Origin: a virus
Strand: one strand, 5' to 3'
Length of the DNA stretch: 64,000 nt
IMG/VR virus record: IMGVR_UViG_3300032285_000892
Coordinates: 32,001 to 96,000 of that record
Under the pieces are notes generated by a model. That model ran no database searches, was not told the origin of the DNA, and saw nothing but the letters and a program-made list of their open reading frames with translations. A program made the position numbers and the translations under genes. Positions within the stretch are counted from its first letter, which is position 1. Each line of letters starts with the position of its first letter. Below are positions 1 through 64,000 of this stretch, one piece after another.

Positions 1-1
1 G

Positions 2-94
2 CTTTTAGATTTAACAGTACAAAACTTAGCAATGTACACCGAGAATCAGTCTGCTGTACAAAGTTCAGTATATAGAATTCAAACAAACGAGTAA
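2..94 (+). CDS. 3' end of an upstream structural gene (partial; ...LLDLTVQNLAMYTENQSAVQSSVYRIQTNE*), probably a crAss-like ring/tail-tube protein
   Basis: Open frame from position 2 to TAA at 92-94, read by hand. The ring identity is inferred only from crAss-like gene order (MCP, ring proteins, auxiliary capsid protein). Confidence 0.55.
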   Translation, partial: LLDLTVQNLAMYTENQSAVQSSVYRIQTNE

Positions 95-120
95 ATTTTT
101 AACAATAAATAAATATACAA

Positions 121-1263
121 ATGGCTGATTTTTCATTGACCACCCTGTTTGTAGTTCCTGTAGGTAATACATTACCTAGTTCTGGTTCTACACAAAACCT
201 TACCGCAGGACGGTTTGGTATTTTTACAAATACTTATGCTGCTGATAACGTTGGTACTGCCATCGCTGCTGCTCCATATTTCTATTTGGCTCAAGGACGT
301 ACTAATACGTACTTACAAGGATCTAAGCGTTCTGACAAGATTTCTGCTGCTAACGTATCTGCATGGTACAAAGTTGTAGGATCTCCAGTAGCTGCTAACC
401 AAGTAACTGATGTAACTAACTTTACTGTTACTCCAGGTACTGATGTAACTATCACGTTACGTGCATTCTCTTCTTATTTAAGCACATTGTACTTCAATGG
501 TTTCACTCGTTCAGTGACTGTTAAAGGTGAGTGTTTAGCTTGTGGTGGAGATCCATGTGCTGATGTTAATGTTCCTGCATTGATCGATGCATTTATTTTG
601 AAGTTTGAAGAGCATGCTCCAGGTGATAACCCTGATAACATCTACTTCACTCAGTTTTACCAATTCCAACGTATTGGTAATGATCAAAATGCTATCTTAC
701 GTATCTCTGGTAAGCCATTAACTAAATATGGTCAACCTTGCGACGTGGCTGCATTCCCTTGGGAGTATGACCGTATGTGGTTCCGTACTTTCGTTTATGC
801 TGGTCCTGCTACAACTGCTGATTTTATCGTTGCAGATTCTTGTAACATGGTTGCTGATGCTTATGTAACTCAGCGTTCTTCTTATATCTCTGGTACTTCT
901 GGTGAAATTGCTCAATTAGAGAAAAATTACTATAGCTACCAAGCTGGTTATTTGAAGCACTTATATCGTATGGTTGGATACAATGAGAACTTTGAGTCTT
1001 GGGTATCTGATGGAACTACTTATGACACTTACTATATTCGTTTTAACGAGTATGACAAGTCTGCATACAAGTGGGGTGATTTCATCATCGAAGATTCAAT
1101 GGTAATCATTGCTGCTCCTCAGTCGTTAGCTGCTGACATCGAAGATGTATTAGCTACTGCATTAGGATTGCCTGTTGATGAGACTGGTGATATTGTGTCA
1201 ACTACTAGTACAACTACTACTATTTGGCCTTCAACTAGTACAACAACTACTTTGATTCCTTAA
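121..1263 (+). CDS. Virion structural protein, probably the crAss-like auxiliary capsid protein, with a Thr/Ser-rich C-terminal tail
   Basis: 380-aa ORF with an A-rich start context. Size and position match the auxiliary capsid protein of crAss-like phages. It ends STTSTTTTIWPSTSTTTTLIP. Confidence 0.6.
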   Translation: MADFSLTTLFVVPVGNTLPSSGSTQNLTAGRFGIFTNTYAADNVGTAIAAAPYFYLAQGRTNTYLQGSKRSDKISAANVSAWYKVVGSPVAANQVTDVTNFTVTPGTDVTITLRAFSSYLSTLYFNGFTRSVTVKGECLACGGDPCADVNVPALIDAFILKFEEHAPGDNPDNIYFTQFYQFQRIGNDQNAILRISGKPLTKYGQPCDVAAFPWEYDRMWFRTFVYAGPATTADFIVADSCNMVADAYVTQRSSYISGTSGEIAQLEKNYYSYQAGYLKHLYRMVGYNENFESWVSDGTTYDTYYIRFNEYDKSAYKWGDFIIEDSMVIIAAPQSLAADIEDVLATALGLPVDETGDIVSTTSTTTTIWPSTSTTTTLIP

Positions 1264-1286
1264 TAAAAGAAGTAATCATATAACCT

Positions 1287-1333
1287 ATGCCAGAGGGTAA
1301 GAGGATAATCTCTGTCCTCTGGCATTATTATTT
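1287..1333 (+). terminator. Hairpin (10-bp perfect inverted repeat ATGCCAGAGG/CCTCTGGCAT) after the 380-aa gene; terminator or mRNA-stabilising stem
   Basis: Arms at 1287-1296 and 1316-1325, inner AGAG/CTCT pairing, followed by TATTATTT. Confidence 0.6.
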
Positions 1334-1339
1334 AACGCT

Positions 1340-1909
1340 ATGCCAACATTAAAATTAGAATTCTTAGTAATTCCTACATACAACACTTTAACGTTAGGTG
1401 TTGCAGATGCTTCTACATATCCTACAAATCCTCCTAATGTAACAGCTCCGACAATTGAATTCACTATTCCAAAAGTATTAGCACCTGTATCTTTACCATT
1501 TGTTCCTAATGATTTTAATATCTTTAATTCATTATCATTAGGGTTAACTGATGTAGATCATGATTTAGCTCCTCTTCCTGACGGTGTGTGGATAATTAAA
1601 TACTCAGTAGCTCCAGCATTTGATAACAATGTAACGCATACAATCATGCGTACAGATGTAATTCAAGAAAAGTTTGATAATGCATTTATGAAACTTGATA
1701 TGATGGAATGTGATATGGCTATCAAGACACAATCTAAAGTACAATTGAATAGCATATACTACTTAATTCAAGGATCAATTGCTGCTGCTAATAACTCAGC
1801 AGTAGTTACTGCTAATAAGTTATACGCACAGGCAGATAGATTATTAAATAACTTTATTAGAAACAACTGTGGATGTACTGGTAACAACTACATCGTAAAC
1901 TTTACATAG
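1340..1909 (+). CDS. Conserved crAss-like structural protein (possible tail hub / fibre-attachment protein)
   Basis: 189-aa ORF with a beta-rich N-half, a helical C-half and a CGC end. Role inferred from synteny. Confidence 0.45.
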   Translation: MPTLKLEFLVIPTYNTLTLGVADASTYPTNPPNVTAPTIEFTIPKVLAPVSLPFVPNDFNIFNSLSLGLTDVDHDLAPLPDGVWIIKYSVAPAFDNNVTHTIMRTDVIQEKFDNAFMKLDMMECDMAIKTQSKVQLNSIYYLIQGSIAAANNSAVVTANKLYAQADRLLNNFIRNNCGCTGNNYIVNFT

Positions 1910-1910
1910 T

Positions 1911-2045
1911 ATGGCTAATTGCAAAAGATGTCAAGTAAAAGTTGGCTGTGGATGCCAATTGGTTAATGGTTATTGTTCAGCATGTAATTACGCTGTTCAA
2001 GAAGAAATAAAACAACAACAAGATGCTAACGCCCAGGCTAACTAA
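1911..2045 (+). CDS. Small Cys-rich protein (44 aa, MANCKRCQVKVGCGCQLVNGYCSACNYAVQEEIKQQQDANAQAN), putative metal-binding; absent from the ORF track
   Basis: ATG 1 nt after the upstream TAG, stop overlapping the next gene. Pattern is CxxC-x5-CxC-x6-CxxC. Confidence 0.7.
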   Translation: MANCKRCQVKVGCGCQLVNGYCSACNYAVQEEIKQQQDANAQAN

Positions 2046-2289
2046 TTATATCGCCAATTCTACAATTCCTGTACTGCTAGCTGATATAGATGAGCGAATA
2101 GCAGAACTTGCTGGTTTAGAATACAACAATATTGTATATGCTGTAAACAATTACATCAATACAGTAGCACTACAAGATTTGTTAAACTATAAACGAATCT
2201 TGTTATTTAAGAATTGTAATGCTGATTACTGTAAATGTTTTACAGTGGAGATGATTGCAAGTAGAGTTAAAATATTGATTCATAGATAA
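2023..2289 (+). CDS. Small helical structural protein (possible tail hub partner)
   Basis: 88-aa ORF tightly packed in the operon. Function inferred from position only. Confidence 0.45.
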   Translation: MLTPRLTNYIANSTIPVLLADIDERIAELAGLEYNNIVYAVNNYINTVALQDLLNYKRILLFKNCNADYCKCFTVEMIASRVKILIHR

Positions 2290-2301
2290 AATTATTAATA
2301 G

Positions 2302-5229
2302 ATGGCTTGTGTACCAGGAATGCCTTGTTATGATCAGAATGCTTTTCCATTAAAGAATGCTAGTTCTGATTGTGATAGCTGTTGTCCAGTTGAATCCACA
2401 CGTGTTATATACGATGGACCAAATCTTCCAGTATCAGGTATAAATACAGAAGATTGCTTAACTCTTGCTTTAGAAAAGTTAGATGAAGCCATCTATAGAT
2501 ATAATGGATCCACTTCAGGTACAGCAGGTACATCTGGATCAAATGGCACTAGTGGATCAAATGGATTAGCTGGAACTAGTGGAACTAATGGTAGATCAGG
2601 AACTAGTGGAATTAATGGTGCTGCAGGAACTTCAGGTTCAAGTGGGTCATCTGGTAGAGAGGGTTCTAATGGCACATCAGGATCATCAGGATCATCAGGA
2701 TCTACTGGACGTAATGGTTCTAACGGAACATCAGCAACAGCAGGCACATCTGCAACAAGCGGTACAGCAAGTACTGCTGGTACTAGTGGGACTAATGGAA
2801 CATCAGGTATTGATGGAACTTCTGGAACTTCTGGAACCAGTGGAACTAGTGGAACCTCAGGTACAAACGGAACATCTGGTACTAATGGTACATCAGGTAC
2901 TACTGGTACAACAGGAACATCAGGTACAACTGGTACTAATGGTACCTCAGGTACTACTGGTACTAATGGGACCTCAGGTACTAATGGTACAACAGGCACT
3001 TCAGGAACAACTGGAACATCTGGAACTAATGGCACTTCAGGTGTTAATGGTACATTTGGAACTAGTGGTACTAATGGTACCTCAGCTACAAGTGGAACTT
3101 CTGGTACATCAGCTACAAGTGGTACTAATGGCACAAGTGCATCAAGCGGTACCAATGGTACAAGTGGCACTAATGGTACGTCAGGAACTAATGGTGATAA
3201 ATTTTTAACATCATCAACAACTACAAAAACTATTGCTACAGGTCCATGGACTTTATCAGTAGATCCAGGTTTAGCATATATACCAGGACAAGGTGTATTA
3301 ATATCATACGATTCTGCTAATAGCATGACTGGTGTTGTTGTTAACTATATATCAGGAACAGGGTCATTAAGTGTTGATATTACTACAACACTTGGTAGTG
3401 GTTCACATAGTCTTTGGCTTGTTAATTTATCAGGTGTAGCTGGAGGTGCAGGTACAAGTGGTACTAATGGAACCTCAGGTGCTAATGGTACTTTTGGTAC
3501 TTCTGGTACATCTGGTACACATGGAACATCAGGTACAAATGGAACATCAGGTACAACAGGTACTAATGGTACATCTGGTACATCTGGTACAAATGGTACA
3601 TCAGGCACTAACGGAACATCTGGCACTAACGGAACATCTGGTACTAATGGCACATCAGGTACTACTGGTACAAATGGAACATCAGGTACTACTGGTACAA
3701 ACGGAACATCTGGTACAAATGGTACTTCTGGTACAAATGGTACTTCTGGAACGACAGGAACATCTGGCACTAATGGTACAACAGGAACAACAGGTACTTC
3801 TGGTACTAATGGTACATCTGGTACCAATGGTACAACAGGAACATCAGGTACAACAGGTACCTCAGGTACAAATGGAACATCTGGTATTACTGGTACAGCT
3901 GGTACTACAGGAACTAGTGGAGCAAGAGGAGCAAGTAACTGGACTCCTAATTTAACAAACGTTACACAATCACTTACAGATTCTCAAACATATACAAAGA
4001 CTGGCGGTAGTAATACTGCTTTTGATGCCCAAGTATATTCATCACAAGGATATGTAACAGGAGCATTTGTCACAGCTAGATTCTCTACAATTACTGTTGA
4101 CACAATGTTTGGATTAAACTCTGATCCAGCAACAGATCCTAATTTTACTTCTATTGATTATGCAATTTATGCTTCAGCTGGATATATTTATACTTCTGAG
4201 GGTGGTACAGTAAGTGCAGCATATGGTCAATATTTTGCAACAGATGTATTTACAATAACTTATGATGGATATAATATAAGATATTATCAAAATAGTACGT
4301 TACTAAGAAAAGTCGTTAGACCACTTGGTAATGCATTATATCTTGATTCATCATTTGCTAACATAGGAGATGCTATTAACTCTGTAGGATTTGGTCCTAT
4401 GGGTGGAGCTGGTACAAATGGTACTTCAGGAACAAACGGTACACATGGAACATCTGGTACAAATGGTACACACGGTACATCGGGAACTAATGGTACAAGT
4501 AGTATAATAGATGCTATTCCACCGTTATCAATAAGTGGAGGAGGAACAATATCTATTCCTGCAGCTAATTCAGTTACTAATGGTTATTTGACTTCTACCT
4601 ACTTTAATATATTTAATGGTAAACAAGATCCATTAAGTATTAATAACTTATCAGTATCTCCAACAGGCGTATTAAATTTAACAGGAGGTACTGGAGCAGT
4701 GATAGGATCTGGTACAGCTATTTCACTTAGTCAAGCAACTAGTTCACAATCAGGATATTTAAGTTCTACTGACTGGAATACATTCAATAATAAACAAGGA
4801 GCATTAACTAATCCTGTAACAGGAACTGGTACCACTGGTACAATTGTTAAGTTTACAGGAAGTTCTACAGTAGGTAATAGTATAATTACTGAATCTGGGG
4901 CTGCAATTAATGTTGCTGGAACTCTTACTGCTACAGGTAACATCACATCACCTGGATTCTATCAAAGTTCTTCTAGAGAACTTAAAGATAACATTAATGT
5001 ATTTGATAGAAGTGCTGTAGATATTATTAACGAAACCACTATTGTAGAGTTTATTTATAAGAATGATCCAGACAAAAGAATTCACTATGGTTTCATTGCT
5101 GAAGATACTCCTGTAGAACTATCTACAGAAGATCAAAAAAGTATGGATACTAACTCCGTAGTAGGTATATTAATTAAAGCCATTCAAGAATTAGACGCTA
5201 GGGTAAAAGCATTAGAGAATGAAGACTGA
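2302..5229 (+). CDS. Fibre protein with G-X-Y (GTS/GTN) repeats, a lectin-like insert and a C-terminal intramolecular chaperone (peptidase S74-type)
   Basis: The C-terminus SSRELKDNI...HYGFIAED...[16 protein letters not shown] is the typical S74 chaperone plus coiled coil. Long G-X-Y tracts. The N-terminal domain is shared with the 44697 ORF. Confidence 0.85.
2510..3930 (+). repeat. Coding 9-nt-period G-X-Y repeat tracts (GTS/GTN/GTT), interrupted by one 84-aa domain at 3193-3444
   Basis: Directly visible: ggtacatca/ggaactaat-type units with Gly every third residue. Confidence 0.9.
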
Positions 5230-7573
5230 TAATTATATAGTTACAGCTACTGAGTTTAATGAGATGGCCCTTCAATTTGGTTATACTCGTAAAAATGGTA
5301 TATCTAATAGTAATAAGGGTAATACAAAAACAGAGTCAAGTGCTGCTTATTACTTAGATGAGAATGCTAATCCATGGTTTACATATACAGGTAACAGATG
5401 TCCTAGATATCAAGACTTTGTATGTGCTCCATCAGGATTAACTGTTACAGTGGATACAGTTTCAGTTTATGATGAAACTCATACTAATCCAGTATATCAT
5501 TCTTATTACAGTTATTTATTTAAGATAAAAGCAACTGTTCCTCAAGTAACGCCCACTGTTATATTTGATATTACGCTCCCTAACAATATTGTATTAGGTG
5601 ATTTTAGATATGTACATTATAATGGTAGTCCAGTACCATTACCTACATCAGACTATTACTATGTAGATATATATGACATACCTTCAGGTAGAGTGAGAAT
5701 ATTTCTATACAAACAAGTTACCACTGAGTATGAAATAGCATTCAATGCATATCCTGCTGCACAATACGGTACATTTACAGCAACTGCAAATGTATCTGGT
5801 ACATGGTGTAATACAACAGTGACAGTACCTGGAACATACTCTTATGTGTTACTTCAACCAAATGTTGTAATATCAAAAACAATTTATTATAGTGCTAATA
5901 CTAATTGTGTATCAACTAAAGGATACTCTATAGATATTACTAACACAGGAGGAAAACTAATTGGTGGTACTCTTTCAGATACACTTCCATCAGGATTAGT
6001 GCTTGGACAATTTCAAGCAGTTAAATATGATGGAAATTTTGTATCATCTACATCTGATTATTACAATTTAACTACGTATCAAGAGGGAGTAAATGGTGGA
6101 CAGATAGTTCTTGAATTACTTAAAGAGATTAGTCCTGCTCATTACTACACGTTATATTTCTATGCATCAAATGTAGCAGCTGGATATTATACAAACACTG
6201 CAGTATATCAAAATTATGCATATGCGACAAGTGGATCAAATACAACATATTGGGCAGCAGCGGCAACAACTGCTTACTATGAATTAGAAAACTGTGCTAC
6301 GTACGATTATTTATATACTACAATTGCTCCATTAGGATATGGCAATAGATATAAACTTGCATCAAATCCAGATCCTTGGTATACATATACAGGATCATCA
6401 ATTGTAGACTGTGTTCCTCCACCAGGATATGAAACAGGATTCGAACAAACATCTTATTATGGATGTTGTACTAGTGCAGCTCATTGGGTTCCGATTGGAT
6501 ATTCATGTTATGGAACATGTAATAAATATGAAACAGTTTATGATGATAATCCATGTTCTCCAACATTTGGAACAACTAAACAAGGAGATGCTGTACAATA
6601 TAACTCTTCATATTGTTATGTACCTGGAGGCGCATTTCAATGTTGTGGACAACCAACTGGTCCTGTTTGGGCAAATAATGGTGACACTAATTGTTTTGGA
6701 AGCTGTACATTATATCAACCTCAAATAAATACAAATCCGTGTTATACAGGATCTCCACAGACTCAAAATAATCCATTAGGAACTAGTGATAGTTGTGGAA
6801 CTTGGGTAGGTGCACCTTATTGTAAAGGAACTAATAATTGTGAGGAATGGTATAAAGAAACAAATTCTTGTACTGGTAATGTTCGAAACGATCATTTAGT
6901 AAACTCAAATAGCACATATTGCGGAGGATGTTGTGGTCAATCTACAACACCTAATTGGCAAAATAGTGGATGGGGTTGTTATGGAACATGTAATAAGTAT
7001 AACATTGAACAAGATTTAAACTCTTGTTCTCCTACATATGGAAACCAAAGACAAGGAAGTTTAATACAGAGTAATTCAACTGATTGTAATGGATGTTGTG
7101 GAATATCTCCAGCTGCTAACTGGGTAGACACTGCCCCTGCTGCATGTAATGCTTGTCATCTAGTACAACCACAGATAGATAATAATGTTTGTTCAGCAAC
7201 ATATGGTGACACTAGAGATGCTGACCTTGGTTTAAATTCAGATTGTGGTGGATGGCCTACAGTTTACTATTGTGTAGGATATGATAAATGGTCTAAAGAA
7301 GTTAATATTTGTACAGGAGCTATACGTAATGAGACATTAGTAGAATCAAATAGTCCTTATTGTGGATATCATCCTTGCACTACTTGGGATATAAGTGCGT
7401 ATGATGCTGATACTTATGTAAGTGGTACTTATACTAACTGCGCAGGATTCTCTGATAGCTTCTCATTCTACTCTGCATTTGGAGGATATGCAGGAAGTAT
7501 ATGTGTAAGAAATGGTACATCACCAAGTGTAAGTGGTGGTGGAGCAAGTGATACAGGAAATGTATGTTCGTAA
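5219..7573 (+). CDS. Fibre/adhesin-like virion protein with two Ig-like (DUF11-type) domains and six Cys-rich repeats
   Basis: Two similar segments ([15 protein letters not shown] and [15 protein letters not shown]), the motif [16 protein letters not shown], and W-x-C..C..N(P/S)C..NS..CG repeats. The start overlaps the upstream stop. Confidence 0.65.
6480..7370 (+). repeat. Six Cys-rich protein repeats arranged as a duplicated triplet (A-B-C-A'-B'-C')
   Basis: Unit 1 [16 protein letters not shown] matches unit 4 [16 protein letters not shown]. Units 2 and 5 share QPQI.(T/N)N.C. Units 3 and 6 share W.KE.N.CTG..RN..LV.SNS.YCG. Confidence 0.75.
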
Positions 7574-7601
7574 ACTAACAAAATAAAATAAATAAATAAC
7601 A

Positions 7602-8654
7602 ATGAATGTCTTAATCACATTAACAACAGCAGGTGCAGATACAGGACCTTTTAATCTGTATTCAAATACAGATAGCTATGTTACAGCTTTTGCAACAGGT
7701 ATTGCAAAGTCTGTATTAGTTGCTGGGTATACAAGTACAGTGGTGCCAGCAGGCACAAACACTATACGTGTAAAATCTACAGGTGCATGTACTAATTTTG
7801 TAGACTTAGCTGTTGCAGGTGCAACTACAACTACCACTACTAGTAGTACATCTACAAGTACTTCTACATCAACAAGTACATCTACTAGTACAACTAGTAC
7901 AACAACTACACACCCTCCAGCTGATCAATGGTATCAACTTACTAACTGTACTACATCAGCAATTGATTACTCAGCAATGTATCCTACATCAGGACCACAA
8001 TTTGCATTGAATGATCGTGTAATTGATCTTGGAAGTAATTATTGGAAAGTTACTCAGATATATTATTCAAGCCCAGGTGGTTCTGGATTATTAATAGGAG
8101 CAACAGGTTTGACAGGATGTCCTGGTGATACAACAACTACTACATCTACTAGTACATCTACATCTACTAGTACAAGTACGTCAACAAGTACGTCAACAAG
8201 TACATCCACTAGTACGTCTACCAGTACGTCTACCAGTACTACAACTAGTACTACTACAGCAGCTCCTGGTACAACAACTACTACCACAACTGCACCGTTA
8301 CCTACTATCTTTGTTGATTTCTTATTACAATTAGATGCTGGTAATACAGGATCAATGGATATCTATACAGCATCCCCTATTGGTGCAGGATTTATATTGA
8401 GTCATACATTAACATCAAATGGTGAGAGTTGGTCAGTTGGATTACTTGCAGGTGATGGATACAAAGTAACTGTTACACAAGATACTAGAGCAACAAGTGG
8501 TCAAAGAGGTCAAATTGCAGATACAATAAATAGTACAACTACTTACTATTCTACTGCAGCTGGTGCACTTCCTCAATCAGTAACATCTGCTGATAGAACA
8601 CTTGCTAATGGAAATACATATAGTGTCCTTGGAATTTGTGGAGACGTTGTGTAA
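7602..8654 (+). CDS. Multi-domain virion decoration protein: three small beta domains joined by long (Thr-Ser)n mucin-like linkers
   Basis: 350 aa with TTTTTTSSTSTSTST linkers. The N-terminal 70 aa recur in the 16758 ORF. Confidence 0.6.
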   Translation: MNVLITLTTAGADTGPFNLYSNTDSYVTAFATGIAKSVLVAGYTSTVVPAGTNTIRVKSTGACTNFVDLAVAGATTTTTTSSTSTSTSTSTSTSTSTTSTTTTHPPADQWYQLTNCTTSAIDYSAMYPTSGPQFALNDRVIDLGSNYWKVTQIYYSSPGGSGLLIGATGLTGCPGDTTTTTSTSTSTSTSTSTSTSTSTSTSTSTSTSTSTSTTTSTTTAAPGTTTTTTTAPLPTIFVDFLLQLDAGNTGSMDIYTASPIGAGFILSHTLTSNGESWSVGLLAGDGYKVTVTQDTRATSGQRGQIADTINSTTTYYSTAAGALPQSVTSADRTLANGNTYSVLGICGDVV

Positions 8655-8695
8655 TTGAAGATATAAAAAATCCTGTTTGTTGGTTTACAGGGTTT

Positions 8696-8732
8696 CTCCT
8701 AGGGGCACATGGTCCCTAGGAGTTTTCATTTT
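8696..8732 (+). terminator. Rho-independent terminator ending the fibre cluster
   Basis: Perfect 9-bp stem CTCCTAGGG (8696-8704) / CCCTAGGAG (8714-8722) followed by TTTTCATTTT. A second, weaker hairpin lies immediately upstream. Confidence 0.8.
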
Positions 8733-8777
8733 TATAATCAACTTTGTTAAACTATATAACTAATTCAATTACAATTA

Positions 8778-8810
8778 TTTGGTAAATACAAAATTAAATT
8801 TATATATTTA
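8778..8810 (+). promoter_or_regulatory. Bacteroidota-type promoter (TTTG-N21-TAtaTTTA) upstream of the phosphoesterase gene
   Basis: TTTG at 8778-8781 and TATATTTA at 8803-8810, one mismatch to the TAnnTTTG -7 consensus. It follows a terminator. Confidence 0.55.
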
Positions 8811-8837
8811 GGATAATTTAACTAAACTACGAATAGG

Positions 8838-10064
8838 ATGACTGAAAATCAGGACATGCTTTTTCGTCTTGAAGCACTTTTAAGACGCAAGAAAAGCAAA
8901 TCATTCTATGCCGAGAGGCTTGGAATAACTGAGATTGAAGTAGATGAATTGTTAAAAGAGCTAAAAGAGAGAGATCAAGAACCTAACGATACATTGAAAA
9001 CACCTTTATTGTGTGAGTCAATAAGAAAGACAAACAACGAACGAGGAACTATTGAGAGTACAGTAATAGCTGATTTTGAACCGAAGGACGACATAGAGCT
9101 TGCTGCTCTACACAAGATCAACTTAGACAAATACATTATAGTAAACTACTGGTCTAAACTATTACCTAATGGTAAGTTTACATCATCAATCTTCTCTAAG
9201 AAAAAAGAGGCCAAAGACTACACTGCAGAGGACTTTGCAAAGTTCTTAGAGAATTATAAATCCAACTACATACCCCAGTTACCACCAGAGCTAGAACGTG
9301 CTAAGCTAATAGATGTTGAGATATCATTATCTGACTTCCATTTAGCTAAGAGGCATATTGATGGAGATAATTCACCAGCTGTTAGATGTAAGAGATACTT
9401 CAGTACAGCTGTAAGTCTTGCATATAATGTAAAATCATTATATGATATTGATAGAATTGTATTTCCAATATCAAATGACTTCTTTCATACAGATAACTTT
9501 CAGCATCAAACAACAAACGGAACACCACAAGAAACTATTGTTGACTATGCACATGAGTATGAATTAGGATTTGCTTTACTTGTAGATACAATCAAAGCAT
9601 TAAAGACTGTATGTAAAGAGTTGCATGTTATACTAGTACAAGGTAATCATGACAGAACTAAGTCTTATTATTTAGCTCATGCTCTTGATGTTTACTTCAA
9701 TGCAGAACCTAAGATATACTTTGATAGAGATCATTCTACAGTGAAGGCTACTTTGTTAGGAGAAACATTTATTGGTTATCATCATGGTAACTGTAAGATT
9801 GAGGATCTTCCTTTATTGTTTGCAACCCATCCTGATTACAGCCAAATGTTTGGATGTTCTAAGTACAGAGAAATACATACAGGTGATAAACATCACTACA
9901 TGGCTAAAGAAGTAAAAGGGGTAAGGATACAACAAATGCCTAGCCTGTCTGGTACAGATAGATGGCATCAAGATAATAACTTTGTCCACAGTGTGAGGGC
10001 AGCACTTGCTTTAGTCTATGATAAAGAGTTAGGCAAGATTTGTGAATTTGAAGAAAGAATATAA
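8838..10064 (+). CDS. Calcineurin-like metallophosphoesterase with an N-terminal HTH-like segment
   Basis: Ordered motifs SDFH, NDFFH, QGNHD, GYHHG, HTGDKHH. Confidence 0.8.
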   Translation: MTENQDMLFRLEALLRRKKSKSFYAERLGITEIEVDELLKELKERDQEPNDTLKTPLLCESIRKTNNERGTIESTVIADFEPKDDIELAALHKINLDKYIIVNYWSKLLPNGKFTSSIFSKKKEAKDYTAEDFAKFLENYKSNYIPQLPPELERAKLIDVEISLSDFHLAKRHIDGDNSPAVRCKRYFSTAVSLAYNVKSLYDIDRIVFPISNDFFHTDNFQHQTTNGTPQETIVDYAHEYELGFALLVDTIKALKTVCKELHVILVQGNHDRTKSYYLAHALDVYFNAEPKIYFDRDHSTVKATLLGETFIGYHHGNCKIEDLPLLFATHPDYSQMFGCSKYREIHTGDKHHYMAKEVKGVRIQQMPSLSGTDRWHQDNNFVHSVRAALALVYDKELGKICEFEERI

Positions 10065-10066
10065 CA

Positions 10067-10813
10067 ATGGCAACATTAAGAAAACTAGTCTCGGATGTGC
10101 GTTCTATGCACAAGTTATTATCAACTGACAACTTGATAACAGATAGAGCTATATCATCTGAGGTTAGAAACTGCACTCTATTATTGGTTAAGCGTGAAAC
10201 AAATCTTCGTAAGCTTTGGGCTACAGATACTTTGTTCACTACAATACCATGTCTAGAGATGGTAGAAGTTCCTATTTCTGATTGTTGTGATTACACAGAT
10301 CCTTGCACTGTTGCTAGAAGTGTAGAAAGACTTCCTCGCATTGCAGAAGGAAACTATCAGTATCTCATCCAGGGAGTATGGTCAATCAACGCTATGGGCG
10401 GAACAGGTAAAAGATTTAAAGATATTACAATCAATAGATACTTGAACTTATTAAAGCTTCCATACATTAAGAACGAAAGTTATTTCTGGATAGTTGATGG
10501 ATACTTATACATCAGTGATCCATCATTATTAAAGGTTAGAATTGCAGCGTTATTTGAAGATGATCTTCCTCCTGAGGTTAGATACTCTGGTAAATGTGAA
10601 GAAGATATAACTGATGAAGAATGGTGCATGAATCCTTTAGATAGGCCATATGCTTGTCCTGGTTATCTTGAGAAACAAGTATTAGAATTAGCCTCTCAGA
10701 AGTTATTATCTACTTACTTTAGGATTACTGATGATAAGACTCAGAATAATAATGATGAGCAAGTTGCTGCTCCACAATACAGAACCAACCAAAGTAATTA
10801 TAATAATGGCTAG
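10067..10813 (+). CDS. crAss-like tail ring (tubular) protein
   Basis: 248 aa. It is the first gene of the ring / IHF-like / ring / muzzle block conserved in crAss-like phages (synteny inference). Confidence 0.6.
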   Translation: MATLRKLVSDVRSMHKLLSTDNLITDRAISSEVRNCTLLLVKRETNLRKLWATDTLFTTIPCLEMVEVPISDCCDYTDPCTVARSVERLPRIAEGNYQYLIQGVWSINAMGGTGKRFKDITINRYLNLLKLPYIKNESYFWIVDGYLYISDPSLLKVRIAALFEDDLPPEVRYSGKCEEDITDEEWCMNPLDRPYACPGYLEKQVLELASQKLLSTYFRITDDKTQNNNDEQVAAPQYRTNQSNYNNG

Positions 10814-11285
10814 AGTAAAGGTTGATTGGAGAAGCTCCAGCAAAGATAACTACAAAAACTTCTGTAAGAAGAACTCATCAGTAAAGATAAATTTTGATGA
10901 TTGGAGAAACATCATCTACTCATTCAGTGACGCATTCAAAAACTACATCTTGGAAAGTGGAGATAAAGCAAGGCTACCTTATGGCTTTGGTGAATTCTCT
11001 ATTAACAAGAAGAAGCGTAAGAAGTTTAAAATGGTTGAGGGCAAAGAGGTAATTAACTTACCAATTGATTGGCAGAAGAGTAGAGAGAAAGGTAAAAGAA
11101 TATATAACTTTAACTATCACACAGAAGGTTATTTCTTTGGTTGGATGTGGTTCAGAGAAAGTACAAGACTAAGAAATGTAGACCTTTGGTATTTTAAACC
11201 AAGTAGAAACACATCAAGATTATTATCTCATTATATCAAAACTGACGATAAGTATCAACATCTTTATAACGAGTGGAAAAAGTAA
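10806..11285 (+). CDS. IHF/HU-like protein of crAss-like tail modules
   Basis: The segment ILESGDKARLPYGFGEFSINKKKRK resembles the HU/IHF GxxVxLxGFGxF motif. The start was moved from 10731 to ATG 10806, which overlaps the upstream TAG. Confidence 0.7.
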   Translation: MARVKVDWRSSSKDNYKNFCKKNSSVKINFDDWRNIIYSFSDAFKNYILESGDKARLPYGFGEFSINKKKRKKFKMVEGKEVINLPIDWQKSREKGKRIYNFNYHTEGYFFGWMWFRESTRLRNVDLWYFKPSRNTSRLLSHYIKTDDKYQHLYNEWKK

Positions 11286-11291
11286 AATAAC

Positions 11292-12284
11292 ATGTCATAC
11301 TACTACAAATATAATTTCCTTTCTCCTGAGCCTGTATATTCTACAGTGAAAGAAGAGCTTAAGAGCTACTTTGATACAGGAGCTGTTGATGACTTAATGT
11401 TTCCCACTTATTTAGATAAATGTCTACGTAAGCTTGGTCGGAATAACTATGTTATCCGTGAAGTAATATTAGATGTATGGGACTTTGAAGCTCGTCTTCC
11501 AGATAACTTCTTTGCTGTAAGAGAAGCATGGATGTGTGCAGAGACACCATTAACTCCATATCAAACAGCTAATTCATTCTACTCTCAAGCATTCACTCAG
11601 ACCACTATTCAAGTGAGTCCTATTACAACAGACTGTGCTATTCCTAGTCCGTGCTGTGGCAATGTAGGATGTGATGGATCATGTATGCCTGAGATCATAG
11701 ATACAATATATAAGACTAATCAGCAAACGACACGTTCTATTACAAGAAACTATTTGATGCAACCTGGAAATATTAACGGTGCTGCTTATTGTAATTTAGA
11801 ATATGGATCAGGACAGGCATGTGTTTCTAATGCATGTGACTTTGATAATGGTCCTTCTCTTGCTTCTCGTAACACACCATTTTCATCTGCTGCTAATTCG
11901 TTTGACATTAGAGATAACAAGTTTGTTACTAATGTAAGATATGCAGTGATACATTTAGTATTTTATGCTACTGAGTACGATGCAGTAGGTAATCAAATGA
12001 TTCCTGACAACTTCCGTATCAGGGAATATATAGAATCATTCCTTAAATTTAAAGTTTTCGAAACCCTATCTAACCAACTAACTGATGAGACGTTTGAACA
12101 AATACAGAAGAAACTTGGCTATTATAAGCAACTTTCTGAGGAAGCATTCATTATGGCAGACATTGAGATAAAGAAGCAAGATGCTTGGACAAAACAACGT
12201 AGAATAAAGAACGATTTGAACAGATTCAATATGTACGAACTGCCAAATAGATCATATAGATATGGCCGCAGAAGAAACAACTAA
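11292..12284 (+). CDS. crAss-like tail tubular/ring protein with a Cys-rich insert (CAIPSPCCGNVGCDGSC)
   Basis: 330 aa, directly before and overlapping the muzzle gene. Identity from synteny. Confidence 0.6.
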   Translation: MSYYYKYNFLSPEPVYSTVKEELKSYFDTGAVDDLMFPTYLDKCLRKLGRNNYVIREVILDVWDFEARLPDNFFAVREAWMCAETPLTPYQTANSFYSQAFTQTTIQVSPITTDCAIPSPCCGNVGCDGSCMPEIIDTIYKTNQQTTRSITRNYLMQPGNINGAAYCNLEYGSGQACVSNACDFDNGPSLASRNTPFSSAANSFDIRDNKFVTNVRYAVIHLVFYATEYDAVGNQMIPDNFRIREYIESFLKFKVFETLSNQLTDETFEQIQKKLGYYKQLSEEAFIMADIEIKKQDAWTKQRRIKNDLNRFNMYELPNRSYRYGRRRNN

Positions 12285-15200
12285 TAAAGGAAACATTAAC
12301 GCAAATTACAATGTTGCCCAGACTGGTCTGAACATGGATAACACCATTGGTCAAATCAAGAAAGGTATGCTTACGTATGCGTTAAATGCCAATGTTGAAA
12401 ACTTTGATTCTAACTCTGTCAACTATCAGAATGAAGAGGGTAATGAAATATGCATAAATTTTCCTGAAGGGTATCAAGTTATAGGAAATCATTTCATTCC
12501 TGAAAAGAATAAGCATGTATTTTTTCTAGTTAATGCTACTACAGGTGAATCTGAGATTGGATACATGTATAACAATAACTGTGAATATGTATCTTATTTA
12601 AACTTACCATGTTTGAATTTTAATATCAATCATCCAATCCAAAAGGTAGTACATCGTATTACAAACTGTACTACAGAAATATATTGGACTGATGGATATA
12701 ATGTTAGAAGATATTTAGATATAGAGGGAGATGCTCCAACAAATTGTAATACATTAAGTATACAACCAAACTTTAGTATTCCACAATTAGATATACTTGA
12801 AGTTATAACAGGAGGAGAATTAGTTGCTGGTACATATCAGTTTGCTATTCAATACTGTGATGCATTAGGATTTGGATATACATCTTACTATTCAGTAACG
12901 AATCCTGTATCTATTGCTAATAATAAAATTGAGACTGCAGATTTTAATTATCCTGTAAATCAATCAATTAGATTACAAATCAGTAATCTAGAAATAAATG
13001 GATACTTTAAATACTATAACTTAGCAGTTATCAAATTCATTAATTCAATTGAATCAGTTGAGTTAATAGGGACATATTATATTGATACTGTAACCACTGA
13101 CATTACATATGCTGGACAAAACCAAACTCAAATCAGACTATCAATCAATGATATCTTTGAGAAGTTCCCATATTATGATATTGCTCAAGATGTAACAAGT
13201 GTTCAAGATATTCTTGTATGGGACCAACTTACATCTAATGATAGAGTTAACTATCAATCTATTGCTAGTAAAATCTCTTTAAAGTGGCAGACATACAAAC
13301 TTCCTGCTACAGAGAATTATTCTAATGAGATTAATACAGCTGAGTTGAGAGGATATCTTCGTGATGAAGTGTATGCTTTTGAAATTGTATTCTTGCTAAA
13401 GAATGGTAGACAAACAGATGGTTTTCATATCCCTGGTAGAGATCATATTCCATCTGACTTAGTTCCTATTCCAAGTACTAATCCTGACTTTATTGGTACA
13501 GGAACAACTGCTCCTACATGGCAGATATATAACACTGCATATGGAGTAACTGCTGCTACAGGATCGTCTATAAACAATGCTACGCCATATCAATATGGTG
13601 AGTTTGCGTATTGGCAGTCTGACGTAAAATATCCAAACAATCCACTTGTATGGGGAGATCTTGCTAATACATATATTCGTCATCATAAGTTTCCAGATAT
13701 TCTTGTAAGTCCTGCATTTGATAGTCCTACACCAACAATTGTTGCTGGTAAGTATGATGTTTACATGCAGACCAGTGCAGCTGTATATCCTATGGGTGTA
13801 CGGATTGATACTGCTCAAGTACAAGCAGCAATTGCTCAAGCTGTCACTGATCATAAAATCACTCAAGCAGAAGCAGATAATATTGCAGGATATAAAATTG
13901 TACGTGCTAATAGATCAACTAATAAGTCTATTATAGGTAAAGGAATTCTACGTAACGTAGGTAAATACAATCGTAATGGTACTGATTATTACTTTCCTAA
14001 CTATCCTTATAATGACTTAAGAAAAGATCCATTTCTTCTTGAGAACAATAACGCATATGGTAGCCAAACTATCAATTGGAAACTATCTGTAACTGTTGCA
14101 GGACAAGCTCAAATTACTAACCCTTACACTAATCAGTTACAAACAATTAATCTCACTGTAACAGGAATTGGTGAACTACTAACAATTTGTTCACTAACTA
14201 AACCTAAATCATTAGGTACAGCAGTATTTGTTGCAGCAGATCCATATAGTCCAGTAAATGTACAAGGTGATAGTAATTTTTTTGAGCAACAAAAAACATA
14301 CGTTATTGTTAATAACAATCCAATAGACTTAGGATTTTTATATGCAAAAACTGGAAACTTACCATATACCTTTTATTCATATACTGCTCCTGCATACAGT
14401 GTTACATACTTATCAGCATGGTCTCCTCCAACTTTACTTGCACCAGCTGGTGCTGTTAATTATATAGTTGGTGGAAGTGATACAGTTAATCCTGAGTGTT
14501 TACCTGCTAACTTAAATGCATTTGCTACAGATGAATCTAAGTACAGACAAATCTTTAATTCTCCTGAAACTTCTTTTGGACAGCCTACATTAGGATCTGT
14601 TCTTAAGATAGAGAATGTATTGTTTGGTGCAGGAAATTCTCACTTTGTAAAGGTTACAAATAATGCAAAGTATAAACTATTAACAAAAGATATTCAATAT
14701 CAAGCATTGTTAACTAGTTATACAACAGCTAATGCAGTTGCTCCATTTAATGCCACTGCAATGTTTACAATGTACCAAGCATATTTAACTGTTTGGATTA
14801 ATGGCATCAATAGACAAAACTTTGCGTATTCATACAACTCTATAGCTACATATGATTATCAAGCACCTGTTACTAATAGTGGATACAAACAACGTCCATT
14901 AGATAGATATCAATACATATCTCCTGGTGTTCAATCTGTTAGTGATATACATGATGTTAATAATTTCCAAAGAGAATCTTCTGTTTATCTTAGAACTGAT
15001 TTAACTAAATCAGCATTACCTTTTCCTGATAAAGTTCCTTCAGTGATGTCAAGATCAAACAGTTTAATTAGTGATGAATCTAGATTAACTGTAGGACAGA
15101 TGGGTAACTGTGGTACTCCAGAACATCTAGAAAAGATTAAAGTAATATCTTATTATGCATCATTAAAAAATATTATTCCTGGTCAGTATGGTCAGATATA

Positions 15201-16746
15201 TACATATCAAACTATTGACACAGGATTCCAAGTAGATTTAGATAATCTTCCTGGAGTTACTACTGTATTTGGCGGTGATACATTCATCTCTCGTTTTGCA
15301 TTCAAGACTAAACTTCCATTCTTTATTGATAACAGAGTGGGTGCTCCTGATGATAGTGATATAAACTATGATGAGATCGGTAATGTTGCTTATCCACAAT
15401 ACTGGCATTCTGCAAGGTCTGTATTATTTAATTTTAATAAACCTGTAATTAATGCAAGCATTGGTACACTAGATAACATGATATCAATCAAAGCTCATAA
15501 CTTTGATTGCGGTTGGATTGATCCTATAGTTCCTTATTCTATTACTACAACAACTACTACTATTATTGGTGGAACAAGTCCAGGTACTTTAAATTCTGGA
15601 TACAATGGTAAGTTCTATCTATTTGCATATGGTATTCCTTATTTCTATTGTGAGAGTAGTATTAATTTAGATTTACGTCAAGCATTTAATAATAGAGAAG
15701 GGGACTTTTATCCTCGTGTAAGTTCTGGTATTCCAGATAACTGGTTACAGCAGATTCACGTACCTATTGAGTTTGATAATACATACACTTATAATGTAAG
15801 CTACTCTAAACAGAATACAGATAATTACTTTTCTCATCTACCTGCAAACTGGGATGATAGTCAATGTAATACAATTTTTCCATTTAGAGCAATCTATTCA
15901 GATGCACAGAGTTCTGATCCAACAGTTAAAGTAAATAACTGGTTGATATATCGTCCTATATCATTCTTTGATTTTCCTCAGAACTATGGAGACTTAGTAT
16001 CTTTGGATGGGATTCAAAACAAAGCTGTGCTTGCTCGTTTTGAGAATAAGTCATTGTTATACAATACAATGCTTACAATCAATACAAGTAATCCTCAAGC
16101 TGCTTACTTGGGTAATGATTCATTATTTAGAAGTGCTCCTCCAATTGACTTTGCTGAAACAGATTTAGGATATGTAGGATCTCAGAACAAGATGTTATTA
16201 AAGATTCCTCAAGGTCAGATAACAATTGATGCTAAACGTGGACAGATTTTCTTAATCTCAGGAAATCAAGCTGATGATCTTACAGCATTTGGATCAGGTG
16301 TTAACCGATTCATGACGGATCACTTGGCATTTGAAATAATAAGATATTTCCCAAATGCTGATACTGATAACAATTTCAGTAAGGTGGGAATACATGGTGT
16401 ATATGATAGTAAGTATGATCGAGTGATCATCTCTAAGCTTGACTATATTCCACAGCCTGAATGGATATCAACAATGACTTATAATACTGTCACTAAAGAA
16501 TATGAAGTGAATGGTACTGTAGTACAATTGTCAGATCCTAAATACTTTTGTAATAAATCTTGGACTCTTTCATTCAATATGAATACAAAGAGTTGGATAA
16601 GTTTCCATAGCTATATTCCTAATTACTATATAGCTGAGAATAACTTCTTCTATTCAGGATTAAACGAAGGATGCAATCTTGATTTTGTAGCTGCTGAAGA
16701 GATATCATCAACTTGTGAATTAGCTGGAACTGCAATAACACCATAA
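12262..16746 (+). CDS. Tail stabilisation / muzzle protein, N-terminal part
   Basis: 1494 aa. Contains motifs typical of crAss-like muzzle proteins (GLNMD...YALNA, YQFAIQY, GGDTFISRF, KSWTLSF..KSWISFHSYIPNYY). Position matches. Confidence 0.75.
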   Translation: MAAEETTNKGNINANYNVAQTGLNMDNTIGQIKKGMLTYALNANVENFDSNSVNYQNEEGNEICINFPEGYQVIGNHFIPEKNKHVFFLVNATTGESEIGYMYNNNCEYVSYLNLPCLNFNINHPIQKVVHRITNCTTEIYWTDGYNVRRYLDIEGDAPTNCNTLSIQPNFSIPQLDILEVITGGELVAGTYQFAIQYCDALGFGYTSYYSVTNPVSIANNKIETADFNYPVNQSIRLQISNLEINGYFKYYNLAVIKFINSIESVELIGTYYIDTVTTDITYAGQNQTQIRLSINDIFEKFPYYDIAQDVTSVQDILVWDQLTSNDRVNYQSIASKISLKWQTYKLPATENYSNEINTAELRGYLRDEVYAFEIVFLLKNGRQTDGFHIPGRDHIPSDLVPIPSTNPDFIGTGTTAPTWQIYNTAYGVTAATGSSINNATPYQYGEFAYWQSDVKYPNNPLVWGDLANTYIRHHKFPDILVSPAFDSPTPTIVAGKYDVYMQTSAAVYPMGVRIDTAQVQAAIAQAVTDHKITQAEADNIAGYKIVRANRSTNKSIIGKGILRNVGKYNRNGTDYYFPNYPYNDLRKDPFLLENNNAYGSQTINWKLSVTVAGQAQITNPYTNQLQTINLTVTGIGELLTICSLTKPKSLGTAVFVAADPYSPVNVQGDSNFFEQQKTYVIVNNNPIDLGFLYAKTGNLPYTFYSYTAPAYSVTYLSAWSPPTLLAPAGAVNYIVGGSDTVNPECLPANLNAFATDESKYRQIFNSPETSFGQPTLGSVLKIENVLFGAGNSHFVKVTNNAKYKLLTKDIQYQALLTSYTTANAVAPFNATAMFTMYQAYLTVWINGINRQNFAYSYNSIATYDYQAPVTNSGYKQRPLDRYQYISPGVQSVSDIHDVNNFQRESSVYLRTDLTKSALPFPDKVPSVMSRSNSLISDESRLTVGQMGNCGTPEHLEKIKVISYYASLKNIIPGQYGQIYTYQTIDTGFQVDLDNLPGVTTVFGGDTFISRFAFKTKLPFFIDNRVGAPDDSDINYDEIGNVAYPQYWHSARSVLFNFNKPVINASIGTLDNMISIKAHNFDCGWIDPIVPYSITTTTTTIIGGTSPGTLNSGYNGKFYLFAYGIPYFYCESSINLDLRQAFNNREGDFYPRVSSGIPDNWLQQIHVPIEFDNTYTYNVSYSKQNTDNYFSHLPANWDDSQCNTIFPFRAIYSDAQSSDPTVKVNNWLIYRPISFFDFPQNYGDLVSLDGIQNKAVLARFENKSLLYNTMLTINTSNPQAAYLGNDSLFRSAPPIDFAETDLGYVGSQNKMLLKIPQGQITIDAKRGQIFLISGNQADDLTAFGSGVNRFMTDHLAFEIIRYFPNADTDNNFSKVGIHGVYDSKYDRVIISKLDYIPQPEWISTMTYNTVTKEYEVNGTVVQLSDPKYFCNKSWTLSFNMNTKSWISFHSYIPNYYIAENNFFYSGLNEGCNLDFVAAEEISSTCELAGTAITP

Positions 16747-16757
16747 ATAGAATACTA

Positions 16758-17687
16758 ATGCCTAGATGTAATTTATCGGGAACTGCTGTAGATACTTGTG
16801 CAATAATTGGCAATGCCCTTTTATTAAGAAAGGTGTTTGTTAAAATAACAGAGATGGGTTATAGAACAAGCTACTTTAATGTTACTGATGATTTAGGTAA
16901 CGTTTTAGGAACTAATGTCTATAAGAACAATTTATGCACTGGTATTTATTATTATGTTCCATATAATGCTACAGAAATTATTCTTGAATCATTAGGTAAA
17001 TGTAAGTTCTTTTTGCATAAAGATATCATTGAATTAACTGCTCAACAGATTGCTAATCTTACATGTAATGCAGTTAATACAGGAACTCTTTGGCGTCATC
17101 TCACTGATGTAAGATTAACTAATAACTTCTACGGAAATATAGAACCTTACATTATTGAGTATCCGTTTATGTATCAATATCATGATGAGATATTACAGAA
17201 TGTAAAAGACTATACACGTGCATATAAGTATCTGCCTATACCTGATGGTGTATATAATGATAATGCTAAGATCCAAACAGATAATCAATACTTCAACAAA
17301 GTAATTATTTACAATGGACAACAGTGTTCAGGTATGTTAGAATTAGTTAAGAAACCATTGAATAACTTAGCTGCTTATAATCAGTATCCAATATATAATG
17401 CGGAAAGCAAAACTATTCTTTATACTAAGAGTGATAGCTTCTATCAATACAATACATTCTGGAATGTAGTGATTGATAAAGAAGAGCCATTGTTTAATGT
17501 TAGTTGTGAGTCATTATCTATTGATAAAGTACTCAACCAAGACAATATGAACTATGGTGTAAAATCATTCAATAAAGATACAATGAGAGCTAAAGGTGTA
17601 TTGATAAGACACATCTTAGATGATACATCAAACGCTCACCTTGTTAGTCAATTCATTATAGCTCCAAGTCAAATCTCTTACAAGTAA
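16758..17687 (+). CDS. Muzzle protein C-terminal part, encoded as a separate ORF in another frame
   Basis: Contains LWRH...NNFYG..EPYIIEYPF, which I recognise as normally following the SWISFHSY region within one muzzle polypeptide. Starts 11 nt after the upstream stop. Confidence 0.6.
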   Translation: MPRCNLSGTAVDTCAIIGNALLLRKVFVKITEMGYRTSYFNVTDDLGNVLGTNVYKNNLCTGIYYYVPYNATEIILESLGKCKFFLHKDIIELTAQQIANLTCNAVNTGTLWRHLTDVRLTNNFYGNIEPYIIEYPFMYQYHDEILQNVKDYTRAYKYLPIPDGVYNDNAKIQTDNQYFNKVIIYNGQQCSGMLELVKKPLNNLAAYNQYPIYNAESKTILYTKSDSFYQYNTFWNVVIDKEEPLFNVSCESLSIDKVLNQDNMNYGVKSFNKDTMRAKGVLIRHILDDTSNAHLVSQFIIAPSQISYK

Positions 17688-20569
17688 TGGCAATAGAAAA
17701 ACCTAAAGGCTGGCTAGATAAATACAGTGACAATGTTGCTGCAAGCGATGCTACACGTGTTAGTAAACAACTAACTCCTACAAATAAGAATAAAGTAACC
17801 CAAGCTCAATTAGATGAAAGAGAGGCTCAAGAACGTAGAAAAAGAATTGCTTTATCTAATTCACGTCAAGCAAATGACTTTGATAAACCTGCTGAGGATC
17901 TTGCTACATATTCATCAGCCACTGCAGATAAACTAAGATTCTCAGACTATCCTAACTTCTTTGATGATTATATTAATCCTGGGGTACAGTTTGGTCACTT
18001 AGCTTCTGGCTTAGGACAAGTTCCATTGAATATTAAAAATAAACAATGGGGAGAAGCTGCTATGAATGTATTTAATCCTGTATTAGCAGGTGCTGGAGAA
18101 GCTGTATTAGAACCTGCAATATCACAATATATAACAGATCCTGCAAAGAAGTATGTATTAAATCCTGCATTAAAGAAAGCAAAGAAGTTAGTATTAGGTG
18201 ATAAACCTAAAGTAGCTAGAGAGATCCCTACAGTTAGACCATCTCATGAGATAGATGATTTATCTGGTACAAATATAGGTAGAAGTTTTTATGATGAAGC
18301 TGGTCAATATGTTACTCCTGAAATTGCAGAAGCGTTCAAGCTTCCTTTGTACAAGCCAGGATCAGGAGCAGGAATAATAGACTTTTCAAATATTAAAACA
18401 GGAAAGCAATTAAGAAAAGCTGTAAATGATAAAAATGTAAGTCATCTATTTGAAAGAAATAAGTTAATGCATGGTTGTAAGTCAGATGCAGAATGTGCAA
18501 GACTTGCTAATGCAATAGCATCTTCTGTACATAATAAAGTTTCACCTGATGATCTTTATGATTATTCTGCTAATGCTGACAATGCATGGTATACAACTAA
18601 TCAGATGTTAAAGAATAATGGAGAAGTAGTATACAATGAAGGGGTACATGGTCCATTAACTGCAGATCATTTAGAAAATCTACAAGTGGGTGATCAGGTA
18701 ATGATTGGTCCAGACTCACCAACTCCTCATCCTTCTTACTCTAGTGCTACAGGAAACTATAAAGAACCTAAAGTTAACCATAGAGCAACTGTTACTGGTG
18801 TTGATGAGAATGGCAATTTTTTAATTTCTGAAAGCTTTAATGGTAAATTGGTAACAGTACCTATACAGAACAATCTTTATTATAATGCTAATTCTAACTT
18901 TGGAATTAGAAGTATAATAAGACCTAGTCAATTTAAAGATAAAGCAGGAAGTATTGTTCAAAAGGCTGTAGAGAATGATTTGAACCTGAATAGAGGTACG
19001 ATGAACTTTGAGGTGAGTCCTGAACTAAAACCATACAAAGAGATTTATGATAAAGTAAAACCAACACTTATTGGTAACTTAGGTATTAATGCTGATGAGG
19101 CTGATCAAATCTTTAGACATGTATTAGGTATTGGTGTTCAAGAATCTAAGATGTCTGGTAAGATGGCTAAAGGTTTAAGTAAAGCCAAGGTATTGATTCA
19201 AGATAAACTAAGAGAAGCAGGATTAACTAAACCTGTTAAAGAGGTTATGAATCTTGCCAAGAAGTATGGTAATAGAAAGTATGAAGAGAATCCAGATTTA
19301 CTTCCTTTCCCAGGAAATAGTAAGGTACAGATGGAGGCTAATAAACTATCACAAAGTACAGGTATATCAGTTGACGATGCATTAGATCAATTATACACTA
19401 ATACTTATAATAGACCTAAGCCTTTTGCTCTATCTGATACAGATCCTTCTATTGGTACATTTAGACAAAAGCATTTATCTAAAACTGCAAAGAGACTAGG
19501 ATTAAAAGAAAGTGATTTTCCAGTGGGTAAAGGTAGCAAGAATGCATTCTACAATAATCCTGAGAATGAATTGATGGCAGCCTTTGCTAACTTCTATGAT
19601 ATTAAGAAAGGACTGAAGAAAAAGAATCCTGATTGGAGTGAGCAGAAGTTACATGACATGGCTACATTATCTTGGAACTCTCCAAGTAAAGCTAATAATC
19701 CTGAGCTTGTAGATTACTTCTATGAGTTTAAAGATAACCCTACCTTTGAAGGATTTGATTACTTAAACAAGGTGAAGAAAAACATTCAGACTCACACACC
19801 TTTAAAGTCAGTTACTCCTAATAACTATTCACCTAGAGCACCATTCTTACAGTTCAATGATGGAGGCCCTGTTCAACCTAATTATAATGATTACAGTGTA
19901 TCAGCAGGACCAGACTTTGAAGGTGATGGATATAGTAACAGAGGACGTAATTATTCTCCTGCATGGGGAGGACAGTTTGAACAAGGTGGTAAAGTTCCTT
20001 TTGACCAATGGTATAAAACAGTTCCTAAAGCTAAGAATGATACAATAAACTATAACTTAAGAAGAGCTTATGACCTAGCTCCTCAGAAAGATTTAGATGC
20101 TTTTGTAAAAGATCCTAATGCTCATTTAATGACTGCATATGAAAACCCAGAAACAGGTATATATGAGTTCATGAAATCTAAACATCATTCAACCATAAAC
20201 AAAGAGTTAGATTGGTACAAGAGTAAAGGGGGTAAAGATTTTAGAAACAAATACGATCTTGATACAACTGGTGATTACTATCGGTATGTACCAAAACAAT
20301 TTGCTATGGGAGGATCTATGCCAGGAGCTGTAGGATTCACATACGCACGTGTAGCAGGAGCTGCTCCTGACAATGGTAAGTATGCTAAGAAGACAAAAGC
20401 TTCTGCAGAGAATGGAGCAGAGATGAGATACTATCAAGAAGGGCTTGACTTCAAACCTAAGACTATTTCCAGAGATGGTAGTCAGTTGGTAAAACTGGAT
20501 CAATTAACTAACTTTACAAATTACAACACTAAACAACCAGGGGGCTGGTTAGATAAATATGAAGGCTAA
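17687..20569 (+). CDS. Modular ejected (cargo) protein with CHAP/NlpC-like and lysozyme/SLT-like domains
   Basis: Cys270 (ECARLAN) and His365 (NHRATVTGVDENGNFLISES). GVQES...SIGTFRQ...YNNP..N..AA...SWNS...DYLNKV. GWLDKY occurs at both termini. Confidence 0.6.
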   Translation: MAIEKPKGWLDKYSDNVAASDATRVSKQLTPTNKNKVTQAQLDEREAQERRKRIALSNSRQANDFDKPAEDLATYSSATADKLRFSDYPNFFDDYINPGVQFGHLASGLGQVPLNIKNKQWGEAAMNVFNPVLAGAGEAVLEPAISQYITDPAKKYVLNPALKKAKKLVLGDKPKVAREIPTVRPSHEIDDLSGTNIGRSFYDEAGQYVTPEIAEAFKLPLYKPGSGAGIIDFSNIKTGKQLRKAVNDKNVSHLFERNKLMHGCKSDAECARLANAIASSVHNKVSPDDLYDYSANADNAWYTTNQMLKNNGEVVYNEGVHGPLTADHLENLQVGDQVMIGPDSPTPHPSYSSATGNYKEPKVNHRATVTGVDENGNFLISESFNGKLVTVPIQNNLYYNANSNFGIRSIIRPSQFKDKAGSIVQKAVENDLNLNRGTMNFEVSPELKPYKEIYDKVKPTLIGNLGINADEADQIFRHVLGIGVQESKMSGKMAKGLSKAKVLIQDKLREAGLTKPVKEVMNLAKKYGNRKYEENPDLLPFPGNSKVQMEANKLSQSTGISVDDALDQLYTNTYNRPKPFALSDTDPSIGTFRQKHLSKTAKRLGLKESDFPVGKGSKNAFYNNPENELMAAFANFYDIKKGLKKKNPDWSEQKLHDMATLSWNSPSKANNPELVDYFYEFKDNPTFEGFDYLNKVKKNIQTHTPLKSVTPNNYSPRAPFLQFNDGGPVQPNYNDYSVSAGPDFEGDGYSNRGRNYSPAWGGQFEQGGKVPFDQWYKTVPKAKNDTINYNLRRAYDLAPQKDLDAFVKDPNAHLMTAYENPETGIYEFMKSKHHSTINKELDWYKSKGGKDFRNKYDLDTTGDYYRYVPKQFAMGGSMPGAVGFTYARVAGAAPDNGKYAKKTKASAENGAEMRYYQEGLDFKPKTISRDGSQLVKLDQLTNFTNYNTKQPGGWLDKYEG

Positions 20570-23500
20570 AATATTAAAAATTGCTGGTGTTAAGGACGAG
20601 AAAGAGTTCTACAAGAAATATCCTACAGAGGAGGCTTTCATGAAGAAGCATGGTCATAAGCTTAAGAAAGCTGTTGGCGGTGCTGAACTTGATGCTATTG
20701 ATTATATGAATAATGGTAGCATGCCTTTTGATAATCCTATTGATATTTCACAAAGTGCATTTGGTGGAATTGATAAGTTCATCAATAGTGATTTTGGTGC
20801 AACAGTAAATAATAAAAAAACTAAAAAAGGTTTTGATTGGAATAAATTAAATCAAATAAGTCCACAGCTAGGAACTATTGTAGGATCTATACAACAGATT
20901 AATCAAGATGAAAAAGATCTTAGGAATGCAGAAATGTATTCTAAGATCAGTGACCTTACACGCTTAGCTGCTTCCTCTAGACCAGAAAGAATACAAAAGA
21001 AATATGTACGTCCTGAAGATCAATTGAGTCAAACAGTTAGTCCTCTAGGTGTTGGTACAGACTATTTACAAGCAGCAAATGGTGCAGAGATTGCAAACTA
21101 TTATAACAGCCCCGATACAATTTATACAGATGGAGGATTTGAACCATTGAATGATAGTAATGTAAAGCAATACAAGAAAGGTGGTAAACTTAAAAAAGCA
21201 GCAAATGGATTTGATTGGTCTTCACTTTCTGGACAAGTAGGAGGTATTGGTGGAGCATTAGGTTCTGCCATAGGTGGAGGGAAAGGTAGAGGTGGAGCAT
21301 ACTCTCAACTTGGTTCTACTGTTGGTAGAGTTGCTGGATCTCTTCTTCCATTCCCAGGAGGAGACGTTCTTGGAGAATTTGCACTTGGAACAGTTGGTGG
21401 TATAATTGATGCTTCTGGTCAAAATAAAATGCAAAAGGCTGAAGATGCAATTAACAATAATTTAAATGCAGGGATTCTTCAATCAGGTGGACAAAATATA
21501 CAATCACAAAATAAGTCATTCATGAAACAAGGTGGATGGGTAAGTAATGATTGGCAGCCACAAGTAATTACAAAGTTTGGTGATCTTGATGTATCTCAAG
21601 TACATTCATTTGCTCATGATGGTATGCCTGAATATCGTGCAGGTGGACATCTTAAAGAATACACTCCTCCTACTGAAAGAGCTATGTATACAGATAGGGC
21701 TGAAGATGGTACACAAATGGCATTTGGTGGAGATGTTCGAGTTGGTAAAGGTTATATGAAACCATTATCAGATGATGTTTATGAAGCAGTTGGACCTTCT
21801 CATAAGAATGGAGGAATGCCTATTGTTAATGGTGATAATGAAGTGGAGATGGAAGGAAAGGAAACTATTAGAAAAACATATGGAGATGGTGGTCCTATGG
21901 ATGATGGGTCTATAACAATCTTTGGAAATAGAGTTATTAATAAACATGCTGCTGACTTTGTAGGAATTGATCCAAACAAGAAATATAAAACACAAAGTAA
22001 AGATATGGCTCTTGATCAAACTAAGTTTGAAAATAAGTCAACAAAGAACTTTGAATTAGCAAATAATATGAAGGCACTTAATAGCATTGATAAAATTGAA
22101 CAACAAACTTTATTACTCAATGGTAAACAATTTGCAAAGAAAGCAGAAGGCATTAAAGATAAATTAACAAAGCTAGCAATATATCAAAATGAAACAGATG
22201 ATATTGCTAAATCTGCAGGATTAGATATTAATGCATTTGATAAAGGTATCATGAAGCCTATTAAGCAAAGTGATAAAGCTGCGTTTGGTGCTAAGATGGA
22301 AACTGCTGCTGATGGTGCTAAGAAGCCTAAGTATGATCCTGAGTTTGAAAACTTCATTGATAAAGCTATGCAATTAGAGCAAGCTAATAGTTCTGCTGCT
22401 GGTGATTATCGTGGAGGTGCTTATAATTATGGAACAGCTAATAGAGATAATGGAGCTTATAATACTCCTGAGAAAGCAAAAGACTTCTACTACAAGAACT
22501 ATTGGTCTAAGGTGAAAGATCTTCCTGCAGGATTAAGAACTCGTGCTTTACAGATGGCTATTAACATGGGTGATCCTTATGGAGAACTTATGGTAGCTGC
22601 TGGTAAAATGAGTCTTGATGAAAGAAGAGGTACTGTAAAAGAACGTAAGGATAAAAGTATTACAGGCAATAAAGCTTGGGAAGCTAATAAAGCTGATATC
22701 ATTAAAGCATATAATGAAGATCCTCAAGGTTTCTTAGGTAAGTTAGATACTGAGCAAAATAGATATTATGATAGCTACATTGCTAATAATCCTTCTGATA
22801 TTAATAAAGATACACGTAAAGAGTTTTTTGATGACTATACAGGACTAGCACGTTTTGCTTCTCAAGATTATATACCTTCTAAGAATATAACTCCTATTGC
22901 TCAACCAGCTGCTGTCACTCCTATTAGTAGAACAAATACTCCTCCACCTATTCAATTAGGAGATTTTGAGGATCCAGGAATGCTACAACAGTTAATCCCT
23001 GAAACAAGATCTAATTCATTTATTCCAGCACCATCAAGAGTTCCTGTATCTGATCTTCCTACTTATGATACTACAGGATTACAACAAGGTATGATTCCTG
23101 AAGGGTCACGTAATGGATATATTCCTAATCTAGCAGATCAAATTTCTAAAGCTAGGTATGACCAAAGTGCTCAGAATACTACAATGCTAGATGATGTAAA
23201 AGTTGTAGCACCAATGGGCACAAGTGCACAATTTCCATCTCCTACAGATGAGGAAGGTAACTACTATATGCCTATAAGTGAACCCAATGGTTCTGGATTA
23301 GTTGATCCTAGAAATGCTGGATGGGATGGTACTGATGAATATCAATATAAATACCCATCTAATGATTCTAATCAAAAGCCTACTGTTCCTACTTCTAAAA
23401 CTAATAATTGGGGAAATGTATTAAATTCTGCATTATCTTCAGTGGCACCGTTCTTCCGTCCAGGTGTAGGTAAACCTTTGGATCCTTCACAATTAATGGG

Positions 23501-24173
23501 AGAAATGTATGCATTAGGTAATAATCAAATTGAGCCAGTACAAGCTCAATTATATAGCCCAATGTTACAAGCTCAACCATATAGAGTTAGCTTGCAAGAT
23601 CAATTAAATGAGGTGACAGCACAAACACGTGCTGCTGAGAGAATGGCACAAGGCAATCCTTCAGCATTAGCAATGATTGCTGCTCAAGGAGAACAAGCTA
23701 AGAGTAAGATATTAGGTGAGCAGTTCAGAATGAACCAAGCAGAATCATCTCGTGCTGCTGAAACTAATCGTGCACAATGGAATGATGCTCAACAAAAAAA
23801 CTTAGGAATCTTAGATCAACAATACGCAAGACAAGAAGAGTCTAAGAGTAAAACTAAAGCTCAAACAATTGAAGCATTGAAATCTATTTCTACTAAACAA
23901 GCTCAGAATAAGTATGAGAACTTGCAAGGAAACATTGCTGCAAACATGTACAACTATAGATTTACTCCTGAAGGTGTAGCATATAACTTAAATCCTCCTG
24001 CACAATTTAATCCGTATGGTGGTGTTGGTAAAACTGGAAAAGGTCAAATTCCTGAAGGCATGTCTCCGACTTGGGAATCAGATGATTCTGGAAATCCAGT
24101 ATTAAGTGGATACAAGAAAAAGAAAGAAACTGCTAGAAATGGTTCTCTTGTTAAAGCATTTAAAAATCTATAA
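20559..24173 (+). CDS. crAss-like cargo protein 1-type protein with an inserted GH108-like muramidase domain
   Basis: Conserved-looking GPSHKNGG..EVEMEGKE motif and a Gly-rich hydrophobic segment. The insert LEQ..D.RGG.YNYG..TPEKAKDFYYKNYW..LPAGL..AINMG follows the GH108 pattern. Confidence 0.65.
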   Translation: MKAKILKIAGVKDEKEFYKKYPTEEAFMKKHGHKLKKAVGGAELDAIDYMNNGSMPFDNPIDISQSAFGGIDKFINSDFGATVNNKKTKKGFDWNKLNQISPQLGTIVGSIQQINQDEKDLRNAEMYSKISDLTRLAASSRPERIQKKYVRPEDQLSQTVSPLGVGTDYLQAANGAEIANYYNSPDTIYTDGGFEPLNDSNVKQYKKGGKLKKAANGFDWSSLSGQVGGIGGALGSAIGGGKGRGGAYSQLGSTVGRVAGSLLPFPGGDVLGEFALGTVGGIIDASGQNKMQKAEDAINNNLNAGILQSGGQNIQSQNKSFMKQGGWVSNDWQPQVITKFGDLDVSQVHSFAHDGMPEYRAGGHLKEYTPPTERAMYTDRAEDGTQMAFGGDVRVGKGYMKPLSDDVYEAVGPSHKNGGMPIVNGDNEVEMEGKETIRKTYGDGGPMDDGSITIFGNRVINKHAADFVGIDPNKKYKTQSKDMALDQTKFENKSTKNFELANNMKALNSIDKIEQQTLLLNGKQFAKKAEGIKDKLTKLAIYQNETDDIAKSAGLDINAFDKGIMKPIKQSDKAAFGAKMETAADGAKKPKYDPEFENFIDKAMQLEQANSSAAGDYRGGAYNYGTANRDNGAYNTPEKAKDFYYKNYWSKVKDLPAGLRTRALQMAINMGDPYGELMVAAGKMSLDERRGTVKERKDKSITGNKAWEANKADIIKAYNEDPQGFLGKLDTEQNRYYDSYIANNPSDINKDTRKEFFDDYTGLARFASQDYIPSKNITPIAQPAAVTPISRTNTPPPIQLGDFEDPGMLQQLIPETRSNSFIPAPSRVPVSDLPTYDTTGLQQGMIPEGSRNGYIPNLADQISKARYDQSAQNTTMLDDVKVVAPMGTSAQFPSPTDEEGNYYMPISEPNGSGLVDPRNAGWDGTDEYQYKYPSNDSNQKPTVPTSKTNNWGNVLNSALSSVAPFFRPGVGKPLDPSQLMGEMYALGNNQIEPVQAQLYSPMLQAQPYRVSLQDQLNEVTAQTRAAERMAQGNPSALAMIAAQGEQAKSKILGEQFRMNQAESSRAAETNRAQWNDAQQKNLGILDQQYARQEESKSKTKAQTIEALKSISTKQAQNKYENLQGNIAANMYNYRFTPEGVAYNLNPPAQFNPYGGVGKTGKGQIPEGMSPTWESDDSGNPVLSGYKKKKETARNGSLVKAFKNL

Positions 24174-24215
24174 CTGAATTGATTATACAAGATTACTAAG
24201 TTTTGTTAGTCTTCA

Positions 24216-24245
24216 TTGTATATGTAATATTTTAAATTATATTTG
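24216..24245 (+). promoter_or_regulatory. Bacteroidota-type promoter (TTG-N19-TATATTTG) upstream of the cargo/RNAP genes
   Basis: Exact TAnnTTTG at 24238-24245, TTG at 24216-24218, ATG 16 nt downstream. Confidence 0.65.
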
Positions 24246-24261
24246 TTAATTATACTAACTC

Positions 24262-27063
24262 ATGGCTTCATTTACAGATTCCATATCGCAATTCAACCCC
24301 TACATACAACAGCTTCCTGTTGATATGATGACAAAGGTGGGCATGTATAAACAAGCTCAGTACGATCAGGGTGTGCAAAAAATTCAAGGATATATTGATA
24401 ACATCTCAGGATTAGATATTTCTAGACCTATTGATTCTCAATACTTAAATTCTAAGCTTAATGAATTAGGCGGTAAATTAAGAACAGTTGCTGCTGGAGA
24501 TTTTTCAAATCAGCAATTAGTCAACTCTGTTGGTGGTATGGCCGCACAGGTTATTAAAGATCCTCATATTCAATCTGCTGTATATTCAACTTCTAATATT
24601 AAAAAACAAGAAGAGGTAATGGATAAAGCTAGACAGAAAGGTGAACTAGCTCCAGAGAATGAAGACTTATATAATACAGAAAGAAACAAGTATTTAAATT
24701 CTACAGATTTAGGTGCAAAGTTTGATGGTAAATATATTCCTTATGTAGATGTATATAAGATCTTAAAAGAAGTTGCTGCAGATACAGGCATTGATGAGAG
24801 CATTATTCCACAGTTATTTGAAACAGATCGTAAAGGTGAGCTTGTAATGCAAAAGGTTAAGCAAGCTGATGGTAGTATTAAAGAACAACCCATCATGAAT
24901 CCTTTAATGGCAGAGAAACATCTTAAAGGTAAGTCTCCTGAGAAGATCTATCAAGCATTTGAGAACGCATTAACTCCTGCTGCAAGAAGACAATTAGCTA
25001 TTACAGGTATATATAAAAACAAAAGTTTAACTCCTGAACAACTTGTTCCTAGAGCTGCTGTTAAATACAATAAACATATTCAAGAAGTTTCATCTGAGAT
25101 TGATCAAATCAAACTAGCATTATATAATGAGGATAATGGTGATGATAAAAACTTAACAAAAGTACAAGATCTTGCTGAAGCATATCAGAATAGTAATAAG
25201 GTATTAGATAAACTTATTAGTGAAAGAGATAAAAATACTAACATTGATTATGTTACTAAAAATGCTGATGCTGTAAGAGCTGATCTTTATAGCACTGATT
25301 ATCTACAAGGCATTGCTAATCAAATGAAGAGTGTTGCTTCATGGACTGAATACAAAGTTAGTCCATTGCATACTATTCAAAACGATAATGATAACTTAGC
25401 TTTAAGAATTGAAGAAAAAGAAATAAGTATTAATCAATTCAATTACAAAAAACGTAGAGATATAATTGCTGATGAAAAATGGGCAGCAGAATATTATGCT
25501 AAGACTGGAATGACTCCTGATCAAGCAGCAAGACAAGCTGCAGGATTAGGTGCGCCAGGTACTATTTCAAAACCTTTAGTTATTGAAGGAAATGAAATTG
25601 GTATCAAACATGATTTTGAAAATGATTTTACAAATGATGTAGTTGCAACAAATCAACTTGGTTTACAATTAACAAAAGAATTTTATAAACAAGCTTTTCC
25701 TAATTTAAGTGATTCAGAAGTAGATAAAAAGATGTATAAAGATGCTGCTGCATCTGGTCAATCACTTGATCCAAATTCTGGAAAACAAAATTCCATGACT
25801 ACTTTTTATGCTAATAAAATGTTAGCTAAGTGGCAAAATCAAAAAGGAGGTATTCCTAAGAACATGCTTGAGTCAGTAAATGACTATAGTCAATTAGTTA
25901 AATCAGTTGCTGACAAAGGTAATTATATTCGAACTGTAGAAAAAAGAGCTCTTGAAGAAGCCAAGGCGTCAGGTATTGATGTTGAAAGTTATAAAAATGC
26001 AATAGCTACTGTAAAGCCTGCTATTATGAAAATAATTGATCCTAGTATTCCTCAAACAGGTATTGCAAAACGTAATAAATCTGTTGCATTGAGTAAAGAA
26101 GATGTAATAGATTTTACTAGAATAATTCCAGAACGCTTTAATGAGCTTGGTTCATTTACAATAGATGATGATCAAGAATCTGCTAAGAGACAAGCAATAA
26201 ATAGATTAAAGTTAAAGTTTGGAGATTTAGTTTTTTATCAATTAGCAGAAGATTTAACTGGTAAAAACTTTGATCCTAATTTTAAAGAACGTCTTAAATT
26301 TAATAAAGTTGCACTACAGTCAGGAGCCAATCCTGAAATAGATAGAGTAGGAGAGATATTACATGGTTCAAAAAATCTAGCTATATCAAAAATAATAGGA
26401 TCTACTTATGCTAAAGATGGTTACGTACCAGTCCCTGTATCTCATCCTATATTATCAGGTAAAGATAATGAAGGTGTTGTAACTGCTAAGCAAGCTGCTA
26501 TTATTGGTAAGTATCCAGAAGCTAATGAAATAGAAGGATATGATCAAGCAAAATATAATGAAGTGTTAGGTGGAAAAATAACAGGACGTTATGTAGATAT
26601 TAATATGGTGGGGGGAGTTCCTCAATATGATATGGTAACTGTTTCTGATAAAGGAACTGCTAAAGTTAGAATCAGTGCTGACGACTATGCATCATTAGGA
26701 TATAAGCCTTATAATAAAAATGAGACTCCTACAATGTTCCTTAATCTAAATGCTACTGGAACAACTAATAAGAAACCTTCATCAGATGCTCGTACAGATC
26801 GTACTACTGCAGAGTGGGGAGTTAGTCAATTTAAAAGAACAAAGAAATGGGATGTTGCTGGAGATATAGTTTCAGAACCAAGAAATCCTAATCTTGCTTA
26901 TGTAAAGTTATATGTATCAAAAAAAGGAAGTAATGAGGTCACTCCATATTTTATTCCAGTACAAAAGATTATAGATGGTAAATTAAATGTTGATTTGGTT
27001 AATACACCATTAACAATCACAGATGATTTTATTGATAACTTAGTAAAACAAAATAACAAGTAA
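24262..27063 (+). CDS. Ejected cargo protein preceding the virion RNAP
   Basis: 933 aa, helical composition, N-terminus FNPYIQQLP..KQAQYDQG. Its stop overlaps the RNAP start (TAATG). Confidence 0.6.
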   Translation: MASFTDSISQFNPYIQQLPVDMMTKVGMYKQAQYDQGVQKIQGYIDNISGLDISRPIDSQYLNSKLNELGGKLRTVAAGDFSNQQLVNSVGGMAAQVIKDPHIQSAVYSTSNIKKQEEVMDKARQKGELAPENEDLYNTERNKYLNSTDLGAKFDGKYIPYVDVYKILKEVAADTGIDESIIPQLFETDRKGELVMQKVKQADGSIKEQPIMNPLMAEKHLKGKSPEKIYQAFENALTPAARRQLAITGIYKNKSLTPEQLVPRAAVKYNKHIQEVSSEIDQIKLALYNEDNGDDKNLTKVQDLAEAYQNSNKVLDKLISERDKNTNIDYVTKNADAVRADLYSTDYLQGIANQMKSVASWTEYKVSPLHTIQNDNDNLALRIEEKEISINQFNYKKRRDIIADEKWAAEYYAKTGMTPDQAARQAAGLGAPGTISKPLVIEGNEIGIKHDFENDFTNDVVATNQLGLQLTKEFYKQAFPNLSDSEVDKKMYKDAAASGQSLDPNSGKQNSMTTFYANKMLAKWQNQKGGIPKNMLESVNDYSQLVKSVADKGNYIRTVEKRALEEAKASGIDVESYKNAIATVKPAIMKIIDPSIPQTGIAKRNKSVALSKEDVIDFTRIIPERFNELGSFTIDDDQESAKRQAINRLKLKFGDLVFYQLAEDLTGKNFDPNFKERLKFNKVALQSGANPEIDRVGEILHGSKNLAISKIIGSTYAKDGYVPVPVSHPILSGKDNEGVVTAKQAAIIGKYPEANEIEGYDQAKYNEVLGGKITGRYVDINMVGGVPQYDMVTVSDKGTAKVRISADDYASLGYKPYNKNETPTMFLNLNATGTTNKKPSSDARTDRTTAEWGVSQFKRTKKWDVAGDIVSEPRNPNLAYVKLYVSKKGSNEVTPYFIPVQKIIDGKLNVDLVNTPLTITDDFIDNLVKQNNK

Positions 27064-30000
27064 TGGCAGATCAATTACCAGAGCAATTAAAACCTGTAAA
27101 CTTAGCGGCATACATGCCTAGTAGAGTACCAGATCTTTCTGCACTAGTACAGAGTGGTAATGTTGGTGGAGGTGAGCCAGATTTAGATATTGCAAGTCAG
27201 TTTCAATCTCTTATATCTCAAAACTCTAGCAAAGGTAATCCTCTGCCTGTGGTCTCTGGTGGTGATGTAGATTTTTCTGGTCGTTACCCATTGTTCTATA
27301 CAGATAGAGACAATGAAGAAATGTATGCTCAAGCTCAAAGCTTTGGTGAAAAAGCATACAATGGTATTGCTAAGTTTACTGGTGTCACTACAGCAGCATT
27401 TCTTAATGGTACTGTTGGAGTAGTTGATGGTATATATAGTGCTATACATGATTGGGATGCTTCTAAGTTTTGGAAGAATGATACATCTATAGCTCTAAAT
27501 GATTGGACTAAGAATATGGAAGATTCTTACGCACATTATAAAACATTGCGTGAGAGAAACGGTAACTGGTGGGAGCCTGAGAATTTATTCACAGGTAATA
27601 TGTTCTTTGATAATATTGTAAAGAATTTAGGATACACTGTAGGTTCTATGGGAGCTGGAGTTGTCTGGGGAGGAGCATTGGGTCTTATTGGTAAAGCTGC
27701 AAAGTTATCTGCATATGGTACTGAAGCTGCTTCTATAGCAGATAGTATTATTGCTGAAGGTGCTATGACAGGAGATGCAGCATCTATTGCTTCTAGTTCA
27801 GCCAAACTTGATGGAGCATTATCTAGTTTCCAAGCTAAGCTTGGTAAAGCTATGTTAGGATCAAATAGAGCAATAGTTGCTGCTACAGGTACTGCTGGTG
27901 AAGCAGGCTTTGAAGCATTGAATAACTCTCAAGAATTCAGACAAAGAATGATTGATCAATTTAAAGCTACTCATGGTTATTCTCCTACAGAAGAAGATTT
28001 AAAAACAATTGATCAGTATGCTACTAGTGTTGGTAACTATAGCTGGTTAGCTAATTCAGCTTTGTTAACTGCTACTAACTATATCCAACTTCCTAAGATA
28101 TTCTCATCTACATTCAAAGGTGAAAGATCTATTGCCAACACAATGCTCAGTGAAGGTAAGTGGGTATCTTCTTTAGCTGATAAAGGTATTGGAAAGTTTG
28201 CAACTAAGGCAAAGAACGTTGCTGGTTTATTCTTTGCTAAATCAGAAGCATTTGAAGAAGGTGCACAGTTTGCTATTCAAACTGGTACACAAAATTACTT
28301 TGATAAAAAATACAAAGGTGAAGGTGCATCTATTCTTAATGATGCAATTGGACATGGTATTAAAGAAGCAGTAAGCACAGATGAAGGTTTATTAAATATC
28401 TTTCTTGGTGGTTTCTCTGGAGGTATGTCCATGGCTTATGGTAATATCAAACAAAGAGGAGTAACAGGATATGGTGGTCAAGAAGCTAAACTTAGAAACG
28501 AAGCTCTTGGTGCTTGGAAAGATTCAATGCTTACTGATAAACTTAAAGCATCTGTCAATGATATCAGGATTGCTGAAGCTGTACAAGAAGAAAGGAAGCA
28601 GGCTATTATTGATAACGACATTCAATTAGCTAAAGATAAAGAGTTTGATTACGCACATACATTTATCAGATCTCGTTTGAGATATGGTGCTAAAGAAGCT
28701 ATCGATGCAGAAATTGCTGACTTAAAGCAACGTGCTATAACTGATTTCATCAAGTTACAGACAGAAGGTATAGCTGCTAATACAGATACAAAAGAAGCAT
28801 TCTTAAATCGTTTAGAAACAGTTCAGCAACAAGCTAATGATGCTGCTAAGTTAAAAGAAGCTCTTGATGTTAAATACAAAGGCATTGTTGATCCTACTAC
28901 AGGCAAACGTGCATACTCAGATGCTACTCTTGAGAAGTTATTATATGCTGGATCTAAGATCTCAGATTACAATAGACGTATCCCTCAACTAGATCAATCA
29001 TTAGCTTCTTATGGAATCAGTACAACTGATGCATTAACTGAAGTGGTAGATACAGGAACTCTTTCTAAGGAAACTCAGGATGAGGTAATGAATGCTATTC
29101 AATCATTAACTAAATCTGGTATAGATTCTGATATTCAAGATACACTTACTACAGACTTCAACGACATGATGAAGCTTGGTGTATTAAGAAAGAAGTTCTT
29201 AGAAGAATACAACAACCTTAAAACTACTCCTGAGAAGTTTGATAAACTAGATGAGAAGGCTGAAGAAGATAATAAGCCAGTAGATGAGAATGCTCCTAAA
29301 GAAGTTGTAACATACAAGAACGAAGAAGGAGAAGATGCTACACTTGATACTAATGAAGAGTATTACATTGGTACAGAAGCTAAGAACCGTAAAGATAAAA
29401 CTGTTTATAGCTTCAAGAAGTTTACAGTATTGGGTGAGAATGAAGACGGTACCATTAAGGTTAAGACTGACGAAGGCGAAATAAAAAGTATTGACAAATC
29501 TTGGTTTACTGATAATGGTAAATACTTAGGTAAGACTAGTGATGTTAAAGCTGATCCAAAGAAAAGATTCTTTTTAAATAATAGAAACACTGTTTACACT
29601 TTTAACTTTGGTAAAGATAAAGGTGGAGAAGTAAATGGACGATTGAGATATTCTGAGAAAGAAGGAGTATTAGAATTTGTTTATCTAGATAAGAAAGGAA
29701 AAGAAAGATCTCTTGAAGTTACAGGTGATCAGTTTACACCTAAGCCAGGATATAAGCAAGCAATCATTCGTGCAACAGCAGTAATGTCCCCATTACAAAA
29801 AGCTTCAGAAGAAGAGTTCATTGCAGATTCTAAAAACGATCCTCGTGTATTAGAAAAAATTGCAAAACGTGCTGCCTTGTTAGAGACATTCTTTGATGAG
29901 ATGGCTGAGAATCTTGCTAAGACTAAACGTATGGTTGAGTCTAAGAAAAGAGAACTCAACAAAACAGTAGAGAAGATCAAAGGTTTAAGAAAAACAGTGG

Positions 30001-33000
30001 AGGGCCCTGAGGCAATCACTGCTAAAACTAAACGGATTAAAGCTACTGTTCACACTGCTATTCAAAACATTGCATCCTTAACAAAGATGCAAGATCAGTT
30101 AAATGACGAGATCAAAAGTCTTGAAGCAGAACAAGAGCAATTAGAAATCAATCTTGAGTATGTAACTGACTTAGCTTCTAGGTTAGATGAAATGCCAGCA
30201 GATCTTACTAAGTTCTATGCTGTTGTTAGACAAGAACGCAATGCATTAAAAGAAACCATATTAGAAAAAGGTAAGTTGATGAACGCTCTCCATAGAGTTA
30301 TGGAGAACTTAGAATCTGCTCTTCAAAGCTTGATTAATCAAGTGATGGATTTGATTGGTGGTTTTGAAACTAAGTATCCTGGCTTACCAATGAGTGCAAG
30401 TCAGATCAGTGAGTTCTTAACATACTTTAAAGGTAAGCCTTGGGAAAGACCTTCCTTCATGAGCGTACATCCTGAGCTTATTCCTGACTTACAAGAACTA
30501 GATGCAGAGGTTGCACAAATTGATGAGATACAGATTACTCCTAAACAAGCTGCTATTGATAAAACATTAGAAGACATTATTACTTTAGAAGAGGAACTCA
30601 CTCAATTAGATAAACAATTAAAAGCTGTTAGTGAAGTAGATACAAGACTTAGAAAGATCTATGATGAGTATGTAGCTGGAATAAAGGAGACTGAAGACAT
30701 CAAGAAAAACAAGGAGTTAAAAGAACAGGCTTTAGGAACTATTGATAATAGTTTAGCTAATGTTCAATATGATAGAGCGTATAACCCTAGTAGTAAAAAA
30801 GCTACTGCAGTTATTCCTAATGCTACAATTGCTCCTTCTGAAGAATCTGAAGGTAAGCCATTAGCTGAACATCATTTACGTGCTAACTTGTTTGGTGCTA
30901 AGCTAGAAAATCTTCCTAATAGAGGAAACATTCAAGCTGTATATGTAACTAAAGGTAATGAAGCTGAGTTAGGATTACCTGGCTTAATGGATGATCTTAA
31001 AGGAGACGCTGAAGGATTCTCTTCTAGTGATACTATTGCAATTGTAATGGTACAGATGGTAGATGGTAAACCACGTCCTGTAGGAATTGATGGTGAAGTA
31101 TTAGAAACTCCTAGCTTTGAGAATGCTATCTTCCAAGTAAAACCCACTGCTGAAAAGCTTGGTGATTTGTTTAGAGATGAGAAAGAAGGTGGCCCAACTA
31201 AAGATCAAAAGGATTTTATTGTTAATGAATACAGAGCTTGGAGAAAAGAAACTTTAGCAAATCCTTCATTAACTGCTTATCCTGTTGATGCATCGTTTGG
31301 TATTCCTGTACGTGAATCTTCATTAGATAGTGAACAAAACAAAGTGATTGATTACACTGCTTCTACAGACGTAGTGTCTGCAGGACTTGTTGCTTCTAAT
31401 GATAAGAAGAATGATCTTTCTACTAAGCAATTAGTCACTGTACCTACAACAGAAGGCACGTTAAACCAAGGAACAACTAGCTATGCTAATCCAGTTGGTA
31501 GACCATTCTTGACTCTACCTAATGGTAATGTACCATTGAAAAATAGAAACCTTACTAAGGCTGAAGCTGAGACAATCTATCAAGCTCTATTAAGACTTGC
31601 TATGCTTAAAAACTTCAAGTCTGATGAGGCTGTTAGATTAATGGACTGGTTGAGAACTATTGTATATTGGGGAGTTCCTAAAAACAATCCAGGATACAGC
31701 AGCTTATTCTTTAATGTTAAAGAAGATGGTACGTTAGCATTGTTTATCTCTGGTAAGGGAACAAACATTCCTTTCACTACATCTTCTATCAAATCTAATA
31801 AAGATAATCTATTAACTCTTCTAGGAGGTATGTATAACAATACCAATTCTAGATTAGTAGATAATGAAGAAGACTATAGAAAACCTTATGAGGAGATTGT
31901 ATCTGTCTCTGAGGATGGCACTGTTCAATCTGTAACATGGAAGAACTACCAAACCTATCTATTGTCTCCTAAGAATCCTGATGGATCAATTCGTAAGAAT
32001 ATTCCTCTAACAGTAGCAATGCATCCTATCACAGGAGAGAATGATACAAACAGAGAAGGTATTTACTTTATTGTAAATAGTAATGCTGATAGATATGCTA
32101 TTCCTGATGTTCCTGCTGTATCGGCAGCACTAACTCCTATTGCTTCTACAAGAGTACTAGGTGCAACACCAGTTGCACAACAAGCACCTGCACCAGCTGC
32201 ACAACCTGCTACTCAATACAAGTTTGATGGTGAAACAGAGAACACAGCAATGGTTCATGGCAAGCCTGTTAAGTTTATTATAGATGCGGCTAAGTTTGAT
32301 GATGAAGGATTTGTTAGTTTAGATATTGATAAGTCTGCTGCTGTAGCTATTGGTAAAGCTATTGGCTCACAAGATGCTGATGAAATTGAGGCAGAAGCTG
32401 GTAATACAATCTATGCTGCTATCTATAAAGAATTAAAAGCTGCACAAGCTCCTGCTCCTGTAGTATCTACACCAGTTGCTGATGTAGCAGCTGCACCAGT
32501 TGTACAAACACCTGCTGCTTCTACAGATGCTAGTGCTGATACAATGGCTAAGATTAAAGCTATGCAGGGTGGAGCTATTCCTAATGAGTTCCGTGTAGCT
32601 ATTAATAACTCTAATCAGAAAAGATTTGAGAGAGAAGATTGGAAGAAGTTTGAGAACTGGTTAAAGACTACGTTCCCTAATGTTCCTGTGTATCGTGTTA
32701 AGAATGTAATTCAAGCAACTAATGGTCAACAGGCTTGGGGTATGTTTAAGAATGGTGCCATCTATGTATATGAGAATGCTGAGGTTGGTACAGGATACCA
32801 TGAAGTATTTGAGGCTGTATGGAAGATGTTCTCTGATAAAGATGAACGTGCTAATGTAATTAACGAATTCAAACAAAGAAGTGGAACATTCACTGATCGT
32901 CCTAGTGGAAGAACAGTTAACTATAAAGATGCTACAGATCAAGAGATCAAAGAACAATTAGCTGAAGAGTTTAGAGATTATGTATTAAAAGGTAAGATAC

Positions 33001-36000
33001 CTGCTAAGCCTACACAAGGAAGACCGTTCATTGTTAAACTATTTGCTGATTTAGTAAACTTCATCAAAGAATTCTTTACAGGAAAGAAAGCAGAGATTAA
33101 TACAGCAAACTTATTTGATAAGATTGGTAGAGGATATTATAAACAATATTCTCCGTATGAATCCAAACTTGCCTTTGCCAAAGAAGGAATCATTGATATA
33201 GAAGATGCGTATGCTGATTCTGAAAGTGACTTCCGTGTAGCTGGATTTACAAGTGGTCAAGAGCATGATGTCATGCAAGAGATGACTTACTTAACTCTAG
33301 CTGAGCTTACAACTACTAACAAATCTTTATTCAATATCTCCGACACTGTATTCAAGAAAGATGAGCATTACAATAAGTTAAAGACTTATATGCTTACCAC
33401 TCTTGCTAATGCTATTCAAGTAGTACAAGAAGATACAACCAAAGGAGATAAGGAAAAACAAACTGATATTGATAACTATGCTGCATTGTTTGAGAACATT
33501 GATAACCAATGGCCTGCATTAGTTCAAAGACATGCTGAGTATCTAGTTCCTTACAATGTTGAGTTTGATGAGAATGATCATATTACATTAAAGGATGAAG
33601 ACAACTCTGGTAAAGAATTGTATCAAGATGCTAATAAGATTGATGCATTTAGAAAAGCAAACTCTGCTGTTAAGTTATTGTTGTCAACAATCCCAAGAGT
33701 AGATACAACAGGTAAACCTACGTTATCTTCTATTGGTGGACACACCCTTATTCCTTATTCTGAAATTAGTGTTTCATTAATGAATAAGATTGCTTCTTCT
33801 CGCACTGTAGATCAGATGGTTCAGAGGATTGCAGATATGGCTAAGAATGACATCAAGTATAAAGTGTTGTACCAACGTATCACTAGATCTAAAGCATATC
33901 CTAATGGTGATGATTATACAAATCCTAGATTCAGTCTTAATCAACTTGGCGAAGAGCATGAGGTACGTTTAATTAATACACTATGGCGTACGTTTAAGAA
34001 AAACAATCCAGAGGTATTAAATCTTTATGTATTAGATAATGGTGAGGTTCAAGTAGGTGATTCTAATTTCACTACTGCTTCAGCACAAGTGTTTAATGAT
34101 TTCCAAGAAAGCATTGTTGAGTCTGTTAGAAATAATAAGAGTCCGTTCTTTGTTTACTCTGCTGAAGCTAGAGGTTACATTGGTGTTGCAGGATCTGCTA
34201 GTAAGCCCTTGAGTAGTACTGCTGCTAGGGTTAAGTTCTTAAAAGATTTAGGTATATCATTCACTGCTAAAGAAATAGATAAGCTTGCTTCAAAAAAGGA
34301 TTTTACAAGATTTAATAAAGCTGTAGATGGTATTCGTACCAGTATCAATGAGGCAGATAAGATTGCTACAATTAGTGGTAAGACTGTTGACATTACAGGT
34401 AGATTAAAACAATTAGCTGAGATAAGAGCTAAGATTGATAACCCTGAGTTTAGTAGCACGTACTTTAATATTAATGGTGAGCGTGTACAAGTGTTTATTG
34501 GTACTAATGCCAACAGTGATTTGTATGATGCTTTAGCTAATATTGATAACTTGAATGACTTAAAAGGTTCACAATACGGATACCTTACTACAGATTCATT
34601 TGTAAAAGGTTCAGTGAAACTGAATGCTATGTTTGATCCTGAAACTGGAGAACGTATTGAAGGAGCACAACAGTTATTAAAGAGTACCTACGCTGATGGT
34701 ACAGTTAACTCTGCTAAGGGTAAGAGAAAGTCTTCTTCTAAGTTAACATATAAAGAACGTCTTGTTCAACAAATGAACATGATGTTAGAAGGATATTATC
34801 CTAACCTTGTTCCTGGAGATGCTTCTATGGAGCAAATGGTATACATGGGTAATGAGTTCTCTGCAAAAGATATGGCAAACTTTGAGAACAAGATCATGCC
34901 TGTCTTTAGAGATTACTTCTTAAGTGAAGTGAATCTATCTAAAGAAGATCGTCCTGTAGTTAGAGGAAATACAACAGACTTACGTTTCTTCAAACCTATC
35001 TTAGCTGATAATAATGCTAAGACTGAAGAAGAACGTAACTCTTTACATACTGATATAGTTAAAGCTATTAAAGAAGGTGGTAGTGCAGAAAGTATCTACA
35101 AATCATTTGATAGCAGAATAACAAAAGCAGTGAAGGACTTCATTACTTCTGAGAGTGGCAATCTTCAGGACTTATTAGAGTTCTACGGCATCTTAACTGA
35201 AGAAGAAGGAAGCTATAACTTTGAGAACATTGCTATTGGTAAAGATCTCAATACAGATGAGATGAACAGACAAGTACAAGCAATTGCTGTCAACTTCATG
35301 ATTAATAATATTGAACTTCATAAGTTATTATACTCTGATCCATATCAGTATCTAGATGAGTTAAAGCGTATCAAGAACTTCATTTCTCCAAGACAGTCTA
35401 TCATTAGTCAGTCTCCAGCAATGAACTCTGCTATGGATAACGTTTACAATAAAAGATATAGTAAGGAAGTAGATAAAGATGGTAACCTTATAGATATTGG
35501 TAATACTAATTTCTTAAAGGATTCATTTACATCCATCACTCTTTCTGATGTAAATGCTGTTGATCCAAAGTTAAAAGGATACATAGAAGAAGCTTACAAA
35601 GAGACTGACGGTGGTGGTGTCATCATGTATAAGGCTTATCGTAACTTCCGTATTCGTGCTGGAGAATGGAATGATCTAGAAGAGAAGCAGTATCGTTATG
35701 ATATTGCTTGGGAGAAGATGGACAAAGGATTGTTTGATCAGATGTCTGATTATGAGCAAGAGTTATTAAATGAAGGTAATCCTCAAGTGAAGAGTGCTTA
35801 CACGCCTATCAAACCTATTGTATCTGGTAACAAAGCTAACGGTAGAGATTACAATGATGTAATGCTTGATAAGTTTGCCCTTTATCCTTTATCTTACAGA
35901 ATTCAAAAAGAAATTAATAGTACATCTAATGCTATCAAGTTGTATGACAAGATGCAGAAAGAGAATATTGACTATGCTGTATTCAGTAGTAGTAGAAAGG

Positions 36001-39000
36001 TAGGAGCTGAAGAGACAAATGATTTGTACAATCCTGAAACTGGAGACTTTGTTAACGAGCCATTCAAAGGATTAATCGAAGTTCCATTTGCCATCATGAG
36101 TATTCAATCTGAGGTTCCTTCTAAGGACACTGCAGACATCACTCGTGGTTCTCAAGTAACTAAGTTAATCACTCTTGACTTAATGCAAGCAGGTGTTCCT
36201 GTAGACTTTAAGTCTAATGTAAAAGACTTTGCAAAAAGATATGAAGCTTGGTACAACCTATCAGATGCTGAAAGAATGAAACAATCTGAGTTATACACTG
36301 AGATTGTTAATAATCAAAAATATCTTGAGCTTATCATGGAGAACGGATTTAATGTTCTATTAGATAAGTTAGGTATTACAGTTACTAAGACTGGAGCTTA
36401 CAAGATATCAGATGTTGCAAAGCTAGAGAAAACTCTTCGTGATGAAATGTTGAAGAGAGAGATCAATGATAACATTTCAGATGCTTTAACTGGATTCTTA
36501 AATGGTGATGTTGTTCTTGAGGCTACTCCTGCTTACCAACAAATCAGAAACATTTTATACTCTATTGCAGATAAGAATGTAATGTCTCCTACAATCTCTG
36601 GAGGTATGAAGGTACAGATCTCTCCTGCATTGTTAGAGAGTGTCAAAGCCAAAGCTATAACAGATAAAAAAGGCAAGACTGCATATGTTAATGATACACT
36701 AGACTTCTATGAATTAGAAGAAGGTGGTAAGAAGATTAAGGTGTGTGAGATCTTGGTAGGTAGATGGTTCAATAGTGATATGAGTGATGAGGCATTACTT
36801 AAGTATCTAAATACCACAGATGAAGGAAAGAAAATCTTATCTGGCTTAGCATATCGTATCCCTTCACAAAAGCAGAACTCTATTGATGTATTCCGTATTA
36901 AGAAGTTTCTTCCTAAAGAGTTTGGTGACTCAGTAGTTATTCCATCACAACTAGTAAACAAAGCAGGATCTGACTTTGACATAGATAAGTTGAACATCTA
37001 CTTTAAGTCCTTGTTCATTAATCTTGAAGGTAAGCCAGAGATGTTTAAATATCAAGGATCTGAGCAAGCTACTAAAGATTACTATGGTAACATGTTTGAT
37101 ACATTGATTCAAAGTAAAGAATCTAATGTACTTAAGCAATTACTAAATCTATCTTTTAGTGAGTTTGATGATCCTGAATATGAAGCTAAGTTGCAAGATA
37201 GATTAGAAAAGATTGATAAGAGTAAGATCAATCGTGAGAACTTTATTAACAATGCTTATAGAAGATCTCTCGAGAATGAATACATTCAGTCTTCTGAGAA
37301 CCTAGCTAGTCATCCTGCTAACTTTGAGCAGTTAACTAAACCTAACTCTTCAAAAGACTTCCAAGACTTATCTATTGAAATTGTTGACAAGCTTGGTAAG
37401 AAAACTTTTGACTATTCATCTACAGGTAACATGTTAAGTATTCCGTTCATGACTGAACTAAGACATGCTTTTGTTACAGGTAAATATGCAATTGGTATTG
37501 CTGCTCAAGCACAAACTAATCACTCATTGAATCAACGTCAACCAATGTACATTGATCCTGAGAGAAGAAAGTTAGCTGATGAAGTTGATAGAAAATGGTT
37601 AGGTAACGGTGAGGTTAATTTTGAGCAATACAATAAGATTGACATCAAAGGTAAGATGTACCCTACTTTATCATTCATCAAGAATGCTATTGGAGAAAAC
37701 ATCTCTGACTTAATTAGTCAGTTTATTGATGGCTATGTAGATATCTCTAAGGGTCCTTGGATCATGGCAATGGGTGCTACACCAAACGTTGCTGGTACAT
37801 GGATGTTCTTAACTAAGATTGGTGTACCTATCAAAACTGTAGGATACTTCATGAACCAACCTATTGTTCGTGATTACTTATTGTCTATTGAGAAGGCTGG
37901 TTACTCATACTTGTTTATGGATGACTTTGTTGATGCTGCTAAAGCTAACTATAAAACATCATCTACTAATCAAATTAAAACTATTCCTTCTGAATCTGCA
38001 TTAGGTAAGATGCTTGGTAATACAGAATTAACTGAAGATCAAAAAGCAGAACAACAATTCATCTTAGATGAGTTCTTGAAATATGCTAAGATGGCAGAAC
38101 AGTTATTCTTAGTTGCTCAAGGATCTAACTATGATACAGCTACATTCAGCGATGGTTATTTAGTATTCAAGAAACAAATTCAATTAGAGAAAGCACAAAG
38201 ATCTATTATTACATCTGTAGATGATCTATTAAAAAACTCATTCATTGGTAGACTTAAGGAGCTTACAGGCGATGTGCGTAATGCATTAGCAGAAACAGTA
38301 TTAAAATCTGACGAACCATCTAGAGTGAGAGGTGTTGTACAGAAGGTATTAAGACCTTATGTAAACATGAATGATAGAGACTTTGTTAAGGTGGCACAGA
38401 CTGTTGTATCTAACTTGTTTGACTGGGCAGTACAAATTGATTCGGGACTGAATAGCAGAATCAAGACCATCTTAATAGGTGATGAGAAGAATAAAACAGC
38501 TGTTGCAGGTGAAGTGATGAAGTATGTTAATGATATCAAGGAAGATTCAGAACATCCTTTATTTAATAACTATGCTATAGAATTGTTCTCTTCTAAGTAT
38601 GCACAGTCTGAAGGTAAAGTGAACAACTTGATTGTTAAGAACAAAGACAACCAAGTGTATAATCAGAATCAATTGATTTATGCATTTGAAGAAATCAAAG
38701 CTGACAATCCTGAGATCTATGGTAAGATGGTGAGACTTGCAGTGTTACAATCTGGTTTAACTAACTCAGGTATATCATTTACATTCTTACTTCCTTATAA
38801 AGACTTCAAAGCAGTTTATAATAAAACCTTGTCTGTTATCGAAGAATTTGCTAACTTAGATGACTTCTATGAGATGAATGTATTTGAGAGAAACAATTGG
38901 AATAACTCAGATATGGTTCCTTATGTAAAAGCTAACTGGATTCAATCTAAGAAGACTGGTAAATTTTATTACAATCCAGGAATGTCATTTATTGACAAAG

Positions 39001-39557
39001 GAATTAATACTGCTATAAGACAAGGAACCGTTCCACAATTACTTCAGTTATCTCCATATGGAGCAGCTGCTGATAAAGATGTTATTGTTTACTCATGGGA
39101 AGAGGGAACTAAGAATGAGAAGAAAGCAATGAGAGCTGCTAATGATTACTCTTACATCAAGAAAGGATTATTTAAAAGAGTATATCAAGGTGGCACACCA
39201 TTAATTCATACATACACAAGTTCTGATGGAACTGTTAGAGAGAACTATGTATACAAGATGATGAACGCATGGGGTCAAGCAATGAATGCTAATGAGTTCT
39301 ACATTGGACCAAGAGCTTCAGTAATTGAGAATGGATTTGAGAAAGTATTTGCATCCACTACAGTTATCGAACCGTCTAAAGGAATCTTCTTCACTAATGT
39401 AACTAGTGATGAGGTGAGTGACGATCCAGTAGTTAGCTTATACAACAACACTCCATTGCCTACAGCTACTAATGAATTGATTGAAAATCCTGTTAAAGAA
39501 GGACAAACTGAAGACTGGCAAGAAGAAGATAACACTTGCACTAACCCAATTGGATAA
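27063..39557 (+). CDS. Giant virion DNA-dependent RNA polymerase (phi14:2 gp66 / crAss-type) fused to membrane-like, coiled-coil and zincin-like regions
   Basis: Catalytic loop AGSDFDIDKL (DFDID at 36972-36986), preceded by RIPSQKQNS. Zincin-like GYHEVFE..EQLAEEF at 32799. N-terminal Gly/Ala-rich hydrophobic stretches. Confidence 0.9.
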   Translation: MADQLPEQLKPVNLAAYMPSRVPDLSALVQSGNVGGGEPDLDIASQFQSLISQNSSKGNPLPVVSGGDVDFSGRYPLFYTDRDNEEMYAQAQSFGEKAYNGIAKFTGVTTAAFLNGTVGVVDGIYSAIHDWDASKFWKNDTSIALNDWTKNMEDSYAHYKTLRERNGNWWEPENLFTGNMFFDNIVKNLGYTVGSMGAGVVWGGALGLIGKAAKLSAYGTEAASIADSIIAEGAMTGDAASIASSSAKLDGALSSFQAKLGKAMLGSNRAIVAATGTAGEAGFEALNNSQEFRQRMIDQFKATHGYSPTEEDLKTIDQYATSVGNYSWLANSALLTATNYIQLPKIFSSTFKGERSIANTMLSEGKWVSSLADKGIGKFATKAKNVAGLFFAKSEAFEEGAQFAIQTGTQNYFDKKYKGEGASILNDAIGHGIKEAVSTDEGLLNIFLGGFSGGMSMAYGNIKQRGVTGYGGQEAKLRNEALGAWKDSMLTDKLKASVNDIRIAEAVQEERKQAIIDNDIQLAKDKEFDYAHTFIRSRLRYGAKEAIDAEIADLKQRAITDFIKLQTEGIAANTDTKEAFLNRLETVQQQANDAAKLKEALDVKYKGIVDPTTGKRAYSDATLEKLLYAGSKISDYNRRIPQLDQSLASYGISTTDALTEVVDTGTLSKETQDEVMNAIQSLTKSGIDSDIQDTLTTDFNDMMKLGVLRKKFLEEYNNLKTTPEKFDKLDEKAEEDNKPVDENAPKEVVTYKNEEGEDATLDTNEEYYIGTEAKNRKDKTVYSFKKFTVLGENEDGTIKVKTDEGEIKSIDKSWFTDNGKYLGKTSDVKADPKKRFFLNNRNTVYTFNFGKDKGGEVNGRLRYSEKEGVLEFVYLDKKGKERSLEVTGDQFTPKPGYKQAIIRATAVMSPLQKASEEEFIADSKNDPRVLEKIAKRAALLETFFDEMAENLAKTKRMVESKKRELNKTVEKIKGLRKTVEGPEAITAKTKRIKATVHTAIQNIASLTKMQDQLNDEIKSLEAEQEQLEINLEYVTDLASRLDEMPADLTKFYAVVRQERNALKETILEKGKLMNALHRVMENLESALQSLINQVMDLIGGFETKYPGLPMSASQISEFLTYFKGKPWERPSFMSVHPELIPDLQELDAEVAQIDEIQITPKQAAIDKTLEDIITLEEELTQLDKQLKAVSEVDTRLRKIYDEYVAGIKETEDIKKNKELKEQALGTIDNSLANVQYDRAYNPSSKKATAVIPNATIAPSEESEGKPLAEHHLRANLFGAKLENLPNRGNIQAVYVTKGNEAELGLPGLMDDLKGDAEGFSSSDTIAIVMVQMVDGKPRPVGIDGEVLETPSFENAIFQVKPTAEKLGDLFRDEKEGGPTKDQKDFIVNEYRAWRKETLANPSLTAYPVDASFGIPVRESSLDSEQNKVIDYTASTDVVSAGLVASNDKKNDLSTKQLVTVPTTEGTLNQGTTSYANPVGRPFLTLPNGNVPLKNRNLTKAEAETIYQALLRLAMLKNFKSDEAVRLMDWLRTIVYWGVPKNNPGYSSLFFNVKEDGTLALFISGKGTNIPFTTSSIKSNKDNLLTLLGGMYNNTNSRLVDNEEDYRKPYEEIVSVSEDGTVQSVTWKNYQTYLLSPKNPDGSIRKNIPLTVAMHPITGENDTNREGIYFIVNSNADRYAIPDVPAVSAALTPIASTRVLGATPVAQQAPAPAAQPATQYKFDGETENTAMVHGKPVKFIIDAAKFDDEGFVSLDIDKSAAVAIGKAIGSQDADEIEAEAGNTIYAAIYKELKAAQAPAPVVSTPVADVAAAPVVQTPAASTDASADTMAKIKAMQGGAIPNEFRVAINNSNQKRFEREDWKKFENWLKTTFPNVPVYRVKNVIQATNGQQAWGMFKNGAIYVYENAEVGTGYHEVFEAVWKMFSDKDERANVINEFKQRSGTFTDRPSGRTVNYKDATDQEIKEQLAEEFRDYVLKGKIPAKPTQGRPFIVKLFADLVNFIKEFFTGKKAEINTANLFDKIGRGYYKQYSPYESKLAFAKEGIIDIEDAYADSESDFRVAGFTSGQEHDVMQEMTYLTLAELTTTNKSLFNISDTVFKKDEHYNKLKTYMLTTLANAIQVVQEDTTKGDKEKQTDIDNYAALFENIDNQWPALVQRHAEYLVPYNVEFDENDHITLKDEDNSGKELYQDANKIDAFRKANSAVKLLLSTIPRVDTTGKPTLSSIGGHTLIPYSEISVSLMNKIASSRTVDQMVQRIADMAKNDIKYKVLYQRITRSKAYPNGDDYTNPRFSLNQLGEEHEVRLINTLWRTFKKNNPEVLNLYVLDNGEVQVGDSNFTTASAQVFNDFQESIVESVRNNKSPFFVYSAEARGYIGVAGSASKPLSSTAARVKFLKDLGISFTAKEIDKLASKKDFTRFNKAVDGIRTSINEADKIATISGKTVDITGRLKQLAEIRAKIDNPEFSSTYFNINGERVQVFIGTNANSDLYDALANIDNLNDLKGSQYGYLTTDSFVKGSVKLNAMFDPETGERIEGAQQLLKSTYADGTVNSAKGKRKSSSKLTYKERLVQQMNMMLEGYYPNLVPGDASMEQMVYMGNEFSAKDMANFENKIMPVFRDYFLSEVNLSKEDRPVVRGNTTDLRFFKPILADNNAKTEEERNSLHTDIVKAIKEGGSAESIYKSFDSRITKAVKDFITSESGNLQDLLEFYGILTEEEGSYNFENIAIGKDLNTDEMNRQVQAIAVNFMINNIELHKLLYSDPYQYLDELKRIKNFISPRQSIISQSPAMNSAMDNVYNKRYSKEVDKDGNLIDIGNTNFLKDSFTSITLSDVNAVDPKLKGYIEEAYKETDGGGVIMYKAYRNFRIRAGEWNDLEEKQYRYDIAWEKMDKGLFDQMSDYEQELLNEGNPQVKSAYTPIKPIVSGNKANGRDYNDVMLDKFALYPLSYRIQKEINSTSNAIKLYDKMQKENIDYAVFSSSRKVGAEETNDLYNPETGDFVNEPFKGLIEVPFAIMSIQSEVPSKDTADITRGSQVTKLITLDLMQAGVPVDFKSNVKDFAKRYEAWYNLSDAERMKQSELYTEIVNNQKYLELIMENGFNVLLDKLGITVTKTGAYKISDVAKLEKTLRDEMLKREINDNISDALTGFLNGDVVLEATPAYQQIRNILYSIADKNVMSPTISGGMKVQISPALLESVKAKAITDKKGKTAYVNDTLDFYELEEGGKKIKVCEILVGRWFNSDMSDEALLKYLNTTDEGKKILSGLAYRIPSQKQNSIDVFRIKKFLPKEFGDSVVIPSQLVNKAGSDFDIDKLNIYFKSLFINLEGKPEMFKYQGSEQATKDYYGNMFDTLIQSKESNVLKQLLNLSFSEFDDPEYEAKLQDRLEKIDKSKINRENFINNAYRRSLENEYIQSSENLASHPANFEQLTKPNSSKDFQDLSIEIVDKLGKKTFDYSSTGNMLSIPFMTELRHAFVTGKYAIGIAAQAQTNHSLNQRQPMYIDPERRKLADEVDRKWLGNGEVNFEQYNKIDIKGKMYPTLSFIKNAIGENISDLISQFIDGYVDISKGPWIMAMGATPNVAGTWMFLTKIGVPIKTVGYFMNQPIVRDYLLSIEKAGYSYLFMDDFVDAAKANYKTSSTNQIKTIPSESALGKMLGNTELTEDQKAEQQFILDEFLKYAKMAEQLFLVAQGSNYDTATFSDGYLVFKKQIQLEKAQRSIITSVDDLLKNSFIGRLKELTGDVRNALAETVLKSDEPSRVRGVVQKVLRPYVNMNDRDFVKVAQTVVSNLFDWAVQIDSGLNSRIKTILIGDEKNKTAVAGEVMKYVNDIKEDSEHPLFNNYAIELFSSKYAQSEGKVNNLIVKNKDNQVYNQNQLIYAFEEIKADNPEIYGKMVRLAVLQSGLTNSGISFTFLLPYKDFKAVYNKTLSVIEEFANLDDFYEMNVFERNNWNNSDMVPYVKANWIQSKKTGKFYYNPGMSFIDKGINTAIRQGTVPQLLQLSPYGAAADKDVIVYSWEEGTKNEKKAMRAANDYSYIKKGLFKRVYQGGTPLIHTYTSSDGTVRENYVYKMMNAWGQAMNANEFYIGPRASVIENGFEKVFASTTVIEPSKGIFFTNVTSDEVSDDPVVSLYNNTPLPTATNELIENPVKEGQTEDWQEEDNTCTNPIG

Positions 39558-39559
39558 AC

Positions 39560-42500
39560 ATGAGTACTTGTAAAGACACACAAAAGTTTAGGACATCTGA
39601 AGCATCCACTAAAGCAGCAATGCGTACACAGGGTGCTATAGATGGATTTTTGAACATACTCGATTTGGGTTTATTTAGAACGCTTAATGGTAAGTGGTCT
39701 AGAGATGCTAAGGAAAGATTCAACGTGCAAGAGATGTTATTCTTTGAAGAGGATAATGGTAGAAAAGCCAAACCTAATAAGCCAGCATTCAAACAAATTG
39801 ATAATGCTAAAGGCATCTACTATCAAGAAGATGGGATGGCTCAATCAGTTGCAGACTCTCAGGTAATTGCTAATGTCAAGAAGCTTTTAGATAAGATGGG
39901 TGTGTCTATTCAGGACATATCTACTTATGCTAAGGAAGCTGGATTGGATGTAACAGGGATCAATGGTATTGCTGATTTAACAAGAGGTATCATTGCTCTA
40001 GCTGATGGTAAAGAAGCTGCTGCTATTACAGAGGAGATGGTTCACATTGCCACTGCTATTATAGAGAAGAGAAATCCTGGAATGATTACAGAGATGATCT
40101 CTAAGATTGATCGGTTCAAGATATATAATGAAACATTAAAACAATACAAAGACAATCCTAAGTATCAACTACCTACTGGCAAACCTGACATTCGTAAGAT
40201 TAAGAAGGAAGCTGTAGACAAATTAATCTCTGAGTTAATTATTAATGGTGGTAATCCGTCTGAGTCTTTCCCAGAACTTGCAGAAGATGTTGAAAGATCT
40301 ACTATTCAGATCTGGTGGAACAAGATACTTGATTGGTTTAGAGGACAATATAAAAACGCAAACATTGATATCTTTCAAGAAGCTAAGGAACAAATCTTAG
40401 AAGGAGATTTAGGAACTGTACAAGAAGCTGGTCTTGAAGGAACGTACTATCAGTTAAGTGATGAGCAACAAAAGATTATAAACAATCTTAAAAATACAGG
40501 ATTAATTAAAACAGAATCTGAAGAAAAAACAGATCCTGTTCTAATGGATACAGAAGAAGCTACTAGCTTCTATGAAGTACAGAATGCTGAAGGTACATTA
40601 ACTCGTGTTAAGAACAGGGTTACTGACTTGGTTAAAAACTATTACAATAGTATTCCTGCATTCAGAAACAAAACTTTTACACCAGAAGAACAGAAGTTCA
40701 ATGATCTTAAAAGAAGACTAGGTATTAGAGGCCATAAAGATTTTGAATTAATCCATGGTAGATACTTTAATGAAGATGGTACAAAGAGAACAAGTCCTCT
40801 TCCACGTCCAGAAAAGTTTGATAATTTATCTGAAGACATGTACATATTGCTTGAGCAATACTACGTTGACTTAGTTAATAGTTTACCAAAGGATACAATT
40901 ATTCTATCTGAGGTAAAGGTATATGATCCTAAAGCAGATAGAGCTGGTACGATTGACTTCTTGGCTATTGATCCTACTGGTAAAGCTCACATCCTTGACT
41001 GGAAGTTTATGCAGATCAATGGTGATGATGTTGCATGGTTTAAGAAAGGAGCATATGATGTTCAGTTAGGAGAGTATAAAAAAATCCTACGTGAGAACTA
41101 TGGTATCACTCAGTTTGGAATGAACAGAGCTATTCCTATCTCTATGGAATTCCAATATCAAACTAAAGGAGATAAGTCATCACCACTAGTTCTTAAGAGT
41201 ATTGCTATTGGAAGTGTTGATAAGTCTAAGTCTGTACCGTTATATCTACAACCTGTACCTGAATCAAGTGAGTCTACAGGGTTTGCAGAACTAGATACAT
41301 TGGTTAGTAAGTTGACAGCATTACTTAATGACTTAAGCAATGTAAGATCTAAGACTGAAGACGAGCGTGAGTTCAAGATTGAATCTTTAAACACTCTTAG
41401 AAAAGCTATTAGACTTCTTCAAGTGACACAAGATAGGCAACCTTTGATTCATGCAATTGAAGTAATGCGTCAAGAAGGAGAGCAGATCACAGATGATTAC
41501 AAGATGATCTATGATAAGATGCCTGCTAAGTCTACTGATGTAGATAATGCATCTTTATCTGACTTTGCTAATAAGATGAATGACTATATCAAGAACTCTG
41601 ATATATTTGCAAACATTGGAGATCAGATTGGACATCTCATCTATACTGAAGACATGGATGCTTTAGCTAAAACTAAAGAGGAGAAAGCATTAGTTGAAAG
41701 TAGAAAAAGCACATTAAAGAACTTAGAAGCTGAATCTAAGAAAATTAGAATGTCTAAGACTGACATCATTGAATCAGCTAAGAAGTTCAATGATAAGTTT
41801 GTAGGACAGAGAAATAACATTACTGGTATTCTTAAACCTGAAGCTGTTGTAAAAGGATTAGTTTCTTGGTTTAGAGGAGTATCTGAATTAAGTTCTGCTT
41901 CTTTGAATGCATTGTATTCATTATATTCTAAAGGAGTGAGTGAAGCAAATGCTAATGCGTTAGTTAATGTCAATAAGATAATGGACATTAGAACTAAGCT
42001 ATTAGAAAGAGGTGGTGATATAAGAGCAATGGTTCGTCAGATCTATCAGTCAGATGAGAAAGGTGGATTAGTTAATAAACTTATCCGTAAGTATTCTAAA
42101 GATTTCTATTCTGAAGTTGATGAGAATGCTAAGAAAGATACAGGTAAGAAAGACTGGTTAAAGAGTAATGTTGATATTGAAGCTTATAAAGAAGCAGCAA
42201 GCAAAAGACTAGAACAAGATATTGCTAGAGTTAAAGCTGGTAAGTATCCTAAGGGTCAAGAGGAAGAAATCATTGAAGACCTTATTCTAAAGAAGCAACG
42301 TTTCTATGATATTGAGCGTGAGGACTTTAATGGTTGGAAGAATCCTTTATTAAAGAAATTCCCTAAAGAAAAATGGTTATCAGAAGAATACAAAAAGATA
42401 TCTAAGGATAAAGAATTGTTTGAGTTATATAACTTCATTGTTGAATTCAATGAACAGAAAGCTCAACCTTCTGGATACTTAGCTAACCAGACAGCATCTA

Positions 42501-44572
42501 CATTCTTACCTTTCATTAGAAAGAGTATGGCTGAGCAAATCTCTTTTGACTTTAATCTATCAGCACTACTTAACTTCTCAGACAATCTTAAAGCAAGAGT
42601 GGATGATGTAGGTTATCAGAATGTTAGTGAGATTGATGGACAGGTACAACACGCTGTACCTAAATACTATACCACTGACTTTAGTAAAACTGATACAGGA
42701 GTAAATGATTACTCTGATGTAAGTGAAGACTTATTTGCTAACATGATTCTTTATGTTAAGCAAGTAGAGAAGTATGTACAGATGACAGAGATCGAAGGTC
42801 AAGTTAACTTGATGAAGACTCTGGAAGAGATGAAGGATCACTTAGATACAAGTAAGTGGGGTGGTGTTATCTTAAAGAATGGTAAGACTCAAGAGATTAG
42901 AGGCAATAGTGAGAATGCTAAATTGTTTGATGACTTTAGAAGAGCATTACTATATGAGGAGAAGTATCCATTAACAGACACTGATGTTAACTTTAACATT
43001 AAAAATAATGTTAAGAAGTTAGTTAATGGAATGACTGGTAGAGAGACATTCAAGATTGATGAGAACGAGAGTGGTATATCAATGATGAAAACCATTGATG
43101 CTGTTAATAGAGGATTTCAATTAAAAACATTAGGATTAGAAATCATTCCTGGTGTAGTTAACTGGTTTGGTACAAACGTACAGTTGTCTGCTCAATCAGG
43201 AAACTACTTTAAAGCAAGAGAGATTCTTGAGAATCAATCTAAGCTTATCGCTCAAGCATTTGAGAGTAAGGATGATGAGGAAATGTTTGTACAATTAGTC
43301 AATACATTCATGCCATTTAAAGATGACCCTGTTGGAGAACTTTACAAGAAAGCTGGTATGACTACTCTTACTCGTGGTAATCTAGGAGACATGTTAATGT
43401 TCTTCATGAGAAAACCAGAACAAGCTCTTGAGAAAACGGTATTTATGACATTGTTAGATAATACAATGGTTGTTGATGGTAACATTGTTAGTATTAGAGA
43501 ATATGTAAAAGCTAAGCGTGAAGGTCAAAGATTTAATTCTTCTAGCTCATATAAATCTTCTAAGCAAGAAATTGAGAAGGAGATAGAGGAATTAAAGAAG
43601 ACTAAGTCTATTAGTGCTACTAAAAAGCTAGTGGATGGTAAACTTGTTATTCCTGGACTAAACTTAAACAATAGAGAAGAGATATTACGATTAACAGATC
43701 TTACAAGACGTATATCTAGAAATGCAACTGGAGGTATGTCAGATGGTGACTTGAACCGTGCAGGAATGAACATCTGGACATCTAGTATGTTGATCTTTAA
43801 GAAATGGATTCCTAAGCTAGCTGATACACGTTTCTCTGAATTCAGAAAGGTGGGAGATGATTTCTCTGTACGTATTGATGATGCAGGTGAAGTGAGTGGA
43901 CAGAAATATGATGTAGGTCGTATTAGACTACTTGCAGAAATCTTAATGGATAGTATCAGTAAAAGACAAATGAATATTGTGAACATTCTAAATATGAATG
44001 AAGACGGTATTGTTTATCTTGATCAACTATACGAACGTTATCAGAAAGAGTACGAAGCTAGAACAGGAGAGAAATTAAACATGACTCCTGACCAATTCAA
44101 AGATATGATTATAAACAACGTTCGTAATCAAATGAAAGAGATTGGTATTCTTGTTAGTTTAGTTGCTGCTACAATTGCATCAGGTTATATGGCTCCAGAT
44201 GACGATGATGACAGAGCTGCTAAGAATGCTTTCCGTTTTGCTCAAAGAACAATGGATAAGTTTGTTAGTGAACTTTCATTCTTCTATAATCCATTTGAAT
44301 TAGAGAAGATGCTTAGTGGAAACATGTTCCCTGCTATTGGTTTGATTACAGATATTCAAAAGTTCATGTCTAATTTCTATAGTGAAATTACAGGATATGA
44401 TTTTTCTGATAATACAGATACTCCTGAAGATGTTAGAAAGAAAGCTAAGCCTATTAAGTATTTAGCAAAGCTATTTCCAGGATCTAAAGCTTGGTTAACA
44501 TATGGTGCTATGGTTAGTCCTGAGTTTGCTAAAGAGTATGATATTACAATACAAGCCGAAAGCAATAGGTAA
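39560..44572 (+). CDS. Large cargo protein with a degenerate zincin-like domain, a PD-(D/E)xK (RecB/Cas4-like) nuclease domain and a helical C-terminal region
   Basis: TEEMVH at 40031. RGHKDFE...SEVKVYD..AGTIDFLAID..AHILDWK...QLGEY across about 40730-41077. Hydrophobic segment near the C-terminus. Confidence 0.75.
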   Translation: MSTCKDTQKFRTSEASTKAAMRTQGAIDGFLNILDLGLFRTLNGKWSRDAKERFNVQEMLFFEEDNGRKAKPNKPAFKQIDNAKGIYYQEDGMAQSVADSQVIANVKKLLDKMGVSIQDISTYAKEAGLDVTGINGIADLTRGIIALADGKEAAAITEEMVHIATAIIEKRNPGMITEMISKIDRFKIYNETLKQYKDNPKYQLPTGKPDIRKIKKEAVDKLISELIINGGNPSESFPELAEDVERSTIQIWWNKILDWFRGQYKNANIDIFQEAKEQILEGDLGTVQEAGLEGTYYQLSDEQQKIINNLKNTGLIKTESEEKTDPVLMDTEEATSFYEVQNAEGTLTRVKNRVTDLVKNYYNSIPAFRNKTFTPEEQKFNDLKRRLGIRGHKDFELIHGRYFNEDGTKRTSPLPRPEKFDNLSEDMYILLEQYYVDLVNSLPKDTIILSEVKVYDPKADRAGTIDFLAIDPTGKAHILDWKFMQINGDDVAWFKKGAYDVQLGEYKKILRENYGITQFGMNRAIPISMEFQYQTKGDKSSPLVLKSIAIGSVDKSKSVPLYLQPVPESSESTGFAELDTLVSKLTALLNDLSNVRSKTEDEREFKIESLNTLRKAIRLLQVTQDRQPLIHAIEVMRQEGEQITDDYKMIYDKMPAKSTDVDNASLSDFANKMNDYIKNSDIFANIGDQIGHLIYTEDMDALAKTKEEKALVESRKSTLKNLEAESKKIRMSKTDIIESAKKFNDKFVGQRNNITGILKPEAVVKGLVSWFRGVSELSSASLNALYSLYSKGVSEANANALVNVNKIMDIRTKLLERGGDIRAMVRQIYQSDEKGGLVNKLIRKYSKDFYSEVDENAKKDTGKKDWLKSNVDIEAYKEAASKRLEQDIARVKAGKYPKGQEEEIIEDLILKKQRFYDIEREDFNGWKNPLLKKFPKEKWLSEEYKKISKDKELFELYNFIVEFNEQKAQPSGYLANQTASTFLPFIRKSMAEQISFDFNLSALLNFSDNLKARVDDVGYQNVSEIDGQVQHAVPKYYTTDFSKTDTGVNDYSDVSEDLFANMILYVKQVEKYVQMTEIEGQVNLMKTLEEMKDHLDTSKWGGVILKNGKTQEIRGNSENAKLFDDFRRALLYEEKYPLTDTDVNFNIKNNVKKLVNGMTGRETFKIDENESGISMMKTIDAVNRGFQLKTLGLEIIPGVVNWFGTNVQLSAQSGNYFKAREILENQSKLIAQAFESKDDEEMFVQLVNTFMPFKDDPVGELYKKAGMTTLTRGNLGDMLMFFMRKPEQALEKTVFMTLLDNTMVVDGNIVSIREYVKAKREGQRFNSSSSYKSSKQEIEKEIEELKKTKSISATKKLVDGKLVIPGLNLNNREEILRLTDLTRRISRNATGGMSDGDLNRAGMNIWTSSMLIFKKWIPKLADTRFSEFRKVGDDFSVRIDDAGEVSGQKYDVGRIRLLAEILMDSISKRQMNIVNILNMNEDGIVYLDQLYERYQKEYEARTGEKLNMTPDQFKDMIINNVRNQMKEIGILVSLVAATIASGYMAPDDDDDRAAKNAFRFAQRTMDKFVSELSFFYNPFELEKMLSGNMFPAIGLITDIQKFMSNFYSEITGYDFSDNTDTPEDVRKKAKPIKYLAKLFPGSKAWLTYGAMVSPEFAKEYDITIQAESNR

Positions 44573-44696
44573 TAGCTATATTATGTAGTATAGTTTATAG
44601 GCTACATTAACAACTAAAATTATTTAACTATTTTTACTACCATTTGGTTACTCTATGTAGCCATTTGGTATGTAAGAAATTTACAAATATCTCACT

Positions 44697-47600
44697 ATGG
44701 ACGTATCTTGTTCAACCTTTGAATGTCCCATTATATTAAACTCCCAATGCGTATTTTACGAAGGGAGAAATTTAGTATACACAGGTGTTAATACTAATGA
44801 TAACTTAGAAGTAGTTATACAGAAGATTGATGCAGCGTTTGGTGACGCTATGGTGGGATATATATTCTACAATGGTGTTGAACAATTAGCACCAGGAGAT
44901 CCTGTAGGACTTGGTGGATCATTAAGTCATGATACAACAATATCAGGAAACTATAAATTAACTCTTGAAGGTCCTATACAATCAGCAGCATTTATTACTG
45001 CAGGTGGTACAAACCATCAAGTGGTATTAGGAGATGGTACATTAGGTAACTTTGATACAGGAACTTCTGGTACTACAGGTACAAGCGGTACAAATGGTAC
45101 AAGTGGAACAGCTGGTAGTTCAGGTACTTCTGCAACAAGTGGTAGACAAGGATCATCAGGAACATCTGGTAGTTCAGGATCTACAGGTACAAGTGCTTCT
45201 TCAGGTAGAAGTGGAAGCTCTGGAACATCTGGCTCTAGTGCATCATCAGGATCTAGTGGATCTTCAGGTAGTTCAGGATCTAGTGGATCTAGTGCATCAT
45301 CTGGTACAAGTGCATCTTCTGGAACATCAGGAAGAACAGGTACTGCAGGTACTTCAGGATCATCTGGAGCAGCAGGAGATAGATTTAGAACATTCTCAAC
45401 AGATACTCTTACATTAGGAGACGGTGGTAACTTGACTGTTGAGATAGGGTTAGCATATACACCTGGTCAGTTATTATTAATTTCACATGATTATAATAAC
45501 TATCAAGAATGTCAACTTGTTAGTTATGATAGTGCCACTGGGGTGATGACATTCTTAGCACCTCAACCAGATAATGTTGTTGGTTCAGGTACATATAGTG
45601 TTTGGACTGTTAACTTAGGAGGTGCTGCAGGTGGTGATGGTTCATCAGGTACTAGTGGATCTTCAGGAAGAGATGGAACTAGTGGTATAAATGGTACTTC
45701 AGGAACTAATGGTACAACAGGTACCTCAGGTAGAAGTGGTACTAATGGAACAACAGGTACAAGTGCTACATCTGGTACTAACGGAACATCTGGAAGAAAT
45801 GGTACTTCAGGTACAACAGGAACTAGTGGTACTAACGGTACTTCAGGTACTTCAGGATCAGCTGGTACTAACGGTACTTCTGCTTCTTCAGGTACTTCTG
45901 GTACAAGTGCAAGTTCAGGAACTAATGGTACAGCAGGTACTTCAGGAGCTAATGGAACAAGTGGTACTAGTGGATCGTCAGGTTCATCTGGTTCGTCAGG
46001 GTCTAGTGGATCTTCTGGCTCTAGTGGAAGTTCAGGAATTAGTGGTAATGCTGGAACAAGTGGTTCATCAGGAACAAGTGCAAGAAATGGTACATCAGGA
46101 ATAGATGGTTCATCAGGTGTATCGGGTACATCTGGATTAACAGGAACATCAGGAGTATCAGGAACTGATGGTAGTTCTGGTACAAGTTCAACTTCAGGTA
46201 CAAGTGGATCTTCAGGAACGTCAGGTTCAAATGGAACATCAGGAACTTCTGCATCTAGTGGTACTTCAGGAGAATCAGGTACTATGGGAACTAGTGGAAC
46301 TTCTGGATCAAGTGGAAGTTCAGGCTCAAGTGCAACTGCAGGTACTACTGGAACTAGTGGTACTACTGGAACTAGTGGTACAAGTGGAGCAGGTGGTGCT
46401 ACAGGTACAGGAGGTACTTCAGGTACATCTGCCACAAGTGGTATATCAGGTATATCTGGTGGACAGGTATATTACATGAATCAATCTATCAATACATCAT
46501 CTGCTTTTGGTAGCCCTACATATAAACAATTAAGTAGCACTCCTTCAGGAGCCGCACAACAAACTGTCACTACAACAGTACCAAGTAACACAACACAAAC
46601 ATTAGCAACTTTTGCTACAGATAGTAATGTTCCAGGAATTGCATCTCTCCCTGGTGGTAACTGGGGAGTTACAGCTCACTTCTTATCAAACACTAGTAAT
46701 TCAGATTGGAACATCTATTATGAAGTATGGAAATACACAGTAGGAGGAACATCCACATTATTAGGAACCACTAATGATGTATTGATTACATTAAATACCA
46801 CTGTAGTTCAACAAGTGTATGCTGATACATTTATACCAGCTCAATCATTAAACATAACAGATAGAATTTATGTTAACGTTGTTGCAATCAATTCTAGCAA
46901 TCAGCCACATACTTTAATATTCTATACAGAGGGTACAAGTTACTATTCATACGTACAAACAACATTCAATGCCCCTTCAGGAACATCAGGATCATCTGGT
47001 AGTTCTGGAACTTCTAGCACTTCAGGAACCAATGGTACAAGTGGTGTAAGTGGATCATCAGGTATTTCAGGTACTAATGGTACATCAGCATCTAGTGGTA
47101 CAACTGGTACATCAGGTACCTCAGCAAGTTCTGGTTCATCAGGATCATCAGGATCAAGTGCAACTAGTGGTACATCGGCTACAAGCGGTATATCAGGTGT
47201 AGAGGGAACAAGTGGTACATCTGCAAGTTCTGGTACATCAGCATCTTCAGGTACTTCTGGATCTACAGGTACATCAGGTTCTTCAGGATCAAGTGCAAGT
47301 AGTGGAACTAGTGGAACTAGTGGAAGTGATGGATCAAGTGGAGCAAGTGGTACTTCTGGTTCTTCTGGAACATCATCTACTAGTGGAGCTGATGGTACAA
47401 GTGGTACTTCTGGTTCTTCTGGTGTAAGTGGTGGTACAGGATCTACAGGTACTGCAGGAACCACTGGAACTAGTGGTACAACTGGTACAAGTGGAGTGAG
47501 CGGTACTAATGGTACTAGTGGTGCAGGAGGAGCAGGTGGTACTAATGGTACATCAGCTACTTCAGGTACATCAGCTACTTCAGGTACAAATGGTACCTCA

Positions 47601-50600
47601 GGTGCTGGTGGTGCAGCAGGAACAAGTGGTACAAATGGAACAACTGGTACTTCAGGTACCAATGGAACTTCTGGAGCAGGCGGTGCAGCAGGAACATCAG
47701 GAACTAATGGCACAACTGGTACATCAGGTACTAACGGTACATCTGGTGCAGGTGGTGCAGCAGGTACCTCAGGTACAAATGGAACAAGTGGTGTTGCTGG
47801 AACTAGTGGAACAAATGGTACTTCTGGTGTAGGAGGAGCTGCTGGTACATCAGGTACCTCTGGTACAAACGGTACTAGTGCTACATCAGGTACCAATGGT
47901 ACATCGGGTGCTGGTGGTGCAGCAGGAACTAGTGGTACAAACGGTACTAGTGCTACATCAGGTACCAATGGTACATCGGGTGCTGGTGGTGCTGCTGGTA
48001 CATCTGGTACAAACGGAACTTCAGGTACAAACGGAACTTCAGGTACTGCAGGTGTAGGTTATGCTAACATTACATCAACAACATCTGCAACACCTGCATC
48101 AACTGGTACGATCACTCTAACAACAAATTCTCAGGGAGCATTTGTTACAGGAAATAGAGTAAGAGCAGTCAATACTGTATCCAATTTATTTGAGGGTATT
48201 GTAACTATTACAGGTGGTACTTCATTTGCTATTGCAGCAGATTATAACCTTGGTACAACCACTGCAACCTCTTGGACAATAAGCTTAGCAGGTGTTAGAG
48301 GAGTAGCAGGTACTGCAGGAACAAGTGGTACATCTGGTACCAATGGAACATCAGGTGCTGGTGGTGCTGCTGGAACTGCTGGAACTAGTGGAACATCTGG
48401 TACTAATGGTACATCTGGTGCTGGAGGTGCAGCAGGTACAAGTGGTACAAATGGTACTAGTGCTACGTCTGGTACAAACGGAACATCAGGTGCAGGAGGA
48501 GCTGCTGGTACCTCTGGTACAAATGGTACAAGTGCCACATCAGGAACCAATGGTACTTCTGGTGCTGGTGGTGCTGCTGGAACAAGTGGTACATCTGGTA
48601 CTAATGGAACTTCTGCTTCGTCAGGTACATCAGGTACAAACGGAACGTCTGGTATAGCAGGTACTTCAGGAACCAATGGTACTTCTGGAATTTCTGGTAC
48701 ATCAGGTGCAGGTGGTGCTACTGGTACTGGTGGTACTGGTGGTACATCAGGTACAAATGGAACTAGCGGTGCTGGTGGTGCTGCAGGTACTTCAGGAACA
48801 AACGGTACATCAGGAATAACTGGTACATCAGGTACCAATGGTACATCGGGTGCTGGAGGTGCAGCAGGAACTAGTGGTACAAATGGAACATCAGGAGCTG
48901 GTGGTACTGGTGGTACTGGCGGAACGTCTGGTACTAATGGTACATCAGGTGTAGGATATGCTAATATTACATCAACTACATCAGCTACACCAGCCTCAAC
49001 AGGTACAATAACATTAACTACAAACTCTCAAGGTGCGTTTGTTACAGGCGATAGAGTGAGAGCTATTAATACAGCAGCTAACTTATTTGAAGGGATTGTT
49101 ACAATCACAGGTGGTACATCTTTTGCTATTGCTGCTGACTATAATTTAGGTACTACTACTGCTACATCCTGGACTATTACTTTAGCAGGTGTCAGAGGAA
49201 TTGCAGGTACTTCAGGTACTGCAGGTACAAATGGTACATCAGGTGTAAGTGGTACATCTGGTGCAAGTGGTGCTGGTGGAACTGGTGGTACAAATGGTAC
49301 GTCTGGTACAACAGGAACATCAGGAACAAACGGTACGTCAGGAGCTGGCGGTGCTGCTGGTACAAGCGGTACAAATGGTACAAGCGGTATTGCTGGTACC
49401 TCTGGAACAAGTGGTACATCAGGTGGTGGTGGAGCTGCTGGTACATCAGGTACAAATGGAACATCAGGAATAACTGGTACATCTGGTACAAACGGAACAT
49501 CTGGTGCTGGAGGAGCTGCTGGTACAAGTGGAACATCAGCTACTAATGGAACTTCAGGTACATCAGGTGGTGGTGGAGCAGCAGGTACAAGTGGTACAAA
49601 CGGTACAACTGGTACTTCAGGTGCTGGTGGTACTGGTGGGACTAGTGGTACAAGTGCTACAAGTGGTACATCAGGATTTGGTGGAACTGGTGGAACTAAT
49701 GGTACAAGTGGTACAACAGGAACAAATGGTTCAAATGGTACCTCTGGAACTAATGGTACAACAGGTACATCAGGAACTTCAAGTACTAGTGGTACTAATG
49801 GTACTTCTGGTGCTGGAGGAGCAACTGGTACTGGTGGTACATCAGGTACAAACGGTACTAGTGGTGCAAGTGGTACATCAGGAATTAATGGTACCTCAGG
49901 ACTTAATGGTACATCAGGAGTTAGTGGAGCACAAGGAACAGGTGGAGCTAACGGTACATCAGGACTTAGTGGTACCTCAGGAGTCAGTGGTACATCAGGT
50001 ACAAGTTCTGCTATTAGAACTATACAAGTGTTCACTGCTACATCAGGACAAAGTGTATTTACTATTAGTGGTGGATATACTCCTGGTCAGATAGATATGT
50101 ATGTTAATGGTGTTAAACTGACAGCTGCTGAATATGATGCAACTAGTGGAACAACAGTAACTATAACAAGTGGTGTGATCCTTAATGATATTGTAGAAGC
50201 TTATATGTTCCAATCATTGATTGGATATATGGCTAACACTGCAACATCAGGTACATCAGGATCTAGTGGTAATGGTACAAACGGAACTTCTGGTACTACT
50301 TTTGGTACAGCAGGAACGTCTGGTGTTAGTGGTAATGGTACAGGAGGTACTTCAGGTACTAATGGTACATCAGGAGCAAATGGTACCTTTGGAACTAGTG
50401 GTACCAATGGTACCAACGGTACAGCTGGAACATCTGGATCTAGTGGTCTATCTGTAGCATTTGCTGCTGGTGGTGTTACAAGTACAGGTGTATCTACTCT
50501 TGTATTCTCTAATGCTAATGGTGTATCATTTGGTATAAACAGTAACACTATTACAGCGTCAGCTGCTGGTGGTGGAGCTGGTGTTCAGTCTTATTATGAG

Positions 50601-51365
50601 AATATGCCAGTACTTCCAGGTACTGCAGTTATACAATTAGCTGGAGCTGCCTCTAATTATTTTCAACCATTTAACCTTCCTTACGACGTAAGTGCTTCTT
50701 ATGTTAGAATGCCTGTGCAGATGTCATTCTCTTCATTGACAGCAGCTACTGGTAATAGTACTCTATCTTATGCATATAGTCAATCTCAGACTATGTATTT
50801 TAATATTTACACAATGGGTACAGGTGCAAGTTCCGAATCTTTAGGGTTATATACTCAAGCTACAGCAAGTATGGCATATGCTTTTAGTTTAAGTTATAAT
50901 GCAACCAATGCTCAGACAATAAGACATAGTTTAAGTTATCCTGTTATTGGAGGATCTGCAACAGCATCTGCAAGTACACAATCTGCTACAGCTCAAATGT
51001 ATATGGGAACTGGAGATTTAACTGCATTTTCTGGATTTAAACATTTTGATATTCCTTTTGCTGCATCATTGCCATTAGGAGATTATTGGATGGGTATTCA
51101 AAGAAGTACACAATCATCTGCATCTACACAAGTAAGTTCTGCTGTAAGTGCTGCTACTTTCCAATTTTTCAACATAGGTGTATCTCAACAGAATGCTGCG
51201 TATAACTTAATGGGTACAACTGCTTCTACTAACCCAATTCAGTTAGGAGTAGGAGTTTATTCAGCAAGTGCTGTAGGTGCAACAAGTGCTTCAGTAGGTT
51301 TAAGTCAAATATCAACAGCAGCATCTAACTTAAGATTCCCTTTCCAGTTAATAAGACTAGCATAA
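44697..51365 (+). CDS. Giant fibre protein (2222 aa) of G-X-Y (GTS/GTN/GSS/GAG) tracts interrupted by small globular domains
   Basis: Its N-terminus ([28 protein letters not shown]) is shared with the 2302 ORF. About 5 kb of G-X-Y. Interspersed domains at about 45375, 46460, 48051, 48948 and 50010, plus a C-terminal domain. Confidence 0.8.
45058..50450 (+). repeat. Coding G-X-Y repeat region of the giant fibre, including a perfect 60-nt direct repeat (47861-47920 and 47933-47992)
   Basis: Direct reading of the sequence. The 60-nt copies were checked base by base. Confidence 0.9.
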
Positions 51366-51370
51366 TATTA

Positions 51371-51402
51371 TTTGAATAATTGGAAACAATTGTCTATCTT
51401 AG
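51371..51402 (+). promoter_or_regulatory. Bacteroidota-type promoter variant (TTTG-N20-TAtcTTAG)
   Basis: TTTG at 51371-51374 and TATCTTAG at 51395-51402, 15 nt before ATG 51418. Confidence 0.5.
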
Positions 51403-51417
51403 TTGCAAACTAAATAT

Positions 51418-52140
51418 ATGAGTGATATAAAGCCACAAATTGTAATGCATGGGTTCGAAGGTTTTCACAACGAACAACGTTATGAAGACCTTGCCCAAAA
51501 GAATGTTTACAGGGACTTATCTACAATCTGTATTGTACCAACCAGAGGAATGATTTCTGCTAAGGTGGTTCAATCGTGGATGGGACTAATGTCATCAATG
51601 AACCAAAAGTTCATAAGGATGTTTGCAATCGGTATGGAAGTGGGTGCTGCCTATAGTCAAACTATAGAACAGATACTTCTACATCCAGAACTTTCTAAAT
51701 GGAAATACATCTTGACTCTAGAGGAAGACAATTGTCCTCCACCAGATGGATTGATTAAGTTGTATGAACATATGGATGAGTATGATGCCATTGGTGGATT
51801 GTATTGGACTAAAGGTATAGAAGGTAAACCAATGTGTTACGGAAATCCTAAAGTGTTTCCAGTAAACTTTGTGCCATTTATGCCTGATCCTGATACGGTT
51901 ACAAGATGTAACGGATTAGGAATGGGTTTTACTCTATTCAAACTAGATATGTTTAAGAACCCTAAGATGCCTAAACCTTTCTTTGAAACAGTTCAAAGAT
52001 ATACAGAAGGTAAAGGAGTGGAAGGATACACACAGGACCTAAAGTTCTTTGAAGAGGCAGGTAAACTTGGATATAAGTTTGCATGTGACTCAAGAGTAAA
52101 GGTAGGTCACTATGATGTGAATGAAGATCAAATGTGGTAA
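51418..52140 (+). CDS. GT-A fold glycosyltransferase (GT2-like)
   Basis: ICIVPTRG, YILTLEEDN (DxD equivalent), GLGMGFTLF, TQDLKF..A.KLGY...CDSRVKVGH. The start was moved from TTG 51403 to ATG 51418. Confidence 0.75.
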   Translation: MSDIKPQIVMHGFEGFHNEQRYEDLAQKNVYRDLSTICIVPTRGMISAKVVQSWMGLMSSMNQKFIRMFAIGMEVGAAYSQTIEQILLHPELSKWKYILTLEEDNCPPPDGLIKLYEHMDEYDAIGGLYWTKGIEGKPMCYGNPKVFPVNFVPFMPDPDTVTRCNGLGMGFTLFKLDMFKNPKMPKPFFETVQRYTEGKGVEGYTQDLKFFEEAGKLGYKFACDSRVKVGHYDVNEDQMW

Positions 52141-52158
52141 ACCAACAAATATAAACCA

Positions 52159-52734
52159 ATGAATGAACAATTAGAAGAAGTTATTGCAGTTGATTTAGGC
52201 TGCGGACAAAACAAAGCAACTATAGAGTTCTTTACAAACAATATGCAAGTCACTCCCACTAAAGTGATTGGTTTGGATATAGCTAACTGTGAAGGCGTAG
52301 ATATTGTACACGACTTAACTGTATTTCCATATCCTATTGAGGATGAATCAGTTGACGCAATACATACATCTCATTTCATAGAACACTTAGATGGGTTTGA
52401 GAGAATGAAGTTCTTTGATGAGTGCTATAGGATATTGAAGAAAGGCGGAAAGATTAGAGCTATCCATCCTTATTACAAATCTGTAAGAGCTATTCAAGAT
52501 CCCACACATAAGTTTCCACCTATTGGTGAGACATCTTATTTGTATTGGGATAAGAATTGGAGAGAAGTCAACAAGCTTGACCATTATCCTATTAAGTGTG
52601 ACTTTGAATTTAATATTTTTTATACTTGGCAAGACCCAAGTATACCAAACAAGAATGAAGAAACAAGGAATTTCAGTATTGATAAATACTGGAATGTTGT
52701 GGCTGATATGATTGTCGATTTAAAGAAACGATAA
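52159..52734 (+). CDS. Class I SAM-dependent methyltransferase (type 11-like)
   Basis: VDLGCG (motif I), GLDI, HDLTVFPYPIEDESVDAIHTSHFIEHL, ECYRILKKGG. Confidence 0.9.
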   Translation: MNEQLEEVIAVDLGCGQNKATIEFFTNNMQVTPTKVIGLDIANCEGVDIVHDLTVFPYPIEDESVDAIHTSHFIEHLDGFERMKFFDECYRILKKGGKIRAIHPYYKSVRAIQDPTHKFPPIGETSYLYWDKNWREVNKLDHYPIKCDFEFNIFYTWQDPSIPNKNEETRNFSIDKYWNVVADMIVDLKKR

Positions 52735-52767
52735 TAAGATTACCAGAAACAGATATAATTTTAGAAC

Positions 52768-55515
52768 ATGACTAAGAATAAAGATTTAGCGGAATTAATC
52801 AATTACGTTACAGTTGATACCTCAGCTGGTACTCAGGTACAGTTGGCAGGTAGTGTAAAGCAAACATCTGTAACCTCTGCTATGTTAAAAGCAAACTCTA
52901 CAGGAGTACTTGTAGCTGCTACTGCTGGTACAGATTATCTTACGTCTGTTGGTATATCTAATTTAACTGCTACAGGAACTCCTTCTTCCACCACATATCT
53001 TCGTGGTGACAACACATGGGCTTCAGTATCTGGTGCTAGTGGTGTTACACTAGATACAGTTCAAACCATCACTGCACAAAAAACATTTCAAAGTCCAAGT
53101 GATGCTCCAGTTGCTGCAGGTGCTGAATTATTATCTACTGCTACTGCAGCTACAGGATGGACTGGAACAGCCTGGGCTACTGGTTTTACACACTCATCAG
53201 GAACAACAGTACAAACATTAAACTTTACACCAAGTACACTAACTGTTTATAAAGTTGTTATAACCTGTAGTGGTTATAGTGGTAGTGGTACATGTCAAGT
53301 GAACGTAGGTAGTTTAGTTACAACTATAAGTGGAAATGGAACTACTACCATATATCATTATCCAACAGCAACTACAACAAACAACTTAACTCCTACTACT
53401 GCTTTTGTAGGTACGATTGTATTAAGTATCAAGGTTGCTACAGCAAGTGTCCCTCCTGTCATTGTATCAAACTTAGCAAGTACAAGTCTAATTGAATTCA
53501 GAAATGCAAGAAGTCAAGGTGGATCAAATAGTATGTACATTGGATACAACAGTGGTGCATTTGGCTATCAAGCTGGTACCAATATTGGAATTGGTGAATC
53601 CTCGTTATACAATAACATTAGTGGAACCTTTAATATTGCAATAGGTGAAAGAGCGTTGTATGGGGGACAAGGCGGTGTAACACAACAATACAATACTGCT
53701 ATTGGATACTATTCACTGACGGCTTCTATTTCAGCAGCTAACTCTGTTGCTATTGGAGCTAATAGTATGCAAACTATAACAACAGGAAGTTTTAATGTAG
53801 GCATAGGTTCATTAGTAATGCAAAATGCAAATAGTACATCTAATAATGTTGCTATAGGATATTATGCATTTGCAAATAATACAAGTGGAGGAAACAACAC
53901 TGCAATTGGTTTTCAAGCTGGATCTTATATATCAGGAGGTGTTACTGTTGCTGCAACTAATACTAACTCGATATATATTGGATATGCTGCGTATCCTCTT
54001 GCAAGTGGGCAGACTAATCAAATTGTAATTGGAACAAGTGCAGTGGGGCTAGGTTCTAATACAACCGTACTTGGAAATAGTTCTACTGTTGATACAGCAA
54101 TTTACGGTAACCTTCTTTTAGGTAGTACCACTACAGGAGCATCATATAAGTTGAATGTAACTGGACAATCAATTGTTAGAGGAAATTCATCAGGAGAAAC
54201 TCCTACAGTAACAAATACAGTAGCAACTGGTTGGGCGACAGGGGTTACTGGTTGGACAGGCACTTATCCAAACTGGACAGTTGCAATTAGTGCAGGTACA
54301 ATGACTAATAGTACCGTTGCAACAGTTGATGTACTTTATACAGTAGTTGTTACAGCAACGGTCACTAGTACTCCAAAAAGTATGGATATTATTATTGGTG
54401 GTAATGTATTAACACTTAATTTTCCAGTAGGAACATCCACTCAATATGCTGGTGCAATTGCAATTGCTGCTGGTACATTATCTATTATTACCAATGGAAC
54501 TTTTAGTGGAACAATTTCTGCTTTTACTGTAGGAGCAAGAAGTAATACATTGAGTCCTATTATATCATTTACTTCTTCAGCAGGATTAAATCCTATTGAA
54601 ATAAGAACAGATGCAGCAAGTGCTGCAGACAATATAGCAATAGGATATCAAGCAGGACAAACGATTCTGACTGCTAATCAAACTGTTGCATTAGGATCAT
54701 ATGCTTTATCATCAAATCAGATTGCAGACGGATGTACTGCAATTGGATATGGTTCTCAACAATCTAATACTGGTGGAATTTATAATACTTCATTAGGAGC
54801 AATTGCATTACAATCAAATATTCAAGGTCGTGAAAATACTGCAATTGGATGGAGTGCTGGAACTACTACAAAAGGAAATTATGGTACTTTTGTTGGAAGT
54901 CAAGCAGGATATTATATAAATACTGGAGATTATAATACTGCTGTTGGAAATCAAGCTATGCTTGGAGATACAATAACATCTGTTACAGGACTACATAATA
55001 CTAGTATTGGAGCTTTTTCATTAACTGCTATTACAACAGCTTCATATAATACAGTTTCTGGATCTAGTGCACTTCAAAATCTTGTTACTGGAGACAATAA
55101 TATTGGAATAGGATATCTAGCAGGTTCACTTACCTCTGGTTCAGCAGCTAATGTAACAAATGCTAGTAATTCTATTTTTATTGGATGGAGTGCATTTCCT
55201 CTTGGAAACTCACAAACTAACCAAATTGTTATTGGATATGGTAGTGTTGGACTTGGTTCTAACACAACTGTAATTGGTAATAGTTCAACTACGTTAGCGT
55301 TGATTTATGGAGTACATATAATTGGAGGAACAAGTGCTAATGCAGCAGCACAATTACAGATTGACTCTACAACTAAGGGTGTGCTATTCCCAAGAATGAC
55401 TACCACACAAAAGAATGCTATTGGAACACCTCCTGCTGGATTAGTTATTTATGACACAACATTAAACAAGCTTTGTGTATATACAACTGCTTGGCAAACT
55501 ATAACATCAGCATAA
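52768..55515 (+). CDS. Fibre/adhesin with two blocks of about 14-aa N-x-A-x-G beta-roll (YadA-head/Hep-Hag-like) repeats
   Basis: Repeats such as NIAIGERAL, NTAIGYYSL, NTAVGNQAM. Both halves end in NSI(Y/F)IG..A.PL...QTNQIVIG...VGLGSNTTV.GNSST, showing an internal duplication. Confidence 0.8.
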   Translation: MTKNKDLAELINYVTVDTSAGTQVQLAGSVKQTSVTSAMLKANSTGVLVAATAGTDYLTSVGISNLTATGTPSSTTYLRGDNTWASVSGASGVTLDTVQTITAQKTFQSPSDAPVAAGAELLSTATAATGWTGTAWATGFTHSSGTTVQTLNFTPSTLTVYKVVITCSGYSGSGTCQVNVGSLVTTISGNGTTTIYHYPTATTTNNLTPTTAFVGTIVLSIKVATASVPPVIVSNLASTSLIEFRNARSQGGSNSMYIGYNSGAFGYQAGTNIGIGESSLYNNISGTFNIAIGERALYGGQGGVTQQYNTAIGYYSLTASISAANSVAIGANSMQTITTGSFNVGIGSLVMQNANSTSNNVAIGYYAFANNTSGGNNTAIGFQAGSYISGGVTVAATNTNSIYIGYAAYPLASGQTNQIVIGTSAVGLGSNTTVLGNSSTVDTAIYGNLLLGSTTTGASYKLNVTGQSIVRGNSSGETPTVTNTVATGWATGVTGWTGTYPNWTVAISAGTMTNSTVATVDVLYTVVVTATVTSTPKSMDIIIGGNVLTLNFPVGTSTQYAGAIAIAAGTLSIITNGTFSGTISAFTVGARSNTLSPIISFTSSAGLNPIEIRTDAASAADNIAIGYQAGQTILTANQTVALGSYALSSNQIADGCTAIGYGSQQSNTGGIYNTSLGAIALQSNIQGRENTAIGWSAGTTTKGNYGTFVGSQAGYYINTGDYNTAVGNQAMLGDTITSVTGLHNTSIGAFSLTAITTASYNTVSGSSALQNLVTGDNNIGIGYLAGSLTSGSAANVTNASNSIFIGWSAFPLGNSQTNQIVIGYGSVGLGSNTTVIGNSSTTLALIYGVHIIGGTSANAAAQLQIDSTTKGVLFPRMTTTQKNAIGTPPAGLVIYDTTLNKLCVYTTAWQTITSA

Positions 55516-55530
55516 TAAATAATAAATAAT

Positions 55531-55845
55531 ATGAATACTTACGAATGGATTATTTCAAAATTAGAAGTTATGCCTCAAGTTGGTAGTATAAATGATTATG
55601 TTGTTCGTTGCCATTGGAAATATGTAGCAACAGATGGTACAATAACAAAAGAAGAATATGGGTTGCAAGCATTTGAACCAGACCCTGCTCAACAAAATTA
55701 TGTTCCATATGAGTCTTTAACAAAAGAAGTTGTAGAGGGATGGTTAAATAGTTCTATAAATGTAGAAGCAATGAAAGCATCATTAGATGGTAAGATTCAA
55801 GATGAATTACAACCATCTATTGTTAGTTTACCTATTCCTTGGTAA
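55531..55845 (+). CDS. Small fibre-associated protein
   Basis: 104 aa (YEWII..HW...VPYESLTKEVVEGW...LPIPW), a type I recognise as commonly following phage fibre genes. Confidence 0.55.
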   Translation: MNTYEWIISKLEVMPQVGSINDYVVRCHWKYVATDGTITKEEYGLQAFEPDPAQQNYVPYESLTKEVVEGWLNSSINVEAMKASLDGKIQDELQPSIVSLPIPW

Positions 55846-55849
55846 CGTA

Positions 55850-55880
55850 TTGCAAATATTTAAAACATTATATACATTTG
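55850..55880 (+). promoter_or_regulatory. Bacteroidota-type promoter (TTG-N20-TAcaTTTG)
   Basis: Exact TAnnTTTG at 55873-55880 and TTG at 55850-55852. Confidence 0.6.
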
Positions 55881-55901
55881 CATAAACTAACAGACATTAT
55901 T

Positions 55902-56171
55902 ATGAAATTAAATTTTAACTTCAACTTGGTTAACCTAGATGGTATAGAGATCGAGAATGCTAATGCAGGAAAAGTATTAGCAAACGCACTAGTTCAACAA
56001 CCTAAAGGAGATGCTCTTAAAATATGGGAAATATCATTAGCTCTCAACAAGGGAGAGATTGTTGATTTAGATTCTTCTGATCAAGAACTTATTAAAAACT
56101 TCATTAGAGAGACTGACGCAATTAATATTATTGCTAAGGGTCAAATCCTAACTGTTTTTAATAAAGGGTAG
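55902..56171 (+). CDS. Small helical hypothetical protein (89 aa, MKLNFNFNL...)
   Basis: The start was moved from 55839 to ATG 55902, which lies downstream of the promoter. The 3' end overlaps the convergent heptosyltransferase gene by 24 nt. Confidence 0.6.
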   Translation: MKLNFNFNLVNLDGIEIENANAGKVLANALVQQPKGDALKIWEISLALNKGEIVDLDSSDQELIKNFIRETDAINIIAKGQILTVFNKG

Positions 56172-57218
56172 TTTAACCATTACATCTTCTACGGAGATAC
56201 TCTTATGGCATTCAAACTGTCTAGGAGTATCTTCGTGTTCAGGACACCAGTTCCAATTACCCTTATCAAATCTGAATTTAGGGTTATTCCAACATCCATT
56301 ACATACACTTCTGTTTTCTATACGGATGCATTCAAACTCGTGATTAGCTTCTGTAAAGTTAGCTATCATTACAACAATAGTTTCTAATGCCCAGGCCAAC
56401 CAGCTAATACCACTACTTAGTCCTATGTAGAAGTCACATCCATTAAGATGATTAATGACGCTCTCTAGAGATGTATCTTCTAGTTTCTCTGCACCATAAT
56501 CATCTGCCTCTTGTGATAATTCAATCACTCTATATCCTTGATCTTTTAGCCTACGTATAAGTTCTGGCCACTTATCCCAATGTTTGCATTGAGATGTACT
56601 TTTTGTAGATATACAGATATACTTTTCATCTTCCAGTAATAATCCTGGTAGATCAATTATCCTTGGTCTCATCTCCTTGTATGGTAGATGTAGAATATTA
56701 CATGCGGCTTTCTGTAATGGTATCGTTACAGGATTAACAGGTTCTTTATTACTATCCCAATGCCATCCTAAGTCTGGCATAGCTACAATATCATATACCA
56801 CCTGCCCTGGTTGAACAAACTCAAGTTCAGGATACATACTTTCAAACAAGAAGTTCTTGAATGTGCTCACGATAACATCGCACTGATACTTCTTTTTGAA
56901 CTCTAAACAATATGGCATCCATGCAATAGTATCTCCTAAGGAGCTGCTACCAAATGCAATGAACACACGTTTATCTTTAAGATGTTGTAAGAAGCTTATG
57001 CGACGTTTCAATACACCCTTACTGTTCCTAGCTTCCAAAAAGAAGTTACCAATGTAACGTATAGGAAACTTCATCCATGTATTCTTACTAAGAGTTGTAC
57101 TATAGTGTTCTTTACGTTCACCATCAATCTCTTCAACAAATGTACATGTATAATCTTCATCACAGTCTGTAATTTCAAAGTACAAACCATCAATGTTATG
57201 GAAGTTATAATTAAACAT
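56148..57218 (-). CDS. Autotransporter O-heptosyltransferase homologue (BAHT family, TibC/Aah-like) with an intact iron-finger
   Basis: SLGDTIAW, YICISTKSTSQCKHW, FYIGLSSGISWLAWA, and C-x2-C-x15-C-x11-C ending TPRQFEC. Confidence 0.85.
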   Translation of the reverse strand: MFNYNFHNIDGLYFEITDCDEDYTCTFVEEIDGERKEHYSTTLSKNTWMKFPIRYIGNFFLEARNSKGVLKRRISFLQHLKDKRVFIAFGSSSLGDTIAWMPYCLEFKKKYQCDVIVSTFKNFLFESMYPELEFVQPGQVVYDIVAMPDLGWHWDSNKEPVNPVTIPLQKAACNILHLPYKEMRPRIIDLPGLLLEDEKYICISTKSTSQCKHWDKWPELIRRLKDQGYRVIELSQEADDYGAEKLEDTSLESVINHLNGCDFYIGLSSGISWLAWALETIVVMIANFTEANHEFECIRIENRSVCNGCWNNPKFRFDKGNWNWCPEHEDTPRQFECHKSISVEDVMVKLPFIKNS

Positions 57219-58911
57219 ATGTTTCTATATAAGCTTTAGTTGTATCTTCACTTGTCCATCTCTTATTAATAATTCCTGCAGCATCGTACATCTTCTTTAA
57301 TTGCTTACATATCACACTCCAATCATACTCTTCACGATGTTCTAGTTGATCAGTGTAATATTTAAACCACCCTCTATCTAATGTTGCTAGTCCTTTTCTT
57401 GCTTCCATTTCTGTTACTTCTGACATTCTATACATACCAGGAACCTCTGCATTACATGTACCAACAATTGGTAATCCACAACTCATTGCTTCTAGAATGG
57501 CTAGGTTAGGATGGCCATACTCTAAGAATGATGGAGCCATGAATATACTATGTGTTTGATAAAGCTCTAGTGTTTCTGCATCTGTAGGATTTGTACACTT
57601 TAAAGTTAACTTTTCATAGTCTAATAGATCTGGATGACCCTTAAAAAACTCTAGGTTATTCTCAGGACCTGCAATAGTAATAGGTAACTTAAACCACTTA
57701 GCTGCAGCTATTGCTATCCTGAATCCTTTACGATCAATAGTGCTATCACCTGCTAGTCCATTGTTACAGATCATTAATAGCTTCTTATCTTCACGCACAT
57801 CTGGTAGAATAGGTTTGAAGAATTCTGTATCTACTCCATGAGATAGGAAGAATAACTTATCCGTATCATCAAAGTAATTAATGATGTGTTTACTATGACA
57901 TATAGAAAACACAGATCCTTTGATAGCTGCTAGATTATTGTGGTATACGCCACTGTCCTTCCCATAGTATTCAGCATGATGATCATGTAGAGAGTATACA
58001 TATGGTATACCTTTGGCTAACATGTCAAGAGCTGTATTAGCCATATGACAATGCACGAGTTGGTTCTCTTGCTTTGTTACTTCATTCCATTGTTGTATCT
58101 CTACATCTACGCCAAGTCTTCTAAGTCTATCTGTATATGACCAGATGATACGTTCTACAGCTCCCCAACCATTAGGTGGGATAGTGATTAGGCCAGTGGC
58201 CACTTGTACTATCTTATATTTCATTTCTTTATTAATTTTCATTTCCCATTTGTCTAGATATTTTTGTTCTCCTTGTCGCATTTTAATAATTGCAGAATCA
58301 TTAAGATTTACTATGTTTAATGATTTAAGATGACTAACTAATGAATGTCTTACTAATGCATGCTTTATGCCTTTACTCTCTATTACTCTAGCATAGTCAT
58401 TGTCCTGATAGTACATATCAAAGTTTTCATCCCAAGGACATACTAGATCAAATACTCTTTTAGTCATTACAAAACACCAGCCACCTAAGAACTCTGTAAC
58501 TTTATAACTTTCATAGTATGTATCATCACCATACATAAAATGATGGTCATAGAATCTAGCATACAGTATAGGATCTCTAGGCGTGAATGATTCAATGTCT
58601 GGTCTTTCAGTATGTACATTTACAATCTCAGTGAACCAATTCTTTTCAAACAATAGATCATTGTTTATAATAACCACCCAGTCATTACTACAATACCTAC
58701 TTGCTATATTGATATATTTATTATATCCAAAAGGTTCTTTTGAGATAACGTAGCTATCTACATATTTAGAATAGTCCCAAGTCTCTCCTGATTCTACTAA
58801 TATAATGTTAAATTTATGAGCCTTATCCGTATAGCGTAATGTGAACAATGTTCTACATACCATCTCATAAGTTTCTGCATCTGTTTTAGTAAGACAAATT
58901 ACATCTACCAT
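57211..58911 (-). CDS. Bifunctional glycosyltransferase: N-terminal GT-A (GT2-like) plus C-terminal GT-B (GT4-like)
   Basis: N-half: IILVES, VVIINNDLLF, YYQDNDY. C-half: PPNGWGAVE, SHGVDTEFF, PSFLEYGHPNLAILEAMSCGLPIVG. Confidence 0.85.
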   Translation of the reverse strand: MVDVICLTKTDAETYEMVCRTLFTLRYTDKAHKFNIILVESGETWDYSKYVDSYVISKEPFGYNKYINIASRYCSNDWVVIINNDLLFEKNWFTEIVNVHTERPDIESFTPRDPILYARFYDHHFMYGDDTYYESYKVTEFLGGWCFVMTKRVFDLVCPWDENFDMYYQDNDYARVIESKGIKHALVRHSLVSHLKSLNIVNLNDSAIIKMRQGEQKYLDKWEMKINKEMKYKIVQVATGLITIPPNGWGAVERIIWSYTDRLRRLGVDVEIQQWNEVTKQENQLVHCHMANTALDMLAKGIPYVYSLHDHHAEYYGKDSGVYHNNLAAIKGSVFSICHSKHIINYFDDTDKLFFLSHGVDTEFFKPILPDVREDKKLLMICNNGLAGDSTIDRKGFRIAIAAAKWFKLPITIAGPENNLEFFKGHPDLLDYEKLTLKCTNPTDAETLELYQTHSIFMAPSFLEYGHPNLAILEAMSCGLPIVGTCNAEVPGMYRMSEVTEMEARKGLATLDRGWFKYYTDQLEHREEYDWSVICKQLKKMYDAAGIINKRWTSEDTTKAYIETYV

Positions 58912-58916
58912 ATATA

Positions 58917-61544
58917 TTACTTTCTAAATGTTTTAAACTGCTGATCTATTAATGAGTAACCATCTGCTTGTGTAGTGATACGATTGTGTACAATGCCCAT
59001 CTCATATCCACTACCACGAAAAATGTTATTAAAATAAATATCTGCAGCATCCCAAGGATGTGTTCTTAGTTTATCTTTTAAATAGTTCTTAACAAACTTA
59101 GGGAACATAATACATTGCATACCTATAAGATGGTTTGTAACATACATGTCTTCATTCACTTCTTTCACTACAGGACTCTGTGGCCAGCCAAAGTCTAAGG
59201 TATCTTTGTCACCAAATGACATGAATCCTATATTATTAGCTTCTAGCTTTGTGGCACATTCTTCCACCATGTAAACAAATTTGTTTACATCTACCTCAAT
59301 TATGCAATCTCCTTCACACACTATTAGATAATCACATTCACTAAACTCACCTAGGATAGCTTCTTTGAAGGCTGAATAGCAACCGTAGTGTGCTGGCGTA
59401 AGAGCTGTGCTTCTTTCTCTGACTGTAGCTTCATCGAATAACTCCATAGAGACTGCTTGTGGCCTGTTACAGTTATGGATGGGTGGGAGGCTACGATAAG
59501 GCTCGTTCGTGTGCAAGATGTACTCCCATCCATAATCTTGTACTTGCTCCAACGACGCTCTTGATAATTGTTCTCTGTCATCATTTAATGTAGTTTGTAT
59601 GTGTACTAATTTAATCTTTGGTCTATTTGTTTTAGGAGCTGGTTCAGATCCTGTTAATATCTTTATAGTTCCTTTTATATCGTTTACAGAAAACTCTCTT
59701 GTGGTTTGGTTTTCCACCAACTCTAAACTCACTGTAACAATATCATCATCTAGTCGTAGATATGATTCTTTATACTTAAGATCTAGCTCTCTTGAGAACT
59801 CTCTCTTATTATTTAACAATCTCATCTTGTAGTAAGGAACAGTCTCATTGTATGTATAGAAATAGAAGTAGTTACGATTGTCTTCTTCACATCTAACAAT
59901 ACCTATGTACTCACTATTAGAAGACTTGCCTTCGCCTGTATGTACTAAGAATGTTTCCTCTTCAGGATGTTCTACCCATATACCATCTGTTCTCTCTACC
60001 TTCTTCATCATGTAATCTTCTAAGAAGTTATGACATCCTATATACTCACATAATGAATTGTATTGTTCAGGTGTACGTACATCATCTAATAATTTACTAA
60101 TAAAGTTTGTATTAAAGAACATACAATTAGTTTGTATACCTTTACCAAATGGCGTATTCAATGTAGCTAATACAGCTTTCCATTCTTCATCTAACTTATT
60201 AAAGTTATTATTGATGACATTAAAATCTCTTTCATCTATTACATGATCAAATGTTACATAGAACATCTTAGTAAAACCAAACACTTTAGCTGCTTTACCT
60301 GCATTAATTAAATTAGTTAGTACTGTTAATGACTGATTGGTAGGTCCTTCAATGCGCATCTCTACACTATAGTCTTCCTGACTGCGAGTGAATCTATTAT
60401 AGTAGCTATGATGTGTCAAAGGATTATGCTCATCATAAATGTAGTAGTCTACCAGCTTCTGTACATCAGGATTTACAGGATAATGACTTACTAACATAAT
60501 TGGTCTACCTAACTTCCTAGCGCTTTCTATACATGCAATAGTTAAGTTTTCTCTAATCTTAGTATCAGGATATGTTCCTATAACGATTAGTTCTTTATTA
60601 ATTAATTCTAAGTTTAATATTTCTTTCATAGCAGCTATATCATTACTAACGTTACCAGTTAAATAGGTGACGTCATCATAATCATTATACTTATTACAAT
60701 ACACATCTAGGTTGTACATCATCTTAGGTAGATCAGGATAGCATAATGCTTCTTTGATTGCAATAGGGTTAAGCTCTTTGTTACCTCTATCTCCTTTAGA
60801 TGGAAATAAGAACATGTCAGACTCACTCACCCATTTACTTACTACATCTATTTCTCCATGAACTAAACAGTTGTCTGGTAGATCTTTCATTAATGGTTTC
60901 CAGTAGCTTTCAAAGTTACCAGCTTGATTACCTAAGAAGTGAAACTTTATATTATAGTCTACAAGATGCTTAGCCATCTCAATAGCATAGCCTTGGTTTT
61001 TACGTTGTGTCCACAATCCTACAATTACTACATGTTTATAATCTCTTTGTTCTGGATAACGTACAATAGTATCTACAGGATACTCAATAACACGCATTGG
61101 TACTTCTAGATGAGCATACTTGAATACATTGTATGCACTAACAAACACAAACTCATCTGGCATCCATCTCTTATGATCAGGATTGAATGAGCTATCATGT
61201 GTAGTTTCTACAATACGATAGGTTCTATCTCCACTGTACACTTCTCTGGTAAGATCATTGTCCATGAACATCTCTGGAAACTCTTCCATAGAGATGACAT
61301 CAGGATTAAAGATTTCAATAAAATCTAAAAGCTCTCCCTTGTTATCTCCTAATGATTTAAAATTATCACCAAGGATATCAATCACCTTGTTGCGCTGTAC
61401 TACATACTTCCATGCAATGAATGCATACTCAACTACCATGATATCAAAATGATCCTTGAGTAGTTCTACTTTATTTAAAGTTACCTGTGGCGCTCCTCCT
61501 GTAGAGAAATGAGGAGATACTATTAAGAGCCTTTTTCGTGACAT
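58917..61544 (-). CDS. Multidomain glycosyltransferase: GT4-like N-terminus, possible central GT-A-like domain, GT25-like C-terminus
   Basis: PHFSTGGAPQ...DMFLFPS...ELNPIAIKEA (GT4). Central LVSHYP..FYVTFDHVI. C-terminal HYGCY...YLIVCEGD..WDAAD (GT25-like). Confidence 0.8.
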   Translation of the reverse strand: MSRKRLLIVSPHFSTGGAPQVTLNKVELLKDHFDIMVVEYAFIAWKYVVQRNKVIDILGDNFKSLGDNKGELLDFIEIFNPDVISMEEFPEMFMDNDLTREVYSGDRTYRIVETTHDSSFNPDHKRWMPDEFVFVSAYNVFKYAHLEVPMRVIEYPVDTIVRYPEQRDYKHVVIVGLWTQRKNQGYAIEMAKHLVDYNIKFHFLGNQAGNFESYWKPLMKDLPDNCLVHGEIDVVSKWVSESDMFLFPSKGDRGNKELNPIAIKEALCYPDLPKMMYNLDVYCNKYNDYDDVTYLTGNVSNDIAAMKEILNLELINKELIVIGTYPDTKIRENLTIACIESARKLGRPIMLVSHYPVNPDVQKLVDYYIYDEHNPLTHHSYYNRFTRSQEDYSVEMRIEGPTNQSLTVLTNLINAGKAAKVFGFTKMFYVTFDHVIDERDFNVINNNFNKLDEEWKAVLATLNTPFGKGIQTNCMFFNTNFISKLLDDVRTPEQYNSLCEYIGCHNFLEDYMMKKVERTDGIWVEHPEEETFLVHTGEGKSSNSEYIGIVRCEEDNRNYFYFYTYNETVPYYKMRLLNNKREFSRELDLKYKESYLRLDDDIVTVSLELVENQTTREFSVNDIKGTIKILTGSEPAPKTNRPKIKLVHIQTTLNDDREQLSRASLEQVQDYGWEYILHTNEPYRSLPPIHNCNRPQAVSMELFDEATVRERSTALTPAHYGCYSAFKEAILGEFSECDYLIVCEGDCIIEVDVNKFVYMVEECATKLEANNIGFMSFGDKDTLDFGWPQSPVVKEVNEDMYVTNHLIGMQCIMFPKFVKNYLKDKLRTHPWDAADIYFNNIFRGSGYEMGIVHNRITTQADGYSLIDQQFKTFRK

Positions 61545-62479
61545 GTTATTGTTTTTGCAAGGTTATACACTCTATCTACGTCTGGTTGACACTCAAACGT
61601 TTCTTTGTTTTCTAAACATCCAATGAGTGGCTGCACATAATCTATAGTGGGCCAATACTCAAGGGCGTACTTCATATTGGAGCAGCAATGTAGATCACAC
61701 GATCCCTCTACATAGTGGTATCGATACGTCTGACCATTGGCCCTATAAGGTATTCTAAATTCAGGAGATAGTGCAGATCCTAGATGAATGATCTCACTGC
61801 GTGTTGTACCTGCTAGATGTAGCAGTCCGCTATCCATTGTAATAAAACATGAAGCTTTGTTGATGAGGTGCCAGCAATCAGATATACTGGTCTTGTTCAT
61901 TAGGTTCATACCTAATGGTATTTCAAAATTGAATGCAGGTTTTTCTACATTAAAGAACCCAGTCTCACTACTATCCTTACCTATACTGATGACATGTATA
62001 CCTGCAGCATTAAGCTTCTCTGTTAAATCCATCCACTTATCTGCTGGCCATGTTCTATTAGCCCATGTGGTTACAGGATGTATCAATACATAATGTTCAG
62101 GGAGTTCCATCTCAAAGTCTGTGAGAGGAATGTAATCACATTTCATCTCACTCTTACGTAACATAAATCCTAAATGTATAGCATGGAACTGACGTATGTC
62201 CATGGTATTATGCTTCATCTCTACACCACGCTCATCTTTCTTACCTACCAGATAGAAAGAGTTATGCATGATATAATTATCATTGAAGTAACCCCAGTCA
62301 ATTGATGTATGTTTATAACTAGCCTCTACGTATGGTAGTTTCTTGAACAACTCTGGCATAGGACTCACCACAGTTATCTTCTTTCCGTATGATTCAGCTA
62401 GCTTTCTTATCGTAGGCGTTGCACAGATAAGATCACCTAGAGCAGGACATTCACTAAGATTAAGACAAACAGGTTTCAT
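61523..62479 (-). CDS. GT9-family (heptosyltransferase-like) glycosyltransferase with a C-terminal Cys cluster
   Basis: LGDLICATPTIRKL, YVLIHP...NRTWPADKW, FITMDSGLLHLAG, and C-x3-CC...C...FEC. Confidence 0.85.
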   Translation of the reverse strand: MKPVCLNLSECPALGDLICATPTIRKLAESYGKKITVVSPMPELFKKLPYVEASYKHTSIDWGYFNDNYIMHNSFYLVGKKDERGVEMKHNTMDIRQFHAIHLGFMLRKSEMKCDYIPLTDFEMELPEHYVLIHPVTTWANRTWPADKWMDLTEKLNAAGIHVISIGKDSSETGFFNVEKPAFNFEIPLGMNLMNKTSISDCWHLINKASCFITMDSGLLHLAGTTRSEIIHLGSALSPEFRIPYRANGQTYRYHYVEGSCDLHCCSNMKYALEYWPTIDYVQPLIGCLENKETFECQPDVDRVYNLAKTITCHEKGS

Positions 62480-63120
62480 GATTTTCTCATTAAGAAGTCA
62501 ACTGTCTCATCGTTTCTCTCAATTATTTCATATCCTAATCCTGTTAGAAAATTCACTGCAGTGTTTGTATTATCTTCTAACCAGATAAGTGGTGCATCTC
62601 TATCAATCAACTTTAACATACCTTCAAATGCAGACATCTCATGACCTTCTATATCTATCTTAATGAATTCAACATGCTCATCTAAATGAAGATCATCTAA
62701 AGCTAAGACTATATTTCTATTATGTCCATATTGAACAATTCTTACAACACCACTATTTGAGTAATGTCCATCATCAAAATGCACAAGGGATGTTCTACTA
62801 CCTACACCTACATTAAGTGCGGCTACATCAGAATACCTATCTGTATTCTGTTTTAATAAAGCAAAGTTTTCTGGATGAATTTCAAAAGCTATGATATTTA
62901 GCTCAGGAAAGTGGTGTTTGAATTGTACACAATGTGCACCTATGTTAGCACCAATGTCTAACATTAGTCCTGTAGAAGGGAAATGATGTTTCCATCTATT
63001 GAATATTTCAAATTCCCAAAAGTTATTATACTTAACTATATCGTCTGATATAAACTCAGGACCCTCAAAAATAATCATAGGGTTACCTTGTATACTAGTA
63101 AGTCTAGTTCCTCTTCTCAT
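62476..63120 (-). CDS. FkbM-family methyltransferase
   Basis: LDIGANIGAH, AFEIHPENF, FIKIDIEGHE. The start was moved from 63168 to 63120 because a minus-strand promoter lies at 63138-63168. Confidence 0.9.
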   Translation of the reverse strand: MRRGTRLTSIQGNPMIIFEGPEFISDDIVKYNNFWEFEIFNRWKHHFPSTGLMLDIGANIGAHCVQFKHHFPELNIIAFEIHPENFALLKQNTDRYSDVAALNVGVGSRTSLVHFDDGHYSNSGVVRIVQYGHNRNIVLALDDLHLDEHVEFIKIDIEGHEMSAFEGMLKLIDRDAPLIWLEDNTNTAVNFLTGLGYEIIERNDETVDFLMRKS

Positions 63121-63123
63121 GTA

Positions 63124-63155
63124 TTTGTTGGTTTGGTCAAAGTTAAATATATTTG
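63124..63155 (+). promoter_or_regulatory. Rightward Bacteroidota promoter TTTG-N20-TATATTTG
   Basis: TTTG at 63124-63127 and TATATTTG at 63148-63155. ATG at 63172. Confidence 0.7.
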
Positions 63156-63168
63156 TATAAAAAAACAA
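63138..63168 (-). promoter_or_regulatory. Leftward Bacteroidota promoter TTG-N20-TAACTTTG driving the glycosyltransferase operon
   Basis: Plus-strand CAAAGTTA at 63138-63145 and CAA at 63166-63168. Confidence 0.6.
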
Positions 63169-63171
63169 GAC

Positions 63172-63540
63172 ATGTATATAGAAGTTAGTACAGGAGAAGT
63201 AGCTGATAAGATCAGCATCCTAGTTATTAAGAATGAGAAGATCACTGATGAAACTAAGCTAGCTAATGTTCAGAAAGAACTCAGTGCATTGATTGAACTG
63301 TTTCCTGCAGAGATACTAATTGACAAGCTGTATAATGAATTATGTCATGTAAACATTCAACTCTGGCATATAGAAGATGCTATTAGAGAGAAGGAAAGAT
63401 TACGTGAATTTGATGAAGAATTCATCAAGCTTGCACGAGATGTTTACTTTACGAACGATCGAAGAGCTGCTATTAAAAAAGAAATAAATATTAAGTACGG
63501 ATCTGATTTTGTAGAAGAAAAATCATATAAAGTATATTAA
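63172..63540 (+). CDS. DUF6165-like helical protein
   Basis: IEVSTGEVADKISILVIK...N.QLWHIEDAIRE.E...F..LAR.VY..ND.R..IK.EIN...GS...EEKSY. The start was moved from 63088 to 63172. Confidence 0.75.
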   Translation: MYIEVSTGEVADKISILVIKNEKITDETKLANVQKELSALIELFPAEILIDKLYNELCHVNIQLWHIEDAIREKERLREFDEEFIKLARDVYFTNDRRAAIKKEINIKYGSDFVEEKSYKVY

Positions 63541-63551
63541 TTAAAAATTTA

Positions 63552-63583
63552 TTTGCATAAGTGATAAGAATTACAGATATTTG
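63552..63583 (+). promoter_or_regulatory. Promoter-like element TTTG-N20-GATATTTG
   Basis: One mismatch to the -7 consensus, with correct spacing. Confidence 0.4.
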
Positions 63584-63589
63584 TTACAA

Positions 63590-63647
63590 CAGTACTTACC
63601 ACGCTTAAGTTATCAACTGCGTACCAGGGTAAGTCTTTTGCTTTTTT
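63590..63647 (+). ncRNA. Candidate small structured RNA or leader (bulged hairpin plus U-tract)
   Basis: Pairings ACTTACC/GGTAAGT, ACGC/GCGT and AGTT/AACT, followed by CTTTTGCTTTTTT, directly after a promoter-like site. Confidence 0.3.
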
Positions 63648-63679
63648 ACACTTCATGAATTTTTTTGTTAACTAAATAG

Positions 63680-63720
63680 CATCTCAATCCTTCTAAAGGG
63701 TAGGGATGTTATTGTTTTTT
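63680..63720 (+). terminator. Hairpin plus T-tract
   Basis: CATCTC/GGGATG and ATCCTT/AAGGGT (with G-U pairs), then TTATTGTTTTTT. Confidence 0.45.
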
Positions 63721-63732
63721 CTACTATGCGCA

Positions 63733-64000
63733 ATGGCTAATTTTACTTACGATCAATTTAAAAGCTGGTTATTTCCAGCGTTAATATCCGCATTGGGTAT
63801 GATGATTTGGAATGACGTTAATGAAATAAAAGCTGATGTAAAAGCTTTGATGGCTCAATCAAATATAGATAAGACACGTATAGATAACCTAGAACGTGAG
63901 GTATATAAGACTACAACATATAAAGTACCTTTTCCTATTGATTTCCCTCCTAAAGATTTAAAGATTAGGCCAGTTGCAATAATGAATAGAGATGAAGATG
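63733..64000 (+). CDS. Partial membrane protein (one TM helix plus coiled coil; holin/XhlA-like), truncated by the window end
   Basis: Read by hand: MANFTYDQFKSWLFPALISALGMMIWNDVNEIKADVKALMAQSNIDKTRIDNLERE..., with no stop before 64000. Confidence 0.55.
   Translation, partial: MANFTYDQFKSWLFPALISALGMMIWNDVNEIKADVKALMAQSNIDKTRIDNLEREVYKTTTYKVPFPIDFPPKDLKIRPVAIMNRDED

Follow-up and report, generated by a model that had tools for sequence, protein, structure and literature searches.

The minus-strand operon and its setting

In the window analysed here, a stretch of 64,000 nucleotides of phage DNA, the region from 44697 to 63540 contained two fibre genes, five glycosyltransferase genes, two SAM methyltransferase genes and one DUF6165 gene, raising the question of which molecule these enzymes modify. 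An earlier note had read the region as a candidate system glycosylating the phage's own virion proteins. Every gene that it listed was present at the coordinates claimed (ORF check), and comparative genomics upheld a fibre-directed reading tied to Gly-Thr-Ser collagen; a GT-A/Methyltransf_11 pair fell outside the TibC module, the predicted beta-roll fibre was no conserved partner, and nothing pointed toward the capsid as a target. The module most probably decorates fibres of the phage itself with sugars, and the minus-strand operon probably serves cytoplasmic O-glycosylation of collagen-like fibres. The evidence, entirely comparative, consisted of enzyme family membership, catalytic-residue conservation, fusions between domains and the way in which the operon co-varied with collagen-like fibres; a glycan on the fibres is therefore a proposal. 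The features were as follows.

2302..5229, plus strand: second collagen-like fibre, 975 aa (GTS/GTN/GTT triplets)
44697..51365, plus strand: collagen-like tail fibre, 2222 aa (Pfam Collagen, PHROG tail fibre)
51403..52140, plus strand: GT-A fold glycosyltransferase, 245 aa (AF2 model, Foldseek)
52159..52734, plus strand: SAM methyltransferase, Methyltransf_11 (profile match)
52768..55515, plus strand: tail-spike-like fibre, 915 aa (PHROG tail spike, E 5e-27)
55531..55845, plus strand: DUF7936 protein, 104 aa (often adjoins fibre genes in relatives)
55839..56171, plus strand: ORF of 110 aa, possible gene (no family match)
56148..57218, minus strand: TibC/Aah-type (BAHT) protein O-glycosyltransferase, 356 aa (TIGR04414, PDB 4rap alignment)
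57211..58911, minus strand: GT2 (GT-A) + GT4 (GT-B) glycosyltransferase, 566 aa (both above Pfam cut-offs)
58917..61544, minus strand: multidomain glycosyltransferase, 875 aa (GT4 fold and GT25-like lead)
61523..62479, minus strand: GT9 heptosyltransferase-like glycosyltransferase, 318 aa (GT9, E 5e-18)
62476..63168, minus strand: FkbM-family SAM methyltransferase, first operon gene (profile match)
63088..63540, plus strand: DUF6165 protein (29.3 bits, cut-off 27)

The source was an uncultured phage of 119 kb. Its label as crAss-like was accurate for a distant relationship and nothing closer, TerL being 26–31% identical to that of crAss-like phages and 39% to that of Leptolyngbya phage Lbo-JY46. 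Matches to the major capsid protein were limited to Lbo-JY46 and Flavobacterium FpV phages.

The 2222-aa fibre was rich in Thr, Ser and Asn, as had been described (G 24%, T 19%, S 19%, N 6%, P 1.3%), and matched Pfam Collagen over 15 stretches (E 2.6e-101). It contained 25 uninterrupted G-X-Y blocks (1077 aa in total) of GTS, GTN and GSS triplets, with Thr at X in 65% of triplets, Ser and Asn at Y in 52 and 17%, and zero proline inside the blocks. An N-terminal anchor of 116 aa was common to the non-collagen fibres of relatives (56–59% identity in TibC-negative relatives). Small globular inserts interrupted the fibre, and its tip lay at the C-terminus (about residues 1920–2222). This fibre is the proposed main acceptor. 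The 975-aa fibre, ~40 kb away from the operon, ended in a Peptidase_S74 intramolecular chaperone.

The 356-aa protein scored 227 bits on TIGR04414 hepto_Aah_TibC (equivalog cut-off 200) and aligned with TibC (PDB 4rap) at E 4e-43 over residues 70–375, while LPS heptosyltransferase models gave 25.7 bits, far below their cut-off of 185. Among the reference features defined for TibC (PMC4358343), catalytic Asp110 corresponded to D96, and Thr226, Lys230, Trp305 and all four iron-finger Cys were kept; the catalytic, ligand and iron-finger positions were invariant across 11 phage homologues (35–61% identity). The protein lacked the beta-hairpin thumb on which the TibC dodecamer depends, and in the phage clade Val replaced the sugar-binding Arg286, so that donor and quaternary structure may differ from those of TibC. 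The enzyme is proposed to initiate glycosylation on Ser/Thr of the fibre repeats, and its passing of the autotransporter O-heptosyltransferase equivalog model agrees with the earlier claim of a protein-directed cluster rather than an LPS- or DNA-directed one.

Glycosylation of phage DNA, giving hypermodified bases that evade restriction, is very improbable here. DNA can be a substrate of phage GT-B enzymes, the GT4 domain had T4 alpha-glucosyltransferase among its fold matches (Z 18), and viral glycosyltransferases are known, as cited in PMC12619734, to make diverse DNA glycans (Pyle et al., 2024). However, a thymidylate-synthase-type hydroxymethylase gene was not found in the genome, the cluster sits in the structural/fibre region and co-varies with fibre type, and the TibC equivalog glycosylates proteins.

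Accompanying enzymes and the proposed pathway

The five minus-strand genes formed one operon, as had been supposed, with overlaps of 8, 22 and 4 nt or a spacing of 5 nt. The halves of the 566-aa protein were separate genes in some relatives, and its GT4 half was fused to TibC in others. In the 875-aa protein, residues 1–313 formed a complete GT4 GT-B fold (Z about 21), homologues of which were fused to TibC in many relatives; residues 315–875 comprised two alpha/beta domains and a beta-sandwich, and their resemblance to the tandem GT-A domains of COLGALT1/GT25 is a fold-level lead only. The five glycosyltransferase genes counted previously were thus all found, and six of the at least seven catalytic domains attributed to them are firm, a seventh or eighth being a lead only. 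Further TibC fusions were to Methyltransf_11 and GT4 (L013), to GT9 and a TylF O-methyltransferase (L022), to GT4 (Mel-JY01, LR756501 and L024-26) and to FkbM (L213); the GT9 partner in L022 was a homologue of the 318-aa protein. The methyltransferase domains in these fusions agree with the methylated glycans that the earlier note had predicted.

Profile searches confirmed the families of both SAM methyltransferases (Methyltransf_11 and FkbM) and of the DUF6165 protein. The FkbM gene likely starts at an internal Met near 63120 and the DUF6165 gene likely near 63172; the latter was transcribed divergently from the operon and was conserved alongside the TibC module in relatives. The enzymes had been described as lacking signal peptides and membrane anchors, and by a simple hydropathy scan (19-residue window, no dedicated predictor) and their N-termini none had clear transmembrane hydropathy (maximum 1.58, within a conserved GT-B core strand) or a signal-peptide-like N-terminus.

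The 245-aa protein was recognised as a GT-A glycosyltransferase from its AF2 model (pLDDT 82.7; Foldseek match 2c0n, E 1.6e-10), the Pfam match being sub-threshold, and E107 and D109 of the ExD motif were invariant in the family (about 240 aa). A Methyltransf_11 gene accompanied its homologue at 79/80 loci, as an obligate partner. The two form a separate cassette outside the TibC module, present in thousands of phages 3' of large fibre genes and not tracking collagen repeats, and they were accordingly dropped from the pathway in which the earlier note had placed them.

The acceptor, the order of the steps, the sugar and the purpose of glycosylation were inferred as follows. The operon (FkbM methyltransferase, GT9, GT4 + GT-A-like, GT2 + GT4, TibC-like), together with the neighbouring DUF6165 gene, would constitute a cytoplasmic protein O-glycosylation pathway, whose substrates would be the phage's own proline-free Gly-Thr-Ser collagen-like fibres, the adjacent one of 2222 aa and the distant one of 975 aa. 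The TibC-like enzyme would add the first sugar to Ser/Thr hydroxyls of the G-T-S repeats; this would be heptose, with ADP-heptose supplied by the host, or else a related sugar, in view of the one changed sugar-binding residue. The supply of ADP-heptose is putative, none of the heptose-pathway genes sought (PfkB, SIS_2, CTP_transf_like) being present in the genome. The GT9, GT4 and GT-A domains would then lengthen the glycan and the methyltransferase(s) would O-methylate it, inside the infected cell, either ahead of fibre trimerisation and virion assembly or while these take place. The most attractive purpose proposed is twofold: stabilising or solubilising a triple helix devoid of proline and hydroxyproline, and shielding the fibre. 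The earlier note had put forward a glycan shield, a stabiliser or a host-surface mimic as candidate roles.

Co-variation with fibre type

The relatives comprised 17 complete or near-complete genomes; portal proteins were 81–87% identical in the 13 with portal loci, those of G019–G021 not being compared. Collagen was counted as matches to a ten-triplet GGN pattern. The 13 relatives with TibC had 53–652 matches each and the four without it 0, 9, 3 and 0 (Mann-Whitney p 0.0008), a complete separation in line with the co-occurrence of the glycosyltransferase cluster and G-T-S fibres that the earlier note had suggested checking. The GT875, GT566 and GT9 genes were missing from all four TibC-negative relatives; p245, MT11, FkbM and DUF6165 were absent from G002, the TibC-negative genome searched whole and the only one with a genome-wide check for the methyltransferases and DUF6165. 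TibC-negative relatives occupied at least three separate places on the portal tree and had, at the same locus, a non-collagen fibre bearing the same 116-aa anchor. The fibre tip (C-terminal 300 aa) had no match among the fibres of other TibC-positive loci. As judged from these genomes, TibC goes with the shaft of collagen and not with the tip that binds the receptor. An adjacent fibre and operon could be swapped in one recombination event without a functional link, an objection answered only partly, by the unlinked 975-aa fibre, which was also missing in G002, and by distant recurrences.

The TibC/Gly-Thr-Ser-repeat pairing recurred in unrelated phages and bacterial chromosomes. At least 60 aa of G-X-Y lay within 10 kb at 17/28 viral TibC loci, compared with 6/80 control loci, which had been picked through a different phage glycosyltransferase (Fisher p 4e-8). 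A 1016-aa G-X-Y ORF (S+T 0.40) was found two genes upstream of the TibC fusion of Microcystis phage Mel-JY01, and a G-X-Y protein adjoined the TibC and GT875 homologues of the 735-kb phage LR756501. Among cellular sequences (chromosomes and MAG contigs of Arenicellales, other Gammaproteobacteria and Pseudobdellovibrionaceae), the TibC homologue was flanked by proteins whose tails consist of GTS/GSS repeats at 11/18 of the closest loci versus 1/62 classical BAHT loci; in the Arenicellales locus L221, where the sequences were read, these neighbours were lipoproteins.

These neighbourhoods bear on whether the enzymes instead act during infection to remodel the surface of the host (LPS, O-antigen, capsule or a glycoprotein receptor), blocking superinfection or keeping progeny from sticking to debris; linkage with fibres would then arise since receptor specificity and masking must match. 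Aquatic phages carry glycosyltransferases in tail-fibre 'host recognition clusters', and these are usually read in this way (PMC7029224); moreover, GT9 and GT4 are families typical of LPS-core enzymes, and the module lies in a variable fibre region and is exchanged along with the fibre. It is nonetheless unlikely, given the equivalog score of the key enzyme, a module that follows the shaft rather than the tip, an unlinked second fibre lost with the module, cellular homologues adjoining GTS-repeat proteins and not LPS genes, and enzymes without membrane anchors.

The GTS-tailed cellular neighbours also favour another set of acceptors in place of the collagen fibres, namely host Gly-Ser/Thr-repeat proteins, for instance lipoproteins like those in L221, or other Ser/Thr-rich phage proteins, such as the 915-aa spike and a 350-aa protein with poly-Thr-Ser linkers. 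Five TibC-homologue records (the whole 636-kb phage LR756504 and four fragments) lacked the ten-triplet pattern, and in some such phage records adjacent proteins were yet 20–23% S+T. The 915-aa protein, with no match in a Pfam search, had two blocks of YadA-head-like N-x-A-I-G repeats and an S+T content of 27%, and is a possible second acceptor. Comparison of TibC loci, however, did not support the earlier pairing of this predicted beta-roll fibre with the enzymes, its homologue being rare there and no conserved TibC partner. Combined with the perfect separation of TibC presence with the phage group's own collagen repeats, this leaves such targets doubtful, and the collagen-like fibres are preferred.

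Comparison with known systems

The acceptors known for BAHT enzymes are beta-helical passengers of autotransporters, not collagen repeats. The closest systems are TibC–TibA and Aah–AIDA-I of E. coli (BAHT; TIGR04414; PDB 4rap/4rb4; PMC4358343), with a homologous enzyme above the equivalog cut-off and the catalytic Asp, Thr/Lys/Trp ligand residues and four-Cys iron finger in common. In E. coli, and as proposed for the phage, a soluble cytoplasmic enzyme O-glycosylates, at multiple sites, a nearby-encoded repetitive Ser-rich surface fibre or adhesin. Here, in contrast, the enzyme is phage-encoded, without the dodecamer thumb and with Val for Arg286, leaving the donor sugar uncertain, and the proposed acceptor is Gly-Thr-Ser collagen-like instead of a beta-helical passenger. 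The phage operon also adds four to five glycosyltransferase domains and methyltransferases, and would therefore build an extended, methylated glycan, not single heptoses.

In mycobacteriophages, cytoplasmic modification of virion proteins is carried out by glycosyltransferases that the phages themselves encode (Freeman et al., 2023, Cell Host Microbe; PMC10527164), as is proposed here from sequence. The glycans of those actinobacteriophages are attached to capsid and tail-tube subunits at their C-termini, whereas the proposed target here is collagen-like fibres, with a BAHT-type enzyme as the putative initiator.

A precedent that supports glycosylation of collagen fibres comes from Bacillus and C. 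difficile, whose collagen-like BclA proteins are glycosylated (PMC8968730). BclA of Bacillus anthracis/cereus, BclA1/BclA3 of C. difficile (SgtA) and Mimivirus collagen, for which the virus has glycosyltransferases of its own (PMC8968730, PMC7157674, PMC9546862), share with the proposed phage system a Thr-rich Gly-X-Y protein on the particle surface, O-linked, partly methylated sugars and dedicated nearby-encoded enzymes. Their repeats hold proline (GPT) or hydroxylysine, whereas those of the phage are proline-free, and their enzymes belong to other families, the phage initiating enzyme being TibC-like.

Pelagimyophages and cyanomyophages likewise have several glycosyltransferase genes among the tail-fibre genes of their 'host recognition clusters', as well as collagen-repeat and YadA-like fibre domains (PMC7029224). 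The authors of that study read the enzymes as modifiers of the host O-chain, whereas here the fibres themselves are favoured as the target.

Genome setting and enzyme families

The window covers positions 32001-96000 of its source record, which is 119,148 bp long with direct terminal repeats. Terminase, portal and major head genes lie in the upstream part of the genome, and the head genes are followed by a series of very large virion proteins (1494, 960, 1204, 933, 4164 and 1670 aa). The 4164-aa protein (window 27063-39557) is the largest of the genome, with 40-47% identity to a 4448-aa protein of the related phage genome G002. The nearest cultured phage, by TerL and capsid protein, was Leptolyngbya phage Lbo-JY46. 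TerL identity was 39% with Lbo-JY46, 32% with Cellulophaga phi17:2/phi4:1 and 26-31% with crAss-like phages, and capsid protein matches were limited to Lbo-JY46 (25%) and the Flavobacterium FpV phages (22%). The name crAss-like, used in the earlier note, therefore appears valid only in a loose sense, because Lbo-JY46 is closest and the crAss-like phages stand further off. The phage group is abundant, with 508 portal relatives in IMG/VR, the best 80 of 508 being 80-87% identical. With the region as query, megablast matched no cultured phage, and possible host hints in the GTDB scan were limited to phage-like contigs in the bins of Chitinophagaceae and Bacteroides MAGs. A literature search on Lbo-JY46 and the Microcystis phage Mel-JY01 found no paper.

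Every gene listed in the earlier note between 44697 and 63540 was found, including a minus-strand operon of five genes that overlap or lie 5 nt apart, and a hydropathy scan of the enzymes showed neither signal peptide nor membrane anchor, as that note had claimed. The features are as follows, in window positions unless marked otherwise:

2302-5229, second collagen-like fiber, 975 aa, with a C-terminal Peptidase_S74 intramolecular chaperone
44697-51365, plus strand, collagen-like fiber, 2222 aa
51403-52140, GT-A glycosyltransferase, 245 aa
52159-52734, Methyltransf_11 methyltransferase
52768-55515, spike-like protein, 915 aa
63168 to 56148, minus strand, TibC module: FkbM methyltransferase, GT9 (318 aa), 875-aa and 566-aa glycosyltransferases, TibC-like enzyme (356 aa)
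63088-63540, divergent from the operon, DUF6165 gene, also weakly DUF4254-like
genome 106459-108972 (fetched locus L005:1459-3972), beyond the window end, minus strand, second sugar cluster: GT2 (253 aa), GT2 (188 aa), Methyltransf_24 (181 aa) and a family-less 215-aa ORF

Profile matches assigned the 318-aa protein to GT9, the 566-aa protein to GT2 plus GT4, and likewise the TibC-type enzyme, the Methyltransf_11 and FkbM methyltransferases and DUF6165. The AF2 model of the 245-aa protein (pLDDT 82.7, pTM 0.82) had a GT-A fold, for which Foldseek returned STIV A197 first (E 1.6e-10), then SpsA, LH3 and ppGalNAc-T; its acidic DxD-type motif (E107 and D109) was invariant in 20 homologs. The 566-aa protein (57211-58911) corresponds to two genes, one for the GT2 half and one for the GT4 half, in the related loci L006:8342-10008 and L010:8342-10014, and no homolog of the GT2 half occurred in the fetched loci L008, L011 and L012, which shows a recent fusion or fission within the operon. 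In the 875-aa protein, residues 1-313 form a complete GT4 domain (VIA-align Z about 21), behind which lie two further alpha/beta domains and a beta-sandwich. Foldseek aligned the C-terminal ∼560 aa with the tandem GT-A domains of COLGALT1 over 620-634 columns (E about 1.5e-8, with a TM of only 0.15-0.25), and in the nearest Atlas cluster 17% of members carried PF01755. Pfam gave no GT25 (PF01755) match for this part, and sequence and profile searches of the protein against PDB returned nothing. Since VIA-align covered the N-terminal domain only, the GT25-like call on the C-terminal half remains a lead.

The TibC-like enzyme and its partners

TIGR04414 is the NCBI equivalog model of autotransporter strand-loop-strand O-heptosyltransferases (BAHT family, including TibC and Aah). 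The 356-aa protein scored 227 bits against it (equivalog cut-off 200) over profile positions 47-370 of 374, and matched the TibC structure 4rap with an E of 4e-43; against the LPS heptosyltransferase I model it reached only 25.7 bits (cut-off 185). The alignment was mapped onto the residues defined for TibC, where Asp110 is the catalytic base, Thr226, Lys230, Arg286 and Trp305 bind ADP-heptose, Pro300 is the stereoselectivity site, Cys339, 342, 358 and 370 form a 1Fe-0S iron finger, and a beta-hairpin thumb (Phe265/Val266) builds the dodecameric ring (PMC4358343). Asp110 corresponds to D96 in an LGD motif, invariant in 11 phage homologs, and three of the four ADP-heptose-binding residues (Thr226, Lys230 and Trp305) are conserved. 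Arg286 is replaced by Val254 (V/T/S in the close clade, Arg only in the distant loci L025 and L031), and Pro300 by Ser, as in Aah. The four cysteines align with Cys306, 309, 325 and 337 in invariant columns, giving a predicted four-Cys iron finger. TibC residues 261-270, the thumb, fall in a 10-residue gap, where some distant phage homologs have an insertion. In the region of the N-terminal beta-barrel domain (TibC 1-97), the alignment begins only at query residue 55, and Pfam found no TibC_1st (PF21129) match in the 356-aa protein, with a weak one only in the Mel-JY01 fusion.

The residue mapping together with the equivalog score identifies the 356-aa protein as a true BAHT relative, and the invariance of the conserved TibC positions across the 11 phage homologs, at 35-61% identity, indicates selection on it as an enzyme. 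Judging from the aligned residues, it probably forms no TibC-type dodecamer, and its donor sugar may differ from that of TibC. No heptose-pathway gene was found in the genome (targeted PF01467, PF00294 and PF13580 searches were negative), nor any nucleotide-sugar gene among selected larger ORFs of both genome arms. DNA glycosylation, the reading in which the sugars would go to the phage genome, is unlikely, as no hydroxymethylase-type gene appeared in a targeted PF00303 search and the cluster is located among structural genes.

Relatives carry TibC fusions that cover each enzyme class of the operon. TibC is fused to an N-terminal GT4 domain of the 875-aa type in L013-L021, L030 and L033, to the GT4 half of the 566-aa type in L024-L026 and the 735-kb phage LR756501, and to a GT9 domain plus a TylF sugar O-methyltransferase in L022; it is also joined to a Methyltransf_11 domain (L013) and to FkbM (L213). 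These predicted fusions argue that the operon enzymes work sequentially on a single substrate and that their product includes methyl groups. DUF6165 accompanies the TibC module in eleven loci (the viral L006, L010, L011, L013, L018-L021, L030 and L033, and L206).

The earlier note had included the GT-A and Methyltransf_11 genes in the same system. By gene neighborhood, however, they (51403-52734) are a conserved two-gene unit of their own outside the TibC module. GT-A homologs number more than 3,000 at 62-83% identity, the methyltransferase accompanies GT-A in 79/80 viral loci, and no GT-A homolog was found in the TibC loci of relatives. GT-A directly follows a same-strand ORF of at least 400 aa in 40 of the 68 loci having an upstream ORF; these preceding ORFs have a median Ser+Thr fraction of about 0.25 and are not collagen-like. 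An iterated HMM of the C-terminal tip of the 2222-aa fiber drifted onto a short repeat and was used only to place the cassette after large fiber-like proteins. The cassette may modify another part of the fibers.

Association with Ser/Thr-rich collagen-like repeats

Both fibers matched Pfam Collagen (PF01391), with E-values of 2.6e-101 (2222 aa) and 7e-52 (975 aa), and contain 359 and 132 uninterrupted Gly-X-Y triplets, respectively. In the triplets of the 2222-aa protein, X is Thr in 65%, Y is Ser in 52% and Asn in 17%, proline is absent and only 16 residues are charged; by its predicted register, this is a genuine collagen-type fiber. The 915-aa protein shows ∼17 N-x-A-I-G-type repeats, and no Pfam family, Hep_Hag/YadA head models included, matched it at E up to 1. 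In a 350-aa protein (window 7602-8654; 40% Ser+Thr), globular parts are separated by two long, mucin-like (Thr-Ser)n linkers; this protein may be a further target of O-glycosylation.

Of 21 related records, 17 were complete or nearly complete; a TibC homolog was present in 13 and absent from four (G002, G004, G008 and G012). The co-occurrence of glycosyltransferase clusters with Gly-Thr-Ser fibers, proposed earlier as a check, was recovered across these genomes: a ten-triplet Gly-X-Y DNA pattern had 53-652 matches in the 13 TibC-positive relatives and 0, 9, 3 and 0 in the four TibC-negative ones (exact Mann-Whitney p 0.0008), a comparison resting on three or four evolutionary events among 17 genomes. 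In the portal tree, the TibC-negative phages fall in at least three places: G004 pairs with G008, G012 stands by itself, and the sister of G002 is G003, which is TibC-positive. The 875-aa, 566-aa and 318-aa glycosyltransferases were found in none of the four, and G002, searched as a whole genome, also lacks GT-A, DUF6165 and the two methyltransferases. The 1670-aa protein is followed in all four by a gene that opens with a shared 116-aa anchor (56-59% identity) and continues as a non-collagen fiber of 1315-2550 aa with no glycosyltransferase after it. The second collagen fiber, 40 kb from the operon in the window genome, is missing from G002 as well, which weakens the objection that fiber and module were lost together merely by adjacency. 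The short collagen segment left in G004 is Ser/Thr-poor. The second sugar cluster is replaced in G002 by counterparts that are only distant (25-27%), which indicates that this cluster varies independently of the collagen fibers. A 338-aa gene described elsewhere as HPAT/SERGT-like (L004:6423-7942; window 69423-70942), with no Pfam or NCBIfam match and followed by a gene with 32% Ser+Thr, was rejected as a module member because it is conserved at 62-69% in relatives with and without the module.

Beyond the group, 17 of the 28 viral TibC loci in IMG/VR had 60 aa or more of Gly-X-Y no further than 10 kb away, for the most part in giant proteins with 30-44% Ser+Thr, compared with 6 of the 80 IMG/VR neighborhoods of GT-A homologs taken as control, only 2 of the 6 being Ser/Thr-rich (Fisher p 4e-8). 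In the cultured phage Mel-JY01, TibC is the last domain of a 1226-aa protein that also contains GT4, and a 1016-aa Gly-X-Y reading frame (Ser+Thr 0.40) lies two genes upstream. A 639-aa Mel-JY01 protein with a weak cytidylyltransferase-like domain (L034:11243-13162), 3 kb from the fusion gene, could be a nucleotide-sugar activating enzyme. In LR756501, the GT4-TibC fusion and an 875-aa-type protein adjoin a Gly-X-Y protein. Five records, including one whole genome of 636 kb, carried TibC without the collagen pattern; that other proteins rich in Ser/Thr are modified is a possible reading, which may apply to such phages.

Scanning GTDB genomes with a single sequence gave no relative. A profile scan recovered cellular homologs in two sets, the 18 closest loci, some on large contigs and one on a 5.2-Mb Arenicellales chromosome, and 62 classical BAHT loci (Burkholderia, Bradyrhizobium, Acetobacter and others). 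Ser/Thr-rich Gly-X-Y repeats lay nearby in 11/18 of the former and 1/62 of the latter. At L221 and L218, both gammaproteobacterial, small proteins whose tails are (GTS/GSS)n repeats flank the TibC gene; in L221:8495-12565 (Arenicellales chromosome OZ244198.1) three repeat proteins have lipobox signal peptides and poly-Asp ends. This arrangement resembles the enzyme-repeat pair of the phages and may be its cellular equivalent.

The C-terminal tip of the 2222-aa fiber had no match among the fibers of other TibC-positive loci and its collagen-embedded inserts did, which indicates that the module follows the shaft and not the receptor-binding end. Glycosyltransferases in the fiber region of aquatic phages are usually taken as host-surface modifiers (PMC7029224), and such remodeling also predicts linkage to fiber genes. 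However, it leaves unexplained the protein-specific enzyme family, the link to shaft rather than tip, the loss of the unlinked collagen fiber and the cellular pairs of TibC and repeat proteins.

Proposed role and relation to known glycosylation systems

From sequence comparison, the likely reading is that the phage encodes a system for protein glycosylation whose targets are the Gly-Thr-Ser fibers. This core of the earlier interpretation stands; its membership list was too broad, and its claims on the capsid and on function were unsupported. Considerably more tentative is the view that the TibC subfamily is a dedicated collagen maturation enzyme of many aquatic phages and some bacteria. It would recognize unfolded Gly-Ser/Thr-Ser/Thr repeats and, with fused or adjacent elongating glycosyltransferases and O-methyltransferases, build a dense glycan coat that would stabilize proline-free triple helices in place of hydroxyproline. 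Proline-free fibers would then depend on the enzyme module for their existence, and this would account for the absence of the repeats from relatives that lack it. If so, collagen stabilization would have a third independent route, beside prolyl hydroxylation and glycosylated-Thr collagens, and environmental phages would share a widespread type of virion glycosylation.

If the TibC-led module does coat the phage's own fibers, a large class of abundant environmental phages would make glycoprotein fibers, the window phage alone having >500 portal relatives in IMG/VR. This would bear on host recognition, fiber stability and protease resistance, and on the annotation of thousands of virome "LPS" genes. 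The BAHT family would reach beyond autotransporter adhesins to collagen-like repeats, and the making of glycosylated, proline-free collagen materials would gain an enzyme-substrate pair that is simple and testable.

To our knowledge, mycobacteriophages are the only phages whose own enzymes have been shown to glycosylate the virion, and no description of a pairing of TibC with collagen-like fibers was found in the searchable literature. In the TibC/Aah systems the enzyme uses ADP-heptose to modify a self-associating autotransporter whose gene lies next to its own. Unlike in those systems, the phage has no autotransporter, and the gene neighbors are collagen-like fibers. The kinds of system involved are themselves known, namely BAHT protein glycosylation, virion glycosylation and glycosylated collagen-like proteins, and the pairing of TibC with collagen fibers is a variant of these.

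What the first reader, a model, noticed from the sequence alone, without database searches (positions are those of the whole stretch)
56148..57218. TibC/Aah-type iron-finger autotransporter heptosyltransferase in a phage, three genes from an adhesin-like beta-roll fibre
Seen: LGD, QCKHW and GLSSGISWLAW motifs, plus Cys spacing C-x2-C-x15-C-x11-C (56208-56303), which matches the TibC iron-finger spacing as I recall it. Established: BAHT enzymes are Fe-containing dodecamers that hyper-heptosylate Ser in the beta-helical passengers of AIDA-I and TibA. Inference: the 915-aa beta-roll fibre (52768-55515) or the Ser-rich fibres replace the autotransporter as substrate. No ADP-heptose synthesis genes (gmhA/hldE/gmhB) are visible in the window, and many Bacteroidota lack heptose in their LPS, so the donor may be a different nucleotide sugar. 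That would be new specificity.
Basis: partly seen in the sequence, partly recalled or inferred. Interest (0 to 1): 0.8.

Follow-up and report, generated by a model that had tools for sequence, protein, structure and literature searches.

The report
Phage TibC-like glycosyltransferase lacking the thumb
A complete 119-kb crAss-like phage encodes a true relative of TibC, the E. coli enzyme that sugar-coats adhesins, but it lacks the loop that builds TibC's 12-subunit ring, and its likely target is the phage's own proline-free Gly-Thr-Ser fibres, although no sugar has been observed on them.

Summary
Its four cysteines have TibC's exact spacing. It scores above NCBI's cut-off for the Aah/TibC family and its predicted fold matches TibC (TM 0.83).

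It is not a canonical member:
- The beta-hairpin thumb that assembles the TibC dodecamer is deleted.
- Arg286, which contacts the adenine of the donor, is Val here.
- It falls in a separate, well-supported clade of mostly phage sequences.

In that clade the gene lies beside proline-free Gly-[Thr/Ser]-Ser repeat proteins, in phages and in bacterial chromosomes (24 of 40 loci). None of 52 canonical loci has such a neighbour; sampled canonical neighbours are mostly AIDA-type repeat proteins. The likely acceptors are therefore the 2222-aa and 975-aa G-T-S fibres.

The phage has no heptose or other sugar-nucleotide genes. A host supply of ADP-heptose is not excluded: 64% of sampled Bacteroidota carry the heptose adenylyltransferase. 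The donor is undetermined and nothing is shown biochemically.

This scan has reached the same reading on other phage genomes. I found no paper describing it.

The parts
56148..57218 (-). 356-aa TibC/Aah-like (BAHT-superfamily) protein glycosyltransferase: N-terminal beta-barrel (about residues 1-80), GT-B catalytic domain and a four-Cys finger. It is the last gene of a five-gene minus-strand cassette.
   Evidence: TIGR04414 227 bits against cut-off 200. TibC 4rap E 4e-43. AF2 pLDDT 89.8 and Foldseek TibC TM 0.83.
56931..56933 (-). Codon of Asp96, the equivalent of the TibC catalytic base Asp110 (the D of LGD).
   Evidence: HMMER alignment to 4rap and its D110A mutant 4rb4. Invariant in 111 aligned domains except one BimC-like row. 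Role taken from PMC4358343.
56583..56597 (-). Codons of Thr208 to Lys212 (T-S-Q-C-K), the equivalents of TibC Thr226 and Lys230 that bind the donor beta-phosphate.
   Evidence: Lys invariant apart from the BimC-like row; Thr/Ser in nearly all rows (Gly in three canonical, Ala in the BimC-like row).
56484..56519 (-). Residues 234-245, a short loop where TibC has the beta-hairpin thumb (TibC about 256-277, tip Phe265/Val266). About 10 residues are deleted.
   Evidence: A 10-residue gap in the HMMER alignment. This region is 12-15 aa in 24 of 26 viral loci against 21-22 aa in 50 canonical bacterial loci. The AF2 model has no hairpin between strand 230-233 and helix 251-260.
56457..56459 (-). Codon of Val254, at the position of TibC Arg286 (the adenine N1 contact).
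   Evidence: This position is V, I, T, S, L or A in most phage forms and Arg (rarely Cys) in canonical BAHTs.
56208..56303 (-). Four-Cys finger, C306-x2-C309-x15-C325-x11-C337, the equivalent of TibC Cys339/342/358/370.
   Evidence: Invariant in all full-length aligned domains. Metal binding was not tested.
57211..58911 (-). 566-aa GT2 + GT4 two-domain glycosyltransferase, overlapping the BAHT-like gene by 8 nt.
   Evidence: Pfam and PHROG hits. Its GT4 half is fused to the BAHT-like domain in L021-L023.
58917..61544 (-). 875-aa protein with an N-terminal GT4-like domain and an unassigned C-terminal part.
   Evidence: Pfam Glyco_trans_1_4. Its first 290 or so residues are fused N-terminally to the BAHT-like domain in L010-L018, L027 and L030, and a homologue is present in 23 of 28 loci.
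61523..62479 (-). 318-aa second GT9-like glycosyltransferase, with weak similarity to LPS heptosyltransferases.
   Evidence: TIGR02193 and TIGR02195 at about 42 bits, far below their cut-offs, and TIGR04414 at 36.7 bits. Fused to the BAHT-like domain in L019.
62476..63168 (-). 230-aa FkbM-family methyltransferase, the first gene of the cassette.
   Evidence: TIGR01444 68 bits against cut-off 37.7. phrog_8156.
44697..51365 (+). 2222-aa fibre with 359 proline-free G-X-Y triplets in 25 runs (X = Thr 65%, Y = Ser 52% / Asn 17%). This is the proposed main acceptor.
   Evidence: Fibres sharing its N-terminus or G-T-S repeat region lie beside the BAHT-like gene in related phages.
2302..5229 (+). 975-aa tail-fibre protein with 132 G-T-S/N triplets, a second candidate acceptor.
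   Evidence: PHROG tail fibre and collagen-like minor tail families. Triplet counts.
52768..55515 (+). S+T is 27% and there are 9 copies of N-x-[AST]-[IVL]-G-x-x-[AS].
   Evidence: phrog_4636 tail spike. No Pfam or PDB match. Motif count. A conserved neighbour in only 2 of 28 loci.
52159..52734 (+). 191-aa class I SAM methyltransferase lying between the fibre genes.
   Evidence: Pfam Methyltransf_11, 40.7 bits.

Best explanation
The ORF encodes a soluble GT-B protein O-glycosyltransferase of the TibC/Aah (BAHT) superfamily. It keeps the catalytic Asp (D96), the phosphate-binding Thr/Lys (T208, K212), the sugar-contacting Trp (W273), the N-terminal beta-barrel and the four-Cys metal finger. These points are shown by sequence and predicted fold. 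It has lost the beta-hairpin thumb that links TibC dimers into a dodecameric ring. It therefore probably works as a finger-mediated dimer or smaller unit; in relatives it is one domain of a multi-glycosyltransferase polypeptide (inferred). During infection it most likely adds the first sugar to Ser/Thr hydroxyls in the proline-free Gly-Thr/Ser-Ser/Asn triplet arrays of the phage's own fibres, the 2222-aa and 975-aa proteins. The co-transcribed GT4, GT2 and GT9-like enzymes and the methyltransferases would then extend and methylate the glycan. This is inferred from gene neighbourhood and domain fusions. All activated sugars must come from the host. ADP-heptose is the default donor by homology, but replacement of the adenine-contacting Arg by Val leaves the donor open.
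For: Family and fold. Residue mapping onto TibC. Separate clade: a 100% SH-aLRT split between 39 thumbless or atypical rows and 65 canonical rows. Acceptor: a proline-free G-X-Y ORF (S+T at 45-98% of X/Y positions in all but one, 65-98% in most) lies within the flanks of 24 of 40 thumbless or intermediate loci, including 9 of 9 bacterial loci with at least 16 kb of sequence, against 0 of 52 thumb-bearing loci (Fisher p = 8e-12, not corrected for phylogeny). The canonical clade instead neighbours AIDA-repeat proteins, some with an autotransporter beta-domain (5 of 7 sampled). Reverse test: of 47 viral contigs chosen only for a (G-T-S/T)6 run, 17 encode a protein over the TIGR04414 cut-off, including 5 of 5 with 9 or more runs. 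Only 4 of 50,697 phage records have such a protein. Fusions of the BAHT-like domain to the same GT4 or GT9 domains that are separate genes here. Tight five-gene cassette with 4-22 nt overlaps. No sugar-nucleotide genes in the phage.
Against: No glycan has been observed on any such fibre, and all acceptor evidence is genomic association, much of it within related phages. Three viral records at least 98% complete have G-T-S runs but no BAHT-like gene, so the pairing is not obligatory. Several BAHT-like loci show no G-X-Y gene within 10 kb (L020, L022, L028). TibC recognises a folded beta-helix, and how a thumbless enzyme would recognise G-T-S repeats is unknown. The oligomeric state and the bound metal are inferred only.
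Confidence: 0.6

Rival explanations
1. One reading: the enzyme heptosylates the 915-aa repeat fibre (52768-55515), which stands in for the beta-helical autotransporter passenger.
For: The gene lies three genes from that fibre. The fibre has 27% Ser+Thr and repeated N-x-A-I-G-like motifs. A BAHT gene sits next to a YadA-like gene in Burkholderia savannae, so non-AIDA repeat adhesins can be partners.
Against: A homologue of the 915-aa fibre is near the BAHT-like gene in only 2 of 28 viral loci, and one of those hits is a C-terminal module of a G-X-Y fibre. It has no AIDA, Hep_Hag or other Pfam match and no PDB match. The enzyme lacks the ring architecture that threads a beta-helix.
Confidence: 0.12
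2. The cassette modifies host envelope molecules, such as the LPS core, a capsule or a surface protein, to block superinfection or alter receptors, rather than modifying virion proteins.
For: GT9 enzymes are classically LPS heptosyltransferases, and a second, LPS-heptosyltransferase-like GT9 gene is in the cassette. Phage glycosyltransferases that change host serotype are known (reviewed in PMC12619734).
Against: The best matches are the protein-modifying TibC clade (227 bits), not LPS enzymes (TIGR02193 at 25.7 bits against a cut-off of 185). The recurrent pairing with G-T/S-S repeat proteins in phages and in bacterial chromosomes is not explained. No lysogeny context was examined.
Confidence: 0.1
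3. It acts on the G-T-S fibres as proposed, but the phage subclade has switched donor from ADP-heptose to another nucleotide sugar.
For: Arg286, described as the basis of ADP selectivity and required for activity in TibC, is V, I, T, S, L or A in nearly all phage forms, whereas bacterial thumbless forms and canonical BAHTs keep Arg. No gmhA or rfaE domain I was found in 24 BAHT-carrying viral records. rfaE domain II was not searched directly in them; one weak rfaE-II/TagD-like hit (68 bits, far below cut-off) turned up through PF01467. Carriers include phages of cyanobacteria (Mel-JY01).
Against: The heptose-contacting Trp and the phosphate ligands are invariant. A Val286 member sits on a 238-kb contig of a Pseudobdellovibrionaceae MAG that has gmhA and rfaE-II above their cut-offs. 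64% of sampled Bacteroidota have rfaE-II. The Arg contact was called weak, in a 3.9 A structure.
Confidence: 0.35
4. The cassette glycosylates phage DNA (hypermodified bases) rather than protein.
For: Phage GT-B enzymes that decorate DNA are common, and multi-glycosyltransferase DNA hypermodification is documented (cited in PMC12619734).
Against: Homology is specifically to a protein Ser O-glycosyltransferase with its substrate-binding finger and barrel. The same clade occurs in bacterial chromosomes beside small G-S/T-S lipoprotein-like genes. No base-hypermodification genes were looked for.
Confidence: 0.03

Closest known systems
TibC (ETEC H10407) and Aah (DAEC): bacterial autotransporter heptosyltransferases, BAHT, TIGR04414, PDB 4RAP/4RB4
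   Same: About 30% identity over 290 residues. The domain order is the same: beta-barrel, GT-B, four-Cys finger with identical spacing. Catalytic Asp, Thr/Lys, Trp and Phe368 are conserved. Residue 300 is Ser, as in Aah. Predicted fold TM 0.83.
   Different: Arg286 is Val. It falls in a separate clade (100% support). It is encoded by a phage, with no autotransporter or AIDA-repeat gene nearby; its neighbours are G-T-S triplet fibres and further glycosyltransferases.
Thumbless BAHT-like genes in chromosomes of Arenicellales, Acidiferrobacterales and other Gammaproteobacteria MAGs (e.g. L055, a 5.18-Mb chromosome)
   Same: The thumb deletion, the four-Cys finger and the TibC_1st-type barrel are shared. 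They are adjacent to proline-free (G-S/T-S)n proteins and belong to the same major clade.
   Different: They keep Arg286. Their partners are small (130-220 aa) lipoprotein-like proteins with poly-Asp tails, not giant fibres. They have a DUF6502 neighbour and no accompanying GT4 or GT2 cassette.
SgtA-BclA3 of Clostridioides difficile (PMC7157674)
   Same: A glycosyltransferase encoded next to a collagen-like (G-P-T) surface protein adds the initiating O-linked sugar to Thr/Ser of the triplets. This is a functional precedent for the proposed mechanism.
   Different: The enzyme is unrelated and Mn-dependent, the donor is UDP-GlcNAc, the acceptor is proline-containing, and it belongs to a bacterial spore, not a phage.
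Mycobacteriophage virion glycosylation (Freeman et al. 2023, cited in PMC12619734)
   Same: Phage-encoded glycosyltransferases decorate the phage's own structural proteins.
   Different: The glycosyltransferase families differ, the acceptors are C-termini of capsid and tail-tube subunits, and it has been shown experimentally.
LPS heptosyltransferases WaaC/WaaF (GT9, PF01075)
   Same: GT-B fold and the Pfam GT9 C-lobe match, 36.8 bits.
   Different: TIGR02193 scores 25.7 bits against a cut-off of 185. Fold TM is only about 0.4. They have no barrel or Cys finger and act on a lipid acceptor.

Membership tests
BAHT (TibC/Aah; TIGR04414) | Score above the curated family cut-off over nearly the full profile | tested here: met
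   227 bits against a cut-off of 200; profile positions 47-370 of 374. Also 225.9 bits in the genome search.
BAHT (TibC/Aah; TIGR04414) | Protomer architecture: N-terminal flattened beta-barrel plus GT-B catalytic domain | tested here: met
   The AF2 model (pLDDT 89.8) has strands at 3-75 followed by two Rossmann-like lobes. Foldseek aligns 369 columns to 4rap at TM 0.83.
BAHT (TibC/Aah; TIGR04414) | Four-Cys finger C-x2-C-x15-C-x11-C (Cys339/342/358/370) | tested here: met
   C306, C309, C325 and C337 have the same spacing and align with TibC's.
BAHT (TibC/Aah; TIGR04414) | Iron bound by the finger | not testable with these tools
   Needs purified protein, then colour, ICP-MS or EPR.
BAHT (TibC/Aah; TIGR04414) | Catalytic base Asp110 and donor ligands Thr226, Lys230 and Trp305 | tested here: met
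   D96, T208, K212 and W273 are conserved.
BAHT (TibC/Aah; TIGR04414) | Arg286 contacting adenine N1 (basis of ADP-sugar selectivity) | tested here: not met
   Val254 occupies this position, with no Arg or Lys within the aligned helix.
BAHT (TibC/Aah; TIGR04414) | Beta-hairpin thumb with a hydrophobic tip (Phe265/Val266), described as highly conserved in the family and required for the dodecamer and for activity | tested here: not met
   A 10-residue deletion leaves 12 aa against 21-22 aa in 50 canonical loci. The model has no hairpin.
BAHT (TibC/Aah; TIGR04414) | Dodecameric ring | not testable with these tools
   Only monomer prediction was available. Loss of the thumb predicts no ring.
BAHT (TibC/Aah; TIGR04414) | Genetic pairing with an AIDA-type or other autotransporter substrate | tested here: not met
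   The neighbours tested here have no AIDA or Autotransporter Pfam domain. The partners are G-X-Y fibres. In canonical loci, 5 of 7 sampled neighbours carry AIDA repeats.
BAHT (TibC/Aah; TIGR04414) | ADP-heptose as donor, O-linked heptose on Ser | not testable with these tools
   The phage has no heptose genes. A host supply is possible.
LPS heptosyltransferases (GT9: WaaC/WaaF/WaaQ) | Score above the NCBIfam equivalog cut-offs; fold without barrel or finger | tested here: not met
   TIGR02193 scores 25.7 bits against 185.3. WaaC TM is about 0.4. Only the generic Pfam GT9 C-lobe matches.

The most novel reading that the evidence does not exclude
The thumbless clade is a dedicated family of glycosyltransferases for proline-free Gly-[Thr/Ser]-Ser 'serine collagen' repeats. 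It is used by many unrelated phages for their fibres and by some bacteria for small surface lipoproteins. Dense O-glycosylation replaces proline and hydroxyproline in stabilising or shielding the fibre. In the phage subclade that lost Arg286, the donor is no longer ADP-heptose.
Probability: 0.3. Interest if true: 0.8.

Novelty: new variant of a known kind. Interest (0 to 1): 0.6.

Why it matters
BAHT enzymes are known only as partners of virulence autotransporters in Proteobacteria, acting as iron-containing dodecamers. This relative keeps the chemistry and the metal finger, has lost the ring-forming element, and appears to have changed acceptor class to phage fibres made of Gly-Thr-Ser triplets.

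If that is right, several things follow:
- Dense protein glycosylation of virions would extend to crAss-like and other environmental phages, with consequences for host recognition, stability and antigenicity.
- It would suggest how proline-free collagen-like fibres are stabilised or protected.
- It would show that the pipeline label 'autotransporter strand-loop-strand O-heptosyltransferase', given to many of the more than a thousand related metagenomic proteins, names the wrong substrate.

A cultured carrier, Microcystis phage Mel-JY01, makes the idea testable.

Tried and rejected
- **Promoter and terminator scan of 55400-64000.** There were fewer promoter-like sites than in shuffles and no convincing terminator between the convergent operons, so it was uninformative.
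- **tRNA scan of the window.** None found.
- **PHROGs for the BAHT-like ORF.** No family matched.
- **Search for a donor clue.**
  - The phage has no gmhA, rfaE I or II, heptose epimerase, NAD-epimerase or NTP-transferase genes.
  - None of 24 related viral records has gmhA or rfaE I.
  - Small cytidylyltransferase-like genes near the BAHT-like gene in four relatives look like NMN adenylyltransferases, with one weak rfaE-II/TagD-like case far from the gene. They were rejected as donor evidence.
- **Host identification.** The large terminase is crAss-like. Its nearest isolates infect Leptolyngbya (39% identity), Cellulophaga (32%) and Flavobacterium. The closest hits in prokaryote assemblies are short contigs binned into Sediminibacterium, Chitinophaga and a gammaproteobacterial MAG. 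The host is not settled. The literature on NIOZ-UU157, which has the best viral fold match, gave no host.
- **The 915-aa fibre.** It has no Pfam or PDB sequence match, so 'YadA-like beta-roll' could not be confirmed.
- **Literature.** No paper links BAHT or TibC with phages or with collagen-like proteins.
- **Rejected readings.** An ordinary LPS heptosyltransferase was rejected on scores and fold. A chance cysteine pattern was rejected because the cysteines are homologous columns.
Full report
**What is there.** The window is bases 32001-96000 of a 119,148-bp IMG/VR virus record with direct terminal repeats. It is rated complete, and my script found a 123-bp repeat. Its large terminase, portal and major head protein match PHROG families. 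The terminase is crAss-like. Its nearest isolates are Leptolyngbya phage Lbo-JY46 (39% identity), Cellulophaga phages phi17:2 and phi4:1 (32%), Flavobacterium phages and gut crAss-like phages. The host is therefore unknown; Bacteroidota is plausible and a cyanobacterium is not excluded.

These include C306-x2-C309-x15-C325-x11-C337 at nt 56208-56303. It is the last gene of a tightly packed minus-strand cassette with overlaps of 4, 22 and 8 nt. The order is FkbM methyltransferase, GT9-like, 875-aa GT4-containing protein, GT2+GT4, then the BAHT-like gene. The cassette converges on the plus-strand fibre genes.

**Family.**
- NCBIfam TIGR04414 (hepto_Aah_TibC) scores 227 bits against a cut-off of 200, nearly full length. 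LPS heptosyltransferase I scores 25.7 against 185.
- The best solved relative is TibC (4rap, E 4e-43); WaaC is at E 0.39.
- An AlphaFold2 model built on 18 viral homologues has pLDDT 89.8 and pTM 0.89. It superposes on TibC at TM 0.83 (E 7e-30), and the next fold, WaaC, is at about 0.4.

**Residue-level comparison with TibC** (Yao et al. 2014, PMC4358343).
- TibC binds Fe through Cys339, 342, 358 and 370, the same spacing as here, and the cysteines align.
- The catalytic base Asp110 corresponds to D96. The beta-phosphate ligands Thr226 and Lys230 correspond to T208 and K212. Trp305, which contacts heptose O4, corresponds to W273, and Phe368 to F335. In 111 aligned domains the Asp and Lys are invariant apart from one BimC-like row, the Trp is invariant in every row, and the Thr is Thr or Ser in nearly all.
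- Residue 300, the determinant of D,D- versus L,D-heptose selectivity, is Ser as in Aah.

Two features are not conserved:
- Arg286 contacts adenine N1, and its alanine mutant loses activity. Here it is Val254.
Its point mutants are inactive dimers. Here it is removed by a 10-residue deletion, and the model has only a short loop between strand 230-233 and helix 251-260.

**A distinct clade.**
- I collected 28 viral loci, 80 loci from prokaryote assemblies and annotated plasmid examples.
- Canonical bacterial enzymes, mostly Burkholderiaceae, Bradyrhizobium and other Pseudomonadota, have a 21-22-residue thumb region with the consensus I-D-Q-K-x-x-H-G-x-G-x-V-W-N-H-I-P, and Arg (rarely Cys) at position 286.
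- Of 26 viral domains, 24 have 12-15 residues there. So do members in MAG chromosomes of Arenicellales, Acidiferrobacterales and other Gammaproteobacteria.
- Most phage forms have V, I, T, S, L or A at position 286. The gammaproteobacterial thumbless forms keep Arg.
- A maximum-likelihood tree of 104 rows splits the 39 thumbless or atypical rows from 65 canonical rows with 100% SH-aLRT support. It was a quick search and several branches are long.
- The family is large. 1697 proteins reach E <= 1e-10 in the 90%-clustered collection, many on contigs of 113-118 kb like this phage, and JGI names many of them 'autotransporter strand-loop-strand O-heptosyltransferase'.
- Among 50% representatives, 616 reach E <= 1e-30. 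Most of the best 150 are multidomain proteins of 500-2000 aa, some with two to five BAHT-like stretches.

**What it is linked to.**
- In more distant phages the BAHT-like domain is fused to a GT4 domain homologous to the first 290 or so residues of this window's 875-aa protein (L010-L018, L027, L030). In others it is fused to the GT4 half of the 566-aa protein (L021-L023) or to the second GT9 (L019).
- In Microcystis phage Mel-JY01 it is the C-terminus of a 1226-aa protein annotated 'methyltransferase FkbM'.
- These fusions indicate that the separate genes here act on one pathway.
- The 915-aa fibre has a homologue near the gene in only 2 of 28 loci.
- A giant G-X-Y protein lies within 10 kb in 15 of 24 thumbless viral loci, and directly adjacent in L010 and L019.
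- Small G-X-Y proteins flank the gene in 9 of 9 thumbless or intermediate bacterial loci with at least 16 kb of sequence. None of 52 thumb-bearing loci has one (Fisher p = 8e-12, not corrected for relatedness).
- The partners share an unusual composition: 0-5% proline in all but one, few charged residues, and Ser+Thr at 45-98% of the X and Y positions in all but one (65-98% in most). This phage's 2222-aa fibre has 359 triplets, and a 975-aa tail fibre at 2302-5229 has 132.
- The bacterial partners look like lipoproteins: a signal peptide with G-C-G-G, then (G-S/T-S)n, then a poly-Asp tail. They sit next to a DUF6502 gene.
- Canonical enzymes instead sit beside AIDA-repeat proteins, some with an autotransporter beta-domain (5 of 7 sampled neighbours).
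- As a reverse test I scanned IMG/VR for six consecutive G-T-[S/T] codon triplets and searched 47 of the resulting contigs of at least 30 kb. These contigs were mostly about 30% complete. Seventeen (36%) encode a protein above the TIGR04414 cut-off, including all five with nine or more runs. Only 4 of 50,697 catalogued phage genomes have a homologue.
- The pairing is not obligatory. Three records that are at least 98% complete, each with a few G-T-S runs, lack the gene.

**Donor.**
- The phage has no gmhA, rfaE domain I or II, heptose epimerase, NAD-epimerase or NTP-transferase genes.
- None of 24 related viral records has gmhA or rfaE domain I.
- Activated sugars must therefore come from the host.
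I do not think this carries weight. In 151 evenly sampled Bacteroidota genomes, 97 have rfaE domain II above its cut-off.
- The two Chitinophagaceae MAGs holding the closest contigs have gmhA and rfaE-II. So does the Pseudobdellovibrionaceae MAG that carries a Val286 enzyme on a 238-kb contig.
- The consistent loss of Arg286 in the phage subclade is the only positive hint of altered nucleotide recognition.
- I rate ADP-heptose and another donor as roughly comparable in likelihood.

**Mechanism proposed.**
- Shown by sequence and fold: an active-site-intact BAHT-type GT-B enzyme with barrel and Cys finger.
- Inferred: it cannot build the TibC ring. It acts as a dimer or as a module. It initiates O-glycosylation on Ser/Thr of the G-T-S arrays of newly made fibres in the host cytoplasm. 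The neighbouring glycosyltransferases and methyltransferases elaborate the glycan.
- Precedents are SgtA, which O-GlcNAcylates the G-P-T collagen-like region of the adjacent BclA3 (PMC7157674), and mycobacteriophage virion glycosylation (Freeman 2023, cited in PMC12619734).
- Nothing biochemical is known for this clade.

**Known or new.**
- Annotation pipelines already label such phage proteins 'Aah/TibC'. Examples are UniProt A0A6J5SVC1 and the 47%-identical NIOZ-UU157 protein found by fold search, and the JGI names.
- Full-text searches found no paper connecting BAHT enzymes with phages or with collagen-like proteins.
- Earlier reports of this scan on other phage genomes reached the same pairing. 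I saw them only after my own neighbourhood, alignment and tree analyses, and they agree with mine.
- I class this as a new variant of a known kind: a thumbless sister clade of the BAHT family, apparently tied to G-[TS]-S repeat proteins, with the donor unresolved.

Noticed in passing
L055:7063-10565 (Arenicellales chromosome); also L051-L054, L057, L058: In bacterial chromosomes the thumbless BAHT-like gene forms a conserved trio with a DUF6502 gene and one or two small lipoprotein-like proteins. These have a signal peptide with G-C-G-G, then (G-S/T-S)n, then a poly-Asp tail. This may be an undescribed bacterial surface glycoprotein system.
   Followed up: partly
L037:4750-8430 (Microcystis phage Mel-JY01, PP395634.1): The 1226-aa protein annotated 'methyltransferase FkbM' ends in a full BAHT-like domain (37% identity to the window protein, intermediate 19-aa thumb region). 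This is a cultured phage in which virion glycosylation could be tested.
   Followed up: partly
L042:1029-1839, L040:1321-1731, L041:1435-1839 (relatives L009, L013, L012): Small nucleotidyltransferases of about 135 aa, with best matches to NMN adenylyltransferase, lie one or two genes from the BAHT-like gene in several relatives. In L009's phage one is preceded by an adenylyl-sulfate-kinase-like gene. The window has no counterpart.
   Followed up: partly
P0121, P0122, P0147, P0227: Some metagenomic proteins contain two to five tandem BAHT-like stretches in one chain. This is a further sign that this clade does not depend on the TibC ring.
   Followed up: no
L036:2566-3891 (Burkholderia savannae plasmid, next to a YadA-like gene): In my alignment this BimC-like BAHT has Glu, Ala and Ala at the positions of Asp110, Thr226 and Lys230, and a non-canonical thumb sequence. 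It may be catalytically divergent or simply misaligned.
   Followed up: no
window 52768-55515 and L009:14853-18869: The C-terminal 500 residues of the 915-aa fibre are 35% identical to the C-terminus of a 1338-aa fibre in L009. That fibre's N-terminus matches this phage's 2222-aa fibre and it carries G-X-Y repeats, so fibre modules are shuffled between these genes.
   Followed up: no
window 51403-52140: This 245-aa ORF between the G-T-S fibre and a methyltransferase has no Pfam or NCBIfam match, only phrog_1574 (unknown function). Another first-reader note calls it GT-A-like. It is not conserved next to the BAHT-like gene in the 28 loci.
   Followed up: no
genome-wide: 97 of 151 evenly sampled Bacteroidota genomes have a heptose-1-phosphate adenylyltransferase (TIGR02199) match above its cut-off, so the capacity to make ADP-heptose seems common in that phylum.
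   Followed up: partly
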